A stretch of 64,000 bases of DNA from Amphiscolops sp. MND2022. Taxonomy: Eukaryota. The translations under genes and the position numbers were made by a program. The stretch spans positions 71,426,001 through 71,490,000 of the forward strand of contig OZ076409.1 of the NCBI GenBank assembly GCA_964187785.1. Reading direction: 5' to 3'. Positions 1 through 64,000 of the stretch are shown one piece after another. The notes under the pieces are model-generated. The model was not told the DNA's origin and searched no databases. It saw nothing but the letters and a program-made list of their open reading frames with translations. Numbering within the stretch: the stretch's first letter is position 1; every line of letters starts with the position of its first letter.

Positions 1-1463
1 ACCTACTCGCAGTCAAACACTCAACAAATTGCATCCAATGTGAAAATAAAATTTTTTTCGGGGTCATAAGCGTTTCACAAGGATTTCTCAACTTAGTATT
101 AATTTACAAAATGGTCATTTTGAACACAATATTTTCATCGAGGCTTGTCGGCTATAGCCTTAATGTTCTAGAACGGTCCCACTGGCAACGTAGGAACCAT
201 TTATAGTAATAGAAAGTTTTAAAAAAATTTTTCATCCGGTCTTCAGTCATTTTTCAGTCATTCGGAACTTAACTTAGAAAAATTTCGACCAAAATACCCA
301 TTTTTTGTCAGGTCGAAAATTCAAATTCAGATTTTTAAGCAAAATTATTAACTCTGACGTAACCCATGGGGCCCATGATACTCAAAACAACAATTGACAC
401 TGGTATCAATGGCTCCAATAACATATGAGTCGCGATAAGACGTTATTTTGAGCAATACGTCTCAATTGAGGTAAAGATCTCGCAAGCCAGCGATCACTGT
501 GAAATGTGATTTCATCAAAAATTTACTCATTTTTGTCAATCACTATGTGCACAGAATGCGTAGGGTGCGTTTCAGCACTATAATGAGGTATTTGAAAGCA
601 TCGAGTTGCTCAAGGGGTGGTATGAGACCTTTTTGTCCCATATACTTCTGTATTTTCCAAAATTTTTAGCCCAATATCTGGAAATACAAACATGACAAAA
701 TACTTTCAACTACTTTATTCAAAGGTTACAATATAGATGAACACTGTGGTTGATCAGAAACTTTCATCTCTTTCGTTTTCCGAAATATTTCCCTTCGCAT
801 GTGTTACATTTGTAGCAGAAAAAAAATCGATACAGAAAAATACGCTATTTTGCTAATATAGAATCGCAATGATTGTGCCTAAAAACTCTTTAAACACTTC
901 TAACGCGACCTTACGCACCCAAAAAGATCGAAAAGGCTATTCACAATGGTGACTTGTGCTCTTTCAACGATCCTGACTGAACAATTTTCGCAAATTATTC
1001 AAGTACCTGTTAACTGAATCTCGTGATAGCCTTTTAAGTTGGCCTTGTGTCAACTTGGGAAGGCTATCACATCAAAAAATTTTCAACAAAAATACTTTTT
1101 GTTTATTGAAAATGACAGTCGATATATAATTTCGTGATTCTATGCTACCGTTAGTACCTTCCATTAAGTCACCTGACGATTGCATTCAGTCTTTGATAAA
1201 TACCTATGAACTCGAAGTCATATTTATAAATTTTTTGCTAAAAATAAACATCAAAATTATCCAAATTTATTAAAATTGAGTCTTTATTGTTTTTGTTTTT
1301 CTTTTTCTACTGTTATTAGGCCCATCAACTTCCTACAGCCACGCTCTCTGTCATACTGTACAACGCCACATAGTGTTGCGACGTGCACGGTCTGTGGGCA
1401 TGCCGAGGCATGCCCTTCGACGACGTATGCCGAATACCGCGGGCCTACGCCCGCGCTCCCCGG
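1..1463 (+). mobile_element. Cassette U0 (partial, 2.0-kb family)
   Basis: Aligns by eye with the 3' part of U4/U10; type A hairpin 1023-1070; core hairpin at 1396. Mobility is inferred. Confidence 0.55.
1023..1070 (+). other. Type A internal hairpin (representative)
   Basis: GTGATAGCCTT-tt-AAGTTG-gccttgtgt-CAACTT-ggg-AAGGCTATCAC imperfect inverted repeat; one copy in every 1.39-, 2.0- and 2.79-kb cassette. Confidence 0.85.
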
Positions 1464-1471
1464 CTAGGTGG
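1361..1471 (+). other. Conserved terminal core + variable tail + junction (representative of 27 copies)
   Basis: CAACGCCACA...GACG(C/T)SCAC direct repeats, hairpin GGGCATGC-CGAG-GCATGCCC (1396-1415), TTCGACGACGTATG, tail hairpin CGCGGGC-ctac-GCCCGCG, then CTAGGTGG (1464-1471). Confidence 0.9.
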
Positions 1472-3669
1472 GCGGGGGTAATTCCCCAACAAAAAAATCG
1501 GCCGGCGGGTCGGGTCCTGCCGGCCGTCCAAAATCAAAATCCTCCTAGTAGAAAACGGCATGTCAAACGAGCTATTTTTTTATTTAACCGTTAGAATTTG
1601 GGTTTAGATTGCATGCGGCCATGAAATGGCCATACGAATGGAAGTTCCTGCTGACGTTTTGCGATTGAAACACTTTATAAAAAGTTATGGCCAATTTGTC
1701 ATTCACCTAGAAGGGCAAAATGAGGAAAATTTTAACAAAGTCACTGATAACTCAAAATGTAATAATTTTTGGACTTTGACAGTGAAACAAGCTTGGAACT
1801 GTCATTTCGTGGCTGTGGCATTGCACTGAACACAAAAGATGTAAAGTTTTCACATTTTTTGAAAATTCGACATTTTTGAATTTTTTTTCACTACTATCAG
1901 TACACTATATGTCAAAAACGCCTCTGAAAAAAATTATTATTTGCTTAAAATTAGAAACCTTGGTATCCATGGTTTCCGTCAGTACCTACTCGCTGCCAAA
2001 CGCTCAACAGTTTGCATCCAATGTGAAAATATAATTTTTTTCGAGGTCATAGGTGTTTCACAAGGATTTCTCAACTTAGTATCTATTTACAAATTGGTCA
2101 TTTTGAACACATTATTTTCATCGAAGCGTGTCAGATACCACCCTAATGCTCACGAATGGGCCTACTGGCAACGTTGGAACCATTTTTAGTAATAGAAAGT
2201 ATTAAAAAAATATTTTCACCCGGTCTTCAGTCATTTTTCAGACATTCGGTACTTAACTTAGAAAAATTTCGCATCAAAAACCCATATTTGGTAGGGTCGA
2301 AATTTGAAATTCAGTTTTTTATGCAAAATTATTAACTCTGACGTAACCAGTGGAGCCCATGATACTCAAAAACACGATTGGGACTGGTATCAGTGGCTCC
2401 AATAACATATGAGCCGCGATAAGACGTTATTCAGAGCAAACGCTCTAAATCGAAGTAAACATCTCTGAAGCCTGGGATCACAGTGAAATGTGATATCACC
2501 AAAAGTTTACTCTTTTTTGTCAATCACTATGTACACAGAGTGCGTAGGGTGAGTTTCAGGACTATAATGAGGTTTTTGAAGTAATCGCGCTGCTCAAGGG
2601 GTGGTATGAGACTATTTTTTCCCATATACTACTACATTTCCATAAATTTGCAGTCCATTGTCTTGGAAAGATAACTTCACAAAAACAATTTTTCTACTCT
2701 ATTCAGTTATTAGAATAAAGTTGAACACTGTGGTTGATCAGAAATGCTCAATTCTTATGGTTTTTAAAAAAATTCCTTCGCATTCGTTACATTTGTGGAA
2801 GGAAGGTTATCAGTAGCTCCAAAAAAACGAAATTTAGCACGAACAGACATGCAACGATGCAAAGCAAAAACGTTTTTACAACTTCCGACGTCATTATTTT
2901 ACCCAAGAAGTTCGAAATTATCATTCGCATGCTGTCATTCGCTATATATACGATCGCGGTCAATTTACAAACATTTAGATTTCATTGTTCTGCTTGAAAA
3001 CCAATTTTTGTCAGGTCGAAATTTTAAATTTTGCCTGGGGAGCAATACCCTTCACGCTGAAGTAAACAGTGGGGCCCAAGTTACTCAAAAACAAGAAAGA
3101 GACTGCTACAATATGTCCTAATAACATATAGACCACGATAGTACGTTTTTCACACAAAAAACTCTCATCCGAAGTAAATATGTTGAAAGCTTTTAATCAC
3201 CGTGAGAAGTGATTTCATCAAAAAATAACTCTTTTTTGTCAATCACTATTTACACAGAATTTGTAAAGTTAGTTTGAGTCATGAAATGAGGCTTTACCGT
3301 AATATGGGTTGCTCAAGGTGTTATATAAGACAAAAACTTCCTCTTTTCTACTAGATTCTTCAAATATTTCAACCCTTTGTCACAATAAGTTAATATTCAA
3401 AATCTCTTTGAAATGTATCTTTATGTTGGGGTGAAGTCTAAGAACAATAACTATGATCGAAGAATGCTAGTACTGGTGTTTGAACCATGTCCGGATGAAC
3501 AAATCACAAAATCATCAAAAAATTGTTCCCTTTTTTGGTTATTTTGGCAGTACTAAAAATGTTAGCCGATAAATAATTTTTTCGATGGCACCATTGGATT
3601 CCTCTCAAAAAAATTGTTATATGACCTGTGTAATAACCCCGTATCTTTTCAATTTAAATATATTTAAAA

Positions 3670-5040
3670 AGCCAACTATTTTGACCAAAATCCTAAAAAT
3701 CATACCAATTCCTAAAAATTTTCAAATGCACCCCATTTGACGTATAAGATAAGCACAGAAAACTATCATATACCGATCAACTCTACTCCTATTGTAGATT
3801 ATTAGAATTTTGTTTAGAATGAATTTTGATGAATATTAAAAAAAATTTGAACCCTCCAAAAATGGGCCAAAATTACACGAAAAAATTGACCTTAAAATAC
3901 CAAATTGTCAAAAAATCATCAAAACCCAGGCTTCTTGGGGTTCTATCAACTCCGCGTGGTCAACAGAGTATGCTAAAACAGGTTTTACCCGTTTTTGAGC
4001 AATATGTGAAAAAACCGACATTTTTGGGAAAGAAAAACATACCATTTCCTAAAAAAATTCAAATGCACGTCATTTGCCGTATTAGAATAGCACAGAAAAC
4101 TATCACATACCAATCAACTCCACTTTCATTGCAGATGAACAGAATTTTGTTTAGAATAAATTTTACCGGATAATAAAAAAATTTGAATCCTTTAAAAATG
4201 GGCCAAAAATACACGAAAAAATGGACCTTAAAAATTTAAAATGTCAAAAAATCATCAAAACAACAGCTTCTTGGGGTTCTATCAACTCCACGAGGTCCAC
4301 AGAGTATGCTAAAACAGGTTTTACCCGTTTTTGAGCAATATGTGAAAAAACCGACATTTTTGGGAAAGAAAAACATACCATTTCCTAAAAAAATTCAAAT
4401 GCACGCCATTTGCCGTATGAAAATAGCACAGAAAACTATCACATACCAATCAACTCTACTTTCATTGCAGATGAACAGAATTTTGTTTAGAATGAACTTT
4501 ACCGGATAATAAAAAAATTTGATTCCTTCTAAAATGGGCCAAAATTACACGAAAAAATGGACCTTAAAATTTTAAAATGTCAAAAAATCATCAAAACTAC
4601 GGCTTCTTGGGGTTCTATCAACTCCACGTGGTCCACAGAGTATGCTTAACCCGGTTTTACCCATCTTTGAGCAAAATGTGAAAATACCGACATTTTTGGA
4701 AAAGAAAAACATGCCATTTTCTAATAAATTTCAAATGCACGCCATTTGCTGTATGAGAATAACACAGAAAGCTGTCACATACCGATCAACTCTACTTCCA
4801 TTGTAGATTATCAGAAGTTTGTTTAGAATAAATTTTGAAGGATAATAAAAAAATTTGAATCCATCAAAAATGGGCCAAAATTACACAAAAAAATTGACCT
4901 TAAAATATCAAAATGTCAAAAAATCATCAAAACCACAATTTCTTGGCGTTCTATCAACTCCATATGATACCAAACCAGGTACTGCCAATCGTTTGAGTTA
5001 TAATAAAAAAACATCTTTTTTGGCAAGAATTCCATACCAT
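3670..5040 (+). repeat. ~336-bp tandem repeat, about 4 copies, inside U1
   Basis: Anchor (A/G)CCA(T/A)TT..TAA..AA.TT.CAAATGCAC at 3704, 4041, 4377 and 4713. Confidence 0.85.
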
Positions 5041-5251
5041 AAATAATAATCATGTTCCATATAAGAAGCGAATCATTTCAGATATATACCCTGTTCATTT
5101 TTTAAATATTACCGGTTATTAATTTAATAGATGTTTTGAATGTGAGCTTCCTAAAAGGTTCAGGTGTGATGATACGTAAATCGAACCTTAGTTTCATCGA
5201 AATCTCAATTGAATATGTCCAATCTTAACCATCAGATAACAAGAAACACTT

Positions 5252-5294
5252 AAGTACATTCCATCTCCCCATCGGGGGAGATGAGAATGTACTT
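5252..5294 (+). other. Type B internal hairpin (representative)
   Basis: AAGTACATTC-CATCTCCCC-atcg-GGGGAGATG-a-GAATGTACTT imperfect inverted repeat; one copy in every 1.27-, 2.19-, 2.37- and 4.76-kb cassette. Confidence 0.85.
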
Positions 5295-6222
5295 TCGAGA
5301 AGCCAAATACGTCCAACATTCAAACTTTTGTAACTTTGTATGTAACTCCTGAAACGAAGAAGGAATAAAATTGTTTCTGGTACATCGATGAGTCTTTACT
5401 TCAGCTTCTATTTCTGCTGAACAAAACCATTCGACTCTTTTGCCGGAGTTAAGATCGATTGTATTACCCAGTGAACAAAGGCATGACTGAAAACGTTTAC
5501 TACTTTGTTCATAATTTTCCGGCCTTCCGAAATGATGAAACGTCCACATAACTAAGATAGCAAGTGAATGACTGCGAAATGCACCTTATTAGATGAGGTA
5601 AATAACGTGTAAAACTCTCCTTTATCCTAACATGAGGTTGAGTAATGATCATTTGAGAATAGTTTGATATGTGAATACAATAGTATAAAACAAGTACATT
5701 TTATATGAATAACGCCGTGGAAAGCGTTCAGAAAGGACAGTAGGCTTGTTTGGAACATGTATGTGTGGTGTCCCTTGGTGGCGTTCGCTTAGTGTATATG
5801 TCGAGGGGTATTCGAGTTGTTATGAGAGAATTTACACACAAGTCTTTTGTTTTTTGGTTTTTTTAAAAAGTCGTTAAGTACCTGCATTCTATCCCCTTCT
5901 CAGAGATGACGTGAAGTTACGTTTGCTAAATAAATGTCATCTGAAGATCACACTCCCGACGAAATTAACTATCTTAACACGTGTTTAGAATTTTAAATAA
6001 ACAACCGTATAAGATTTTTATATTTCATTGAGTTTGATGAAGTCTTTTGTTCTTCTCACTACTATTTCAACCAATACACATATCCGTTACCATATCACAT
6101 GTCTCCATTAGTACAACGCCACATAGCGTTCCGACGCCCACAGTCTGTGGGCATGCCGAGGCATGCCCTTCGACGACGTATGGCAAATGGAGCCATGCCC
6201 GCCGTCTTTACGGCGGTAGCGG

Positions 6223-9013
6223 CTAGGTGGCGGGGGGCTGTCCCCAATAGAATATAGTGAGGTAGGGTAGGGTTCCCTACCGAACATTCAGTACTGAAAG
6301 ACTCTTGTAGTATGAAAATTTTTCGATGTTTTGAGACCGATTTCGGATTCCACCCGTCAGAAGTTTATGATTTTTTGGCCCCCACCCAGATTTTGGGCAC
6401 TGATCGCCCCCCACCAGGTTCCATACCCGTGGTTTCGTTGTGACGGGTACACGAGCGACCGTTAGGGGTCAATCAGGGGGTAAAATTTATAAAAGTGTGA
6501 ATAACTTTTCCCCCCGTCGTTTTAGCAGGTCCGGTCACTAGTAAAGGTTTGTTGGGCATCATGCAGTGGGTACGGGGGGCCAAACAAAAATTTTCTATCT
6601 TGCACCGTTACGGACTTGGCCCCCCGCCCAAACCGCTATTTTACCGGAAATTGCACTTTTTGACCGGGAAGGAGTCGTCTGAGCGCGGAGTCATTTGGTA
6701 ATGTTTTGTAGAGCATCTGGAGACGTGGTGGGGGACATGTAGTTTGCCGACCCCAGTTTACCCCTCGGACGGGAAATGACCGTTATGTGAGTTTCAAAAA
6801 TGCCCCCCTCCAATTTTCCCCGCAATTTCCGGTGTGAAGGAGTCGGAATAGCGTGTCGAGTGCTATATATCAAAAGTAGCTTTAAACAAGGACCTATCAG
6901 AAACATGTGGTTTGGGACCCTTTGAACGGACCCGTTAGCCGGAAATAGGGTGACCGCCTCCTTTTTTTGGTGGTAAAACCGTAAAACGGGCATTAAAGTG
7001 TAATTATCTCGTGAACGCGTGGAGCAATCGTGTCCATCACTCCTACAAGGTTTCATACCCATGACATGGTGCCTTCAGGGGGGCAAACAGATCAGCGCTA
7101 TCTATCACCGTTACGGACTTTGCCCCCCAGCCTAACCGCTATATTACCGGAAATTGCCCTTTTTGACCGGGAAGGAGTCGTCTGAGAGTGGAGTCGTTAA
7201 GTAATGTTTTGTAGAGCATCTAGAGACGTGTTGGGGGACATGTAGTTTGCCGACCCCGGTTTACCCCTCGGACGGGAAATTACCGTTATGTGAGTTTTAA
7301 AATTGACCCCCTTCAACTTTCCCCGTTATTTCCGATGTGAAGGAGTGAGGGTAGCGCGTCGGGTGTCATATATCAAAAGTAGGTTAAGACAAGGACCAAC
7401 CGGGAACATGTTGTTTGGGACCCTCTGGCCCAACCCGTTAGCCGTTATAAGGGTGATCGCCTCCTTTTTTTACTGCTAAAACCGGAAAACGGGCATTGAG
7501 GGGTAAATATCTCGTGAACGCGTGGAGCAATCGTGTCCATCACTACTACAAGGTTTCATACCCATGATACGGTGCCTTCAGGGGGGAAAACAGATTACCG
7601 CTATATATCACCGTTACGGACTTGGCCCCCCAGCCTAACCGCTATGTGACCGGAAATGTCATTTTTTGAGCCAAAAGGGTTGGTCCCAGCGTGGGAACGT
7701 CAGGTAACTTTATGTAGAACTCAATGAGACGAGTTGGGGGATATAGTTTTAGTCACCCCCCGTTGACCCGTTGGACCGGAAACGAACGTTATGTAGTGAA
7801 AAATGTTATTTTTATACTTTTTGAAGGCCATTTAGGGCAGGAAGTATCGGTAATATGTCTTTGGACAGTATACAATGAAAGTTTTGGTGTGAAACGAGCA
7901 ATCTGAAATAACCGTTATTATGATTCGGAAGTCACACTAACAGCGAAAATGACCGTTATGTAGTGAAAATTTTTTTCACAATTTTTTTTATTTTCGATAG
8001 GTCCTTCAAGCCAGGAAGTAGCTGTATTAGGTCTTTGGTCACTTTATGATGATTGTGGTGTTGTGAGATGACCGTACGAACTTGACCGTTATAATGCCCC
8101 TGAAGTTGCGGCGGCACGAGAAATTTCAGAAAGTTTGTCTTTTCTGTGTTTTGTTGGAATAAACATGTAATTTCATCAAACCAAAGTGCATTCAGGGTGT
8201 CAGAAAGCTTCAAGAAAAGAATTTGACAGGAAACATGAGGTGAGAAATAGGAAAATGCCACGGAAATCCAACCCGTTGGGAAGTAAAGATAATAAATTGG
8301 TTTGGAAGTGCCAATCGACGTGTAATTGCGGATCATAGCTACGATATTGTCTCTTTTGTTTCTTTTTGAAGACTTTGAACATTTTCACTTTATCAGCTTG
8401 AAGTTTCGACTCCATTAACTCAATAACCGTTACAATATGATAGCCCTCAAGTTGACCTTGTGTCAACTTGAAAGGGCTATCCTTTCACAACTGCGCAGCG
8501 ACAGTGTGATTGAGTGTTTTTGTTATTATCCATAGCCAATTTGAACTTCAACAAAAGTTTAACCATAGTTAAAAAATTTCATATGATTCTTTTAAAAGGA
8601 TAAGTAAGAAACAAATGTTTGACAAAAAACTTTCAACCTTTAATTTGTGGACTGAATATCAGGAAAACCATGTCTCCTAACGTTGTTGGATGAAATTCAA
8701 CATGATTCTTTTAATAGGATAACAAAGTTTGACAACATATTTTTTTATATTCTTTCGTTGGTGCTCTACATTTTAGGAAAACGAATTTTCCAACAAATAT
8801 TGTTGGCTGATGCCTGTTCATAGTGGCTTGAAAATTTCACCAACTGTAATGCTTTTTATCAAAGGTGAAACCGCTCCTTACCGTCGCATAATGTAATTCA
8901 AGCCGACGCCCACATGCCAACATCAACGCCCACCGTCCGTAGGCATGCCGAGGCATGCCTTTCGACGACGTATGCCAAATCACGCCCCTGCGAGGTCACT
9001 AAAGCGGTAGCGG
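6223..9013 (+). mobile_element. Cassette U2 (2791 bp, 2.79-kb class)
   Basis: Near-identical to U18 but with different neighbours on both sides; type A hairpin 8439-8481; core hairpin at 8941. Confidence 0.65.
6600..7660 (+). repeat. ~503-bp tandem duplication (2 copies plus start of a third) inside U2
   Basis: CACCGTTACGGACTT at 6603, 7106 and 7609. Confidence 0.85.
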
Positions 9014-9021
9014 CTAGGTGG
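8904..9021 (+). other. Terminal core, A-T compensatory variant
   Basis: AGGCATGC-CGAG-GCATGCCT: the outer G-C pair is replaced by A-T. The same variant occurs at 19671, 48566 and 56895. Confidence 0.9.
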
Positions 9022-10993
9022 GCGGGGGTAATTCCCCTTCAAAAAATTCGGCCGGCGGGTTGGGTCCTGCCGGACGTCAAATAGTGTGAAACATCCAGTA
9101 GGAAACGGCGACATAAATCAGCGATTTTAAAATTTAACCGTTAGAATTCGGACTTGGAGTGCATGCGGCCCCAAAATGCCCATACGAATCGAAGTTCCTG
9201 CTGACGTTAAGCGATAAAAACATTTTATAAAAAGTTATGGCCCATTTTACGTTCACCTATAAGGGTAAAATGAGTAAAATTTTTACTAAGTCGCTGATAA
9301 CTCAAAATACATTAATTTTTGGACTTTGACTGTGAAACAAGCTTAGAACCTTCATTTCGTGGCTGTGGCATTGCACTGAACACAAAAGATGTAAAGTTTT
9401 TACATTTTTTGAAAATTCGACTTTTTTGATTTTTTTTCACTACTATCAGTACACTATATGTCAAAAACACCTCTGAAAAAAATTTTTATTTGCTTAAAAT
9501 TGGAAACCTTGGTATCCATGGTTTCTGTCGGAACCTACTAGCTGCCAAACACCCAACAGTTTGCATCCAATGTGAAATTAAAAATTTTTTCGAGGTCTTA
9601 GGTGTTTCACAAGGATTTCTCAACTTAGTTTCAATTTACAAATTGGTCATATTGAACACAATATTTTCATCGAGGCTTGTCGGCTATAACCTTAATGTTC
9701 TAGAACGGTCCCACTGGCAACGTAGGAACCATTTATAGTAATAGAAAGTTTTAAAAAAAATTTTTCATCCGGTCTTCGGTCATTTTTCAGTCATTCGGAA
9801 CTTAACTTAGAAAATTTTCGATCAAAATACCCAATTTTGTCAGGTCGAAAATTCAAATTCAGATTTTTAAGCAAAATTATTAACTCTGACGTAACCCATG
9901 GGGCCCATGATACTCAAAACAACGATTGACACTGGTATCAATGGCTCCAATAACATATGACTCGCGATAAGACGTTATTTTGAGCAATACGTCTCAATTG
10001 AGGTAAAGATCTCGCAAACCAGCGATCACTGTGAAATGTGATTTCATCAAAAATTTACTCATTTTTGTCAATCACTATGTGCACAGAATGCGTAGGGTGC
10101 GTTTCAGCAATATAATGAGGTTTTTGAAGGCATCGAGTTGCTCAAGGGGTGGTATGAGACATTTTCGTCCCATATACTACTGTATATTGCAAATTTTTTT
10201 AGCCCATTATCTGAAAAACTAACTTGACAAAATACTTTCAACTACTTTATTCAAAGGTTACAATGTAGATGAACCCAGTGGTTGATCAGAAACTTTCATC
10301 TCTTTCGTTTTCCGAAATAATTCCCTTCCAATGTGTTACATTTGTAGCAGGAAAAAAACCGAAACTAAAAAATACGCGATTTTGCTGAGATAGAATCGCA
10401 ACGGTTGCGCCTAAAATCTCTTTAAATACTTCTAACGCAACTTTACGGACCCAAATTGATTGAAAATGCCATTCACAATGCTGACATGTGCTCTTTCTAC
10501 GATCCTGGCTGTACAAGTTTTGCATTTTTTTCAAGTACCTGTTAACTGAACATTGTGATAGCCTTTCAAGTTGGCCTTGTGTCAACTTGGGAAGGCTGTC
10601 ACATCAAAAAACTGTCAACAAAATACCACTCGTTTATAGGAAATTGCTGTCGATGCCTAATTTTGTGATTCGATCATGTCGTGAGTTCCTTCCATCAGGT
10701 CAGCTAACAATTGGATTCAGTGTTTGATAAGAACCTATGATTTTTTTGACAATTTTCGTTTTTTCTTGCAAAGAAAAAGTACAAATAAACAATATAAAAC
10801 AAAATTGTAACCTTTAGGAAGTTTAACTTTACCTTTTTTTAACCGTTACCATCACTTTTGACCCTGTACGACCTCGCAATGTCCTTATTACAACGCCACA
10901 TAGTGTACCGACGCCCACAGTCTGTGGGCATGCCGAGGCATGCCCTTCGACGACGTATGCCGAATGCACTGCGGCTACGCCCGCAGTCACCGG
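9014..10993 (+). mobile_element. Cassette U3 (1980 bp, 2.0-kb class)
   Basis: Junction-bounded; type A hairpin ~10554-10603; core hairpin at 10926. Confidence 0.6.
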
Positions 10994-12980
10994 CTAGGTG
11001 GGCGGGGGTAATTCCCCAACAAAAATTACGGCCGGCGGGTTGGGTCCTGCCGGACGTCAAATAGCAAAGAATATCTAGTAGGAAACGGCGACACAGAATC
11101 GCGATTTTTAAATCTAACCACAATTTTTTGGACTTGGAGTGCATGCGGCCCTGAAATGCCCATACGAATCGAAGTTCCTGCTGACGTTAAGCGATTGAAA
11201 TAATATATAAAAAGTTATGGCCCATTTTTCACTCACAAAGAAGGGTAAAATGAGGAAATTTTTAACAAAGTCGCTGATAACTCAAAATGTGTTAATTTTT
11301 GGACATTGACTGTGAAACAAGCTTGGAACCTTCATTTCGTGGCTGTGGCATTGCACTGAACACAAAAGATGTAAAGTTTTTACATTTTTTGAAAATTCGA
11401 CATTTTTGAAATTTTTTTCACTACTATCAGTACCCCATATGTCAAAAACGCCTCAGAAAAAAATTTTTATTTGCTTTAAAATGGAAACCTTGGTATCCAT
11501 GGTTTCTGTCGGATCCTACTCGCAGTCAAACACCCAACAGTTTGCATCCAATGTGGAAATAAAAATTTTTTCGGGGTCATAAGCGTTTCACAAGGATTTC
11601 TCAACTTAGTTTCAATTTACAAATTGGTCACATTGAACACATTATTTTCATCGAAGCGCGTCAGATACCGCCCTAAAGCTCACGAATGGTCCTACTGGCA
11701 ACGTAGCAACCATTTATAGTAATATGAAAGATTAAAAAAAAATTTTTCACCCGGTCTTTAGTCATTTTTCAGTCATTCGGAACTTAACTTAGAAAAATTT
11801 CGACCAAAATACCCATTTTTTGTCAGGTCGAAAAAGCAAATTCAGATTTTTAAGCAAAATTATTAACCCTGACGTAACCCATGGGGCCCATGATACTCAA
11901 AACAACGATTGACACTGGTATCAATGGCTCCAATAACATATGAGTCGCGATCGGACGTTATTTTGAGCAATACGTCTCAATTGAGGTAAAGATCTCGCAA
12001 CCCAGCGATCACTGTGAAATGTGATTTCATCAAAAATTTACTCATATTTGTCAATCACTATGTGCACAGAATGCGTAGGGTGCGTTTCAGCACTATAATG
12101 AGGTTTTTGAAGGCATCGAGTTGCTCAAGGGGTGGTATGAGACATTTTTGTCCCATATACTACTGTATTTTCCAAAATTTTTAGCCCAATATCTGGAAAT
12201 ACAAACTTGACAAAATATTTTCAATTACTTTATTCAAAGGTTACAATACAGATGAACACTGTGGTTGATCAGAAACTTTCATCTCTTTCTTTTTCCGAAA
12301 TATTTCCCTTCGCATGTGTTACATTTGTAGCAGAAAAAAAAATCGAAACTAAAAAATACGCTATTTTGCTAATATACAATCGCAATGATTGTGCCTAAAA
12401 ACTCTTTAAACACTTCTAACGCAACCTTACGCACCCAAAATGATCGAAAATGCTATTCACAATGGTGACATGTGCTCTTTCAACGATCCTGGCTGGACAA
12501 GGTTTGCATATTTTTCAAGTACCTGTCAGCTGAATCTTGTGATAGCCTTTTAAGTTGGCCTTGTGTCAACTTGGGAAGGCTATCACATCAAACAACCATC
12601 AACAAAAATAATTTTTGTTTATTGGATATTACAGTTGATACCTTATTTCGTGATTCTATACTACCGTTAGTATATTCCATGAGGTCACCTTACGATTGCA
12701 TTCAGACTTTGATGAAAACCTATGAACTCAAAGTCACATTTATATATTTTTTGCCCAAAAAAATCATCAAAAACATCTAATATATATAAAATTGAGACTT
12801 TAACTTTTTTACGTTTCAAGTTTCTGCCGTTATTAGGCCCATCAACTTCCTACAGCCACGCTCTCTGTCATACCGTACAACGCCACATAGTGTTGCGACG
12901 TGCACAGTCTGTGGGCATGCCGAGGCATGCCCTTCGACGACGTATGCCGAATACCGCGGGCCTACGCCCGCGCTCTCCGG
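10994..12980 (+). mobile_element. Cassette U4 (1987 bp, 2.0-kb class)
   Basis: Junction-bounded; type A hairpin ~12538-12587; core hairpin at 12913. Confidence 0.6.
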
Positions 12981-15900
12981 CTAGGTGGGCGGGGGTAATT
13001 CCCCAACTAAAAAATCGGCCGGCGGGTAGGGTCCTGCCGGCCGTCCAAAATCAAAAATATACTAGTAGAAAACGGCCGGTCAAACGAGCTATTTTTTTAT
13101 TTAACCGTTAGAATTTGGGTTTAGATTGCATGCGGCCATGAAATGGCCATACGAATCGAAGTTCCTGCTGACGTTTTGCGATTGAAACACTTTATAAAAA
13201 GTTATGGCCAATTTCTCAGTCACCTAGAAGGGCAAAATGAGGAAAATTTTAACAAAGTCGCTGATAACTCAAAATGTGTTATTTTTTGGACTTTGACTGT
13301 GAAACAAGCTTGGAACCTTCATTTCGTGGCTGTGGCATTGCACTGAACGCAAAAGATGTAAAGTTTTTACATTTTTTGAAAATTTGATATTTTTGAAATT
13401 TTTTTCACTACTATCAGTACCATATATGTCAAAAACACCTCAGAAAAAAAATTTTATTTGCTTTAACTTGGAAACCTTGGTATCCATGGTTTCTGTCGGA
13501 ACCTACTCGCAACCAAACAACCAACAGTTTGCATCCAATGTGAAAATAAAAAATTTTTCTGGGTCATAAGCGTTTCACAAGGATTTCTCAACTTAGTATT
13601 AATTTACAAAATGGTCATTTTGAACACAATATTTTCATCGAGGCTTGTCGGCTATAGCCTTAATGTTCTAGAACGGTCCCACTGGCAACGTAGGAACCAT
13701 TTATAGTAATAGAAAGTTTAAAAAATATATTTTCACCCTGTCTTCAGTCATTTTTCAGTCATTCGGAACTTAACTTAGAAAAATTTCGACCAAAATACCC
13801 ATTTTTTGACAGATCGAAAATTCAAATTCAACTTTTTAAGCAAAATTATTAACTCTGACGTAACCAGTGGGGCTCATGATACTCAAAAACACGATTGGGA
13901 CTGGTACCAATGGCTCCAATATCATATGAGCCGCGATAAGACGTTATTTTGAGCAATACGTCTCAATTGAGGGAAACATCTCGCAAGCCTGGGATCACAG
14001 TTAAAAGTGATTTCGTCAAAAATTTACTCTTTTTCGTCAATCACTATTAACACAGAGTGCGTAGGGTGAGTTTCAGCACTATAATGCGGTTTTTGAAGGA
14101 ATCGGTCTGCTCAAGGGGTGGTATGAGACATTTTTTTTTGCATGTAGTACTATATTTCTCAAAACTTTTAGCCCATTATCTCGAAAAGCTCACTTCGCAA
14201 ATTACTTTCAGTTACTCTTTTCGAAGCTTAGAATATATATGAACACTGTGGTTGATCAGAAACTCTTGACTATTTTGTTTTTGGAAAAAAACTGCCTTGC
14301 ATGTGTTACATTAGTGGCAGGAAAAATACCAGTAGCTCCAAAAATCACAATTTTGGACGGACAGACCTGCAATGATGCAAAGCAAAAACGTTTCAACAAC
14401 TTCTGGCGCCACTTTTTTTACCCAAGAGGTTCGAAATTACTATTAACAATGCTGACATTCGCTATAAATAAGATCGAGGTCAATTTACTAACACTTAGGT
14501 TATACATTTATATCTGAGAAACCATTCTTTGTCAGGTCGCAATTTTAAATTTAGTTTGGGAAGCAATACTTTTCACTCTGAAGCAAACCGTTGGGCCCAA
14601 ATTACTCAAAAACTACAAAAAGACTGTCACCATATGCCCTAATAGCATATGAGATTCGACCGTATGTTTTTAACACAAAAACTCTCATCCGAAGTAAACA
14701 TGTTGAAAGCCTTGAATCACCGTGAGAAATGATTTCATCAAAAAATATTCCTTTTTCGTCAATCTTTATCTACACAGAACACGTTGTGTCATTTTCAGCC
14801 GTGAAATGAGCTTCTACCGTAATATGGGTTGCTCAAGGTGTTATATAAGACAAAAACTTCCTCTTTTCTACTATCTTCTTCAAATATTTCAACCCTTTGT
14901 CACAAGAAGTTAATATTCAAAATCTCTTTGAAATGTTTCTTTAGGTTGGGGTGAAGTGTTAGAACAATAATTATGATCGAAGAATGATAGTATTGGTGTT
15001 TGGACCATGTCCGGATGAACAAATTGCAAAATCATGAAAAATTTCTTACCATTTTTGGTCATTTTGTCAGTACTAAAAATGTTAGCTGAAAAAGAATTTT
15101 TTTGATGGCACCATTGGATTCCTCTCAAAAAGTTAGCTATATGAACTGTGTAATAACCCCGTATCTTTTCAATTTAAATAATTTTAAAAAGCAAACTTTT
15201 TTGACTAAAATCCTAAAAATCATACCATTTCCTAAAAAATTTCAAATGCCCCCCATTTGACGTATAAGAATAGCACAGAAAACTATCACATACCGATCGA
15301 CTCTACTTCCATTGTAGATTACCAGAATTTTGTTTAGAACAATTTTTGACGGATGCAAAAAAAATTTAAACCCTCCAAAAAAGGGCCAAAATTACACGAA
15401 AAAATTGACCTTAAAATTTTAAAATGTCGAAAAATCATCAAAACCACAGCTTCTTGGGGTTCTATCAACTCCACGTGGTCCACAGAGTATGTTAAAACAA
15501 GTTTTACCCGTATTTGAGCAATATGTGAAAAAGCCGACTTTTTTGGGAATGAAAAACATACCATTTCCTAAAAAATTTCAAACGCACCCCATTTGACGTA
15601 TAAGAATAGCACAGAAAACTATCACATACCGATCGACTCTAGTTCCATTGTAGGTTACCAGAATCTTGTTTAGAACAATTGTTGACGGATGCAAAAAAAA
15701 ATTAAACCCTCCAAAAATGGGCCAAAATTACACGAAAAAATTGACCTTAAATTTTTAAAATGTCAAAAAATCATCAAAACCACAGCTTCTTGGGGTTCTA
15801 TCAACTCCACGTGGTCCACAGAGTATGCTAAAACAGGTTTTACCTGTTTCTGAGCTATATGTGAAAAAACCGACATTTTGGGGAAGAAAAACATACCATT

Positions 15901-17744
15901 TCCTAAAAAATTTCAAATGCACGCCATTTGCCGTATGAGAATAGCACAGAAAACTATCACATACCGATCAACTCTACTTCTATTGTAGATTATCAGATTT
16001 TTGTTTAGAACAAATTTTTATGGATATAAAAAATTTTTAAACCCTCCAAAAATGAGCCAAAATAACACGAAAAAATGGACCCTAAATTTTTAAAATGTCA
16101 AAAAATTATCCAAACCACAGCTTCTTGGGGTTCTATCAGCTCCACGTGGTCCACAGAGTATGCTAAAACAGGTTTTGCCCGTTTTTGAGCAGTATATGAA
16201 AAAGCCGACATTTTTGGGGAAGAAAAACATACCATTTCCTAAATAATTTCAAATGCAGGCAATTTGCCGTATGAGAGTAGCACAGAAAACTATCACACAC
16301 CGATCAACTCTACTTCTTTTGTAGATTATCAGAATTATGTTTAGAGTAAAGTTTTATGGATATGAAAAATTTTTATACCCTCCAAAAATGGGCCAAAATG
16401 ACACGAAAAAATTGACCTCAAATTTTTAAAATGTCAAAAAATTATCCAAACCACAGCGTCTTGGCGTTCTATCAACTCCAAATGACCTTCAGAGTATACC
16501 AAACCAGGTATTGCCAATCTTTTGAGCAATATTTAAAAACACCGACTATTTGGCAAGAACACCATAATATGTTCCATATAAGAAGTGAATCATTCCACAT
16601 ATATACCCGGTCTAATATTTCCAAATTAGCGATAACATTTATACATGATGGTTTTTGAAAGTGAGCTTCATAAGAGGTTGAGATGTAATAATACGTAAAT
16701 GGACCCTAAGTTTCATTGAAATCTCAATGGAATACGTCCAATCAACTTCAATCCTAACTATTATATAACAAAAAACACTTGAGTACATTCCATCTCCCCA
16801 TCGGGGGAGATGAGAATGTACTTTTCAAAAGCCAAAAACTTCGAATTTTAAATCTTTTGTAACATTGTATGTAACTGTTGAAACGATGAACGAATAAAAA
16901 TGCTTCTAGTACCTTCATCAATTTTTGCTTCAGCTCCTATTTCTGCAGAACAAAACCAAAAGACACACTTACAGCAGTTAAGTTCGATTGTATAACTCAG
17001 TGAATAAAGGTATGACTGAGGAAGTTCACAAGTTGTTTCAAAAGTTTCCGGCCTTCCAAAATCATGAAACGTCCACACAACCAAGATAGCAAGTGAAAGA
17101 ATGCTGAATGCACCTTATTAGATGAGATAAATAATGTGTGGAACTTGCCATTATCTCAAGATGACGTTGATTTATGATCTTTTAAGGATAGTTCGATATG
17201 TGACCACAATAGTGGAAAACTTATTACTATTTGAAGAACACCGTGGAAAGCGTTCAGAAAGGACAGTATATTTGTTTCGAGCATGCATGCGTGTGTTCCT
17301 TTGGTGACGTTAGCTTAGTGTACATGACGGAGGTATTCGAGAGATTATGATAGAGTTTACTCACAAGTCTTTGTTTTTTTAAACTTTCTATGCCGTTGAG
17401 TACATTCGTAAGGTACATCCATCCCCTTCTCTGGGAATGTACGTTTGCCAAATGACTGTCATCCAAAATTCGTAATCCGGACGAGTTTAACTACATAAAC
17501 ATGTGATGAGCGTTTTCAATTCACAACCGAATAACATTTTTTTTCTCGAAAATGATGATGGTTTTGATTTTGATGTCTTCTACTTTTATCATCATGCAAA
17601 CGACCTTACCATGTCTCTCTTCTGTCGTCATTTGTACAACGCCACATAGCGTTCCGACGCCCACCGTCTGTGGGCATGCCGAGGCATGCCCTTCGACGAC
17701 GTATGCCAAATGAGCCATACCCGCACTCTGGAGTGCGGTAGCGG
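12981..17744 (+). mobile_element. Cassette U5 (4764 bp, 4.76-kb class)
   Basis: Junction-bounded; type B hairpin 16782-16822; 336-bp tandem; core hairpin at 17672. Confidence 0.6.
15190..16560 (+). repeat. ~336-bp tandem repeat, about 4 copies, inside U5
   Basis: Same repeat unit; CATACCATTTCCT near 15221, 15557, 15892 and 16228. Confidence 0.85.
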
Positions 17745-19740
17745 CTAGGTGGGCGGTAGGTTTCCCGTAGTCAAAAAAAATTGCAGGCCGGGGTAGGGGC
17801 CCTGGCCGAGGCAAAATACCATAGAAAAGGTACCAAATTATGTGAGTTTAGAAAATTGAGCCATACAAATTCTCTGAAAATTGCTGTGTGTACCCTATCG
17901 CCCAATCTAAGAACTTTTTCCTGCTGACGTTTTGCTCTCCAAATGTTACTAATATGACTTTTTGAAAAATTTATCTCTGGTTTTTCATCAAAAATAGTGA
18001 TTTTGGCAATTTTTGTGAAATATCTCTGATTGCATTAATTTTTGGACGTTGACTGTGAAACAAGGTCGGAACCATCATTTCGTGACCATGGCAATGCACT
18101 AAACACAAAAGATGTAGAGTTTTTAAATTTTTTGAAAATTTGACATTTTTAAATTTTTTTCACTACTATCAGTACCATATATGTCAAAATAACCTCAGAA
18201 AAAATTTTTTATTTTATTTAATTTAGAATCCTTGCTATCCATGGTTTCTGTTAGTATCTACTCGCTGCCAGAGACTCAACAGTTAGCATCGAATCTGAAA
18301 TTAAAAATTTTTTCGAGGTCATAGGTGTTTCACAAGGATTTCACAACATAGTCTTGTTTTACAAATAGGTCATTTACAACATCATATTTTCATCGAGGCA
18401 TGTCGGATATAGTCTTATTGCTCACGAACGGTCCTACTGGCAACGTAATAACCATTTATAGAAATATAAAGTTTTAAAAAAAATCTTTTCACCCGTTCTT
18501 CAGACATTTTTTAGACATTCGGAACTTAACTTAGAAAAATTTCGTCTCAAAAACCCATTTTTCGTCAGGTCGAAATTTGAAATTCAGCTTTTGAAGCACA
18601 AATATGCACTCTGACGTAACCAGTAGGGCCAATGATACTCAACAACACCATTGAGACTGGTATCAGTCGCTCCAAAAACATATGAGCCGTGATAAGACGT
18701 TTTTTCAACAATACTGTTCAATTGATGTAAACATCGCGGAAGCCTTGGATTACAGTGAAAGTTGATTTGAACAAAAATTTACTCTTTTTTGTCAATCACT
18801 ATGTAGACAGAATGCGTAGGGTAAGTTTCAGCACTAATATGAAGATTTGGAAGGAATCGGGTTGCTCAAGGCGTGGTATGAGACACTTTTTTCTCATATA
18901 CTAGTGTTTTTCAAAAACTTTTCGTTAAATATCTCGAAAAGCAAACATTAAAAAATACTTTCTGATATCTAATTTAAATCCTAGAATATAAATGAATCAT
19001 GTGGTTGATCAGAAACTCTCTACTTTAATGTTTCAAGAAAAAAATCCCTTCCCATGTTTTATATCTGTAGCAGTAAAAAAAGTAGACGCTAAAAAATACG
19101 CTATTTTGCTAAGATTGAATTGCAATTGTTTAGCTTTAAAACTCTTTTAATACTTCTAACGCCACCTTAAGGACTCAAGATGATTGAAAATGTCAATCAC
19201 AATGCTGACATGTAGTCTTTCTACGATCCTGGCTGGACAGATTTTGATTATTTTTCAAGTACCTGTTAACTGAATCTCGTGATAGCCTTCTAAGTTGACC
19301 TTCTGCGTCAACTTGAGAAGGCTATCACTAAAATAAACTAAATTCTGATTTGTTTGTTTGTTTGTTCCTAACGTCTTTTGGTACGATCGTCTTACGGTTA
19401 GTTGGTTAAACCAGGTCGCTTATACTTCCACAATTTTCGACCACCGTCCGTGTATTCGGTTCACACGACTTTACATTTTCAGTCGTTTGTTTTCGATAAC
19501 TATCACAATGTACTGCCATTAGCGCAAAATTCATACTAGTACTTGGTTGGTTGAAATACTTAAACAACTGTTTCCATAGTTATTCGCGGTGATGGTACAA
19601 TCCGCGCGCCTACATACCTACGGCGTCTTGTCACTACAACGCCACATAGGAAACAACGCCCATAGTCCGTAGGCATGCCGAGGCATGCCTTTCGACGACG
19701 CGCGCCAAATCTATGCGCGCCCGCACTTGTGCGGTAGCTG
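17745..19740 (+). mobile_element. Cassette U6 (1996 bp, divergent 2.0-kb class)
   Basis: Divergent head and an unrelated-looking 3' segment (~19330-19630) but the same length class; type A hairpin 19279-19328; core hairpin at 19671. Confidence 0.6.
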
Positions 19741-21729
19741 CTAGGTGGGCGGGGGTAATTCCCCAACAAAAAAATCGGCCGGCGGGTCGGGTCCTGCCGG
19801 CCGTCCAAAATCAAAATCCTCCTAGTAGAAAACGGCATGTCAAACGAGCTATTTTTTTATTTAACCATACGAATTTCACCATTTTTTGCATGCGGCCCTG
19901 AAATGGCCATACGAGACGAAGTTCCTGCTGTCGTTTTGCGATGTAAATGTTTTATAAAAAGTTATGGCCGATTTGTCATTCACCTAGAAGGGTAAAATGA
20001 GGAAAATTTTAACAAAGTCGCTGATAACTCAAAATGTGTTAATTTTTGGACTTTGACTGTGAAACAAGCTTGGAACCTTCATTTCGTGGCTGGGGCATTG
20101 GACTGAACACAAAAGATGTCAAGTTTTTACGTTTTTTGAAAATTCGACATTTTTGAAATTTTTTTCACTACTATCAGTACCCCATATGTCAAAAACACCT
20201 CAGAAAAAAATTTTTATTTGCTTTAAATTGGAAACCTTGGTATCCATGGTTTCTGTCGGAACCTACTCGCAGCCAAACACCCAACAGTTTGCATCCAATG
20301 TGAAAATAAAAATTTTTTCGGGGTCATAAGCGTTTCACAAGGATTTCTCAACTTAGTATTAATTTACAAAATGGTCATTTTGAACATAATATTTTCATCG
20401 AGGCTTGTCGGCTATAGCCTTAATGTTCTAGAACGGTCCCACTGGCAACGTAGCAACCATTTATAGTAATATAAAAGGTTAAAAAATTTTTTTCACCCGG
20501 TCTTTAGTCATTTTTCAGACATTCGGAACATAACTTAGAAAATTTTCGACCCAAATACCCATTTTTTGTCAGGTCGAAACTTAAAATTCAGCTATTAAAG
20601 CAAAATTATTTACTCTGACGTAACCAGTGGGGCCCATGATACTCAAAAACACCATTGGCACTGGTACCAATGGCTCCAATAACATATGAGTCGCGATAAG
20701 ACGTTATTTTGAGCAATACGTCTCAATTGAGGTAAAGATCTCGCAAGCCAGCGATCACTGTGAAATGTGATTTCATCAAAAATTTACTCATTTTTGTCAA
20801 TCACTATGTGCACAGAGTGCGTAGGGTGAGTTCCAGCACTATAATGAGGTTTTTGAAGGCATCGGGTTGCTCAAGGGGTGGTATGAGACATTTTTTTCCT
20901 ATATACTACTGTGTTTTCCAAAACTTTTAGCCCATTATCAGGAAAAAATAATTTGACAAAATACTTCCAACTACTTTATTCAAAGGTTACAATATAGATG
21001 AACACTGTGGTTGATCAGAAACTTTCATCTCTTTCGTTTTCCGAAATAATTCCCTTCGAATGTGTTACATTTGTAGCCGAAAAAAAAACCGAAACTAAAA
21101 AATACGCGATTTTGCTGAGATAGAACCGGGATAATTGTGTCTAAATACTCTTTAAAAACTTCTAACGCGACCTTACGGACCCAAAAGGATTAAAAATGCC
21201 ACTCACAATGCTGACATGTGCTCTTTCGACGATCCTGGTTGGACAAGTTTTGCAAATTTTTCAAGTACCTGTTAACTGAATTTTGGGATAGCCTTTTAAG
21301 TTGGCCTTGTGTCAACTTGGGAAGGCTATCACATCAAAAAACTTTCAACAAAAATACTTTTTGTTTATTGGATATTGCTGTCGATACCTTTTTTTGTGAT
21401 TCTATACTACCGTTAGTATATTCCATCAGGTCACCAGACGATTGTATTCAGTATTTGATAAAAACTTATGAACTCGAAGTCTTTTTCATATGTTTTTTGT
21501 TCAAAAAAATTATCAAAAAAATTTATATTATAAACAATTGAGTCTTTAACTTTTTTATTTCCCAATTTTCCAGTGTTATTAGGCTCATCAACTTCCTACT
21601 GCCACATCCAGACATTAGTACAACGCCACAAAGTGTTGCGACGTCCACCGTCTGTGGGCATGCCGAGGCATGCCCTTCGACGACGTATGCCAAAAATAGC
21701 GCCCTCCGCGGTCACTACCGCGGTAGCAG
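19741..21729 (+). mobile_element. Cassette U7 (1989 bp, 2.0-kb class)
   Basis: Junction-bounded; type A hairpin ~21289-21332; core hairpin at 21656. Confidence 0.6.
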
Positions 21730-23712
21730 CTAGGTGGGCGGGGGTAATTCCCCAACAAAAATTACGGCCGGCGGGTTGGGTCCTGCCGGACGTCAAATAG
21801 CAAAGAATATCTAGTAGGAAACGGCGACACAGAATCGCGATTTTTAAATCTAACCACAATTTTTTGGACTTGGAGTGCATGCGGCCCTGAAATGCCCATA
21901 CGAATCGAAGTTCCTGCTGACGTTAAGCGATTGAAATAATATATAAAAAGTTATGGCCCATTTTTCACTCACATAGAAGGGTAAAATGAGGAAATTTTTA
22001 ACAAAGTCGCTGATAACTCAAAATGTGTTAATTTTTGGACATTGACTGTGAAACAAGCTTGGAACCTTCATTTCGTGGCTGTGGCATTGCACTGAACACA
22101 AAAGATGTAAAGTTTTTACATTTTTTGAAAATTCGACATTTTTGAAATTTTTTTCACTACTATCAGTACCCCATATGTCAAAAACGCTTCAGAAAAATTT
22201 TTTTATTTGCTTTAAATTGGAAACCTTGGTATCCATGGTTTCTGTCGGAACCTACTCGCAGCCAAACACTCAACAGTTTGCATCCAATGTGAAAATAAAA
22301 TTTTTTCGGGGTCATAAGCGTTTCACAAGGATTTCTCAACTTGGTATTATTTTACAAAATGGTCATTTTGAACACAATATTTTCATCGAGGCTTGTCGGC
22401 TATAGCCTTAATGTTCTAGAACGGTCCCACTGGCAACGTAGGAACCATTTATAGTAATGGAAAGTAATAAAAAAATATTTTCACCCGGTCTTCAATCATT
22501 TTTCAGTCATTCGGAACTTAACTTAGAAAATTTTCGACCCAAATACCCATTTTTTGTCATGTCGAAAATTAAAATTCAGCTATTAAAGCAAAATTATTTA
22601 CTCTGACGTAACCAGTGGGGCCCATGATACTCAAAAACACCATTGTCACTGGTACCAATGGCTCCAATAACATATGAGTCGCGATAAGACGTTATTTTGA
22701 GCAATACGTCTCAATTGAGGTAAAGATCTCGCAAGCCAGCGATCACTGTGAAATGTGATTTCATCAAAAATTTACTCATTTTTGTCAATAACTATGTGCA
22801 CAGAGTGCGTAGGGTGAGTTCCAGCACTATAATGAGGTTTTTGAAGGCATCGGGTTGCTCAAGGGGTGGTATGAGACATTTTTTTCCTATATACTACTGT
22901 GTTTTCCAAAACTTTTAGCCCATTATCAGGGAAAAATATATTGACAAAATATTTTCAACTACTTTATTCAAAGGTTACAATATAGATGAACACTGTGGTT
23001 GATCAGAAACTTTCATCTCTTTCGTTTTCCGAAATAATTCCCTTCGAATGTGTTATATTTGTAGCCGGAAAAAAAAACGAAACTAAAAATTACGCGATTT
23101 TGCTGAGATAGAACCGGGATAATTGTGTCTAAATACTCTTTAAATACTTCTAACGCGACCTTACGGACCCAAAAGGATTAAAAATGCCACTCACAATGCT
23201 GACATGTGCTCTTTCGACGGATCCTGGCTGGACAAGTTTTGCAAATTTTTCAAGTACCTGTCAGCTAAATCTTGTGATAGCCTTTTAAGTTGGCCTTGTG
23301 TCAACTTGGGAAGGCTATCACATCAAAAAACTTTCAACAAAAATACTTTTTGTTTATTGGATATTGCTGTCGATACCTTTTTTTGTGATTCTATACTACC
23401 GTTAGTATATTCCATCAGGTCACCAGACGATTGTATTCAGTATTTGATAAAAACTTATGAACTCGAAGTCTTTTTCATATGTTTTTTGTTCAAAAAAATT
23501 ATCAAAAAAATTTATATTATAAACAATTGAGTCTTTAACTTTTTTATTTCCCAATTTTCCAGTGTTATTAGGCTCATCAACTTCCTACTGCCACATCCAG
23601 ACATTAGTACAACGCCACAAAGTGTTGCGACGTGCACGGTCCGTGGGCATGCCGAGGCATGCCCTTCGACGACGTATGCCGAATGCACTGCGGCGACGCC
23701 CGCAGTCCAAGG
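21730..23712 (+). mobile_element. Cassette U8 (1983 bp, 2.0-kb class)
   Basis: Junction-bounded; type A hairpin ~23274-23322; core hairpin at 23645. Confidence 0.6.
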
Positions 23713-25704
23713 CTAGGTGGGCGGGGGTAATTCCCCAACAAAAAAATCGGCCGGCGGGTCGGGTCCTGCCGGCCGTCCAAAATCAAAATCCTCCTAGTAG
23801 AAAACGGCATGTCAAACGAGCTATTTTTTTATTTAACCATACGAATTTCACCATTTTTTGCATGCGGCCCTGAAATGGCCATACGAGACGAAGTTCCTGC
23901 TGACGTTTTGCGATGTAAATGTTTTATAAAAAGTTATGGCCGATTTGTCATTCACCTAGAAGGGTAAAATGAGGAAAATTTTAACAAAGTCGCTGATAAC
24001 TCAAAATGTGTTAATTTTTGGACTTTGACTGTGAAACAAGCTTGGAACCTTCATTTCGTGGCTGTGGCATTGCATTGAACACAAAAGATGTAAGGTTTTT
24101 ACATTTTTTGAAAATTCGACATTTTTGAAAATTTTTTCACTACTATCAGTACCCCATATGTCAAAAACACCTCAGAAAAAAATTTTTATTTGCTTTAAAT
24201 TGAAAACCTTGGTAGCCATGGTTTCTGTCGGAACATACTCGCTGCCAAACACCCAACAGTTTGCATCCAGTGTGAATTTAAAAATTTTTTCGAGGTCTTA
24301 GGTGTTTCACAAGGATTTCTCAACTTAGTATCAAATTACAAATTGGTCATTTTAAACACATTATTTTCATCGAAGCGTGTCAGATACCGCCCTAATGCTC
24401 ACGAACGGGCCTACTGGCAACGTTGGAACAATTTATCGTAATAGAAAGTTTTAAAAAAAATTTTTCGCCCGGTCTTCAGTCATTTTTCACACATTCGGAA
24501 CTTAACTTAGAAAAATTTCAACCGAAAAACCCATTTTTTGTCAGGTCGAAAATTCAAAGTCAGCTTTTTAAGCAAAATTATCAACTCTGACGTAACCAGT
24601 GGGGCCCATGATACTCAAAACAACGATTGGGGTTGGTACCAATGGCTCCAATAACATATGAGTCGCGATAAGACGTTATTTTGAGCAATATGTCTCAATT
24701 GAGTTAAAGATCTCGCCAACCAGTGATCACTGTGAAATGTAAATTCAATAAAAATTTACTCATTTTCGTCAATCACCATGTGCACAGAGTGCGTAGGGTG
24801 AGTTCCAGCACTATAATGAGGTTTTTGAAGGCATCGGGTTGCTCAAGAGGTGGTATGAGACATTTTTTTCCTATATACTACTGTATTTTCCAAAAGTTTT
24901 AGCCCATTATCTGGAAAAACTAACTTGACAAAATACTTTCAACAACTTTTTTCAAAGGTTATAATGTAGATGAACCCAGTGGTTGATCAAAAATTTTCAT
25001 CTCTTTCGGTTTCCGAAATAATTCCCTTCGAATGTGTTACATTTGTAGCAGGAAAAAAACCGAAACTAAAAAATACGCGATTTTGCTGAGATAGAATCGC
25101 AATGGTTGCCCCTAAAATCTCTTTAAATACTTCTAACGCGACCTTATGGACCCAAAATGATTGAAAATGTCATTCACAATGCTGACATGTGCTCTTTCGA
25201 CGATCCTGGCTAGACAAGTTTTGCATATTTTTCAAGTACCTGTTAACTGAATTTTGTGATAGCCTTTTAAGTTGGCCTTGTGTCAACTTGGGAAGGCTAT
25301 CACATCAAAAAACTTTCATCAAAAATACTTTTTGTTTATACAATAATGTAGTCGATAGTTATTTTCGTGATTTTACACTACCGTTAGTACCTTCCGCCAG
25401 GTCAGCTGACGATTGCATGCTGTCTTTGATAAAAACGTATGAACACCAAGAAAATTTTGTTGTATTTTTGTTGAAGAAAAGTATTAATAAATAATAAAAA
25501 TATAATTCTAACCTTAAACAACTATAAATTTGCTTAACCGTTATTAGTCCTACCACCTATCATCAGCCTATGCCATGGCCCGGTGATTAGTAGTACAACG
25601 CCACATAAAGTAGCGACGCCCACAGTCTGTGGGCATGCCGAGGCATGCCCTTCGACGACGTATGGCAATTTTAGCGTAGCCCGCGGTCACTACCGCGGTA
25701 GCAG
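23713..25704 (+). mobile_element. Cassette U9 (1992 bp, 2.0-kb class)
   Basis: Junction-bounded; type A hairpin ~25255-25304; core hairpin at 25631. Confidence 0.6.
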
Positions 25705-27693
25705 CTAGGTGGGCGGGGGTAATTCCCCAACAAAAATTACGGCCGGCGGGTTGGGTCCTGCCGGACGTTCAAATAGCGCGAAGCATCTAGTAGAAAACAA
25801 GGAGTCCCGAAACAGCGATTTTAAAATTGAACCGTTAGAATTTGGTTTTAGATTGCATGCGGCCCTAAAATCCCCATACGAATGGAAGTTCCTGCTGGCG
25901 TTAAGCGATTGAAATAATATATAAAAAGTTATGGCCCATTTTTGGGTCACCGAGAAGGTCAAAATGAAGAAAATTTTAACTAAGTTGCTGATAACTCAAA
26001 ATGTGTTAATTTTTGGACTTTGACTGTGAAACAAGCTTGGAACCTTCATTTCTTGGCTGTGGCATTGCACTGAACACAAAAGATGTAAAGTTTTCACATT
26101 TTTTGAAAATTCGACATTTTTGAATTTTTTTTCACTACTATCAGTACACTATATGTCAAAAACACCTCTGAAAAATTTTTTTATTTGCTTAAATTTAGAA
26201 ACCTCGGTATCCATGGTTTCCGTCAGTACCTACTCGCTCCCAAACACTCAACAGTTTGCATCCAATGTGAAAATAAAATTTTTTTCGAGGTCTTAGGTGT
26301 TTCACAAGGATTTCTCAACTTAGTATCAATTTACAAATTGGTCATTTTGAACACATTATTTTCATCGAAGCGTGTCATATACCGCCCTAATGCTCACGAA
26401 CGGGCCTACTGGCAACGTTGGAACAATTTATCGTAATAGAAAGTTAAAAAAATTTTTTCACCCGGTCTTCAGTCATTTTTCACACATTCGGAACTTAACT
26501 TAGAAAAATTTCAACCGAAAAACCCATTTTTTGTCAGGTCGAAAATTCAAAGTCAGCTTTTTAAGCAAAATTATCAACTCTGACGTAACCAGTGGGGCCC
26601 ATGATACTCAAAACAACGATTGGGGTTGGTACCAATGGCTCCAATAACATATGAGTCGCGATAAAGCGTTATTTTGAGCAATATGTCTCAATTGAGGTAA
26701 AGATCTCGCAAGCCAGCGATCACTGTGAAATGTGATTTCATCAAAAATTTACTCTTTTTTGTCAATCACTATGTGCACAGAATGCGTAGGGTGCGTTTCA
26801 GCACTATAATGAGGTTTTTGAAGGCATCGAGTTGCTCAAGGGGTGGTATGAGACATTTTTGTCCCATATACTACTGTAGTTTCCAAAATTTTTACCCCAA
26901 TATCTGGAAATACAAACTTGACAAAATACTTTCAAGTACTTTATTCAAAGGTTACAATATAGATGAACACTGTGGTTGATAAGAAACTTTCATCTCTTTC
27001 GTTTTCGGAAATATTTCCGTTCGCATGTGTTACATTCATAGCAGAAAAAAAAATCGAAACTGAAAAATACGCTATTTTGCTGATATAGAATCGCAATGAT
27101 TGTGCCTGAAAACTCTTTAAACACTTCTAACGCAACCTTACGCACCCAAAATGATCGAAAATGCTATTCACAATGGTGACATGTGCTCTTTCTACGATCC
27201 TGGCTGGACAAGGTTTGCATATTTTTCAAGTACCTGTCAGCTAAATCTTGTGATAGCCTTTTCAGTTGGCCTTGTGTCAACTTGGGAAGGCTATCACATC
27301 AAAAAACCATCAACAAAAATAATTTTTGTTTATTGGATCTTACAGTCGATACTTTTTTTTGGGATTCTATACTACCGTTAGTATATTTCATCAGGTCACA
27401 TTACGATTGCATTCAGTCTTTGATAAAAACCTATGAACTCAAAGTCACATTTATATATTTTTTTTGCCAGAAAATAACATCAAAAATATCTAAAATATAT
27501 AAAATAGAGTCTTTAACATTTTTACGTTTCAAGTTTTTGCCGTTATTAGGCCAATCAACGTCCTAGAGCCACATCCTGCCACATACTGTACAACGCCACA
27601 TAGTGTTGCGACGTGCACAGTCTGTGGGCATGCCGAGGCATGCCCTTCGACGACGTATGCCGAATACCGCGGGCCTACGCCCGCGCTCCCCGG
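25705..27693 (+). mobile_element. Cassette U10 (1989 bp, 2.0-kb class)
   Basis: Junction-bounded; type A hairpin ~27249-27298; core hairpin at 27626. Confidence 0.6.
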
Positions 27694-29688
27694 CTAGGTG
27701 GGCGGGGGTAATTCCCCTTCAAAAAATTCGGCCGGCGGGTTGGGTCCTGCCGGACGTCAAATAGTGTGAAACATCCAGTAGGAAACGGCGACATAAATCA
27801 GCGATTTTGAAATTTAACCGTTAGAATTCGGACTTGGAGTGCATGCGGCCCCAAAATGCCCATACGAATCGAAGTTCCTGCTGACGTTAAGCGATTAAAA
27901 CACTTTATAAAAAGTTATGGCCCATTTTACGTTCACTTAGAGAGGTAAAATGAGGAAAAATTTTACAAAGTCGCTGATAACTCAAAATACAATAATTTTT
28001 GGACTTTGACTGTGAAACAAGCTTAGAACCTTCATTTCGTGGCTGTGGCATTGCACTGAACACAAAAGATGTAGAGTTTTTACATTTTTTGAAAATTCGA
28101 CATTTTTGATTTTTTTTTCATCACTATCAATACACTATATGTCAAAAACACCTCTGAAAAAAATTATTATTTGCTTAAAATTGGAAACCTTGGTATCCAT
28201 GGTTTCTGTCGGAACCTACTCGCTGCCAAACACCTAACAGTTTGCATCCAATGTGAAATTAAAATTTTTTTCGAGGACTTAGGTGTTTCACAAGGATTTC
28301 TCAACTTAGTTTCAATTTACAAATTGGTCATATTGAACACAATATTTTCATCGAAGCTTGTCAGATACCGCCCTAATGCTCACTAATGGTCCTACTCGCA
28401 ACGTTGGAACCGTTTATAGTAATAGAAAGTTTAAAAAAAATTTTTTCACTCGGTCTTCAGTCATTTTTCAGTCATTCGGAACTTAACTTAGAAAATTTTC
28501 GACCAAAATACCCATTTTTTGTCAGGTCGAAAAATCAAATTCAGATTTTTAAGCAAAATTATTTACTCTGACGTAACTAGTGGGCCCCATGATACTCAAA
28601 AACACGATTGGGACCGGTACCAATGGCTCCAATTTCATATGAGCCGCGATAAGACGTTATTTTGAGCAACACGTCTCAATAGAGGTAAACATCTCGCAAG
28701 CCTGGGGTCACAGTGAAAAGTAATTTCATCAAGAATTTACTCATTTTTGTCAATCACTATGTGCACAGAGTGCGTAGGGTGCGTTTCAGCACTTTAATGA
28801 GGTTTTTGAAGGCATCGGTCTGCTCAAGGGGTGGTATGAGACATTTTTTTCCTGTATACTACTGTATTTTCCAAAACTTTTAGCCAATTATCTGGAAAAA
28901 CTAACTTTACAAAATACTTTCAATTACTTTATTCAACGGTTACAATATAGATGAACCCTGTGGTTGATCAGAAACTCTCAACTATTTTGTTTTCCGGAAA
29001 AAATCACTTCGCATCTGTTACATTTGTAGCATGAAAAAAGCAGAATCTAAAAAATACGCAATTTTGTTAAGATAGAATCGCGTTGATTGTGCCTAAAAAG
29101 TTAATAAACACGTCTGACGCCACCATACAGACCCAAAATGATTGAAAATGTCAATCAGAATGCTGACATGTGTTTTATCTACGATCATGGTTGGACAATT
29201 TTTTCATTATTTTCAAGTACCTGTTAACTGAATCTTGTGATAGCCTTTTAAGTTGGCCTTGTGTCAACTTTGGAAGGCTATCACATCAAAAAATTATCAA
29301 CAAAAATGCTTTTTGTTTATACAATGTTGTTTTCGATAAACATTTTTGCGATTCTACGCTACCGTTAGTACCTTCCATGAGGTCAGCTAACGATAGCATG
29401 CAGTCTCTGATAAAAAATTATGAATTCAATTACATTTTTCTAAAATTTTTCTTAGAGAAAAGTACAAATAAATAAAAACAAAATAAAATTCTAATCTCAA
29501 ACAACTATAAATTGTTTGTTTTTCACCGTTTCTGCCGTTATTAGGCCAATCAACTTCCTACAGCCACGCTCTCTGTCATACTGTACAACGCCACATAGTG
29601 TTGCGACGTGCACGGTCTGTGGGCATGCCGAGGCATGCCCTTCGACGACGTATGCCGAATACCGCGGGCCTACGCCCGCGCTCCCCGG
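27694..29688 (+). mobile_element. Cassette U11 (1995 bp, 2.0-kb class)
   Basis: Head shared with U3; type A hairpin ~29236-29285; core hairpin at 29621. Confidence 0.6.
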
Positions 29689-32600
29689 CTAGGTGGGCGG
29701 GGGTAATTCCCCAACAAAAAAATCGGCCGGCGGGTCGGGTCCTGCCGGCCGTCCAAAATCAAAATCCTCCTAGTAGAAAACGGCATGTCAAACGAGCTAT
29801 TTTTTTATTTAACCATACGAATTTCACCATTTTTTGCATGCGGTCCTGAAATGGCCATACGAGACGAAGTTCCTGCTGACGTTTTGCGATGTAAATGTTT
29901 TATAAAAAGTTATGGCCGATTTGTCATTCACCTAGAAGGGTAAAATGAGGAAAATTTTAACAAAGTCGCTGATATCTCAAAATGTGTTAATTTTTGGACT
30001 TTGACAGTGAAACAAGCTTGGAACTGTCATTTCGTGGCTGTGGCATTGCACTGAACACAAAAGATGTAAAGTTTTCACATTTTTTGATAATTCGACATTT
30101 TTGATTTTTTTTTCACTACTATCAGTACACTATATGTCAAAAACGCCTCTGAAAAAAATTTTTATTTGCTTAAAATTAGAAACCTTGGTATCCATGGTTT
30201 CCGTCAGTACCTACTCGCTGCCAAACGCTCAACAGTTTGCATCCAATGTGAAAATATAATTTTTTTCGAGGTCATAGGTGTTTCACAAGGATTTCTCAAC
30301 TTAGTATCTATTTACAAATTGGTCATTTTGAACCCATTATTTTCATCGAAGCGTGTCAGATACTACCCTAATGCTCACGAATGGGCCTACTGGCAACGTT
30401 GGAACCATTTTTAGTAATAGAAAGTATTAAAAAAATATTTTCACCCGGTCTTCAGTCATTTTTCAGACATTCGGTACTTAACTTAGAAAAATTTCGCATC
30501 AAAAACCCATATTTGGTAGGGTCGAAATTTGAAATTCAGTTTTTTATGCAAAATTATTAACTCTGACGTAACCAATGGAGCCCATGATACTCAAAAACAC
30601 GATTGGGACTGGTATCAGTGGCTCCAATAACATATGAGCCGCGATAAGACGTTATTCAGAGCAAACGCTCTAAATCGAAGTAAACATCTCTGAAGCCTGG
30701 GATCACAGTGAAATGTGATATCACCAAAAGTTTACTCTTTTTTGTCAATCACTATGTACACAGAGTGCGTAGGGTGAGTTTCAGGACTATAATGAGGTTT
30801 TTGAAGTAATCGCGCTGCTCAAGGGGTGGTATGAGACTATTTTTTCCCATATACTACTACATTTCCATAAATTTGCAGTCCATTGTCTTGGAAAGATAAC
30901 TTCACAAAAACAATTTTTCTACTCTATTCAGTTATTAGAATAAAGTTGAACACTGTGGGTGATCAGAAATGCTCAATTCTTTTGGTTTTTAAAAAAATTC
31001 CTTCGCATTCGTTACATTTGTGGAAGGAAGGTTATCAGTAGCTCCAAAAAAAAACGAAATTTAGCACGAACAGACATGCAACGATGCAAAGCAAAAACGT
31101 TTTTACAACTTCCGACGTCATTATTTTACCCAAGAAGTTCGAAAATATCATTCGCAATGCTGTCATTCGCTATATATACGATCGCGGTCAATTTACAAAC
31201 ATTTAGATTTCATTGTTCTGCTTGAAAACCAATTTTTGTCAGGTCGAAATTTTAAATTTTACCTGGGGAGCAATACCCTTCACGCTGAAGTAAACAGTGG
31301 GGCCCAAGTTACTCAAAAACAAGAAAGAGACTGCTACAATATGTCCTAATAACATATGGACCACGATAGTACGTTTTTCACACAAAAAACTCTCATCCGA
31401 AGTAAATATGTTGAAAGCTTTTAATCACCGTGAGAAGTGATTTCATCAAAAAATAACTCTTTTTTGTCAATCACTATTTACACAGAATTTGTAAAGTTAG
31501 TTTGAGTCATGAAATGAGGCTTTACCGTAATATGGGTTGCTCAAGGTGTTATATAAGACAAAAACTTCCTCTTTTCTACTAGCTTCTTCAAATATTTCAA
31601 CCCTTTGTCACAATAAGTTAATATTCAAAATCTCTTTGAAATGTATCTTTATGTTGGGGTGAAGTCTAAGAACAATAACTATGATCGAAGAATGCTAGTA
31701 CTGGTGTTTGAACCATGTCCGGATGAACAAATCACAAAATCATCAAAAAATTGTTCCCTTTTTTGGTTATTTTGGCAGTACTAAAAATGTTAGCCGATAA
31801 ATAATTTTTTCGATGGCACCATTGGATTCCTCTCAAAAAGTTGGTTATATGACCTGTGTAATAACCCCGTATCTTTTCAATTTAAATATATTTAAAAAGC
31901 CAACTATTTTGACCAAAATCCTAAAAATCATACCATTTCCTAAAAATTTTCAAATGCACCCCATTTGACGTATAAGATAAGCACAGAAAACTATCATATA
32001 CCGATCAACTCTACTCCTATTGTAGATTATTAGAATTTTGTTTAGAATGAATTTTGATGAATAATAAAAAAATTTTGAACCCTCCAAAAATGGGCCAAAA
32101 TTACACGAAAAAATTGACCTTAAAATACCAAAATGTCAAAAAATCATCAAAACCCAGGCTTCTTGGGGTTCTATCAACTCCGCGTGGTCCACAGAGTATG
32201 CTAAAACAGGTTTTACCCGTTTTTGAGCAATATGTGAAAAAGCCGACATTTTTGGGAAAGAAAAACATACCATTTCCTAAAAAAATTCAAATGCACGTCA
32301 TTTGCCGTATTAGAATAGCACAGAAAACTATCACATACCTATCAACTCTACTTTCATTGCAGATGAACAGAATTTTGTTTAGAATAAATTTTACCGGATA
32401 ATAAAAAAATTTGAATCCTTCAAAAATGGGCCAAAAATGCACGAAAAAATGGACCTTAAAAATTTAAAATGTCAAAAAATCATCAAAACAACAGCTTCTT
32501 GGGGTTCTATCAACTCCACGAGGTCCACAGAGTATGCTAAAACAGGTTTTACCCGTTTTTGAGCAATATGTGAAAAAGCCGACATTTTTGGGAAAGAAAA

Positions 32601-34450
32601 ACATACCATTTCCTAAAAAAATTCAAATGCACGCCATTTGCCGTATGAAAATAGCACAGAAAACTATCACATACCAATCAACTCTACTTTCATTGCAGAT
32701 GAACAGAATTTTGTTTAGAATAAACTTTACCGGATAATACAAAAATTTGATTCCTTCTAAAATGGGCCAAAATTACACGAAAAAATGGACCTTAAAATTT
32801 TAAAATGTCAAAAAATCATCAAAACCACGGCTTCTTGGGGTTCTATCAACTCCACGTGGTCCACAGAGTATGCTTAACCCGGTTTTACCCATCTTTGAGC
32901 AAAATGTGAAAATACCGACATTTTTGGAAAAGAAAAACATGCCATTTTCTAATAAATTTCAAATGCACGCCATTTGCTGTATGAGAATAACACAGAAAGC
33001 TGTCACATACCGATCAACTCTACTTCCATTGTAGATTATCAGAAGTTTGTTCAGAATAAATTTTGAAGGATAATAAAAAAATTTGAATCCATCAAAAATT
33101 GGCCAAAATTACACGAAAAAATTGACCTTAAAATATCAAAATGTCAAAAAATCATCAAAACCACAATTTCTTGGCGTTCTATCAACTCCATATGATACCA
33201 AACCAAGTACTGCCAATCGTTTGAGTTATAATAAAAAAACGTCTTTTTTGGCAAGAATTCCATACCATAAATAATAATCATGTTCCATATAAGAAGCGAA
33301 TCATTTCAGATATATACCCTGTTCATTTTTTTAATATTACCGATTATTAATTTAATAGATGTTTTGAATGTGAGCTTCCTAAAAGGTTCAGGTGTGATGA
33401 TACGTAAATAGAACCTTAGTTTCATCGAAATCTCAATTGAATATGTCCAATCTTAACCATCAGATAACAAGAAACACTTAAGTACATTCCATCTCCCCAT
33501 CGGGGGAGATGAGAATGTACTTTCGAGAAGCCAAATACGTCCAACATTCAAACTTTTGTAACTTTGTATGTAACTCCTGAAACGAAGAAGGAATAAAATT
33601 GTTTCTGGTACATACATGAGTCTTTACTTCAGCTTCTATTTCTGCTGAACAAAACCATTCGACTCTTTTGCCGGAGTTAAGATCGATTGTATTACCCAGT
33701 GAACAAAGGCATGACTGAAAACGTTTACTACTTTGTTCATAATTTTCCGGCCTTCCGAAATGATGAAACGTCCACATAACTAAGATAGCAAGTGAATGAC
33801 TGCGAAATGCACCTTATTAGATGAGGTAAATAACGTGTAAAACTCTCCTTTATCCTAACATGAGGTTGAGTAATGATCATTTGAGAATAGTTTGATATGT
33901 GAATACAATAGTATAAAACAAGTACATTTTATATGAATAACGCCGTGGAAAGCGTTCAGAAAGGACAGTAGGCTTGTTTGGAACATGTATGTGTGGTGTC
34001 CCTTGGTGGCGTTCGCTTAGTGTATATGTCGAGGGGTATTCGAGTTGTTATGATAGAATTTACACACAAGTCTTTTGTTTTTTGGTTTTTTTAAAATGTC
34101 GTTAAGTACCTGCATTCTATCCCCTTCTCAGAGATGACGTGAACTTACGTTTGCTAAATAAATGTCATCGAAAGATCACACTCCCGACGAAATTAACTAT
34201 CTTAACACGTGTTTAGAATTTTAAATAAACAACCGTATAAGATTTTTATATTTCATTGAGTTTGATGAAGTCTTTTGTTCTTCTCACTACTATTTCAACC
34301 AATACACATATCCGTTACCATATCACATGTCTCCATTAGTACAACGCCACATAGCGTTCCGACGCCCACAGTCTGTGGGCATGCCGAGGCATGCCCTTCG
34401 ACGACGTATGGCAAATGGAGCCATGCCCGCCGTCTTTACGGCGGTAGCGG
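29689..34450 (+). mobile_element. Cassette U12 (4762 bp, 4.76-kb class)
   Basis: Near-identical to U1 apart from part of the head; type B hairpin 33480-33522; core hairpin at 34377. Confidence 0.6.
31898..33268 (+). repeat. ~336-bp tandem repeat, about 4 copies, inside U12
   Basis: Copy of the U1 tandem. Confidence 0.85.
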
Positions 34451-36429
34451 CTAGGTGGGCGGGGATTTCACCCCAAAAAAAACTAGAGCGGCGGGTAGGG
34501 TCCTGCCGCGAACTCCCAAAACAGCTAACGCTTATAAGAAAAAGCACACCCTCAACAGCCGATTTTAAAATCTAACCGTACGATTCTTCTCATTTTTTGC
34601 ATGCGGCCCTAATTTGCCCATACGAGACGAAGTTCCTGCTGACGTTAAGCCCTAAAAACATTATAAAAAAAGTTATGGCCAATTTTTGGTCCCCATTAGA
34701 TGTAAAAATGATGAAATTTTTCATAAAAGGGCAAATATCTCAAAATGCAATAATTTTTGGACATTGACTGTGAAACAAGCTTGGAACCTTCATTTCGTGG
34801 CTGTGGCATTGCACTGAACACAAAAGATGTAAAGTTTTTACATTTTTTGAAAATTTGACATTTTTGAAATTTTTTTCACTACTATCAGTACCATATATGT
34901 CAAAAACACCTCAGAAAAAAATTTTTATTTGCTTTAACTTGGAAACCTTGGTATCCATGGTTTCTGTCGGAACCTACTCGCAGCCAAACACCCAACAGTT
35001 TGCATCCAATGTGAAAATAAAAATTTTTTCTGGGTCATAAGCGTTTCACAAGGATTTCTCAACTTAGTATTAATTTACAAAATGGTCATTTTGAACACAA
35101 GATTTTCATCGAGGCTTGTCGGCTATAGCCTTAATGTTCTAGAACGGTCCCACTGGCAACGTAGGAACCATTTATAGTAATAGAAAATTTTAAAAAAATA
35201 TTTTCACCCGGTCTTCAGTCATTTTTCAGTCATTCGGAACTTAACTTAGAAAAATTTCGTCTCAAAAACCCATTTTTCGTCAGGTCGAAATTTGAAATTC
35301 AGCTTTTGAAGCACAAATATGCACTCTGACGTAACCAGTGGGGCCAATGATACTCAACAACACCATTGAGACTGGTATCAGTGGCTCCAATAACATATGA
35401 GCCGCGATAAGACGTTATTTTTAACAAAACTGTTCATATGAAGTAAACATCTCGGAACCCTTGAATCACAGTGAATGTTGATTCGAACAAAAATTTATTC
35501 TTTTTTGTCAATCACTATGTACACAGAATGCGTACGGTGAGTTTCAGCACTACTATGAGGATTTTGAAGGAATCGGGTTGCTCAAGGCGTGGTATGAGAC
35601 ACTTTTGTCTCATATACTACTGCTTTTTTGAATAACTTTTCGCCCAATATCTCACAAAGCAAACCTAAAAAATACTTTCCGATACTTATATTCACTTCTT
35701 AGAATATGATTGAACATTGTGGTTGATCAGAAACTCTCAACTCTTATGTTTTTCAATAAATATTCCTTCGCATGTGTCCCATTTGTAGCATTAAAAAAAG
35801 CAGAAGCTAAAAAATACGCTTTTTTGCTAAGATAGAATTACAAGTATTGTAACCAATATATCTTTAAACACTTCTAACGCCACCTTACGGACCCAAGATG
35901 ATTGAAAATACTGTTCACAAGGATCACATGTGCTCTTTCTGCGATCTAGGCTGCTCATTTTTTGCTTAGTTCACATGTAGCTGTTAACTGTATCTTGTGA
36001 TAGCCTTTTAAGTTGGCCTTGTGTCAACTTGTGAAGGCTATCACATCAAAAAACTATAAACAAAAGTAGGTTTTGTTTACAGGGTATAGCTTTCGATAGT
36101 TATTTTCGTGATTCTGTCCAACGTTGGTACCTTCCATGATGTCAGCTAATGATAGCATTCAGTCTTCGATAAAAACCTATGAACTCCAAGCACATTTAGA
36201 TATTTTTTGCTATAAAAAGTCATCAAAAAGATCGAAATTATTTAATATAGAGTCTTTAACGTTTTTATTTTTCGTTTTACTACTGTTGTTAGGCCCATGA
36301 ACATCTTACAGCCACGCTGTCTGTCATTAGTACAACGCCACATAGTGTTGCGACGTCCACCGTCCGTGGGCATGCCGAGGCATGCCCTTCGACGACGTAT
36401 GCCAAATATACGCATTAGCGCGGTAGCAG
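34451..36429 (+). mobile_element. Cassette U13 (1979 bp, 2.0-kb class)
   Basis: Divergent head; type A hairpin ~35996-36045; core hairpin at 36368. Confidence 0.6.
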
Positions 36430-39400
36430 CTAGGTGGGGGGGATATATCTCCACTTTTTTTGCGACCGCGGGTAGGGTCCTGTCGGGAGCTTCTATTTAC
36501 CAAGCTTACGGCGCTATATACTAGAGAAAATTTTTCCGGCACCGAACTTTTTTTTGAACCATAGGATTTGTACCATTTTTTGCATGCAGCCCTAATTTGG
36601 GCATACAAGACGAAGTTCCTGCTGACGTTAAGCGATGGTTTCATTGTGTGACGAGATATAGCCACTTTTTGGTGCGATTTTTGAGGTATTTTTGCGAAAC
36701 TTTTTACAAACAGCTCGAATGCAAAAAACTGAAAAACTTGTGACAATCGACCTATCACTGGTTTAAACCTTCGATTCTTTGCCCTAGCAATGCACTAGAC
36801 CCAAAAGATCTAAAACTTTTACATTTTCCAAAAATTTGACCAAATTGACTCGGGTTTCACTACTATATGTAACCAATGTGACAAAAACACCTCAGAAAAA
36901 AATTTTTATTTGCTTAAATTTAGAAACCTTGGTATCCATGGTTTCTGTCGGAACCTACTCGCAGCCAAACACTCAACAGTTTGCATCCAATGTGAATTTA
37001 AATTTTTTTCGAGGTCATAGGTGTTTCACAAGGATTTCACAACTTAGTTTCAATTTACAAATTGGTCATATTTAACATCATATTTCCATCGAGGCATGTC
37101 GGATAGAGTCTTATTGCTCACGAACTGTCCTACTGGCAACGTATTAACCATTTATAGTAATACAAAGTTATAAAAAAATTTTTTCACCCGTTCTTCAGTC
37201 ATTTTTCAGACATTCGGAACTTATCTTAGAAAAATTTCGTCTCAAAAACCCATTTTTCCTCTGGTCGAAAATAGAAATTCACCTTTTTATGCAAAATTAT
37301 TAACTCTGACGTAACCAGTGGGGCCCATGATACGCAAAAACACGATTGGGACTGGTATCAGTGGCTTCAATAACATATGATCCGCGATAAGACGTTATAC
37401 AGAGCAAAACCTCTAAATCGAAGTAAACATCTCGCAAGCCTGGGATCACAGTGAAATGTGATTTCATCAAAAATTTTCCCATTTTCGCCAATTACTATGT
37501 GCACAGAGTGCATAGGGTGAGTTTCAGCACTATAATGAGGTTTTTGAAGGATTCGGGTTGCTCAAGGGGTGGTATGAGACATTTTTATCGCATATACTAC
37601 TGTATTTTCCAAAACTTTTAGCCCATTATGTGGAAAAAATAACTTGACAATATACTTTCAGTTACTTTATTCAAAGCTTTGAATACATATGAACACTGTG
37701 GTTGATCTGAAACTATAAACTATTTTGTTTTTAGAATAAAACTGCCTTGCATGTGTTACATTAGTGTTAGGAAAAATACCAGTAGCTCCAAAATTCACAA
37801 ATTTGGACGGACAGACTTGCAATGATGCAAAGCAAAAACGTTTCAACAACTTCTGACGCCACTTCTTTTACCCAAGAGGTTCGAAAACACCAATAACAAT
37901 GCTGACATTTGATATAAATAAGATCGAGGTCTATTTACTAACACTTAGGTTTTAAATTTTTTTGTGAGAAACCCATTTTTATCAGGTCGCAATTTTAAAT
38001 TTAGTTTGGGAAGCAATACTTTTCACTCTGAAGCAAACCATTGGGCCCAAATTACTCAAAAACAACAAAAAGACTGTCACCATATGCTCTAGTGACATAT
38101 GAGATGCGACAGTATGTTTTTAACACAAAAACTCTCATCCGAAGTAAACATGTTGAAAGCCGTGAATCACCGTGAGAAGTGATTTTATCAAAAAATATTT
38201 CTTTTTCGTCAATCACTATATACACAGAACCCGTTGTGTTAGTTTCAGTCGTGAAATGAGGTTCTACCGTAATATGGGTTGCTCAAGGTGTTGTATAAGA
38301 CAAAAACTTCCTCTTTTCTACTAACTTCTTCAAATATTTCAACCCTTTGTCACATGAAGTTAATATTCAAAATATAATTGAAATGTTTCTTTATGATGGG
38401 GTGAAGAGTTAGAACTATAAATACGATAGTAGAATGCTAGTATTGGTGTTTGGACCATGTCCGGATGAACAAATCGCAAAATCATGAAATAGTTGTTTCC
38501 TTTTTTGGTTATTTTGGCAGTACTAATAATGTTAGCTGGTAAATAATTTTTTCGATGGCACCATTGGATTCCACTCAAAAAGTTGGTTATATGACATGTG
38601 TAATAACCCCGTATCTTTTCAATTTAATATTATTTAAAAAGCCAACTTTTTTGACAAAATCCTAAAAATCATACCATTTCCTAAAAAATTTCAAATGCAC
38701 CCCATTTAACGTATAAGAGTAGCACAGAAAACTATCATATACCTATCAACTCTACTCCCATTGTAGATTATTAGAATTATGTTTAGAAGGAATTTTAATG
38801 GATATTAAAAAAATTTTGAACTCTCCAAAAGTGTGCCAAATTTACACGAAAAAATTGACCTTAAAATTTTAAAATGTCAAAAAATCATCAAAACCACAGC
38901 TTCTTGGGGTTCTATCAACTCCACGTGGTCCACAGAGTACGCTAAAACAGGTTTCATTCGTTTTTGAGCAATATGTGAAAAAGCCGACATTTTTGGGAAA
39001 GAAAAACATACCATTTACTAAAAAATTTTGAATGCACGCCATTTGCTGTATGAGAGTAGCACAGAAAACTACCACATATCGATCAACTCTACTTCCATTG
39101 TAGATGAATAGAATTTAGTTCAGAATAGGTTTTGATGGATATCAAAAAAATTTAAATCCTCCAAAACAGGGAAAAAATTACACGAAAAATATGACCTAAA
39201 AATTTTAAAATGTAAAAAAATCATCAAAACCACGGCTTCTTGGGATTCTATCGACTCCACGTGGTCCACAGAGTATGCTAAAATAGGTTTTACCCGTTTT
39301 TGAGCAATATATGAAAAAGCCGACATTTTTGGGAAAGAAAAACATACCATTTCCTAAAAAATTTCAAATGCACGCCATTTGCTCTATGAGAATAGCACAG

Positions 39401-41196
39401 AAAGCAATCACATACCGATCAACTTTACTTCTATTGAAAGTATCAAAAAGTTGCTTAGAAAGAATTTTGATGGATATGAAAAAATTTTGAACCCTCCAAA
39501 AATGGGCCAAAATGACACGAAAAAATTGACCTTAAAATTTTAAAATGTCAAAAAATCATCCAAACCACAGCTTCTTGGGGTTCTATCAACTCCACGTGGT
39601 CCACAGAGTATGCTAAAACAGGTTTTACCCGTTTTTGAGCAATATATGAAAAAGCCGACATTTTTGGGAAAGAAAAAGATACCATTTCCTAAAAAATTTC
39701 AAATGTACGCCATTTGCCGTATGAGAATAGCACAGAAAACTATCACATACTGATCAACTTTACTTCTATTGTAGATTATCAGAATGTTGTTTAGAATGAA
39801 TTTTGTTGGATATGAAAAATATTTAAACCCTCCAAAAATGGGCAAAAATGACACGAAAATAGTGACCTTAAAAATATAAATCATCAAAAAATCATCCAAA
39901 CCACAGCGTCTTGATGTTTTATCAAATCCATATGACCTTCAGAGTATACCAAACCAGGTATTGGCAATCTTTTGAGCAATATTAAAACCACAGATTTTTT
40001 AGCAATAACACCATAATGTTTTCCGTATAAAAAGTGAATCATTCCACATATATACCCGGTCTAATATTTTTAAATTAGCGATAATATTTATACTTGATGT
40101 TTTTTGAATGTCAGCTTCATAAGAGGTTGAGATGTGATAATACATAAATAGACCCTAAGTTTTATCGAAATCTCAATGGAATACGTCCAATCAACTTTAA
40201 TCTTAACCATTAAATAACAAGAAAAACTTGAGTACATTCTATCTCCCCATCGGGGAGATGAGAATGTACTTTTCAAAAGCCAAAAACTTCGAATTTTGAT
40301 TCTTTTGTAACATTGTATGTAACTGCTGAAACGATGAATGAATAAAAATGCTTTTAGTACCTTCATGAACTTTTGCTTCAGCTTCTATTTCTGCAGAACA
40401 AAACCAAAAGACACATTTGCCGCAGTTAAGTTCGATTGTAATACCCAGTGAACAAAGGTTTGACTGAGGAAGTTCACAATTTTTTTCAAAACTTTCCCGC
40501 CTTCCAAAATCATGAAACTCCACACAACCAAGATAGCAAGTGAATGAATGCTGATTCTACCTTATTGGATGAGATAAATAACGTATAGAACTTGCCTTTG
40601 TCTCAAGATGACGTTGACTTATGATCTTTTAAGGATAAATCGATACGTGACGACAATAGTGGAAAACTAATTTCTAAATTAATAACACCGTGGAAAGCGT
40701 TCAGAAAGAACAGAATGTTTGTTTCGAGCATGCATGCGTGTGTTCCTTTGGTGACGTTAGCTTAGTGTACATGACGGAGGTATTTGAGATATCATGAGAG
40801 AATTTACTCACCAGTCTTTAATGTTCCTAATTTTCAATGCCGTTAGGTACTTTCGTTAAGTACATCCCTCCCCTTCTGTGGGAATGTACGTTTGCCAAAT
40901 GACTGTCATCCAAATTTTGCAATCCCGTCGAGTTTAACTACAGAATTATGTGATTAGCGTTTTCAAATCACAACCGAATAATATTTTTATTTTTTTAGGT
41001 TGATATAGTTTTGGTTTTGGTGTCTTCTACGCTTATCATCCATCATACTAAACACCTTACCATGTTTCTCCTCTGTCGTCATTTGTACAACGCCACTTAC
41101 TGTTACCAACGCCCACGGTCTGTGGGCATGCCGAGGCATGCCCTTCGACGACGTATGCCAACTACTTTTTATATCTACACCCAATTGCGGTAGCGG
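36430..41196 (+). mobile_element. Cassette U14 (4767 bp, 4.76-kb class)
   Basis: Divergent head; body related to U5; type B hairpin ~40231-40270; core hairpin at 41124. Confidence 0.6.
38640..40010 (+). repeat. ~336-bp tandem repeat, about 4 copies, inside U14
   Basis: Same repeat unit as in U1/U5. Confidence 0.85.
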
Positions 41197-43185
41197 CTAG
41201 GTGGGCGGGGGTAATTCCCCAACAAAAAATTCGGCCGGCGGGTCGGGTCCTGCCGGCCGTCCAAAATCAAAATCCTCCTAGTAGAAAACGGCCGGTCAAA
41301 CGAGCTATTTTTTTATTTAACCGTTAGAATTTGGGTTTAGATTGCATGCGGCCATGAAATGGCCATACGAATCGAAGTTCCTGCTGACGTTTTGCGATTG
41401 AAACACTTTATAAAAAGTTATGGCCAATTTGTCAGTCACCTAGAAGGGCAAAATGAGGAAAATTTCAACAAAGTCGCTGATAACTCAAAATGTGTTAATT
41501 TTTGGACTTTGACTGTGAAACAAGCTTGGAACCTTCATTTCGTTGCTGTGGCATTGCACTGAACACAAAAGATGTAAAGTTTTTACATTTTTTGAAAATT
41601 GGACATTTTTGAAATTTTTTTCACTACTATCAGTACCCCATATGTCAAAAACACCTCAGAAAAAAATTTTTATTTGCTTTAAATTGGATACCTTGGTATC
41701 CATGGTTTCTGTCGGAACCTACTCGCAGCCAAACACCCAACAGTTTGCATCCAATGTGAAATAAAAAATTTTTTCGAGGTCATAAGCGTTTCACAAGGTT
41801 TTCATGATTTAGTATTAAATTACATAGTGGTCATTTTAAACATAAAATTTTGGTCCAGGCATGTCGGATATAGTCTGAATGCTCACGAACGGTCCTACTG
41901 GCAACGTAGGAACCATTTATAGTAATAAAAAGTATTAAAAAATTTTTTTCACCCGGTCTTCAGTCATTTTTCAGACATTCGGAACTTAACTTAGAAAAAT
42001 TTCGACCAAAATACCCATTTTTGTCAGGTCGAAAATTCAAATTCAGCTTTTTAAGCAAAATTATTAAATCTGACGTAACCAGTGGGGCCAATGAAACTCA
42101 AAACCGCAATAGACACTGGTATGAATGGCTCCAATAACATATGAGTCGCGATAAGACGTTATTTTGAGCAATACGTCTCAATTGAGGTAAACATCTCGCA
42201 AGCCTGGGATCACAGTGAAATGTAATTTCATCAAAAAATTACTCATTTTCGTCAATCACTATGTGCATAGAGTGGGTAGGGTGAGTTCCAACACTATAAT
42301 GAGGTTTTTGAAGGCATCGGGTTGCTCAAGGGGTGGTATGAGTCATTACTTTCCTATATACAACTGTATTTTCAAAAAGTTTTAGCCCATTATCTGGAAA
42401 AACTAACTTGACAAAATACTTTCAATTACTTTATTCAAAAGTTACAATATAGATGAACACTGTGGTTGATCAGAAACTTTCATCGCTTTCGTTTTCCGAA
42501 ATAACTCCTTTCAAATGTGTTACATTTGTAGCAGGAAAAAAAACTGAAACTAAAAAATACGCGATTTTGCTGAGATAGAATCGCAATGGTTGCGCCTAAA
42601 ATCTCTTTAAATACTTCTAACGCGACCTTACGGACCCAAAATGATTGAAAATGCCATTCACAATGCTGACATGTGCTCTTTCTACGATCCTGGCTGGACA
42701 AGTTTTGCATTTTTTTCAAGTACCTGTTAACTGAACATTGTGATAGCCTTTCAAGTTGGCCTTGTGTCAACTTGGGAAGGCTGTCACATCAAAAAACTGT
42801 CAACAAAAATACCATTTGTTTATAGGATATTGCTGTCGATGCTTCACTTCGTGATTCGATCATGTCGTGAGTTCCTTCCATCAGGTCAGCTAACATTTGG
42901 ATTCAGTGTTGGATAAGAACCTATGATTTTCATGACAATTTTAGTTCTTTTTTGCTAACAAAAAGTACAAATAAATGATATAAAACATATTTGTAACCTT
43001 TAGGAAGTTTAACTTTACCTTTATTTACTGTTACCATCGCCACCCACCCCCTACGACCTCGCAGTGTCCTGATTAAAACGCCACATAGTGTAGCGACGCC
43101 CACAGTCTGTGGGCATGCCGAGGCATGCCCTTCGACGACGTATGGCAAATATAGCGTTAGCCCGCGGTCACTACCGCGGTAGCAG
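41197..43185 (+). mobile_element. Cassette U15 (1989 bp, 2.0-kb class)
   Basis: Head shared with U5, 3' body shared with U3; type A hairpin ~42739-42788; core hairpin at 43111. Confidence 0.6.
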
Positions 43186-44461
43186 CTAGGTGCCGGTGTA
43201 TTTTTACACAATGGGGGATGTTGCGCGTGTGGGGAGGGTCCCTGACGCGCTTCCGTGGTTTCGGGTCTTCTAACCTATGATAGCGTGACACCTGACTTCG
43301 ATCTCGTAAACTAGCCGTACGATTTGGCTGAAATTTGGCACACGTACCCCCCTCGGCACGGTGAAGATGATTTCCTACTGACGTTTTTCCCGCTAAACAT
43401 TTTTTGTTGACCAAAATAACGGTTTTTGGGGTAAAATTTTCAACTTTTTTTAAGATTCGTCTTATATCTCGCCACGGGTACACGCTAGCGCTTCCAAACC
43501 TTGCTGACGAAACCTTGCAAACTGTCTCAGGAATGCGGTGTGAAATTTTCAGCTCAATCGGACTTAAACTCGGGGAGATATAGCGTTTTTCCGGAGCGGG
43601 GGGGTTTCATTTTTCTAACGGTCCAGCTTATCTTTGCCATTTTTTCGAAAATGCACTCGCCTAAAGGCCTCCCCTGGCCGGTTTTATTCCCAACAAAACC
43701 ATTTGGCCCTAAATACGGAGTTTCAGCGTTCCAGCATTCCCGGGCGAAAAGTTGTGGGACTTAGAAAAGTTCAAAAATTTTCAAAAAAATTTTTTTCCGT
43801 TATTTGGGCCCTCAAAGTGGGGGAAAAGACCCCCCAACCAGTAAAGCAAGTGAATGCATGTGGAAAGCCCTTGTTTAGACGAGAAAAATGCCGTTTAGAA
43901 CGTCTTTTTATCTTAACTTGACATTGACTTTTGTCGTTTTGAAGGTGACCGTTAGATACGGAAAATTGATGTTTTGAGTATTTATCCCATCTGAAAGCCA
44001 TTGAGATACAACATGTTTTGCTCAAAACGTGTTTCATTGCAGTTTCGCTGTCCATTATTACCCTTTGGTGTCTTTTCACGTAATTTTCGTTTCTATAATA
44101 ACAATTTTTTTGTGTATTTATTCATTTTTTTCTCATCAAATAACTTGAAACAGTTGAGTACATTCCATCTCCCTTCCCGGGGGAGATGAGAATGTACTCG
44201 CTAAAGGTCAGGAACTACGGTCTATATCTTCCACAACACAAAAGGGATTGCAAATGGTTTCCGTTTGTCGCAGAAAACTTCTTTTTGCCCTCTGTGACTC
44301 GACAAAATGAACGTTTCTTACTTACTTTGAAACTCAGCATACCACAACTCATCTCTAACGTCAGCGCCCCCCTACTTGCATCAACGCCCACCGTCCGTGG
44401 GCATGCCGAGGCATGCCCTTCGACGACGTATGCCCAAGATATACCCCGAGCGCGGTAGCAG
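43186..44461 (+). mobile_element. Cassette U16 (1276 bp, 1.27-kb class)
   Basis: Begins at a variant junction CTAGGTGC; type B hairpin 44156-44199; core hairpin at 44399. Confidence 0.6.
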
Positions 44462-45848
44462 CTAGGTGGTCGGGGCGGTCCCCAGAACGCACATGGAGGC
44501 GCGGGGAGGGTCCTGCGCCGACGTAGAATAATTTCATAAAATACTATTATCCTACATGGGTGTTTTGGAAGCGATTTTGGAACCTACCCGTCAGATTTGG
44601 ATAATTTTTTGCATGCGGCCATAACTCGAAATTCTAAGAACTTTTTCCCTCTGTCATTTCCCCCGCAAATTGTTTTTTGTTGACTTATGGCCGAAAAACC
44701 GGAAATAACGTCCTTTTTAGACGTTATATCCGAAGTGTCGTCATAACTTTTTTCCAGGGCATGCTAGCGTTCTCGTTCACTTTTACACTTAGTTGCAGCA
44801 TCTCAAAATACAACTGGTGGAAAATTTTGGTTGCATTCGGATCACCCCCCACCAAGATATAAGGGTTCCCCCCTCCAGTTTTACCCCCCAAATTTGCAAA
44901 AAAGCCAATTTTGAGCCTGAAGCCGAGGATTTAGCGTACCCGCACCCTCCTGATGTTTTGTTGTACGTATTGGGATCAATCTGACGACATGTGTGGTTTC
45001 CACCCCCAACCCCCCCTGGGACCGGAAATGACACTTTTTTGTGTTTTTTGGCAGAATTTAGCCTTTTTCATTATTAGGCAGTCGTTTTAGGGACTTCTTG
45101 CAGGATATCGAAATTGAAATACAACCTGATCACAACCCAGTGACAACATGTTGGCGTTTGGAGAGATCATCATGACCGGAAGTGGGGTCAACCCCCCTTT
45201 TTGTGACCGCTTTTTGACCTTGTGCACCAAAATGCCAACAACTTGAGGCCTAATGAGGCATTCAAATCTGTACAAAGATAAAATGTTAGACAACCGAAGT
45301 CCCGGAAGATCTTTAGCATATACCGGAAGTTACCCCCCATGACCGGAAGTTACCCAATGTGACCGGAAATGGTCCAAAAATTAATGTAAAGTTGAATTTT
45401 TCTCTATTTCAAGACCACTTCATAGAACATTTTCATTCTAAAAACTAGCGTACGGGCTTGTTTTGCTGAATTTGTGGAAATTGATGAGCTCTCTCACCCC
45501 CGATAGCCTTCGAAGTTGACCTTGCGTCAACTTTGGAGGCTATCGATACTGAAAATGAACAACAAAGTACATTGTTGCTTTCGGTTTTTTCCCGTTGTTT
45601 TTCCTCAAACATTCTTGAGACATATACATGGCTGTTAGTTGAAATCAATATTTAGCCCATGTTATAGCTGGAGCAGCGAAGCGTTACACAGAGTAGTGTG
45701 GTTTTGAAATTACATTATTTAAATTAACAGTTGACCGTCTTAGTCAACTCCACACTTTCATACCAACGCCCACCGTCTGTGGGCATGCCGAGGCATGCCC
45801 TTCGACGACGTATGACGAATCCACTCCAACGACGCCCGCAGTCCTCAG
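44462..45848 (+). mobile_element. Cassette U17 (1387 bp, 1.39-kb class)
   Basis: Near-identical to U20 with different neighbours; type A hairpin 45501-45545; core hairpin at 45781. Confidence 0.65.
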
Positions 45849-48638
45849 CTAGGTGGCGGGGGGCTGTCCCCAATAGAATATAGTGAGGTAGGGTAGGGTT
45901 CCCTACCGAACATTCAGTACTGAAAGACTCTTGTAGTATGAAAATTTTTCGATGTTTTGAGACCGATTTCGGATTCCACCCGTCAGAAGTTTATGATTTT
46001 TTGGCCCCCACCCAGATTTTGGGCACTGATCGCCCCCCACCAGGTTCCATACCCGTGGTTTCGTTGTGACGGGTACACGAGCGACCGTTAGGGGTCAATC
46101 AGGGGGTAAAATTTATAAAAGTGTGAATAACTTTTCCCCCCGTCGTTTTAGCAGGTCCGGTCACTAGTAAAGGTTTGTTGGGCATCATGCAGTGGGTACG
46201 GGGGGCCAAACAAAAATTTTCTATCTTGCACCGTTACGGACTTGGCCCCCGCCCAAACCGCTATTTTACCGGAAATTGCACTTTTTGACCGGGAAGGAGT
46301 CGTCTGAGCGCGGAGTCATTTGGTAATGTTTTGTAGAGCATCTGGAGACGTGGTGGGGGACATGTAGTTTGCCGACCCCAGTTTACCCCTCGGACGGGAA
46401 ATGACCGTTATGTGAGTTTCAAAAATGCCCCCCTCCAATTTTCCCCGCAATTTCCGGTGTGAAGGAGTCGGAATAGCGTGTCGAGTGCTATACATCAAAA
46501 GTAGCTTTAAACAAGGACCTATCAGAAACATGTGGTTTGGGACCCTTTGAACGGACCCGTTAGCCGGAAATAGGGTGACCGCCTCCTTTTTTTGGTGGTA
46601 AAACCGTAAAACGGGCATTAAAGTGTAATTATCTCGTGAACGCGTGGAGCAATCGTGTCCATCACTCCTACAAGGTTTCATACCCATGACATGGTGCCTT
46701 CAGGGGGGCAAACAGATCAGCGCTATCTATCACCGTTACGGACTTTGCCCCCCAGCCTAACCGCTATATTACCGGAAATTGCCCTTTTTGACCGGGAAGG
46801 AGTCGTCTGAGAGTGGAGTCGTTAAGTAATGTTTTGTAGAGCATCTAGAGACGTGTTGGGGGACATGTAGTTTGCCGACCCCGGTTTACCCCTCGGACGG
46901 GAAATTACCGTTATGTGAGTTTTAAAATTGACCCCCTTCAACTTTCCCCGTTATTTCCGATGTGAAGGAGTGAGGGTAGCGCGTCGGGTGTCATATATCA
47001 AAAGTAGGTTAAGACAAGGACCAACCGGGAACATGTTGTTTGGGACCCTCTGGCCCAACCCGTTAGTCGTTATAAGGGTGATCGCCTCCTTTTTTTACTG
47101 CTAAAACCGGAAAACGGGCATTGAGGGGTAAATATCTCGTGAACGCGTGGAGCAATCGTGTCCATCACTACTACAAGGTTTCATACCCATGATACGGTGC
47201 CTTCAGGGGGGAAAACAGATTACCGCTATATATCACCGTTACGGACTTGGCCCCCCAGCCTAACCGCTATGTGACCGGAAATGTCATTTTTTGAGCCAAA
47301 AGGGTTGGTCCCAGCGTGGGAACGTCAGGTAACTTTATGTAGAACTCAATGAGACGAGTTGGGGGATATAGTTTTAGTCACCCCCCGTTGACCCGTTGGA
47401 CCGGAAACGACCGTTATGTAGTGAAAAATGTTATTTTTATACTTTTTGAAGGCCATTTAGGGCAGGAAGTATCGGTAATATGTCTTTGGACAGTATACAA
47501 TGAAAGTTTTGGTGTGAAACGAGCAATCTGAAATAACCGTTATTATGATTCGGAAGTCACACTAACAGCGAAAATGACCGTTATGTAGTGAAAATTTTTT
47601 TCACAATTTTTTTTATTTTCGATAGGTCCTTCAAGCCAGGAAGTAGCTGTATTAGGTCTTTGGTCACTTTATGATGATTGTGGTGTTGTGAGATGACCGT
47701 ACGAACTTGACCGTTATAATGCCCCTGAAGTTGCGGCGGCACGAGAAATTTCAGAAAGTTTGTCTTTTCTGTGTTTTGTTGGAATAAACATGTAATTTCA
47801 TCAAACCAAAGTGCATTCAGGGTGTCAGAAAGCTTCAAGAAAAGAATTTGACAGGAAACATGAGGTGAGAAATAGGAAAATGCCACGGAAATCCAACCCG
47901 TTGGGAAGTAAAGATAATAAATTGGTTTGGAAGTGCCAATCGACGTGTAATTGCGGATCATAGCTACGATATTGTCTCTTTTGTTTCTTTTTGAAGACTT
48001 TGAACATTTTCACTTTATCAGCTTGAAGTTTCGACTCCATTAACTCAATAACCGTTACAATATGATAGCCCTCAAGTTGACCTTGTGTCAACTTGAAAGG
48101 GCTATCCTTTCACAACTGCGCAGCGACAGTGTGATTGAGTGTTTTTGTTATTATCCATAGCCAATTTGAACTTCAACAAAAGTTTAACCATAGTTAAAAA
48201 ATTTCATATGATTCTTTTAAAAGGATAAGTAAGAAACAAATGTTTGACAAAAAACTTTCAACCTTTAATTTGTGGACTGAATATCAGGAAAACCATGTCT
48301 CCTAACGTTGTTGGATGAAATTCAACATGATTCTTTTAATAGGATAACAAAGTTTGACAACATATTTTTTTATATTCTTTCGTTGGTGCTCTACATTTTA
48401 GGAAAACGAATTTTCCAACAAATATTGTTGGCTGATGCCTGTTCATAGTGGCTTGAAAATTTCACCAATTGTAATGCTTTTTATCAAAGGTGAAACCGCT
48501 CCTTACCGTCGCATAATGTAATTCAAGCCGACGCCCACATGCCAACATCAACGCCCACCGTCCGTAGGCATGCCGAGGCATGCCTTTCGACGACGTATGC
48601 CAAATCACGCCCCTGCGAGGTCACTAAAGCGGTAGCGG
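45849..48638 (+). mobile_element. Cassette U18 (2790 bp, 2.79-kb class)
   Basis: Copy of U2; type A hairpin 48064-48106; core hairpin at 48566. Confidence 0.65.
46226..47285 (+). repeat. ~503-bp tandem duplication inside U18
   Basis: CACCGTTACGGACTT at 46229, 46731 and 47234. Confidence 0.85.
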
Positions 48639-50825
48639 CTAGGTGGAGGTTATTTTATAATAATTAAAGTGTTTTTTTCCGGAGTTTGTGGCTTTGGAAA
48701 AAACAAAAGGCGAGAAATTGGGCACTCCGGGCTGAACCGTATACACTCAAAATTCGCCCAATATTTATACGATCTCGAAACCCAGCCGTACGATTTGGCT
48801 GAAAATTTGCATGCGGCTAAAAAATCAGATTCTAAGAACTATTTCCTGCTGACATTTTTTTGAAATTTTTGTGTACGTTTCCCCCCCGCCCCCTAAAGGG
48901 GTCAATTTTCCCCAATTTTGCACTTTTTAGTCAAATTCTCAGAACTGGTGGATCTGAGCTTTTTCCCGATGGGGACAACTTTTAACAAGCGCTGTTCAGT
49001 AGACCTTTTTGACTTTTTACTTTGGTGGTACGTTCACCCCCCAAGGAGGAAATGGCGTTTTTGTGACTTCCGGTCGAGACTTTTTTCACCCAAAAAATAG
49101 AAATAAGCCAGTTTTGAGCAGGAAGGAGTGGATATAAAGTGTCTGTACCCTGCTAAAAATTTGTGGGGCGTGTAGCGATATATCTCATACCAAGTCTGGT
49201 TTTCACCCCCGAACCCCCCTCGAGACCAAAATTCACCCAAACGTTTTACCTCTATTTGTGGTTTTTTCACAAAATGTCGTCATTTCCATCGGCAAAGATT
49301 TGAATTAGGGGCTCCTAATAGGGTACCAAAGTTCAAGTACACTTGGAGTGCAACTGAGTGACCCTTTTTGGGCCTCTCGTGTGTTCGGCAATAACCGGAA
49401 GTTGTATAAACCCCCCTTTTTTGACGTTTGTTGACCTTGAGACTCGCTCTTAGATGACGTTTATGTCTCGCAAATCCTACAAACCAGTATTAGAATGACA
49501 TGCTAGCCAACTAGAGAGCAATAAGGGAAACTATACTATACCGGAAGTAACCCCCTCTTGACCGGAAGTTGTCATTTTTGACCGGAAATGGTCCAAAACC
49601 TAGCGTGAAAGCTGTTTTTCATTGCTTTTAAAGTCAACTTATTACTTTTTTCACTCTGCGCGAGCTTGCCTTCAGGTTCGTTAGTGTTGCCCGTACACAC
49701 TGCAACAAATATACATCTGTAAAATTTTCGCTATAATATCGTCGGAGAGAGAAATAACGGGTTTTAGGGATTTTTTTTTTCAAAAATATTAGTGTTTATC
49801 TGTCATTTTTACCCAACGTTATTGAACAGTAGAACCATAGGGGTTAGTCTTCGCCCAAATATATGCCTAACAAAAGCACTTGTCCCATTGGTTGCAGTTT
49901 GGGCGTTTTAGCTTTGCCTGGTCACAAGTTAGGGGACTTGAAAAACTTTCAAAATCATTTCCGAATTTTTTTTCTAAACGTCACGTCTCCCAAAGTTAAG
50001 AAACTTCCTCACAACTAGGACCGCAAGTGAATGCATGTGGTTAGACCTATAAATGGAGAGAAAAACTCCGTTTAGAACATCTCTTTATCGTAACGTGACG
50101 TTAAGAGATGTTGCTTTGAATGTGAATTTGATAATGCGTCGAGAAGTAAAAGTGTGTAAATGGAACCTTTGTCTCGATAAATACTCCTCGCAATACATGC
50201 GATGAACCCCAATTACCCTCAGTTTCAGTTGCTTAGTACATCAACGTCTTCCAAGGACCTTTTATCTATTTTGAAAATGTCGAAATCATTATTAATATCA
50301 GTTATCAAGAAACACATGAGCACATTCTCATCTCTCCCCATCGGGTGAGGTGAGAATGTTCTTGCTGAAAGCCAGGTACTACGGCCCCCTTTTGTTTTAA
50401 TACGATGCATTCTCTGCTTTAGCTCATAGATATTTTTTTTCGCCTGATTGTTTGTATACTCTCTGACTTCTTGTTATAAATCTCTCGTCATTACTTTACA
50501 TAAATATACAACCAAAAATCATTATCGTCAACGCCACATACATTTAGACGCCCACCATTCCGTAGGTATGTCGAGGCATACCTTTCGATTACGTATGTCA
50601 AAACGCAAACGTGATAAAAAGTGCTGGAAGTCTCAAACAGTGACAAACAAATTTGACTACTTGAAATATGGGAGGTTTTTATATGGAACTTACACATAGC
50701 TGACATTTCACAACTTTGCAGCTGACGCCCACATGCCAACATCAACGCCCACCGTCCGTGGGCATGCCGAGGCATGCCCTTCGACGACGTATAGCAAATC
50801 CCTTTCACCGACGCGCACTCTCCCG
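48639..50825 (+). mobile_element. Cassette U19 (2187 bp, 2.19-kb class)
   Basis: Body closely similar to U26; type B hairpin 50318-50363; core hairpin at 50760. Confidence 0.6.
50529..50600 (+). other. Degenerate second copy of the core, 196 bp upstream of the true core
   Basis: CAACGCCACA...GACGCCCACC-attccgt-AGGTATGT-CGAG-GCATACCT-TTCGATTACGTATG, with no CTAGGTGG after it. Equivalents near 54320, 56690, 58860 and 63710. Confidence 0.8.
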
Positions 50826-52215
50826 CTAGGTGGTTGGGGCGGTCCCCAGAACGCACAAGGAGGCGCGGGGAGGGTCCTGCGCCGACGTAGAATAATTTCA
50901 TATAATACTAGTATCCTACATGGGTGTTTTAGAGGCGATTTTGGAATCTAACCGTAGGATTTGGATAATTTTTTGCATGCGGCCATAACTCGAAATTCTA
51001 AGAACTTTTTCCTACTGTCATTTTTCCCGCAAATTGTTTTTTGTTGACTTATGGCCGAAAAACCGGAAATAACGTCCTTTTTAGACGTTATATCCGAAGT
51101 GTCGTCATAACTTTTTTCCAGGGCATGCTAGCGTTCTCGTTCACTTTTACACTTAGTTGCAGCATCTCAAAATACAACTGGTGGAAAATTTTGGTTGCAT
51201 TCGGATCACCCCCCACCGACATAGAAGGGTTCCCCCCTCCAGTTTTACCCCCCAAATTTGCAAAATAGCCAATTTTGAGCATGAAGCCGAGGATTTAGCG
51301 TACCCGCACCCTCCTGATGTTTTGTTGTACGTATTAGGGTCAATCTGACGACATGTGTGGTTTTCACCCCCAACCCCCCCTTGGACCGGAAATGACACTT
51401 TTTTGTGTTTTTTGGCAGAATTTAGCCTTTTTCATTATTAGGCAGTCGTTTTAGGGACTCCTAGCAGGATATCGAAATTGAAATACAACCTGATCACAAC
51501 CCAGTGACAACATGTTGGCCACTTGGAGGTATCATCATGACCGGAAGTGGGGTCAACCCCCCTTTTTGTGACCGCTTTTTGACCTTGTGCACCAAAAATG
51601 CCAACATCTTGAGGCCTAATGAGGCATTCAAATCTGTACAAAGATAAAATGTTAGACAACCGAAGTCCCGGAAGATCTTTAGCATATACCGGAAGTTACC
51701 CCACATGACCGGAAGTTACCCAATGTGACCGGAAATGGTCCAAAAATTAATGTAAAGTTGAATTTTTCACTATTTCAAGACCACTTAATTGAAACTTTTC
51801 AATCTCAAAACTAGCGTACTGGCTTGTTTTGCTGAATTTATGGAAATTGATGAGCTCTATCGCCCCCGATAGCCTTCGAAGTTGACCTTGCGTCAACTTT
51901 GGAGGCTATCGATAAAGAAAAATGAACAACAAAGTACATTGTTGCTCTCGTTTTTTTCCCGTTGTTTTTCCTCAAACATTCTTGAGACATATACATGGCC
52001 GTTAGTTGAAATCAATATTTAGCCCATGTTATAGCTGGAGCAGCGAAGCGTTACACAGACTAGTGTGGTTTTGAAATCACACTATTTAAATTAACAACTG
52101 ACCGTCTTAGTCAACTCCACACATTCATACCAACGCCCACCGTCTGTGGGCATGCCGAGGCATGCCCTTCGACGACGTATGACGAATCCACTCCAACGAC
52201 GCCCGCAGTCCTCAG
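50826..52215 (+). mobile_element. Cassette U20 (1390 bp, 1.39-kb class)
   Basis: Copy of U17; type A hairpin 51867-51911; core hairpin at 52148. Confidence 0.65.
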
Positions 52216-54590
52216 CTAGGTGGTCGGGGTGTTTCCCAGCCGTTTTGGCCGCGCGGGGAGGGACCCGTTCAGCGGCCCAGGTAATTAAGATTTTGTCATT
52301 CAAAAAATGACCCATCCGGAAAGCGATTTCGAAACCCACCCGTAGGATCCCTCTGAATTTTTGCATGCACCTCCGTATAACAGATGTAAGTTAAAGTCAG
52401 CAAGAGCGTTTTCAGTTCTAAACGGGGAATGTTGACCAAAAAGCGCAATTTATGTCCAAAAAAATGCAATTTTTCGACTTTTTTATTTTTGACGGCCAAC
52501 AGCTCTTTTCCAGATGCCCGCCCAAGTCATAAATCGGAGTAAGCTTTTGTTGGGCACTTCGTGAAGAATCTTTAGGGTGATTTTCGTTTCATTCCTATTT
52601 CCTGACGTTGACTTATGGTTGGGTGAAAAAACGCAACATTTGTTACAAAAAGTGCTTTTGGTACTCAAGGGCCCATAACTCGTGACATAATCAATTGAGC
52701 AAGTTCGTGTATACTTACGATTTTGTTGCCTATCTATAGGAGAACAAACAAGCAGTGACAAAACTTTCTGTGGGAAGACGTCAAAAAAAGATATCACAGG
52801 TTTTATAATCAATAAAACAGTGTTTTTCGGTTGTCGTGGAAAAAATGTAAAAGGGTGGCATTTTTCGGCTGTTTAAGGTAGCGGGTATTTTATTGCTGTT
52901 ATTAACTCACCTCTAGTATTCATTTACTTGGATGATTTTCAATTTTGATAAATTACATGATAAACTTCATTTTTTGCGTCACCAATATTGACACCCACGA
53001 TTACAGTCATTTTTTTCGCGTTCACGTTTTTGAGTGGATATAACTTTTTTCCAGTGCGTTTTACGGTCATCATCCAGGAGCACAAAATTGTTGGCCGGCT
53101 TAAGCAGAAAATATATGGTAAGTTTAGAGTCATTTGAAACGTTTTTGAAATGTCCAGAGATGCACAAATTTACAGTTTTTTTGCCCACAAAACACTATTT
53201 TACGAAACCCAAAACTTTTTGCCAAAAAAGTCAAACTTTGTCCACACAACTTAGATTGCAAGTGAATGCATGCGGAGAGTACTTGAAATGGTGGGAAAAA
53301 TGAGCTATAGAACGCTCATTTACGACAACGTGACGTGGACTTAGGACATTTTGAAAAAGTACGAAAAAAAAGAACAACGGTTCCAAAACAATCAGTTTGT
53401 AGTAAATGGCCAATAACTCCATACACAACCTTCCGCGCAAGCTAGTGTCCAAGTACGTTTTTGTTACCCGTGAACAGCGCAACAAATAAGTAAAAGTAAA
53501 ACTTTATGTAGAGAATCGTCGGAGAAAGAAATAACGGGATTTTTTGTCACATTTAAGAGACAAAATTGAAAAATTAGTCTATTCCTGGCATTTTACCTAA
53601 ACTTTTTCGACAGTACACATACAGGAGGTAAAATTCGCCCAATACCATGCCTAACAAAACTATTTGATCCATTGGCCGCAATTTGAGCGTTCCACCTTTC
53701 CCCAGTCATAAATTATGGGACTTCGAAATTTTTCAAAATTTCCATTTTTCAACAAAATTTCAAATTCAGGCCTCCCAAAGGTAAGAAAGTTCCACACAAC
53801 TAGGATTGCAAGTGGTTGCATGTGGAAAGTGCTCGAACCGACGAGAAAAATGGGCTTTAGAACGTCTCTCTATCGTAACCTGACGTTGACTTATGATGTT
53901 TTGAATGTGAGACTGCTACGTGCTCGAGAAGTGTAAGTGGAACATATGTCTCGTTGAAAACTCATCGGAATACATTCAATGAACCCAATCACCCTAAATT
54001 GCAGTTTCCTAGTGCAACAACGTCTGTCAAGGACCTTTTTTGATAAGAGTCGAAATTATTATTAAATTCAGTTAGCAAGAAACACTTGAGTACATTCTCA
54101 TCTCTCCCCATCGGGGGAGATGAGAATGTACTTGCTAAAACGGCTTCTTTGTTTTCATGCGATGGATTCTGTGCCTTGCCACACATATAACTTTGTTTTG
54201 TGTGACCTTGCATTTATACTTTGACTTGTCATGATAAATTTCTTCTCGTAAATTTACGTAAATCAACAATGCATCTACAATGCATCTTCAACGTCAAAGC
54301 CAAATAAAAATAGCTGGCCACCGTCCGTAGGCAGAGCAAGGCATGCTTTTTGATGACGTATGCCGAAACACAAACGCGAACAAAACTGCTGAAAATCAGA
54401 AACAGTGACCAACAATTTTGACTGTTTGACATATGGTAGGTTTTTATATGGAACTTACACATCACTTATATTTCACAACATTTCAGCTGACGCCCACCTA
54501 CCACTATCAACGCGCACCGTCAGTGGGCATGCCGAGGCATGCCCTTCGACGACGTATGGCTAATACTTTCAGCGACGCCCCCGCCTACCC
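52216..54590 (+). mobile_element. Cassette U21 (2375 bp, 2.37-kb class)
   Basis: Similar to adjacent U22; type B hairpin 54088-54133; core hairpin at 54525. Confidence 0.6.
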
Positions 54591-56961
54591 CTAGGTGGTC
54601 GGGGTTGTTTCCCAGCCAATTTTGCCGCGCGGGGAGGGACCCGTTCAGCGGCCCAGGTCATTATTTTTTTACATTAAAAAAAACGATACCCCGGAAAGCG
54701 ATTTCGAAACCCACCCGTAGGATCCCTCTGAATTTTTGCATACACCTCCGTATAACAGTTCTAAGAAAAAGTCAGCAAGGGCGTTTTCAGTTCTAAACGG
54801 GGAATGTTGACCAAAAAGCGCAATTTATGTCCAAAAAAATGCAATTTTTCGACTTTTTTATTTTTGACGGCCAACAGCTCTTTTCCAGATGCCCGCCCAA
54901 GTCATAAACCGGAGTAAACTTTTGTTGGGCACTTCGTGAGGAATCTTTAGGGTGATTTTCGTTTCAATCCTATTTCCTGACGTTGACTTATGGTTGGGTG
55001 AAAAAACGCAACATTTGTTACAAAAAGTGCTTTTGGTACTCAAGGGCCCATAACTCGTGACATAGTCCTTTGAGCAAGTTCGTGTATACTTACAATTTTG
55101 TTGCCTATCTATAGGAGAACAAACAAGCAAAAACAAAATTTTCTGTGGGAAATCGTCAAAAAAAGATATCACAGGTTTTGTACTCAATAAAACAGTGTTT
55201 TTCGGTTATCGTGGAAAAAATGTAAAATGGTGGCATTTTTCGGCTGTTTAAGGTAGCGGGTATTTTATTGCAGTTAATAACTCACCTCTAGTAGTCATTC
55301 ACTTGGATGATTTTCAATTTTGATAAATTGCATGATAAATATCATTTTTTGCGTCACCAATATTGACACCCACTATTTCAGTCAAATTTTTCGCGTTCAC
55401 GTTTTTCAAGGGATATAACTTTTTTCCAGTGTGTTTTACGGTTCTCACACAGGAGCACAAAATTGTTGCCCGTCTTAAGCGGAAGGCATATAGTAAGTTT
55501 GAAGTTGTTTGAAGCGTTTTTGAAATGTCCAGAGATGCACATTTGACAGTTTTTTTGCCCACGAAACACTATTTTTCAAAACCAAACAGTTTTCGCCAAA
55601 AAAGTCAAACTTCGACCACACAACTTAGATTGCAAGTGGATGCATGCGGAGAGTACTTGAAATGATGAGAAAAATGAGCTATAGAACGCTCTTTTACGAC
55701 AACCTGACGTGGACTTAATATAATTTGAAAAATTACGAAAAAAAAAGAACAACGGTTCCAAAACAATCATTTTGTAGTAAATGGCCAATAACTCCATACA
55801 CAACCCTCCGCGCAAGCTAGTGTCGAAGTACGTTTTTGTTACCCGTAAACAGTGCAACAAATAAGTAAAAGTAAAACTTTATGTAGATAATCGTCGGAGA
55901 TAGAAATAACGGGATTTTATATCACATTTAAGAGACAAAATTGAAAAATTAGTCTATTCCTGGCATTTTACCTAAACTTTTTCGACAGTACACATACAGG
56001 AGGTAAAATTGGCTTAAAATCATGCCTAACAAAACTATTTGATCCATTGGCCGCAATTTGAGCGTTCCACCTTTCCCCAGTCATAAATTATGGGACTTCG
56101 AAAATTTCCAAAATTTCCATTTTTCAACAAAATTCCAAATTCAGGCCTCCCAAAGGTGAGAAAGTTCCACACAACTAGGATTGCAAGTGGTTGCATGTGG
56201 AAAGTACTCGAACCGACGAGAAAAATGGGCTTTAGAACGTCTCTCTATCGTAACCTGACGTTGACTTATGATGTTTTGAATGTGAGACTGCTACGTGGTC
56301 GAGAAGTGTAAGTGGAACATATGTCTCGTCGAAAACTCATCGGAATACATTCAATGAACCCCAATCACCCTCAATTGCAGTTTCCTAGTGCAACAACGTC
56401 TGTCAAGGACCTTTTTTGATAAGAGTCGAAATTATTATTAAATTCAGTTAGCAAGAAACACTTGAGTACATTCTCATCTCTCCCCATCGGGGGAGATGAG
56501 AATGTACTTGCTAAAACGGTCTTTTTGTTCCCATGACAGGCGTTCTGTGCATTGGCACATAAATAACTTTGTTTCGTCTGACTTTTCGGATAAACGTTGA
56601 CTTCTCATTAAATTTCCCGTCATTACTTTACGTAACATAAACTTTCTACCATTCACCTTCAACTTCAAAGCCACATAAATTTAGACTCCTATCGTCGAAA
56701 AACATACCGCGGCATTTTTTTCGACGACGTATGCCGAAAAACAAACGCAAACAAAAGTGCTGAGATTCAAAAACAGTGACAAACATTTTGACTATTTGAC
56801 ATATGGTATAATTTTATATGGAACTTACACATCAATAATATTTAACAACAATCCAGCTGACGCACACATACCAACATCAACGCCCACCGTCTGTAGGCAT
56901 GCCGAGGCATGCCTTTCGACGACGTATGCCTAATCCACTCCCCGACGTCCCCACTCCGCCC
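54591..56961 (+). mobile_element. Cassette U22 (2371 bp, 2.37-kb class)
   Basis: Similar to U21; type B hairpin 56464-56509; core hairpin at 56895. Confidence 0.6.
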
Positions 56962-59140
56962 CTAGGTGGATGGTATTTTATAACAATTAAAGTGTTTTTT
57001 TCCGGAGTTTGTGGCTTTGGAAAAAACAAAAGGCGAGAAATTGGGCACTCCAGGCTGAACCTAAAAACACCCTAAAATTCGCCCGATTTTTTTACGATCT
57101 CGAAACCCAACCGTACGATTTGGCTGAAAATTTGCATGTGGCTCCTAATCAATGAGTAATGAAAAAGTGTAGAAGTGACTTTTCCTGGGAAAATTGTTTT
57201 TGTTGCACTTTTTGCGCAATTTTTGACCCATTGTTGCGTTTTTTATGTCACTTTCGACTTTTCAGGCAAAAAACTCATAGATGCTTTGATCCTAGCGCAT
57301 CCAGTGTTTCGACCAAAAAGTTGCAACATGGTCTTTTACGTACGTTGTGAAAATTTGGTAGCCATCGTATCACCCCCCACTGAGTTAGAGGGGAACTTCC
57401 GGTGGATTTTAGCACCCTAAAAACAAGGACCTCCTAAACTTCAGCATGAAGCCGTAGTTTTAGCGTGCTCATAACCTGCTGAAGTTTTGTTGGGCATGTT
57501 GAGATAGTCATGATAGCATGTGTTTAGTTCACCCCCCATCACCCCCTGGACCGGAAATGAACTTTTTGTGCACTATCATTCCGGAAGTCTCCAGTTTCAC
57601 CGTTAAGCAGTCCTTGTACGAGCAACTACCAGGTCATCAAAATTGAAGTACCACCTGAGGTCAACGTAGTGACTACGTGTTGTCCAGTCATAGGTTCCTC
57701 TATGACCGGAAATGGGGTCAAAACCCCCTTTTTTGGTTGTTTTTTAACAATTTGACTAGTGTTTGGTCCACAATCAAGTCGCGTAAGTCCATTGAATCAG
57801 TGAGAGCAGAAATTGTATGTTCACTGCGTAGACATAACTGACTCTGACAGATACCGGAAGTAACCCCCCGTGACCGGAAGTTGTCATTTTTGACCGGAAA
57901 TGGTCCAAAATAAAGCGTAAAATCAGTTTTTCACTGCTTTTTAAAGTCAACTTATTACTTTTTCAATCTTCGCGAGCTTGTATTCAGATTCGTTTGTGTT
58001 ACCCGTGCACTTTGCAACGAATATACATCTGTAAAGTTTTCTCTATATTATAGTCTGATAGAGAAATAACGTGTTTTTGGGACTTTTTTCAAAATTATTA
58101 GACTATATCTGTCATTTTGACCCAACGTTATTCAACAGTACAACCACAGTGGTTAGTCTCTGCCCAAATATATGCCTAACAAAACTATTTGGCCCATTGG
58201 CCTCAGTTTGAGCGTTCCAGCTTTGCGTGTTCATTAGCTAAGGGACTTGAAAAATTTTCAAACTTTTTCAAAAAAAATTTTTTCTCATATTTTTGTCTCC
58301 CAGAGTGAAGAAACTTTCACACAACTAGGATTGCTACTGGATGCATGTGGCAAGCCCTATAATTGAAGGGAAAAATTCCGCTTAGAACGTCTCTTTATCG
58401 TAACTTGACGTTAACGTATGGTGCTTTGAATGAGAGCTTGATAAGAGGTCGAGAAGTCAAAGTGTGTGAATGGAACGTATGTCTCGTCGCAAACTCATCG
58501 GAATACATGCAATGAACCCCAATTGTCCTGAATTGCAGTTGCCTACTGCAACAACGTTTTTCTGGTACATTTTACTCTTTTTCATAAGTGTCAAAATTAG
58601 TTTTAAATTCAGTTAGCAAGAAACAATTGAGTACATTTTCATCTCTCCCCAGCGGGTGAGATGAGAATGTTCTTGCTAAATGCCAGGTACTACGGCCTCC
58701 TTTTGTTTTATTGCGATGCATTCTCTGCTTCAGCACATAGATATTTTATTTCGCTTGATTGTTTGTATACTCTCTGACTTGTTATTATAAATTTCTCGTC
58801 ATTACTTTACATAAATTTGCAACCATGAAACGGTATCGTCAACGCCACATACATTTAGACGCCACCATTCCGTAGGTATGTCGAGGCATACCTTTCGATT
58901 ACGTATGTCAAAACGCAAACGCGATAAAAAATGCTGAAAGTCTGAAACAGTGACAAACAATTTTGACTATTTGACATATGGTATGTTTTTATATGGAAGT
59001 TACGCATCACAGACATTTCACAACTTTCCAGCTGACGCCCACATACCAACATCAACGCCCACCGTCCGTGGGCATGCCGAGGCATGCCCTTCGACGACGT
59101 ATGCCAATTTCTATATATCTACACCCAATTGCGGTAGCAG
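56962..59140 (+). mobile_element. Cassette U23 (2179 bp, 2.19-kb class, mosaic)
   Basis: Head and 3' half resemble U19/U26, middle resembles U24; type B hairpin ~58629-58674; core hairpin at 59070. Confidence 0.6.
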
Positions 59141-60530
59141 CTAGGTGGTCGGGTATTTTTTTTTACTCGTAGATGGCGTTTGCGAGGCTTTGGGGAGGGC
59201 CCCGTGCCGAGCCTGTACCGAAATTTACCACATACCAGAAGTGTCCGATTTAATCGAGATCTCAAAAACTAACCGTTAGAATTCTCTGAAATTTTGCATG
59301 TGGCCCCTAATCAATGAGTAATGAAAAAGTGTAGGAGTGATGGTTGCTGAAAAACTTGTCTTTGTTGCACTTTTTGCGCAATTTTTGTCGCATTGTTGCG
59401 TTTTTTATGTCATTTTCCACTTTGGAGGCAAAAAAGTCATAGATGCTTTGCTCCTAGCGTATCAAGTGTGGAGCACGAAAAGTTGCAGCATCTTCAATTA
59501 CGTATGCTGAGAAAATTTGGTTGCCCTCGGATTACCCCCCACAGAGATAGAGGGGTGCATCCGGGTATTTTTGACCCCTAAATTTGGGAAATTGCTAATT
59601 TTCGTAATAAAGCCGTAGATTTAGCGCGTGCACACCCTGCTGAAGATTTGTTAGGCATTTTGAGATAGATCCGATGACATGCGTTGAGTTCACCCCCATC
59701 ACCCCCTTGACCGGAAATGAACGTTTTTGTGCACTTTCAGACCGGAAGTCTCCATTTTCACCGGTAAGGAGGCATTGTACGAGCAACTAGCAGGATATCA
59801 AAAGTGAAGTATAACCTGGGGTCAACTTAATGACCACGTGTTGTCCAGTCATGAGTTTCGCTATGACCGGAAATGGGCTTAAAACCCCCTTTTGGTAGTA
59901 TTTTCATCAATTTTCCTTGTGCTTGGTCTACATTCAAGTTGCGTAAGTCAGTTGAACCAGTGAGAGCATAAAATATATATTCACTGCGTAGTCGTAACTG
60001 ACACTGCCAGATACCGGAAGTAACCCCCTGTGACCGGAAGAGGTCAATTTTGACCGGAAATGGTCCAAAAAGTAGCGTAAATGCAGTTTTCAATGCTTTT
60101 TAAGGTCAAGTTATTAGTAATTTTCAATTTGAATGCTTTTTTCCACGCAAAAAGCTAACATCGTTGCATGTTTTGCTAAAGATCGGAAAAGTTATCACCA
60201 TTATCACCCCCGATAGCCTTTCAAGTTGACCTTTGGTCAATCTTGAAGGCTATCTGTTCTGAAAACGAAAAATAGTGGAATTTTGTTTCCTCCTTTCTCT
60301 TGATATTTTTCCTTCAAGTCAATTTGTCAAAAGAAAGACATTTGTTCAACTGAGTGATCTGAAACCTGTCCAGAGGTGTCACCCGGACGAATACCAATTC
60401 AAGCTGAAGTACACAAATCAGGGTAGTATTAGACATCACACACTCCTACCAACTCCCACCGTCTGTGGGCATGCCGAGGCATGCCCTTCGACGACGTATG
60501 CCAAATAGCGCTACAGGGCGCCCACATTTG
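59141..60530 (+). mobile_element. Cassette U24 (1390 bp, 1.39-kb class)
   Basis: Sequence diverged from U17/U20 but same length; type A hairpin 60212-60254; core hairpin at 60467. Confidence 0.6.
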
Positions 60531-61800
60531 CTAGGTGGCCGGGAACTTTTTTTCCTGCATTTTTCTGTCCAATTGGGGGAGGGGCCCCAAGTGGCTGTTA
60601 TCCGGTTTTACTACCTACCCTAAACACGCTCAAAAAATGACGATCTCGAAAACCACCCCTTAGATTTTCCTGAAACTTTGCATACAGGCCTAGAATCAAA
60701 TCCTGAGAACTATTTCCTACTGGCGTTTTTCCGAATTTTTTCAAAAAGTTGGTCAAAAATGCAACAAAAGTTGCCAATGGACATAAAAAACGCAACTTTT
60801 CGACTTTGAGGGCTCATAACTTTTTCCAGAGTGCCCGGAGCGGTTCGCACGTGGACAACAATATTGCTCAGCATTGTCGGATGAGTGCTTGGACAAATTT
60901 TGGTTTGAATCGGATGAAAATTGACTGAGAAATGAACGCAAATTTTTGTGCATTTGTTGCAAAAACCAGTTTATCTCTGCCATTTTCGCCCAAAATTTTT
61001 CCCAGAGCCTTTATAGGAGGCAACCCCTGCCCAATTTTCTGCCGAGCAAACCCATTTGGCCCTAAATACGGAGTTTCAGCATTCTAGGAATCCCGGGCGA
61101 AAAGTTGTGGGACTTAGAAAATTTTCAAAAAAACGCAAAAATTGTAAAAAGTAACTTCAGGCGCCCCAAAGTCACAGAACTTCCACACAACTAGTATTGC
61201 AAGTGAATGCATGTGGAAAGTACTTGGATAGACGAGAAAAATGAGCTATAGAACAACTCTGTAGCTTAATCTGACGTTGACTTATGACATTTTGAGTGTG
61301 AGCATCTTATAGGATTTTAATGTCAAAAATGCGATTTTGTAAGTCATGTCTCATCAAAAACTCATCGCAATACGTTCAATCATCCCCATAGCTGTTCAAT
61401 TACCGTGGCTTAGTAGAGCAACACCATTTAATGTCTTTGCACCCATTTTGAAAATTTTCGAAATCGTCTTATTCGTCCGATATCACGAAACAGTTGAGTA
61501 CATTCCATCTCCCCCTTGGGGGGAGATGAGAATGTACTCGCCAAAGACCTGATATAATGGCCCATATTGTTTTTTATTTAACCTTTCTCACAATATTGCA
61601 CACGGATAGCTGTGTTTGGTAAAAGTTTTCCTTTGCACCATGTCTCCAGAAGCAAAACCACTTCTTTAGCTTACTACTACCCAAACATCACTAACGTCAA
61701 CGCCACATACTCGCATCAACGCCCACCGTCTGTGGGCATGCCGAGGCATGCCCTTCGACGACGTATGCCAAATAGCGCCACAGGGCGCCCCCAATTTCTG
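60531..61800 (+). mobile_element. Cassette U25 (1270 bp, 1.27-kb class)
   Basis: 5' part differs from U16, central part related; type B hairpin 61496-61539; core hairpin at 61734. Confidence 0.6.
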
Positions 61801-63989
61801 CTAGGTGGAGGTTATTTTATAATAATTAAAGTGTTTTTTTCCGGAGTTTGTGGCTTTGGAAAAAACAAAAGGCGAGAAATTGGGCACTCCGGGCTGAACC
61901 GTATACACTCAAAATTCGCCCAATATTTATACGATCTCGAAACCCAGCCGTACGATTTGGCTGAAAATTTGCATGCGGCTAAAAAATCAGATTCTAAGAA
62001 CTATTTCCTGCTGACATTTTTTTGAAATTTTTGTGTACGTTTCCCCCCCGCCCCCTAAAGGGGTCAATTTTCCCCAATTTTGCACTTATGAGTCAATTTC
62101 TCAAAACTGGTGTATCTGAGCGTCTTCCCGGCGGGGACAACTTTTAACAAGCGCTCTTCAGTAGACCTTTTGGACTTTTTACTTTGGTAGTACGTTCACC
62201 CCCCAAGGAGGAAATGGCGTTTTTGTGACTTCCGGTGGAGACTTTTTTCACCCAAAAAATAGAAATAAGCCAGTTTTGAGCAGGAAGGAGTGGATTTAAA
62301 GTGTCTGTACCCTGCTAAAAATTTGTTGGGCTTGTAGCGATATATCTCATACCAAGTCTGGTTTTCACCCCCAAACCCCCCTTGAGACCAAAATTCACCC
62401 AAATTGTTTTACCTCTGTTTGTAGTTTTTTTGCAAAATGTCGTCATTTCCATGGGTAAGGCGTTGAATTAGGGACTCCTAATAGGGTACCAATGTTCAAG
62501 TACACTTGCAGTGCAACTGAGTGACCCTTTTGGGGCCTCTCCTGTGTTCGGCAAGGACCGGAAGTGGTGTAAACCCCCCTTTTTTGACGTTTGTTGATCT
62601 TGAGACTCGCGCTTAGATGACGTTTATGTCGCGCAAATCCTACAAACCAGTATTAGGATGACATGCTAGCCAACTAGAGAGCACTAAGGGAAACTATACT
62701 ATACCGGAAGTAACCCCCCGTGACCGGAAGTTGTCATTTTTGACCGGAAATGGTCCAAAACATAGCGTAAAAGCAGTTTTTCATTGCTTTTAAAGTCAAC
62801 TTATTACTTTTTTCACTCTGCGCGAGCGTGCCTTCAGGTTCGTTAGTGTTGCCCGTGCACACTGCAACAAATGTACATCTGTAAAATTTTCGCTATAATA
62901 TCGTCGGAGAGAGAAATAACGGGTTTTTGGGATTTTTTTCAAAAATATTAGTCTTTATCTGTCATTTTTACCCAACGTTATTGAACAGTAGAACCACAGG
63001 GGTTAGTCTCTGCCCGATTATATGCCTAACAAAAGCATTTGTCCCATTGGTTGCAGTTTGAGCGTTCTAGCTTTGCCTGGTCACAAGTTAGGAGACTTGA
63101 AAAACTTTCAAAAACATTTCCGAAATTTTTTTCTAAACGTCACGTCTCCCAAAGTTAAGAAACTTCCTCACAACTAGGACTGCAAGTGAATGCATGTGGT
63201 AAGGCCTATAAATGGAAAGAAAAACTCCGTTTAGATTGTCTCTTTATCGTAACGTGACGTTAAGAGATGTTACTTTGAATGTGAGTTTGATAATGCGTCG
63301 AGAAGTAAAAGTGTGTAAATGGAACCTTTGTCTCGATAAATACCCATCGCAATACATGCGATGAACCCCAATTACCCTCAGTTTCAGTTGCTTAGTACAT
63401 CAACGTCTTCCAAGGACCTTTTATCTACTTTGAAAAGTGTCGAAATCATTATTAATATCAGTTATCAAGAAACACTTGAGTACATTCTCATCTCTCCCCA
63501 TCGGGTGAGATGAGAATGTTTTTGCTAAAAGTCAGGTACTACGGCCCCCTTTTGTTTTAATACGATGCATTCTCTGCTTTAGCACACAAATATTTTATTT
63601 CGCCTGATTGTGTGTATACTCTCTGACTTGTTGTTATAAATCTCCCGTCATTACTTTACATAAATATACACAAAAAATCATTATTGTCAACGCCACATAC
63701 ATTTAGACGCCCACCATTCCGTAGGTATGTCGAGGCATACCTTTCGATTACGTATGTCAAAACGCAAACGAGATAAAACCTGCTGAAAGTCTGAAACAGT
63801 GACAAACAATTTTGACTATTTGACATATGGTAGGTTTTAATATGGGAGTTACACATCACTGGCATTTCCCATCATTCCAGCTGACGTCCACATACCAACA
63901 TCAACGCCCACCGTCCGTGGGCATGCCGAGGCATGCCTTTCGACGACGTATGCCAACTTCTGTATATCTACACTCAATTGCGGTAGCGG
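61801..63989 (+). mobile_element. Cassette U26 (2189 bp, 2.19-kb class)
   Basis: Body closely similar to U19 but with a different tail; type B hairpin ~63478-63523; core hairpin at 63919. Confidence 0.6.
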
Positions 63990-64000
63990 CTAGGTGGTCG

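Follow-up and report, generated by a model that had tools for sequence, protein, structure and literature searches.

A conserved core hairpin as the probable 3'-end signal of Helitron-like elements in mixed head-to-tail arrays of an Amphiscolops genome

Results

Modules, seams and a shared core

The window, by which we mean the whole 64-kb stretch of Amphiscolops sp. MND2022 DNA analyzed here, is filled by repeated modules (Table 1), and a tblastn search found no RepHel coding sequence anywhere in it. A 49-mer core at 1381-1429 recurs in 27 full copies on the plus strand with up to 12 mismatches allowed, and the same search of the minus strand gave none, bearing out a sequence-only reading that had described 27 near-invariant cores. 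Each of the 27 is followed 28-41 nt downstream by a CTAG/GTG seam, and all 27 window modules begin with GTG. In a larger sample of 197 cores (the count after dropping five opposite-strand double counts), 187 precede CTAG/GTG, one of which (L011) reads into a host GTG; over 221 seams the end tetranucleotide is CTAG in 196 and CTGG in 20. The window belongs to contig C1. Genome-wide, an exact 29-nt core has 4,733 copies in 1.07 Gb versus 0 for the reversed control. The core occurs on all 13 large contigs, and its place ahead of the element end is constant in both solos and autonomous copies.

Table 1. Features of the window and of the autonomous elements that share its core
Feature	Position	Strand	Remarks
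Mixed head-to-tail array	1..64000	+	26 complete non-coding modules, 1.27-4.77 kb, several families, 27 seams
ACGCC(C)AC-type repeats (two), 5' of stem	1363-1369 and 1381-1388	+	Loosely conserved (window sequence; variants counted in 197 cores)
Core hairpin GGGCATGC-CGAG-GCATGCCC	1396..1415	+	Putative subterminal signal of element end; also two tandem GGCATGCC palindromes
Conserved TTCGACGACGTATG just 3' of stem	1416..1429	+	197-core sample
Family-specific second hairpin in variable tail	1438..1455	+	Found in some tails only
Seam CTAG/GTG	1464..1470	+	One module ends at 1467, next begins at 1468; predicted nick site
5' head hairpin, GGGN(A)GGGNCC apex, covarying stem	1499..1526	+	Core and non-core families alike; predicted origin
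Non-autonomous 4.76-kb module	1468..6226	+	98.4% identical to 29693-34454; internal 336-bp tandem repeat 3696-4962
2.79-kb module	6227..9017	+	99.8% identical to 45853-48642
Second copy of 2.79-kb module	45853..48642	+	Neighbours on both sides differ from those of 6227-9017
Degenerate internal core	50549..50597	+	196 nt upstream of working core
Autonomous element, 14.1 kb	C1:71.60-71.62 Mb		Intact ORF pointing head to core
Autonomous element, 17.0 kb	C5:22.67-22.69 Mb		Intact ORF pointing head to core
Autonomous element	C1:74.33 Mb		Intact ORF toward core; sequence read without its head

Several smaller features of the modules were noted along the way. Further 336-bp tandem repeats lie inside 4.76-kb modules at 15216-16566, 31924-33190 and 38665-39930, and the 2-kb family contains a more diverged stretch related to this repeat. 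Just right of the window is a 152-bp mini-module (L020:1329-1545) in which the start of a head is fused to a core. At C1:23.975-23.980 Mb (L007), plus and minus arrays meet tail to tail, with the last unit of each cut short. The second hairpin of the variable tail reaches z below -2 in 13 of 69 distinct ends and is not general, with a mean z of -0.45 over the 69 ends, some of which are host flanks.

Variation within the core

The sequence-only reading had also proposed compensatory changes in the core stem, with A-T variants at 8941, 19671, 48566 and 56895 and a G.T copy at 63919. The positions are correct and the paired changes are real, but they concern essentially one base pair and few independent events. 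Among the 197 sampled cores the outer stem pair is G-C in 166, A-T in 30 and A-A in one, with the other stem positions nearly invariant, and 6 of 22 tail clusters contain both the G-C and the A-T type. The cores at 8941 and 48566 close two modules that are 99.8% identical, and the degenerate cores at 50564, 58874 and 63723, correctly reported before, sit inside mutually related 2.2-kb modules; because the variant and degenerate copies belong to related modules, the window represents few independent stem events. Degenerate cores lie about 196 nt 5' of working cores in five window modules (besides the tabulated one, near 54330, 56700, 58860 and 63708, the first two of these being new) and are likely to be abandoned older element ends. 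Mixed outer pairs are rare across the genome, and the excess of G.T (10) over A.C (1) weakly favours pairing on the plus strand; the outer-pair pattern as a whole would fit plus-strand pairing and also a simple linkage of two sites 19 nt apart. Compared with shuffles, the 49-mer folded as DNA shows a modest gain (z of -1.6 on the plus strand and -2.2 on the minus), and two core variants give -3.0 and -2.4.

GGCATGCC is a palindrome in its own right and occurs twice in the core, and a tandem double-strand protein site would fit the core sequence as well as the hairpin does. The direct ACGCC(C)AC repeats described upstream of the stem are present, if loosely conserved, and are likely to be protein-binding boxes. 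An overlapping GCCCAC hairpin, thought to compete with the stem in many copies, is not conserved: ACGCCCAC occurs in only 105 of the 197 cores and is broken by the A-T variants. At 39 genomic sites one 10-nt repeat of the core is missing and a single 10-bp palindrome remains; another element follows only 7 of the 39. We considered these hairpin-collapsed cores as proof that the core attracts insertions and set them aside; age confounds the comparison because those checked belong to older families without close matches in the arrays. Separately, in a marine sequencing run from one study, many short contigs match only the core (window 1386-1438), at high depth and with differing flanks, and the core seems to be conserved in a relative.

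The head hairpin, element ends and host target

Another hairpin is found in the head of the following module, 30-60 nt beyond the seam. Across 39 distinct heads its stem varies freely yet stays paired: 75% of cells are paired versus 61% in shuffles and 62 double changes are found versus 33.5 (0 of 500 shuffles as high), and arms with their own partner reach -8.6 kcal/mol versus -5.7 when swapped (0 of 10,000), kinship being ignored in both comparisons. Judged from these alignments, it is the 5' head hairpin, not the core, that displays clear covariation.

Elements run GTG...CTRG, with hairpins at both ends. Asymmetric terminal inverted repeats (TIRs) are absent, the complementarity of an element's own ends being 5.07 versus 5.29 for shuffled ends over 161 units. 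In host DNA the target is CTNG^NT. For instance, CTNG precedes 11 of 15 host-flanked located heads (solos and array starts); a search whose pattern imposed CTYG found 84 heads after it versus 1 in the control; and T occupies +2 after 35 of 39 ends (32 of these picked for non-G at +1). One insertion into a repeated retrotransposon lies between CTTG and GTC, and nothing is duplicated or lost relative to 68 uninterrupted counterparts; the absence of target-site duplication is documented by this one empty-site comparison, with which solo flanks agree. Because insertion sites read CTNG^NT, the host target resembles the junction that the elements themselves form. Sites of this kind must be plentiful in the host genome. 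Only 74 element ends genome-wide are followed by non-G, compared with the 4,733 cores, and nearly all cores therefore abut another element. One solo (L014) ends in CTTG like its target; a close relative ends in CTAG, other solos retain their own ends, and the CTTG is probably a point change.

Autonomous elements with the same core

Intact RepHel frames of 2,350-2,603 aa, found by a Pfam search of the genome plus fetched stretches, are bounded by the same seams. Within such arrays, three divergent autonomous elements terminate in this core, their ORF and core being uninterrupted by a seam; their Reps are only ~41-47% identical over 300 aa. The encoded protein (2,300-2,600 aa) joins an HUH/Y2 Rep to a Pif1 helicase, often with a GIY-YIG-like C-terminal domain. 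Rep motifs I-III (e.g. EFQ...HIH, YIAKY) and Walker A are intact. In all four genome proteins Helitron_like_N and PIF1 score above the Pfam cut-offs, and the GIY-YIG match falls just below its cut-off in two and is absent from the other two. All RepHel ORFs examined run from head to core. Unrelated tails, often with no clear hairpin, are found on several modules of the same arrays and on further autonomous families, whose proteins measure 2,373-2,386 aa; we read the core as one of several tail types and the head, not the core, as what all families have in common. A 3-kb family has ~910 bp of its head (95-97%) and ~90 bp of its tail in common with the 14-kb element, and we take it to be a deletion derivative of that element.

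A protein search of the genome gave 131 matches, of which 36, all on the plus strand, fall in C1:70.5-76.5 Mb. Among the core matches listed, 76 lie in this same interval, again all on the plus strand, and one head is on the minus strand. The sampled stretches of this ~6-Mb interval of a 104-Mb chromosome were arrays. Further clusters of intact RepHel genes of this clade lie at C2:102.0-103.9, C3:2.4-3.9, C7:65.2 and C4:77.1-77.3 Mb, some of them near contig ends. Accessory ORFs of 320-390 aa occur downstream of RepHel (L040:1894-3000, plus; L038:525-1670, plus; L045:8556-9527, minus), with no Pfam match; the Atlas neighbours of the L040 ORF are mostly OB-fold single-strand-binding proteins (0.86-0.88), which we treat as a lead only. 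A second accessory ORF of ~220 aa (L040:237-887, plus, with no Pfam match; L008:4363-5028, minus) has a GASN motif that, judged by eye, resembles SGNH hydrolases.

Proposed mechanism and its polarity

With module boundaries, the common core of three autonomous elements, the CTNG^NT target and independent neighbours seen directly, we consider it quite probable that the core is a conserved 3'-subterminal signal of a Helitron-like element, likely the site where its Rep-helicase stops and cuts a second time, and that arrays grow by insertion at seams. By analogy with Helraiser and IS91, the 5' head hairpin would guide Rep to nick the plus strand at CTNG^GTG; this strand would then be peeled off by the helicase from the head toward the core, where unwinding would stop once the core has folded or been bound; and the strand would be cut after CTRG and closed as a circle with a CTRG-GTG junction. 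Host CTNG^NT sites would be used occasionally and would seed arrays. Existing seams, at which both head and tail signals are complete, would serve much better as targets, and since a seam mimics the element's own circle junction a new copy would insert there. Non-coding modules would borrow the enzyme in trans. That seams are the preferred targets we infer from the distribution of ends.

The earlier comparison of the core with Rep-bound rolling-circle origins was right to tie it to a rolling-circle Rep, but a terminating end is more likely than an origin. A CRESS/plasmid origin can be rejected: the loop is CGAG, the CRESS nonamer is missing from the hairpin, as had been stated, and not enriched (29 found versus 29.5 expected), and the viral contigs searched contain neither the core nor the clade Rep.

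Doubt about the polarity comes from solos. Some 17 of the 39 solo ends selected by core are head-less yet keep a precise CTRG end, an outcome that a dispensable-terminator model does not predict; head-selected solos are mostly complete. Either copying may start at the core end, or integration may fix the tail first and sometimes abort; the latter is favoured because truncation points do not follow the CTNG rule. The former belongs to the opposite polarity, in which the core and its ACGCC(C)AC repeats would form a Rep-bound origin, with a minus-strand start at CTRG and the GTG head as terminator. We hold this to be rather unlikely. The core is indeed the most invariant stretch and the only part at high depth in the marine run, the head-less solos with their complete-tailed counterparts point the same way, and Bao and Jurka, in the available text of PMC3627910, inferred likewise for 5'-truncated Helitron2 copies. 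However, it is the GTG head that borders on the host target tetranucleotide, just as oriIS does in the portion of PMC13181058 that treats IS91, and CTAG is the Helraiser terminator end as described in PMC4778049. Moreover, every RepHel ORF examined points from head to core, the head is universal across families and the core is not, and truncations that ignore the CTNG rule fit poorly with a start at the core.

How the arrays grow

Neighbour relations were compared among 161 complete units, drawn from retrieved arrays as well as the window. Of 36 pairs at least 98% identical, 31 share neither neighbour, five share one and none shares both; at 95% identity (n = 102) the corresponding numbers are 87, 15 and 0. 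Of 119 adjacent pairs, 6 belong to a single 95% cluster. These patterns describe what appears to be an array of separately placed cassettes, not a higher-order satellite. Because near-identical modules differ in their neighbours, one-at-a-time insertion at seams is the likely mode of growth; neighbours could also become reshuffled through recombination at the common seam. A match of at least 97% to another unit exists for the first unit in 8 of 14 arrays and for the last unit in 2 of 10, which is suggestive of insertion in front of heads, though not significant and read from best-match identity, a poor clock.

Arrays might instead come from rolling-circle concatemers and read-through with later recombination at the common seam or core, and not from targeted insertion. 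Plants and bats have tandem Helitron arrays, as cited in PMC5876387, some neighbour pairs are kept (the five that share one side), and three Reps of ~41-47% identity with a single core suggest end swapping. Concatemers predict runs of a single family, however, which the 6 of 119 adjacent pairs scarcely provide, and recombination alone would hardly yield small host-flanked arrays of two to four unrelated modules (L161, L167, L170); we judge this origin improbable. A host protein, with a CENP-B-box-like or centromeric site, might also keep the core in a satellite-like domain independently of transposition. The ~6-Mb cluster of nearly uniform orientation on a 104-Mb chromosome would suit such a role, and Helitrons are reported in centromeres in the available parts of PMC13404089 and PMC9646362. 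Against it, the place of the core ahead of the element end is the same on all 13 large contigs, and higher-order repeats are absent from the 161 sampled units, which leaves this explanation very unlikely. We give next to no credence to the core as a structured RNA gene or ribozyme in tandem, a reading raised earlier for which an 8-bp stem with tetraloop and TTCGAC (presumably akin to part of a Pol III B-box) might speak: the Rfam search gave nothing at the gathering threshold (only three weak bacterial sRNA matches far below it), ARAGORN found no tRNA, stem variation is almost nil, and a transposon-end position explains the core fully.

Placement of the lineage

To place these elements we built an unrooted Rep and helicase tree of 58 rows (references from two single-query searches; 3 of 61 rows dropped for want of a motif anchor). 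HLE1 (16 rows, 100/100), HLE2 (21 rows, 98/100; monophyletic, though these rows may not span all four published subgroups) and the present clade (21 rows, 100/100) separate. With a Rep profile of the clade, scores range from 1e-45 to 1e-232 for its own members, lie at 1e-5 to 1e-2 for the HLE2-type proteins of this genome and exceed 0.2 for HLE1; the profile matches 287 clusters at E <= 1e-30, a hagfish protein among them, and 40 metagenome loci, with aquatic metagenomes among the sources. A GIY-YIG-like C-terminal pattern occurs in 41 of 81 long clade proteins versus 0 of 240 HLE1/HLE2 hits, and GIY-YIG exceeds the Pfam cut-off in two metagenome members. DUF6570 is found in none of four clade proteins versus all four HLE2-type proteins of this genome. 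One metagenome contig (L115) has a CTGG/GTG head, here followed by G, and a hairpin with the head-hairpin motif of the window before a clade ORF of ~32% identity, and another (L126) has a hairpin similar to the head hairpin. Among prokaryote genomes the single clade Rep match, at 34%, comes from a bacterial MAG (L151, a 2.5-kb contig) and is likely eukaryotic carry-over. Based on ends, target and tree position, we regard this as a Helitron-like lineage outside the sampled HLE1 and HLE2.

Some observations on relatives stand apart from this placement. Metagenome members L130, L139, L145 and L142 adjoin SET, Ulp1 protease or ankyrin ORFs, and several members have RepHel split across adjacent frames. 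Ordinary HLE1 and HLE2 families with DUF6570, OTU and APE endonuclease (L050, L103-L110) coexist with the clade in this genome.

Discussion

The general view of Helitrons is of elements that insert almost anywhere (at AT or TT) and belong to two clades, joined of late by a third from ciliates. The lineage described here, represented by hundreds of protein clusters, seems to select its own junctions as targets and has produced polarised arrays of very large size in which dozens of transposase genes are intact. Insertion at seams would let copies pile up while sparing host genes. If confirmed, such a lineage would offer a single-strand transposase with natural site selectivity and would show how transposons can give rise to repeat domains on the scale of chromosomes. 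It would also link eukaryotic Helitrons to the target rules of bacterial IS91, whose transposase is small and lacks a helicase, and represent a class that annotation tools relying on TC...CTRR ends or TIRs would miss. With ends this clean and many ORFs intact, the mechanism lends itself to direct testing.

The comparisons that follow use the available parts of the papers cited. As in HLE1 elements such as Helraiser (PMC4778049, PMC5876387, PMC11417382), we find an HUH/Y2 Rep-Pif1 fusion, a subterminal hairpin, a CTRR 3' end, no target duplication and non-autonomous derivatives. Unlike HLE1, the 5' end is GTG with a covarying hairpin and not TC, the target is CTNG^NT and not A^T, and the protein (2,300-2,600 aa, on a separate tree branch) often has the GIY-YIG-like C-terminus, a pattern found in 0 of 120 HLE1 hits. 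The core lies ~50-60 nt from the element end versus 11 nt for the Helraiser hairpin (PMC4778049).

Hairpins at both ends, a large RepHel and 5'-truncated copies recall HLE2 (Helitron2/Helentron; PMC3627910, PMC11417382), as does OTU in some relatives, and some Helitron2 are described there as inserting after the tetranucleotide TTTT. Unlike HLE2, however, the present elements have no asymmetric TIRs, no TT target, no APE endonuclease and no DUF6570, an HLE2 marker according to PMC11417382, and they fall outside the 21 sampled HLE2 rows. HELIANO reports a captured GIY-YIG in one moss HLE2 family and leaves at least four small clusters unclassified, which could be the same group as this clade.

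A third clade from Paramecium (PMC13085455) likewise branches outside HLE1 and HLE2, with strong orientation bias, a terminal tetranucleotide (CCAA) that matches its target repeat and many non-autonomous copies with internal satellites. It differs in its CCAA ends and telomeric-repeat targets, as against CTRG ends and ordinary host flanks here, and in ORFs of 9-10 kb versus 7.0-7.8 kb, the two clades being compared by description; the string 'GIY' does not occur in the main text or seven supplements of that paper.

The target rule resembles that of IS91 (PMC13181058), in which a tetranucleotide target (CTTG, CTCG) lies beside one end and a matching tetranucleotide closes the other (for example, CTTG target with CTCG end), with palindromes at both ends and no duplication. 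The differences are a fused Pif1 helicase here versus a small prokaryotic transposase without one (PMC10288648), and mixed arrays, of which the available text of PMC13181058 makes no mention for IS91. Replitrons (PMC10288648) are also eukaryotic HUH transposons that insert in one orientation 3' of a short target (RG), but they have a Y1 Rep without helicase and terminal direct repeats and are described from plants, algae and protists. Homotypic Helitron tandems (PMC5876387) and centromeric Helitrons (PMC13404089, PMC9646362) are already known; the literature searched, which excluded subscription papers and Repbase entries, contained no account of GTG...CTRG ends, this target rule, self-targeting or a RepHel-GIY-YIG clade, and came closest with the Paramecium third clade (PMC13085455) and the unclassified HELIANO clusters. 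Taken together, we lean toward the view that these elements represent a widespread, unnamed major RepHel-GIY-YIG lineage with an IS91-type target rule, whose best target would be its own seams and which would be marked by end-swapping and by megabase, integron-like cassette arrays that many families would build as havens of their own, maybe centromeric or heterochromatic.

Follow-up and report, generated by a model that had tools for sequence, protein, structure and literature searches.

The tail, a variable segment of 28-41 nt lying between a near-invariant core and the sequence CTAGGTG, is on balance best explained as the 3'-terminal segment of likely non-autonomous Helitron-like units, in which it is a probable stop signal and has likely been re-paired with different bodies through homology-dependent exchange with the core as its end point. 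In all likelihood it is a terminal segment that varies, not a guide. Genetically, the tail behaves as though it adjoined the head of its own unit, which lies 2 kb away.

Organization of the array

The window, meaning the whole 64-kb stretch of DNA analysed (positions 1..64000, plus strand), consists entirely of 27 non-coding units (U0 to U26) arranged head to tail without a break and joined throughout at CTAG/GTG, where the slash marks the boundary between units. Coordinates given below are on the plus strand unless stated otherwise. Units range in length from 1270 to 4767 bp across the array, the partial U0 being excluded from this range, and fall into seven body groups by BLAST coverage. Each unit opens with GTG and two hairpins separated by a spacer; the body comes next, followed by a pair of ACGC(C)CAC-type motifs, the 36-nt core, the tail and CTAG. 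The closest pairs by identity are U1/U12 (98%), U2/U18 (100%), U17/U20 (96%) and U19/U26 (95%); the most similar units are never adjacent, which argues against plain concatemer copying of one unit. All four 4.76-kb units contain a 336-bp internal tandem repeat in about four copies (3696-4962, 15216-16566, 31924-33190 and 38665-39930), and an internal repeat of ~500 bp is present in U2 and U18.

The longest open reading frame in the window encodes 143 aa. When 41 ORFs drawn from 13 of the 27 units were compared with Pfam, three matches were returned, none of them to a transposase, RepHel, Rep or nuclease. The sole match of the three to pass the cut-off, and barely so, was that of a 142-aa ORF of U2 (7959-8384, minus strand) to Flu_PB2_6th (E 7e-6); this Pfam match was discounted as probably due to chance, given an E value of 0.4 against solved PB2 structures. 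A tRNA scan of the window detected none, and Rfam searches of the window gave no match at the gathering threshold, with weak matches falling far below the gathering score (E of at least 0.25).

The junction and exchange of neighbours

CTAGGTG occurs 33 times in the window (27 on the plus strand and 6 on the minus strand), with a mean of 2.9 expected by chance. The first junction, between U0 and U1, lies at 1464..1470, and CTAG/GTG is found at 27/27 junctions; a metagenome contig described below, L001, carries CGAG/GTG. In the U2/U18 (100%) and U17/U20 (96%) pairs, the two members retain their tails but are flanked by different units to the left and to the right, and their identity stops within nine shared bases around CTAG/GTG. 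A 519-nt contig from sequencing run X2, containing 363 nt without any difference, has a 3' end and tail like those of U9 followed directly by a head like that of U8, a succession absent from the window. Together, the neighbour changes and the join in the X2 contig indicate that the tail belongs to the upstream unit. As nine base pairs are too short for ordinary recombination, this suggests a boundary cut by an enzyme somewhere within the shared bases at CTAG/GTG. The search of sequencing runs returned two matching runs (share 0.07) and no RNA run among those listed, a result with no bearing on expression; contigs of both runs over 12000-31000 are short and of low depth. No solo insertion or empty site was found in the window, in L001 or among the run matches listed, and the termini and orientation of the units are therefore assumed.

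Other readings of the junction were considered and rejected. Minicircles merely concatenated by the assembly are contradicted by the X2 contig, which joins a long-class tail to a head type other than its own, as in the array. The idea of a small element with inverted repeats, bounded by CAC and GTG, was discarded since its flanks are not direct repeats, and the tail is not the host flank of an insertion, since it moves with the upstream unit.

The core and subterminal zone

In U0, the subterminal zone (1351..1393) holds two ACGC(C)CAC-type motifs, variable in spacing and sequence, and several exchange intervals start in this zone. It is followed by the 36-nt core (1394..1429), which contains a palindrome (1396-1415) set on a longer imperfect stem. 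The core precedes CTAGGTG at 27/27 plus-strand sites, and its mean identity among eight representatives with different bodies is 98%, against 0.58-0.69 just upstream and 0.58 in the tail; the exact sequence GACGTATG is absent from two of the 27 cores (U6 and U19). The core folds into a stem of 14 pairs, 11 of them invariant, and 97.4% of cells are paired. A single pair, changed from G-C to A-T in 5/22 rows, is compensatory, and covariation support for the core structure is thin.

The core pattern matched one metagenome contig (L001) and returned zero matches against viral contigs and zero against prokaryote genomes. L001 carries this core, a 34-nt tail, CGAG/GTG and a two-hairpin head, with flanks mostly unrelated to the window; short stretches of it (550-608 and 990-1030; 39-57 nt, 80-87%) are common to several body families of the window. 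A degenerate second core was detected by nhmmer ~190 nt upstream of the live core in 5/27 units (U19, 50521..50602; U21, 54288-54367; U22, 56662-56738; U23, 58833-58912; U26, 63680-63761). No CTAG-GTG junction follows these relic cores, whose palindrome is preserved through paired changes in U19, U23 and U26, and they resemble stacked old ends.

Tail families and hairpins

A preliminary description of this DNA had delimited the tail as a 28-41-nt segment between core and CTAGGTG, and had named four tail families. Both statements are borne out: all 27 tails are 28-41 nt long behind a near-invariant core, and the four families and every membership named for them are present in the sequence. The family marked by the 12-nt 'acgcccgcagtc' divides into U3/U8 and U17/U20 by whole-tail distance. 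Clustering gave 14 groups of tails at 20% distance and nine at 30%. Mean tail-tail identity is 0.60 versus 0.50 for shuffled tails (95th percentile of the shuffled set, 0.60), and motifs at the start and end are common to the tails. The U0 tail (1430..1463) belongs to a 34-nt class with those of U4, U10 and U11, is related to those of U3 and U8, and forms a 7-bp hairpin (1438-1455) that ends 8 nt before CTAG. The U7 tail (21690..21729) is of the long class, as in U9 and U15.

The GC hairpin described earlier near CTAG is real but not general. The tails are GC-rich and self-folding, and 12/27 fold better than 95% of dinucleotide shuffles; 11 of these 12 have a 7-bp stem, which ends 6-8 nt before CTAG (10-12 nt from the 3' end). 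The other 15/27 tails lack a significant hairpin, with essentially none in U14, U17, U19-U23 and U26.

Re-pairing of tails and bodies

The claims that units with the same 3' body carry different tails (U7/U8, U3/U15, U5/U14 and U19/U26) and that unrelated bodies share a tail (U14/U23/U26) both hold. The 34-nt tail of U8 (23679-23712) follows a 3' body identical to that of U7, the heads of the two units being different. The U14 tail (41158..41196), which forms no stable hairpin, is 85-87% like the tails of U23 (59104-59140) and U26 (63953-63989), which belong to a different body family. Sharing across families was further found for U13 and U16, where the short 28-nt tail of the former (36402..36429) is 83% like that of the latter (44433-44461), and for U24 (60501..60530) and U25 (61768-61800), whose tails are 85% alike; bodies are unrelated in both pairs, and three tail families thus span unrelated bodies. 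The clearest tail-only replacement is U19 versus U26: the head of U19 is that of U26 (100% over 120 nt) and the body is 95% the same, and the U19 tail (50794..50825) is different. U23 (56966-59144) resembles U26 in head type, 3' body and tail and U24 in its 5' body (101-984), and is an interior swap with both ends kept.

The incongruence between tail and body that had been anticipated is evident from Mantel comparisons of tail distance with distance over the 100 nt preceding the conserved zone, which gave r of 0.17 for 25 units and -0.01 for nine units of the 2-kb family; by comparison, neighbouring 3' body windows correlate at 0.40-0.59 and 0.43-0.80 for the same two sets. Bodies are patchworks along their full length, the nearest neighbour shifting every few hundred bases and adjacent 150-column windows showing a mean correlation of only 0.29 (eight units). 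Painting of nine units under a copying model placed 54 donor switches, of which five fall in the 81-column core zone versus 2.1 expected, and five versus 3.6 and four versus 1.5 expected at other penalties; reciprocal events are tallied twice in these counts. The core zone is therefore enriched ~1.4-2.7-fold, and 5/9 units switch donor there. The enrichment is present at all three penalties, and a site-specific step would give it too.

The second crossover point that had been proposed inside the core is upheld in that exchange does occur in or just upstream of the core, but switches are found throughout the body and the exchange intervals vary by tens of bases. Divergence begins ~45 nt before the tail in U7/U8, ~70 nt before it in U5/U14 and only at the tail in U3/U15, and such differences between pairs fit homology-driven exchange. 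Apart from the core, no long stretch within the last ~400 bases is identical, and tracts replacing the 3' body are accordingly inferred to end in the core.

Heads and head-tail coupling

The head of U1 (1468..1526) consists of GTGG, hairpin 1 (1475-1487), a spacer and hairpin 2 (1499-1526). This layout is constant although the sequence varies, and 15/26 heads fold better than 95% of shuffles. Within hairpin 2 (1505-1518 in U1), a GGG-N(1-3)-GGG pattern is kept in most heads despite altered stems and is missing in U19, U23 and U26. On the minus strand, main-family heads have a run of T between the two hairpins (1488-1498 in U1, and equivalents) that is not present in other families; a T-run between two hairpins is a layout reminiscent of small nuclear RNAs.

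The tail had been described as exchanged independently of the cassette body. This is true of the adjacent 3' body but not of the unit's own head ~2 kb away. In the main family, 6/6 units with head type A carry long tails and 5/5 units with head types B or C carry 34-nt tails, an 11/11 class match (Fisher p 0.002; 0.008 when the duplicate U12 is dropped) for head classes that were set after viewing the data and for units that are few and non-independent; the other main-family head types (U6, U13 and U14) each occur with a further tail type. Tail correlation with windows of the same unit is 0.74 for bases 1-150 and 0.45 for bases 151-300, then lies between -0.08 and 0.23, as compared with a mean of 0.08 and a maximum of 0.56 among distant window pairs. 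Among U1-U26, the tail class is common to 20/22 pairs with heads at least 90% alike and to 8/22 pairs with the same 3' body; with a looser head cut, sharing falls to 28/61 pairs. The exceptions are U19/U26, which share a head but not a tail, and U14/U26, U13/U16 and U24/U25, which share tails but have heads only 54-63% alike.

The link of the tail to the head of the next unit is weak and inconsistent, with r of 0.15-0.38 (p 0.008-0.036) in one analysis, about -0.05 in another and p of 0.43 in a 2x2 comparison; a long tail is joined to head type A at 0/6 such junctions of the array. Base-pairing between tail and own head did not prove robust (p 0.09-0.15; best p 0.014 of six tests; p 0.07-0.48 on non-redundant units). 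Single good pairings exist, of 9 nt between the U25 tail and its own head and of 8 nt between the L001 tail and the next head, but the set fails permutation once redundancy is removed.

Proposed mechanism and alternative explanations

Of the roles suggested for the tail in the preliminary description (specificity tag, guide-like segment and termination hairpin), the last fits best, with the 7-bp stems of 11 tails placed 10-12 nt from the 3' end as in the Helitron layout. In the favoured Helitron-like model, the stop signal would be the hairpin plus CTAG, and exchange would be anchored in the 36-45-bp core. Whole units, tail included, change neighbours within the nine shared bases at CTAG/GTG, as the pairs above show, the agent likely being an HUH rolling-circle transposase encoded elsewhere. 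The bodies are patchworks, and conversion or template switching that overwrites the 3' body would run as far as the core, which between body families would be the sole place for a tail swap. Main-family tails stay with their own heads, so that the piece usually replaced would be the body between the two ends, either on circles that have been excised, in which the tail runs through the junction into the head, or within the array through conversion without crossing-over. Against the Helitron-like reading stand the 41 ORFs from 13 units, which include no transposase, the 5' GTG in place of TC (26/26 units), CGAG rather than CTRR in L001, and the 15/27 tails that lack a significant hairpin.

The head-tail coupling would also follow if the tail were a specificity tag matched to its own head, such that mismatched chimeras form without being mobilised and only matched pairs amplify. 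The complete class match in the main family, the further tail type found with each of the U6, U13 and U14 heads, and the 20/22 same-head pairs that share a tail despite ~6 donor switches per unit all point this way. This explanation is nonetheless unlikely, given the common head and different tails of U19/U26, the common tails and dissimilar heads (54-63%) of U14/U26, U13/U16 and U24/U25, and a tail-head complementarity that is not robust across three analyses. A similarly unlikely and more far-reaching possibility is a cassette system in a eukaryote, built of rolling-circle elements that have a new end type (GTG...CTAG with an invariant subterminal hairpin) and use their own junction as target; on excised circles, a coupled address module would then be made up of the tail, the junction and the head, with bodies swapped at the core and the tail deciding the head or enzyme variant available to a unit. 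Rather improbable is a core palindrome acting as a second, enzyme-cut crossover site at which nicking or site-specific recombination would swap the tails. The near-invariance of the core across families and in L001, its compensatory pair, the donor switches of 5/9 units in the core zone and the start of cross-family tail sharing in or just upstream of the core are as expected for such a site, but protein binding would explain the conservation equally, the enrichment is modest with reciprocal events doubly counted, and the U7/U8 and U5/U14 intervals start upstream of the palindrome. Integration of circles at the core would moreover tie the tail to the next head, a link that is weak or absent.

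An ordinary complex satellite, reshuffled through conversion and unequal crossing-over in the absence of any currently active transposase, would account for the patchwork bodies, the 336-bp internal tandem repeats and the absence of coding capacity. It is quite improbable, as neighbour changes are confined to nine shared bases, the terminal hairpin layout is kept as its sequence changes, L001 carries the same ends next to DNA that is largely unrelated, and single crossovers would destroy the head-tail match. The junction may alternatively be a small-RNA gene of spliced-leader-like or snRNA-like type, with the core as promoter, the tail as an exon ending at AG/GT and the head hairpins as the rest of the RNA. 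AG/GT resembles the splice-donor consensus and the tail length fits leader exons; AG/GT is invariant here and is followed by two hairpins. The tails, though, are GC-rich and self-folding, the inter-hairpin spacer is A-rich on the plus strand in most heads with no common U-rich site, and the Rfam matches noted above are all weak, making this very unlikely. The guide role, with core and tail as a scaffold-plus-guide RNA (CRISPR-like or TnpB/Fanzor-like) and tails as acquired guides, scarcely deserves credence. It matches the arrangement of a conserved hairpin followed by a variable 28-41-nt segment, but the tails are mutually homologous (0.60 vs 0.50 shuffled), form families with common start and end motifs and travel with the unit, and the 41 ORFs include no nuclease. 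Within the window, the longest match elsewhere was 8-11 nt for 27/27 tails, the same as for shuffles; the U7 tail (1 of the 27) had no match in plasmids, and the best match of the U0/U1 junction in phages had an E value of 0.8.

Comparison with known elements

The array units likely work like non-autonomous Helitrons and are assigned to neither HLE1 nor HLE2, as these are defined in PMC11417382. The CTRR 3' terminus of HLE1 is matched by CTAG in 27/27 units, taking CTAG as the cut, with CGAG in the related L001 junction; in place of the HLE1 5' TC, GTG follows CTAG at 27/27 junctions. The HLE1 hairpin, 10-15 nt upstream of the 3' end, has a counterpart in the 7-bp stems of 11/27 tails, with significant folding in 12/27. 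HLE1 elements insert between A and T and do not duplicate the target, a trait for which the window, L001 and the listed run matches offered no solo copy or empty site; an autonomous partner with these ends, encoding RepHel as in HLE1 and HLE2, did not appear among the 41 ORFs from 13 units. HLE2 elements have an asymmetric terminal inverted repeat of 11-17 bp, whereas the perfect repeat with the own head is 3-7 bp here (7 bp in 6/26), and no two-sided changes were found in the seven pairs formed with the next head. The hairpins that HLE2 elements bear at both termini have counterparts in the core hairpin of all units and in the heads, 15/26 of which fold significantly. HLE2 elements also have a 5' T and a T/T target, and the junction is without TT on either strand. 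With respect to Replitrons, which bear short direct repeats at both termini and encode a CRESS-like Rep, the shared junction bases of the array are indistinguishable from a terminal direct repeat, and no Rep was found among the 41 ORFs.

Resemblance to HLE1 and to Helraiser and Helibat elements lies in the 3' CTAG, the short GC hairpin that 11/27 tails have ~10-12 nt upstream and the precise head-to-tail junctions (PMC4778049), the palindrome of Helitrons being placed 10-15 bp before CTAG (PMC2267711; PMC4778049). The Helraiser hairpin, 11 nt before CTAG, is the terminator; its stem can be exchanged, the hairpin itself is dispensable for circles, and new Helraiser 3' ends arise naturally in bat genomes, including by insertion beside another element (PMC4778049), which fits variable and sometimes hairpin-less tails. 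Unlike HLE1, the array has a GTG 5' end, an extra, near-invariant long hairpin upstream, more than half of its tails without a significant hairpin and no RepHel among the 41 ORFs compared. HINE, DINE-1 and Helitron2 elements (PMC4067079, PMC7492417, PMC5148889, PMC11417382) likewise have a hairpin at each end and a subterminal motif that is complementary to the 5' terminus; some units contain tandem repeats in the centre, subfamilies diverge over the last 60 bp, and bodies are swapped between shared flanks, as exemplified by oyster HINEs (PMC7492417). Unlike these, the array is without a 5' T and a T-rich 3' end, and has an inverted repeat of 3-7 rather than 11-17 bp. Replitrons, putative HUH elements (PMC10288648), share insertion 3' of RG, a subterminal hairpin and a variable right-end sequence; in the array, by contrast, no terminal direct repeat distinguishable from the junction bases was identified, the tails are heritable families instead of fuzzy ends derived from parental flanks, and no Rep was found.

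Finders based on TC...CTRR or on inverted repeats would overlook the GTG-start end type and its invariant core hairpin, which also occurs in an unrelated contig. Head-tail coupling, if it holds genome-wide, would be a sequence-level record of circular intermediates recombining or of a required pairing of left and right ends, and both features bear on end choice by rolling-circle elements and on the formation of large arrays. A description of tandem arrays of plant Helitrons is attributed to Xiong et al. (2016) in PMC11934779 and PMC13404089. Helitron tandem arrays are also described in Xenopus and cnidarians (PMC12001565; PMC11934779), and in the maize r1 and bat arrays different Helitrons abut head-to-tail with no spacer, an arrangement put down to one element inserting at the terminus of another already in place (PMC2267711). 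In the part of the literature that was searched, neither a GTG-start element nor head-tail coupling was described. Mixed head-to-tail Helitron stacks and turnover of 3' ends are already known, and the tail alone is no new system. The present array differs from the maize and bat stacks in comprising at least 27 units of seven body groups that all meet at the same invariant junction, have mosaic bodies and show coupling of head and tail, and the coupling is the part worth pursuing.

Follow-up and report, generated by a model that had tools for sequence, protein, structure and literature searches.

Non-autonomous Helitron-like cassettes of discrete lengths in Amphiscolops sp. MND2022, and their likely insertion into their own joints

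The window analysed here, a 64,000-nucleotide stretch of contig OZ076409.1 (assembly GCA_964187785.1, positions 71,426,001 to 71,490,000), lies in a multi-megabase stack of gene-less cassettes interspersed with longer coding partners; large clusters of this kind were seen on three chromosomes only. Within the window, 27 junctions of the form CTAG^GTG (the caret marks the joint), all on the plus strand and each 61-74 nt past a conserved core, delimit 26 units (Table 1), with boundaries fixed from host-flanked ends and one empty site; a self-search of the window returned only two local inverted repeats. A preliminary description had placed these 26 units in seven length classes, and its figures are reproduced exactly: from junction to junction, 1270 and 1276; 1387, 1390 and 1390; 1979-1996 (n=10); 2179, 2187 and 2189; 2371 and 2375; 2790 and 2791; and 4759-4767 (n=4).

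Table 1. Units, junctions and terminal features of the window (positions in nt from its first letter)
Feature	Position	Strand	Remarks
Tail core GGGCATGCCGAGGCATGCCC	1396-1415	+	hairpin; recurs ahead of all 27 junctions
Junction CTAG^GTG	1464-1470	+	inferred nick and insertion site; one element's CTAG end abuts the next one's GTG start
Remaining junction starts	6223, 9014, 10994, 12981, 17745, 19741, 21730, 23713, 25705, 27694, 29689, 34451, 36430, 41197, 43186, 44462, 45849, 48639, 50826, 52216, 54591, 56962, 59141, 60531, 61801, 63990	+	
5' head	1468-1530	+	two hairpins; found in every unit family
U1	1468-6226	+	4759 bp; 4760 class
336-bp tandem array within U1	3696-4962	+	counterparts 15216-16566, 31924-33190, 38665-39930
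U2	6227-9017	+	2791 bp; classmate U18 45853-48642
U3 and U4	9018-12984	+	1990 class
U5, U12, U14	12985-17748, 29693-34454, 36434-41200	+	other 4760-class units
U6-U11, U13, U15	17749-29692, 34455-36433, 41201-43189	+	other 1990-class units
U16	43190-44465	+	1276 bp; 1280 class; classmate U25 60535-61804 (1270 bp)
U17	44466-45852	+	1387 bp; 1390 class; classmates U20 50830-52219, U24 59145-60534
U19	48643-50829	+	2187 bp; classmates U23 56966-59144, U26 61805-63993
U21 and U22	52220-56965	+	2375 and 2371 bp

The 4760-class units are homologous to the 1990 class in their 5' part and enclose a tandem array of 336 bp repeated 3.8-4.0 times, while the 1990 class carries an internal hairpin (H2) some 445 nt upstream of its 3' end (at 10561 and 12545, for example). 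The 2185 class (U19, U23 and U26) joins a 1390-type 5' half to a 1280-type 3' half and, 196 bp ahead of its true core, carries a second, degenerate one; the 3' part of U21 and U22 is homologous to this class at a 200-bp offset, with a like core duplication of 195-196 bp. U2 contains a 503-bp internal repeat, and its relative is a 1975-bp family found outside the window. The 1280 class, marked by another internal hairpin (H1; 44161 and 61501), is the most frequent in our wider sample (357 of 751 units). The window holds no open reading frame longer than 143 aa and a 3-nt periodicity of conservation is absent in seven of seven families, which together rule out coding bodies; as for known RNAs in the window, Rfam gave three chance-level hits and a tRNA scan none.

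The heads are remotely homologous across families and vary while the tail core stays constant. The second head hairpin is capped by a GGG(T/G)AGGG.CC motif and the stems vary with compensation, two-sided changes being found in six of 12 predicted pairs when 13 window heads were compared. A 32-mer spanning the tail core has 4,057 exact copies genome-wide; the core stands one mismatch from the two-half-site p53-family consensus, and we take it, by sequence, to be a candidate site. The terminal hairpin is strong in core tails and weak in several other tail types. Units end in CTAG (700/751) or CTGG (51/751), under a junction rule that required CTRG-like ends. For one tail type the next base is G at 945 of 970 places; 24 of its 25 exceptions read CTAG^AT or CTAG^TT, the 3' host beginning AT in 18 and TT in six. 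For one head type the base just before it is G at 805 of 810 places, and eight host-flanked heads were preceded by CTAG (five), CTNG (two) or another sequence (one). Host-flanked solo copies begin with GTG, not TC. At a SINE site seen both filled and empty (the one empty site), the sole difference is GTG...CTAG, with no bases added; this pair and two solo copies, few cases as they are, show no target-site duplication. The same two solo copies have CTTG or CTCG as 5' host yet CTAG at the 3' side, so the 3' CTAG travels with the element. A second empty site, sought for the array at C1:29.53 Mb, gave no match, and a head was missing within 7 kb at 11 of 20 end loci.

The same junctions flank all 11 units above 6 kb (12.0-24.7 kb) within these arrays, and each of these units carries a RepHel reading frame of 2,207-2,853 aa (two frames being needed in two elements) with the layout HUH-Pif1-GIY-YIG, the C-terminal GIY-YIG being SLX1-like. 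Pfam places PIF1 and GIY-YIG above cut-off and Helitron_like_N at 27.5 bits against a cut-off of 28.9; the H-x-H and Y-x-x-K-Y motifs are invariant in 16 relatives. In every one of these partners the opening 643-1,825 bp match a short class at 83-98% identity, and the junction is shared as well; most partners have in common an accessory protein with an RPA/POT1-like OB fold. The transposase resembles Helraiser in the helicase only, and less than it resembles cellular Pif1. An HUH Rep and Pif1 in the partner, termini common to autonomous elements and the lack of target-site duplication identify the superfamily: the window units are non-autonomous Helitron-like elements, with a GTG head of two hairpins and a CTAG/CTGG tail. 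Since the partners encode Helitron-type transposases, a circular intermediate is plausible.

With canonical Helitrons (HLE1; Helraiser) these elements share a RepHel protein with HUH/two-tyrosine motifs and a Pif1 helicase, the absence of target duplication, an RPA-like accessory gene and a 3' CTRR end, there often placed after a hairpin and here with a hairpin that is strong in core tails. Head-to-tail Helitron arrays are also reported for plants and bats (PMC11417382, PMC6431247, PMC5876387). HLE1 elements, however, begin with TC and enter A^T targets, whereas here neither was found: the start is GTG with two hairpins, the target CTAG then (A/G/T)T (5' host CTAG/CTNG in 7/8), the transposase ends in an SLX1-like GIY-YIG, and the arrays mix many families in shuffled order instead of repeating a single one. 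HLE2 elements (Helitron2, Helentron, DINE-1) likewise have hairpins at both ends and internal tandem repeats in non-autonomous copies, and a section of PMC11417382 gives one plant HLE2 family a GIY-YIG domain; their T^T target and short asymmetric terminal inverted repeats (11-17 nt) were not seen here, and the partners gave no Pfam hit to AP endonuclease or DUF6570. Chromosome-end Helitrons of Paramecium, in the sections of PMC13085455 that describe them, form a distinct clade with proposed sequence-specific, one-orientation insertion, internal satellites and ORF-less derivatives; their target is the host telomeric repeat, whereas here it appears to be the element's own joint, and fixed length classes, present here, are not among the features described in those sections. 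IS91-type rolling-circle elements insert in a fixed orientation beside a tetranucleotide without duplication (passages of PMC10288648), but they are bacterial and have neither a helicase domain nor megabase cassette arrays.

Among 549 near-identical pairs of cassettes, 532 share neither neighbour and none shares both, near-identity between neighbours is confined to 12 of 575 adjacent pairs, and the arrays lack higher-order repeats. Satellite DNA with higher-order repeats is thereby rejected, as neighbours are not co-amplified. Cassettes move singly and, because they also sit 3' of CTAG, they are likely to re-use their own end-to-end joints as insertion sites. No RNA run was listed as carrying the sequence, and the contigs of two low-share sequencing runs cover parts of U7 and show no joints, a result that counts neither for nor against circles.

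To follow the lengths beyond the window, we used a sample of 751 units from ~1.5 Mb of arrays on five contigs. Of the 740 units below 6 kb, 726 fit 13 narrow length windows, drawn from the first 595 units and spanning 520 of ~4,000 bp; the 14 off-class lengths are each a singleton, and the 13 classes range from 1.0 to 4.9 kb, with no integer ratios among them. Of units fetched after the length windows were set, 152 of 156 fell inside existing classes, so the discreteness claimed from the window extends beyond it and a continuous distribution does not describe the data. Nor are the classes just recent identical copies: the 1035, 1280 and 1390 families keep length within ~1% at 52-71% identity, the 1280 family having 40 variants (mean identity 66%, length SD 10.7 bp) and the 1390 family nine (71%, SD 7.6). 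The preliminary description had further held that length is kept where sequence is replaced; the length is indeed kept, but the pairs it named are diverged or mosaic homologues, not replacements. On a scoring that gives ~47-50% for unrelated sequence, U17 and U24 (1387 and 1390 bp) show 61% global identity, U16 and U25 (1276 and 1270 bp) 61%, and U19 and U23 ~55-60% from 150 to 900 and 75-92% outside that stretch, their offsets staying within ~15 nt. Similarly, 2790 is arithmetically 2 x 1390 and 4763 is 2 x 2375, but sequence comparison shows that neither the 2790 nor the 4760 class consists of dimers.

Across 118 disjoint unit pairs, 28 indels of at least 4 bp stand against 8,598 substitutions, and in 12 control repeat pairs 22 against 525; such indels are therefore ~13-fold rarer per substitution in units than in other repeats. 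The control comprises few pairs (12-18), with dead transposon copies and satellites mixed together, and the unit pairs still have ancestry in common. The substitution spectrum of the units equals that of the control, which rejects deamination-type hypermutation. Selection on total length, proposed beforehand as the main force, fares poorly: small indels do not cancel inside alignments (0.8-1.7 for net squared over sum of squares), and indels of 4-9 bp are depleted despite a class tolerance of ~25 bp; the constraint has a local look. Variance ratios from an anchor test were below 1 in eight of nine families, which would point to compensation if its anchors are sound; the test is weakened by misaligned tandem repeats and by the common ancestry of members, and we place no weight on it. 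AA/TT recurs with a period of 10.1 bp in pooled bodies at ~4.5 times the control amplitude; indel sizes show a bump at 8-11 bp in units and controls alike, 10-bp periodicity of column conservation appears in only two of seven families, and A/T runs show hardly any extra conservation. Gene conversion, it may be added, could deplete indels too. Unalignable middles of equal length occur in two cases, the 1975 and 1988 families (with the 503-bp repeat in one of them only) and 1276 and 1280; local spacing alone does not account for these.

Drawing this together, our best reading is of Helitron-like elements of a self-targeting type, selected for their internal spacing. We think it reasonably probable that each class represents one or a few Helitron-type cassette families that are copied out as circles and insert at their own joints, their length held by selection against multi-base indels in a phased body. 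The partner's HUH domain would nick after CTAG; the intermediate would be a double-stranded circle, as for Helraiser, whose joint may double as the best target, such that arrays would grow by one-orientation self-insertion. Only copies in which the bent body retains its spacing would be amplified further, so that substitutions would build up while length stays steady and off-class chimeras remain single; this spacing may matter for where nucleosomes sit, for escape from silencing, or for the geometry of an origin. For C. elegans, passages of a preprint (bioRxiv 10.64898/2026.08.08.743475) describe Helitron-derived PATCs with a 10-bp A/T periodicity and propose DNA bending and resistance to silencing; those originate in dead minisatellites of host introns, whereas here the phasing sits in apparently mobile, kilobase cassettes. 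A bolder version, possible but to our minds doubtful, sees a distinct Helitron lineage, likened to a eukaryotic integron, in which many helpers and more than 12 gene-less circle families would replicate as small chromatinised episomes and dock into their own joints, forming megabase arrays of cassettes, with the circle's physical geometry and total length being selected and unrelated stuffer converging on allowed sizes.

A non-autonomous transposon is expected to require no more than its ends and to let its filler drift. In these cassettes 1-5 kb of non-coding filler changes over time with almost no multi-base indels, so that a constraint of a physical kind on Helitron circles becomes testable; we found no description of such a constraint in the literature searched, most subscription papers and Repbase entries lying outside its reach. 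The lineage looks like a rolling-circle transposon that targets a sequence and inserts into itself, and dozens of its transposase frames are long and open. A self-inserting Helitron could build megabase repeat arrays with no need for unequal crossing-over, and the partner transposase is a candidate site-specific HUH integrase.

Selection could instead act on the whole circle through chromatin geometry, with an integer number of nucleosomes at ~196-200 bp and different bodies converging on the allowed lengths; we regard this as unlikely, for all that it would accommodate the equal-length middles. Length sharing by unalignable families is somewhat above chance, but the p-value depends on the tolerance (0.002-0.014 at 2.5%, a non-significant 0.11-0.18 at 1.5%). 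For six of the seven window classes the nearest multiple n x 198.6 is at most 12 bp away (p 0.009, post hoc), and ~200-bp steps do occur (the core duplication, 2185 to 2375, 4733 to 4933), yet the commonest class (1280) does not fit. A 198.5-bp ladder predicted beforehand caught one of nine non-window classes within 15 bp, where 1.4 were expected and five of the nine were already known at the time of the prediction; a half-step of 99.25 bp caught four of nine, then one of two, and was dropped; and among periods from 80 to 260 bp none reached significance with either 12 or 16 classes (p 0.16-0.66).

Distinctly unlikely, in our judgement, is an unselected body whose founder length persists as in-register gene conversion and recombination, acting among thousands of neighbouring or circular copies, spread substitutions and mosaic patches but repair indels. 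The many mosaics (U23, U6, U14, and the partners with a short class's 5' end), the very large co-oriented arrays and the control-like substitution spectrum would all suit it, whereas the want of higher-order repeats and the rarity of near-identical neighbours do not; conversion should moreover fail at 52-59% identity, where families are nevertheless length-fixed, and it gives no reason to expect 10.1-bp phasing in families that cannot be aligned.

We hold it highly improbable that circles are packaged, satellite-like, in a particle of the partner or of an infecting virus whose size sets the lengths, as had been suggested along with an analogy to the half-genome sizing of geminivirus satellites. 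The sizes are discrete, and the partners contain SGNH-like ORFs (weak Pfam hits), a domain that a review proposes to help other elements cross membranes (PMC6431247). However, no capsid-like ORF was found among unspliced ORFs of at least 120 aa in the 11 partners, the conserved accessory ORF folds like RPA/POT1, and no relatives were found in viral contigs; the width of partner lengths and the lack of integer ratios and of dimers likewise oppose packaging. The geminivirus analogy fails with it, the partners not being twice the size of the 2790 and 4760 units, and a geminivirus-type viral satellite is rejected on the 12-25 kb partners, their OB-fold accessory ORF and the lack of a capsid-like ORF among those of at least 120 aa.

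That the classes are merely recent bursts of identical copies deserves almost no credence, given the families that hold length at 52-71% identity and the depletion of indels per substitution, although many near-identical pairs exist and it is true of the 2790 and 3072 classes (length CV <0.1%), the former being simply near-identical copies, with U2 and U18 at 99.8% identity.

Cutting the window at CTAG|GTG junctions reproduced exactly the 26 unit lengths on which the preliminary description had based seven tight length classes. The core, a conserved tail motif, was found 27 times in the window, always on the + strand and with CTAGGTG 61-74 nt downstream; besides these 27 sites, the + strand carries no CTAGGTG. 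No ORF in the window exceeds 143 aa, a tRNA scan found none, and Rfam matches there stayed at chance level. The unit heads form a pair of hairpins in which 6 of the 12 base pairs have changed on both sides, and a second, degenerate tail core sits 195-196 bp upstream of the true one in U19, U21-U23 and U26. The long internal palindromes H1 and H2 of the short cassettes were not seen intact in the 11 long transposase-coding units ('partners') and are possible candidates for a second-strand origin or recombination hot spot.

Positions of palindromes, cores, arrays and related loci
Feature	Position	Observation
H1 long internal palindrome	window 5257, 44161, 50323	recurs in short cassettes
H2 long internal palindrome	window 1029, 10561, 45506	recurs in short cassettes
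Doubled tail core of U19	window 50564 and 50760	
Array region	C1 ~70.46-76.46 Mb (~6 Mb)	each sampled stretch is a cassette array, + strand; dozens of long open transposase frames of diverse lineages (31-100% identity)
Inverted piece of that region	C1:72.446 Mb	
Clusters of transposase candidates in open frames of at least 2,100 aa	C1:70.5-76.5, C2:102-104, C3:2.4-3.9 Mb	
21-kb partner (L003-L005)	C1:71348210-71369477	opens with bp 1-973 of a 1267 unit (98%), joined to the coding body at the H1 centre
Assembly gap (L028)	C1:23.977-23.980 Mb	two arrays of opposite orientation meet
LTR-retrotransposon-like element (L037-L038)	C1:37.44-37.45 Mb	long ORFs; isolated core fragment without CTAG
CTAG site of tRNA-like SINE (L136)	C2:16.31 Mb	holds a unit
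CTAG site of tRNA-like SINE (L079)		holds a tail remnant

The fixed-length feature is real, and extends beyond the window. Among 751 N-free units, sampled non-randomly near known arrays and partner genes under a junction rule that demands GTG, 11 are partners, 726 fall inside 13 length windows (about 1035-1080, 1253-1318, 1390, 1967-2017, 2080, 2185, 2376, 2662-2685, 2791, 3072, 4380, 4716-4776 and 4883-4936 bp) and 14 are singletons, those inspected being chimeras, deletions or missed junctions; windows drawn from the first 595 units accommodated 152 of the 156 that followed. The 1.07-Gb genome, in which the window occupies C1:71.43-71.49 Mb, contains 4,057 exact matches to a 32-nt core pattern, and units in the stretches sampled from C1:70.5-76.3 Mb lie on one strand.

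Length is conserved past mere descent, as divergent families hold it and indels are depleted. Forty sampled variants of the 1280 family, at a mean identity of 66% (minimum 52%), have a length SD of 10.7 bp; the corresponding values are 7.6 bp for the 1390 family and 10.5 bp for the 1035 family (nine variants and 71% identity each). Disjoint pairs of bodies diverged by 2-12% were compared with 12 pairs of control repeats in the flanking DNA: indels of at least 4 bp were 13-fold rarer in the bodies (28 per 8,598 substitutions vs 22 per 525), those of 1-3 bp occurred at half the control rate, and the substitution spectrum was identical. The preliminary description had asked whether indels compensate; net offsets were of the size expected if signs are random (ratio 0.8-1.7), and length is therefore kept by the absence of indels, not by their cancellation. 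An anchor test, which is affected by repeat misalignment and shared ancestry, leaned towards compensation (ratio below 1 in 8 of 9 families). Through the middles of the 1988, 1975 and 1390 bodies, the SD of length per 100 columns lies for the most part between 0 and 1 nt.

Pairs earlier read as keeping length after 'replacement' of their sequence do keep it despite low identity (U17/U24 and U16/U25, 61% global, have length differences of 3 and 6 bp; the mosaic pair U19/U23 has a middle at 55-60%), but profiles identify remote homologues, not replacements. The 1975 and 1988 families have nothing in common beyond the head and a 3' module, whose start coordinate is identical in both; the 1,320 bp of their middles are unalignable (z -0.3), with a 503-bp repeat in one alone. 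The 1276 and 1280 families are similarly unaligned over 570 bp (z 1.2), and the 1070 families resemble remote homologues (z 1.8-4.0). Such equal-length coincidences are more frequent than expected by chance when the tolerance is 2.5% (p 0.002-0.014) but not when it is 1.5% (p 0.11-0.18), and unrelated middles of equal length remain the part that our account does not explain.

Turning to mobility, one common tail type is followed by G, the start of a head, at 945 places and by another base at 25 (A in 19, T in 6; second base T in 24), and one common head type has a G directly before it at 805 of 810 places. Eight host-abutting heads are preceded by CTAG in five cases, CTTG or CTCG in two and neither in one; of 20 end loci, 11 had no head within 7 kb, one lay in an array longer than the stretch covered and one had a partial head. 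A solo 1,977-bp unit lies inside a tRNA-like SINE, of which an empty copy reads CTAG^AT, so that the insert is exactly GTG...CTAG; a second empty-site search gave no match. Together, this site and the end contexts indicate that the element's own joint matches its target. Cassettes move singly, one unit at a time: in the 549 near-identical pairs whose flanking units are known on both sides, neither neighbour is shared in 532 and both in none, and of 575 pairs of adjacent units just 12 are near-identical. Within the window, U2 and U18 are 99.8% identical.

The partners (12,045-24,697 bp) are bounded by the same junctions and occur in the window flanks and other arrays. All 11 carry a reading frame of 2,200-2,850 aa, split over two frames in two, and over their first 643-1,825 bp they are 83-98% identical to a short class; exchange of 5' ends between partners and short cassettes seems to occur. 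PIF1 and GIY-YIG domains score above the Pfam cut-off and Helitron_like_N is borderline; H-x-H and Y-x-x-K-Y motifs are invariant, the C-terminus is nearest to SLX1, and resemblance to Helraiser is restricted to a helicase-level match. A second ORF, shared by 9 of 11, has a predicted structure (pLDDT 73) that matches the OB folds of RPA, POT1, CST and TEBP, at low TM-scores (~0.2), and a 170-220-aa ORF in five looks SGNH-like by its N-terminal motif, two of these having weak Pfam support and three none. Genome-wide, 104 of 508 transposase candidates were scored, with ~69 of 107 rows in open frames of at least 2,100 aa. Relatives at 23-33% identity occur at 23 metagenome loci, of which five also have the OB gene and none has a CTAG|GTG-type junction; no relative was found in viral contigs. 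The gene-dense metagenome contigs with GIY-YIG-bearing relatives (L191-L212), some with the OB gene, also carry several ORFs of 170-1,050 aa for which no Pfam hit passes the cut-off.

The cassette system works as a Helitron and is a member of the superfamily, and that cassettes and partners together are Helitrons we regard as nearly certain. By the defining features given in PMC11417382, it has neither the 5' TC nor the A|T target of HLE1, and neither the T|T target nor the inverted repeats of HLE2. Tandem Helitrons, and GIY-YIG in one HLE2 family, are already in print, as are telomere-targeted Helitrons of Paramecium (PMC13085455) and non-autonomous Helitrons, ~1.5 and ~3.5 kb long, that are associated with centromeres (PMC13404089); self-targeted mixed cassette arrays of fixed length were not described in the literature searched.

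What the analysis shows directly is the anatomy of the units, their partners and target, the shuffling of single units, the discreteness of the length classes, the depletion of indels and the phasing. Helraiser nicks the plus strand at the joint and uses double-stranded circles as donors (PMC5876387); by analogy, the partner would nick after CTAG and make circles, which would insert 3' of CTAG(A/G/T)T, existing joints being the richest target. We consider it rather probable that lengths are fixed by preferential amplification of copies whose bent-body spacing is intact. AA/TT phasing in the bodies is 10.1 bp, its amplitude being ~4.5x that of controls; the strongest period falls between 9.6 and 10.7 in 12 of 14 families, and codon periodicity is absent from unit bodies; against a simple phase story, an 8-11-bp bump in indel size appears in units and controls alike, and conservation is 10-bp periodic in just 2 of 7 families. 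The preference might reflect nucleosome placement or resistance to silencing, an effect that has been suggested for PATCs derived from Helitrons (bioRxiv 10.64898/2026.08.08.743475).

Nucleosome geometry as the direct determinant of length, raised earlier, seems unlikely: multiples of 198.6 bp do come within 12 bp of 6 of the 7 window classes (p 0.009, post hoc; phase statistic p 0.14) and a core duplication of 195-196 bp exists, but of nine classes not represented in the window just one fits, and no significant period emerges over all classes. A half-step ladder, fitting 1 of 2 on new data, was discarded. A packaging limit fares worse, with no capsid-like ORF found among those of at least 120 aa in the 11 partners and partner length varying twofold, and the 2790 and 4760 units are not doubles: they have no internal joint, and their identity to 1390+1390 and 2375+2371 is that of the background.

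Finally, the core tail (window 1396-1415 and its repeats) is one mismatch from the spacer-less p53-family response element consensus in 485 of 595 units (two mismatches in 6), and this p53-family-like core is absent from the 104 non-core tails among them. Such sites number in the thousands, clustered in megabase arrays.

Follow-up and report, generated by a model that had tools for sequence, protein, structure and literature searches.

The window, by which we mean the whole 64,000-nt stretch of DNA that was analysed, comes from a eukaryotic genome assembly of 1.07 Gb and consists of short, cassette-like units joined head to tail (Table 1). An Rfam search of the 64-kb window returned 0 matches.

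Table 1. Features of the window, numbered from its first nucleotide.
Feature	Position	Strand	Remarks
Whole window, array	1..64000	+	26 complete units, 1.27-4.77 kb, all on +
Upstream neighbour's CTAG 3' end = target tetranucleotide	6223..6226	+	putative nick site CTAG↓GT
Non-autonomous Helitron-like element (U2), 5'-GTGG...CTAG-3', 2,791 nt	6227..9017	+	longest ORF <=126 aa
Left terminal sequence (LTS)	6234..6281	+	small hairpin 6234-6245, second hairpin 6261-6281 (predicted fold)
Internal direct repeat inside the U2 element	6595..7794	+	~503 nt, 84% identical
Right terminal sequence (RTS)	8941..8970	+	8-bp hairpin (A/G)GGCATGC-CGAG-GCATGCC(T/C) + conserved TTCGACGACG
3' terminal CTAG of the U2 element	9014..9017	+	
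1.39-kb family unit (U17)	44466..45852	+	
Second copy of the U2 family (U18)	45853..48642	+	5 differences from U2
U17 relative (U20)	50830-52219		96% identical to U17, neighbours differ

The original prediction held that one cassette occurs at two sites in the window with unlike neighbours, and that identity between the copies starts and stops at the junctions. Alignment bears this out: U2 (6223-9013) and U18 (45849-48638) are 99.82% identical, with four substitutions and one indel, and in 40-nt ungapped comparisons they agree at 40/40 positions inside both ends, at 8/40 upstream of the left junction and at 13/40 beyond the right junction, CTAGGTGG. The same behaviour had been claimed for three further pairs and is found in each, namely U17/U20 (38/40 and 40/40 inside, 10/40 and 13/40 outside), which overall reach just 96% identity, U1/U12 at their 3' ends (40/40 inside, 20/40 beyond) and U19/U26 at their 5' ends (40/40 inside, 11/40 upstream). 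The BLAST match between U2 and U18 runs ~115 nt further leftward because a ~50-nt motif, lying ~45 nt upstream of every junction, is common to all units; the two upstream neighbours have unlike tails in the 30-45 nt from this motif to CTAG, which keeps the breakpoint at CTAG.

The exact boundary is CTAG↓GTG, the arrow marking the joint or insertion point here and below, and the U2 unit is therefore shifted by 4 nt relative to its first description. CTAGGTG occurs 27 times on the + strand of the 64 kb, one per unit, and this recurrence is not due to chance. A crossover in or beside the octamer had been proposed; the breakpoint at CTAG stands, but the octamer is one element's CTAG end followed by the next element's GTG(G/C) start. 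Likewise, the evidence supports the site-specific event once suggested rather than ordinary homologous recombination: units move singly, and their ends are exact to the nucleotide. The two partners do not, however, share the octamer as a recombinase core, and host targets may read CTTG, CTCG or GTCC in place of CTAG.

Across the genome there are ~5,000-5,400 units of dozens of families, arranged on the same strand in mixed head-to-tail arrays of up to several megabases; the window belongs to an array zone on contig C1, at ~70.45-76.2 Mb. About 96% of copies adjoin another copy, and ends of the form GCGGTAGCNG-CTAG are followed directly by GTG(G/C) in 1,998 of 2,086 cases, the other 88 tails indicating that solo insertions exist. 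The 2.79-kb family of U2 is young, its copies being 99.9% identical: at least eight of them, at 99.86-100%, lie on four chromosome-scale contigs with different neighbours each time, and private differences of 2-10 nt form a star-like pattern. All 78 family heads listed come directly after another unit's end, and one solo copy, 95.5% identical, was also found. Since near-identical copies on four contigs have differing neighbours and private differences, misassembly is unlikely. The idea that the arrays are an artefact of collapsed or shuffled repeats can be practically dismissed in view of the private substitutions and their star-like pattern, of clean host flanks that match empty sites and of the recurrence of the array pattern on at least six chromosome-scale contigs. 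In a single sequencing run (low-depth contigs, share 0.16), 11 of 30 bins were covered, at a depth of ~2-3.

Every unit has the form GTG(G/C)...CTRG with hairpins at both ends. Of 368 units, 360 have CTAG as the 3' terminal tetranucleotide and 8 have CTGG, in a count where unit calling favoured CTAG. The RTS hairpin and its conserved neighbour sit 29-45 nt from the element end, and the outer pair of the hairpin varies, 294 units having G-C and 40 having A-T. On the left, the second LTS hairpin has a family-wide core, GG(G/T)(A/T/C)GGG..CC, with stems that vary yet still pair; the core is present in 317 of 329 heads, which were found without using it, versus 11 of 1,835 background windows, and among 49 head types there are 43 that fold with z < -1. 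In some families the 5' GTGGGCG is complementary to a CGCCCAC located ~85 nt from the 3' end, a short match with no visible covariation; the feature to set beside it is the asymmetric terminal inverted repeat of HLE2 elements, which is 8-15 bp long.

The same ends are found on array members of 13-25 kb, which carry intact HUH-Rep/Pif1 transposases (RepHel) of ~2,400 aa in unit orientation; one intact RepHel ORF lies at C1:71,357,707-71,364,808. Intact ORFs of 2,367-2,853 aa occur in 7 of 8 units longer than 12 kb, all on the unit strand, and the genome holds more than 100 RepHel copies, many with full ORFs; ORFs of at least 250 aa within units are RepHel and its accessory ORFs. The proteins have an HUH motif, a YxxKY motif with two catalytic tyrosines and a Pif1/SF1B helicase. 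The PIF1 profile scores above its cut-off, while Helitron_like_N reaches 27.5 bits in the intact RepHel P0001 (cut-off 28.9) and exceeds the cut-off in other copies. For a Rep model of pLDDT 57, the best structural match in Foldseek was Helraiser (7lcc, E 1.5e-4). A downstream ORF with an RPA-like OB-fold is a lead. The first 977 nt of a 21.3-kb unit are 96% identical to a 1.27-kb family, and the RTS motif and LTS core are all that the 2.79-kb family and the autonomous units compared have in common.

In quick Rep and helicase trees, with this genome's own Helitrons rather than Repbase references as outgroups, the array RepHels split from the HLE1-type (EWQKRG) and HLE2-type Helitrons of the same genome; the helicase tree leaves out eight near-duplicate outgroup names and has no rows lacking a detectable Walker A. 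A C-terminal GIY-YIG domain is found in many members of the lineage (13 of 18 relatives scanned) and an OTU domain in some RepHel relatives. DUF6570 and AP endonuclease were found in 0/18 relatives and 0/2 of the genome's own array RepHels, while DUF6570 is present in other Helitrons of the genome. RepHel-GIY-YIG relatives at E <= 1e-30 form 222 clusters at 50% identity, hagfish included. Related Reps also turned up at seven metagenome loci, all of them either of insufficient length or devoid of recognisable ends, and one of them matched over 28 residues only. The literature searched, whose coverage leaves out most subscription papers and Repbase, describes no mixed, junction-targeted Helitron arrays and no GIY-YIG RepHel clade. 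We lean towards regarding these elements as a distinct, widespread and apparently undescribed RepHel-GIY-YIG Helitron lineage, the transposase of which would serve as a site-specific integrase for its own origin.

Empty sites reveal no target duplication upon insertion. A 15,933-nt array of eight units sits at a single point that reads CT(A/G)G↓TT in 7/7 empty paralogues, and the host flanks of arrays are clean and match such sites. For a solo copy, 5 of the 7 empty paralogues fetched read GTCC↓TTCAAG, the other two being without an anchor. The typical host target has CT(A/T/C)G before the insertion point and (A/T)T after it; CTNG precedes 8 of 13 solo heads, and T stands at +2 of 28 of 30 right edges. 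The impression that left edges of arrays always read CTAG was an effect of the detection rule, and CTGG and CTTG left edges were found on re-examination. The suggestion of one family as the marker of right edges lost force, some of its copies having host-like flanks on the left and a partner downstream. Locus L135 has one extra CTAG for which there is no explanation.

These targets bear on an integron-like origin, in which a tyrosine or serine recombinase would excise circles and reinsert them at a CTAGGTG(G) core, the RepHel units being passengers. An exact 7-nt repeat at all internal junctions, a single orientation and the shuffling of single units fit that description, and tyrosine recombinase overlaps are 6-8 bp long. 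However, the core is dispensable, host targets reading GTCC↓TT, CTTG↓AT and CTCG↓AT, which largely refutes the proposal. The core also has no inverted binding arms at its flanks, the CTRG ends and subterminal hairpin are as in Helitrons, the large ORFs of units are RepHel and accessory ones, and no tyrosine recombinase was found in array members, PF00589 giving just four weak matches genome-wide and none in a sampled array. We judge it very improbable. Replitron, Crypton and integron readings of the elements are rejected on account of the RepHel units and the non-CTAG targets.

A different division of labour would have the C-terminal GIY-YIG nuclease, or an accessory protein, target the resident copy by a homing-like cut at the joint, leaving only strand transfer to the HUH domain. 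The domain is fused to many members, as the relatives scanned attest, and GIY-YIG nucleases are often site-specific. Yet a Pfam scan of the intact P0001, whose C-terminus looks degenerate, shows no GIY-YIG, and P0001-type units still stand at exact joints; nor is there any target-site duplication (TSD) or deletion such as a double-strand cut might leave. This arrangement appears distinctly unlikely.

Pairs of units at >=99% identity have a downstream neighbour in common in 1 of 79 cases and an upstream one in 1 of 82, are adjacent in 3 of 89, and retain their own 3' tail in 92 of 93. Because such pairs keep the tail yet change both neighbours, both breakpoints lie at CTAG, outside the common motif. 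Among pairs with 95-98% body identity the 3' tails differ in 109 of 437, and so recombination too reshapes units: a second, slower process also occurs, in which units swap 3' tails at the common RTS motif or close to it.

The arrays might instead have been made by Helitron-like elements with no more than a short CTNG↓DT preference, through rolling-circle concatemers, re-insertion close to the donor and copy loss elsewhere, with unequal crossover and gene conversion at the RTS motif mixing them later. Tail swaps among older relatives agree with this, as does the fact that young copies group by array: 24 of 42 units with a >=99.5% partner have it in the same array, and 32 of the 78 heads listed for the 2.79-kb family fall within C2:102.36-102.67 Mb, a clustering from which we conclude that local spread contributes. 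Like families also adjoin beyond expectation (58 same-head-type neighbours versus 30+/-4 in within-array shuffles), and same-family tandem runs occur; in plants, tandem Helitron arrays have reportedly been attributed to rolling-circle amplification (Xiong 2016, as cited by other papers). Three tandem copies differ from one another by 3-6 nt, the same as dispersed ones, which fits concatemer insertion and separate events alike. Against such an origin, adjacent units are seldom alike (1 of 198 pairs at >=99%, 19 at >=90%), and near-identical pairs break at CTAG and not within the RTS motif. Furthermore, units with unrelated RTS and 31%-identical RepHels occupy the same joints, and the CTAGDT sites inside arrays go unused, with no insertion seen among 332 such sites in 360 units. 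We consider this explanation unlikely. Genome-wide there are an estimated ~1.0 million CTAGDT sites, to be set against the ~5,000-5,400 units and the 78 heads, out of 78 listed for the 2.79-kb family, that follow a unit end. In 11 non-autonomous family representatives, internal CTAGDT occurs once on the transposed strand and nine times on the other, against 173 versus 175 in a host control; the bias is weak once families are collapsed, and autonomous units are mixed. Youth-weighted triplet tests for polarity of growth were null but for one, in which the fourth base was the downstream neighbour's (6:0, youngest class).

Our preferred reading, to which we assign a probability of about 80%, is that the cassettes belong, as non-autonomous members, to a divergent lineage of Helitron-like (HUH rolling-circle) transposons and that the arrays were likely built one copy per insertion at CTAG↓GTG joints. 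By analogy with Helraiser and IS91, RepHel would nick the top strand at CTAG↓GT, peel off one strand, stop on reaching the next RTS hairpin with its CTAG, and form a circle closed once more by a CTAG↓GTG joint; the circle would then integrate behind a tetranucleotide like the element's own 3' end. As that end recreates the nick site, each insertion would leave a perfect nick site behind it. Precise RTS-LTS junctions are described as formed and cleaved in Helraiser (PMC5876387), an element that shows no local hopping (PMC4778049), and IS91-family targets (CTTG/GTTC/GTCC) are described as resembling the terIS end, with no TSD (PMC13181058). The transposase would preferentially choose end-to-start joints, in the way that the targets of IS91 look like the end of IS91 itself. 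Since a chromosomal joint resembles the circle joint and adds LTS hairpins, it would outcompete a bare host CTAG-D-T, thousands-fold per site. Weak hints slightly favour the LTS of the downstream copy as the resident end that is recognised.

Helitrons are known for loose targeting, at A↓T or at T↓T, and where they form tandem arrays the explanation given is rolling-circle concatemers of a single element. In this genome, thousands of copies belonging to dozens of families, intact autonomous ones included, appear to add themselves singly at a precise, self-made site. If so, every insertion makes the next landing site, and the transposon families act as a community that assembles cassette-like arrays of megabase size and largely spares host genes. 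Transposons could then turn directly into megabase satellite-like domains, with no need for unequal crossover. This would also be a form of harm avoidance as in telomeric and rDNA-targeting retrotransposons but for a DNA transposon, and a eukaryotic counterpart to IS91 target logic turned on itself. It would also offer a candidate integrase for large cargo (up to ~25 kb) with a scar-free, repeatable landing pad. Target choice by a Helitron transposase becomes testable on defined substrates, and with a young family and so many RepHel copies with full ORFs, an active Helitron could be studied in its natural form, with no reconstruction needed. As GTG...CTAG termini fall outside the 5'-TC and T↓T rules of structure-based annotation tools, the lineage may be missed elsewhere.

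Comparison with known systems, as far as the available parts of the sources describe them, places the array elements within the Helitron superfamily. With HLE1/Helraiser (PMC4778049, PMC5876387) they have in common the Y2 HUH Rep-Pif1 fusion, copy-and-paste movement with no TSD, a 3' CTRR after a hairpin and non-autonomous derivatives, with the OB-fold ORF as a further lead. HLE1, however, has 5' TC and an A↓T target, whereas the array elements have 5' GTG(G/C) and CTNG↓DT, 5'-end hairpins, a conserved hairpin 30-45 nt from the end and a motif II Q-to-P spacing of 6 or 8 residues rather than 4; their RepHels add a C-terminal GIY-YIG, a separate branch and the habit of adjoining another copy. 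HLE2/Helentron (PMC3627910, PMC5148889, PMC11417382) resembles them in hairpins at both ends, a large RepHel, OTU in some relatives and internal tandem repeats in non-autonomous copies, but has a T↓T target and 5' T, neither of which is seen here, while the array RepHels form a separate branch without DUF6570 or AP endonuclease. Within that literature, HELIANO records a captured GIY-YIG in one moss HLE2 family, and self-insertion has been proposed for Fusarium elements, where it is nested and not end-to-end as here.

The Helitrons of Paramecium (PMC13085455) are, by description, likewise a clade outside HLE1 and HLE2, with strict orientation and many non-autonomous copies in one compartment. 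Their 3' CCAA resembles the target (C4A2 telomeric repeats), as the array elements' end resembles theirs, but that target is a host telomeric repeat and repeats remain between copies; the main text and supplement text, as available, make no mention of GIY-YIG. Replitrons (PMC10288648) are also eukaryotic HUH transposons with apparent short direct end repeats, but have a Y1 Rep and no helicase, in contrast to the YxxKY and Pif1 of the array RepHels, and what looks like a CTAG repeat here consists of the target and the end of the element. Head-to-tail arrays made by repeated insertion at a preserved target are known from tandems of doubly inserted transposable elements and from HeT-A/TART/TAHRE (10.1101/158386, PMC6581046), the telomeric retrotransposons also mixing families in one orientation. 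In the former, however, a TSD separates the copies and unequal exchange then acts on a single family, and the latter depend on retrotransposition at chromosome ends, whereas the present arrays have no TSD, comprise dozens of families, use internal joints and lie at interstitial loci. The IS91 family (PMC13181058) is bacterial, has no fused helicase and, in the text available, is not described as building long arrays of itself. It nevertheless has in common with the array elements rolling-circle transposition by an HUH Y2 enzyme with no TSD, and a target tetranucleotide (CTTG, GTTC, GTCC, CTCG) that adjoins the origin end and resembles the terminus cleavage site, alongside which the solo targets found here read CTAG, CTTG, CTCG and GTCC.

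The 27 plus-strand CTAGGTG sites divide the window into 26 complete units, each with a 5' GTG head and a 3' CTAG tail, and no long ORF is found within it. The original prediction held that one 2.79-kb cassette recurs here as two near-identical copies, U2 and U18, and this is borne out: they differ at 5 of 2,791 positions, and the identity ends at the junction: 40/40 positions match just within each end, against 8/40 and 13/40 beyond them. The same end comparison agrees with the description of the remaining unit pairs, and the repeated cassette is a real feature. The best eight matches to U2 (99.86-100% identity, contigs C1-C4) have other members of the unit system on both sides, with neighbours that differ from copy to copy. 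U19 and U26 exemplify tail exchange at the right terminal sequence (RTS) motif: their bodies, 94.5% identical, carry unrelated 3' tails. The 4.76-kb families contain an internal 336-nt tandem repeat of 3.8 copies, with matching parts in U5, U12 and U14, a trait also frequent in non-autonomous Helentrons.

An exact 29-nt motif near the unit 3' ends occurs 4,068 times in this 1.07-Gb eukaryotic genome (reversed control, 0) and is present in 275 of 368 sampled units, giving about 5,400 units genome-wide; a second estimate is about 4,900. The 368 parsed units, mostly 1.1-4.8 kb, represent 67 head types. The window occupies C1:71,426,001-71,490,000; the array reaches at least 80 kb to its left and at least 100 kb to its right, and further arrays of 16 kb to >100 kb each were mapped on C1, C2, C5 and C7.

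Coordinates of array features and associated loci (C1, the contig holding the window, to C3, chromosome-scale contigs)
Feature	Location	Observation
U2; U18	window 6223-9013; 45849-48638	2.79-kb cassette
U19; U26	window 48643-50829; 61805-63993	
4.76-kb families	window 3696-4962 (internal tandem repeat)	
Minimal unit	C1:71,491,394-71,491,542	148 nt, just right of window; little beyond head and RTS
C1 zone, left edge	C1:70,454,838	
C1 zone, sampled	C1:70.54-76.51 Mb	plus-strand units in 19/20 ten-kilobase samples
C1 zone, gaps	near C1:71.33 Mb; 76.005 Mb	non-unit DNA; right edge
Minus-strand heads	C1:76.04-76.09 Mb	two
Meeting arrays	C1:23.97 Mb	two, of opposite orientation
RepHel-rich zones	C2:102.05-103.9 Mb; C3:2.4-3.9 Mb	near contig ends; mid-zone strand switch
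Nearest long unit	C1:71,348,206-71,369,474	
190-aa ORF	C1:71,332,329-71,332,899 (L009:6329-6898)	
411-aa ORF	C1:71,341,315-71,342,548 (L010:5315-6547)	
Tyrosine-recombinase matches	C3:2,083,091-2,085,292	three weak matches at 993-nt spacing, sharing a 1,055-aa frame; a C3 array zone lies ~0.3 Mb away
Solo copy L135	C2, ~16,308,011-16,310,000, minus strand	

The element is 5'-GTG(G/C)...CTAG-3' and inserts without duplication, as array edges, the flanks of solo copies and empty sites show. At right edges CTAG gives way to host sequence, whose second base (+2) is T at 28 of 30 loci; the search pattern did not admit G at +1, and some few of the loci may have matched by chance. Extended upstream, 40 such loci comprise 13 single units with a recognisable head, two multi-unit arrays and 25 without a head. 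The tetranucleotides directly preceding GTG in these 13 solo units are CTTG (four), CTAG (three), ACAA (two), CTCG, GTCC and TTCA, with one uncertain. The solo copy at GTCC has the empty site GTCC|TTCAAG in 5/7 paralogous loci, and a whole 8-unit array of 15,933 nt has CT(A/G)G|TT in 7/7 paralogues. The octamer, which the original prediction placed at the junctions, is therefore the end of one unit plus the start of the next.

The terminus is CTGG rather than CTAG in 8/368 units, while 25 units carry other, recurrent 3' sequences with CTAG kept. A left-end hairpin with a conserved G-rich core is present in 317 of 329 independently found heads versus 11 of 1,835 background windows (median folding z of -2.1 across 49 head types), and the 8-bp right-end hairpin is closed by an outer G-C pair in 294 units and by an A-T pair in 40 others. 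The 148-nt unit hints at the minimal mobile sequence. At L135 a solo copy lies in tRNA-like sequence, where ARAGORN finds no tRNA gene; CTAGCTAG precedes GTG, possibly representing one extra CTAG.

Seven of eight units longer than 12 kb encode, on the unit strand, an intact protein of 2,367-2,853 aa with Rep motif I, an HUH motif (EFQxxxGNLPHxH), YxxKY and a Pif1 helicase (RepHel). The nearest long unit shares its first 977 nt with a 1.27-kb family at 96% identity and ends in the common RTS. Helraiser is the sole match below E 0.001 to a Rep structure model of modest confidence (pLDDT 57). The Rep region has 108 matches in the genome (31-100% identical, most in open frames >1,800 aa), concentrated in the array zones, and a profile search at E <= 1e-30 yielded 222 clusters (50% identity level); one named relative is a hagfish protein. 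A C-terminal GIY-YIG domain is present in one nearby RepHel copy, not detected in P0001, an intact RepHel, and found in 13 of 18 relatives scanned; neither DUF6570 nor an AP endonuclease was detected in any of these. The motif-II pattern is matched by 119/186 related proteins, with a Q-to-P spacing of 6 (84), 8 (34) or 9 (1) residues, compared with 4 in this genome's other Helitrons. Against outgroups that are this genome's own Helitrons rather than published references, an unrooted quick tree of Rep sets the array group apart from the HLE1-like and DUF6570-bearing Helitrons (SH-aLRT 82; 97 for the branch excluding all outgroup rows but one long-branch row), and one of the helicase N-half separates it with support 100. 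The array units are almost certainly Helitron-like elements.

Several ORFs accompany RepHel genes. A frameshifted RepHel is preceded by the 190-aa ORF, which weakly resembles GDSL lipases (E 4e-4, short of the cut-off) and is perhaps a captured SGNH domain. The 411-aa ORF behind one RepHel resembles ssDNA-binding OB-folds (POT1/CTC1/MEIOB), a lead only; ORFs of 300-390 aa occupy a like position in other autonomous units. Two metagenome contigs (L162, L163) have in common a ~7-kb stretch with inverted-repeat-like ends, adjoining or within a related RepHel gene, which is perhaps another transposon.

The joints bear on how the arrays grow. The commonest tail type is followed by GTG(G/C) in 1,998 of 2,086 ends, and all 78 listed U2-family heads have a unit tail and CTAG upstream, in a pattern that passes over copies with C at -14, U18 among them. 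Scaled up from 565 CTAGDT sites in 600 kb of flanking DNA, the genome should contain about 1.0 million, implying a per-site preference for joints of some thousands. No insertion was seen at any of the 332 internal CTAGDT sites in 360 units; these sites have a strand signature, in that 37 lie on the unit strand and 295 on the other, or 1 versus 9 when collapsed to 11 non-autonomous families (host control, 173 versus 175). Insertion of concatemers would give identical neighbours, and so does not explain unit pairs at least 99% identical, which have the same downstream neighbour in 1/79 cases, the same upstream one in 1/82, and are adjacent in only 3/89. Crossover at the RTS motif would swap tails and does not explain them either, since 92/93 keep the same tail. 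The neighbour and tail counts argue for units added one at a time. Against a pure version of this model, young copies cluster locally, like heads adjoin (58 versus 30+/-4 in within-array shuffles), and tails differ in 13/262 pairs at 98-99% identity and 109/437 at 95-98%. A tandem triple is equally compatible with a concatemer and with separate insertions. We put the probability that self-targeting at joints is the main array-building route at roughly 80%.

PMC4778049 and PMC5876387 describe Helraiser as nicked at its left terminal sequence (LTS) and terminating at an RTS hairpin plus CTAG, with circles whose precise RTS-LTS joints are cleaved; PMC13181058 describes IS91-family insertion next to CTTG, GTTC, GTCC or CTCG, resembling its own terminus, without target-site duplication (TSD). 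By analogy, the array elements may combine Helraiser-type joint chemistry with IS91-type target choice. Start, end and target cut sites would all read CTNG|DT, each insertion would leave one perfect such site, and the chromosomal end-to-start joint would equal the circle joint, hairpins included. The LTS core is common to sub-lineages with differing RTS, which slightly favours the downstream copy's LTS as the putative recognised resident end.

By its enzyme and absent TSD the array element is a member of the Helitron superfamily, yet it differs from both HLE1 and HLE2 in 5' end, target and clade, as these are set out in PMC11417382, PMC3627910 and PMC5148889. Junction-targeted mixed Helitron arrays are not described in the literature searched, outside which lie Repbase and most subscription journals. 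Helitron-related arrays reported elsewhere are unlike those here: Hydractinia has satellite-like derivatives (PMC11934779), Meloidogyne elements lie between centromeric repeats (PMC13404089) and D. biarmipes telomeres hold randomly oriented fragments (PMC6581046). Tandems formed by double insertion keep the TSD (10.1101/158386), which these units lack. The nearest conceptual precedent is the third-clade Helitrons of Paramecium, whose CCAA end resembles their telomeric target (PMC13085455).
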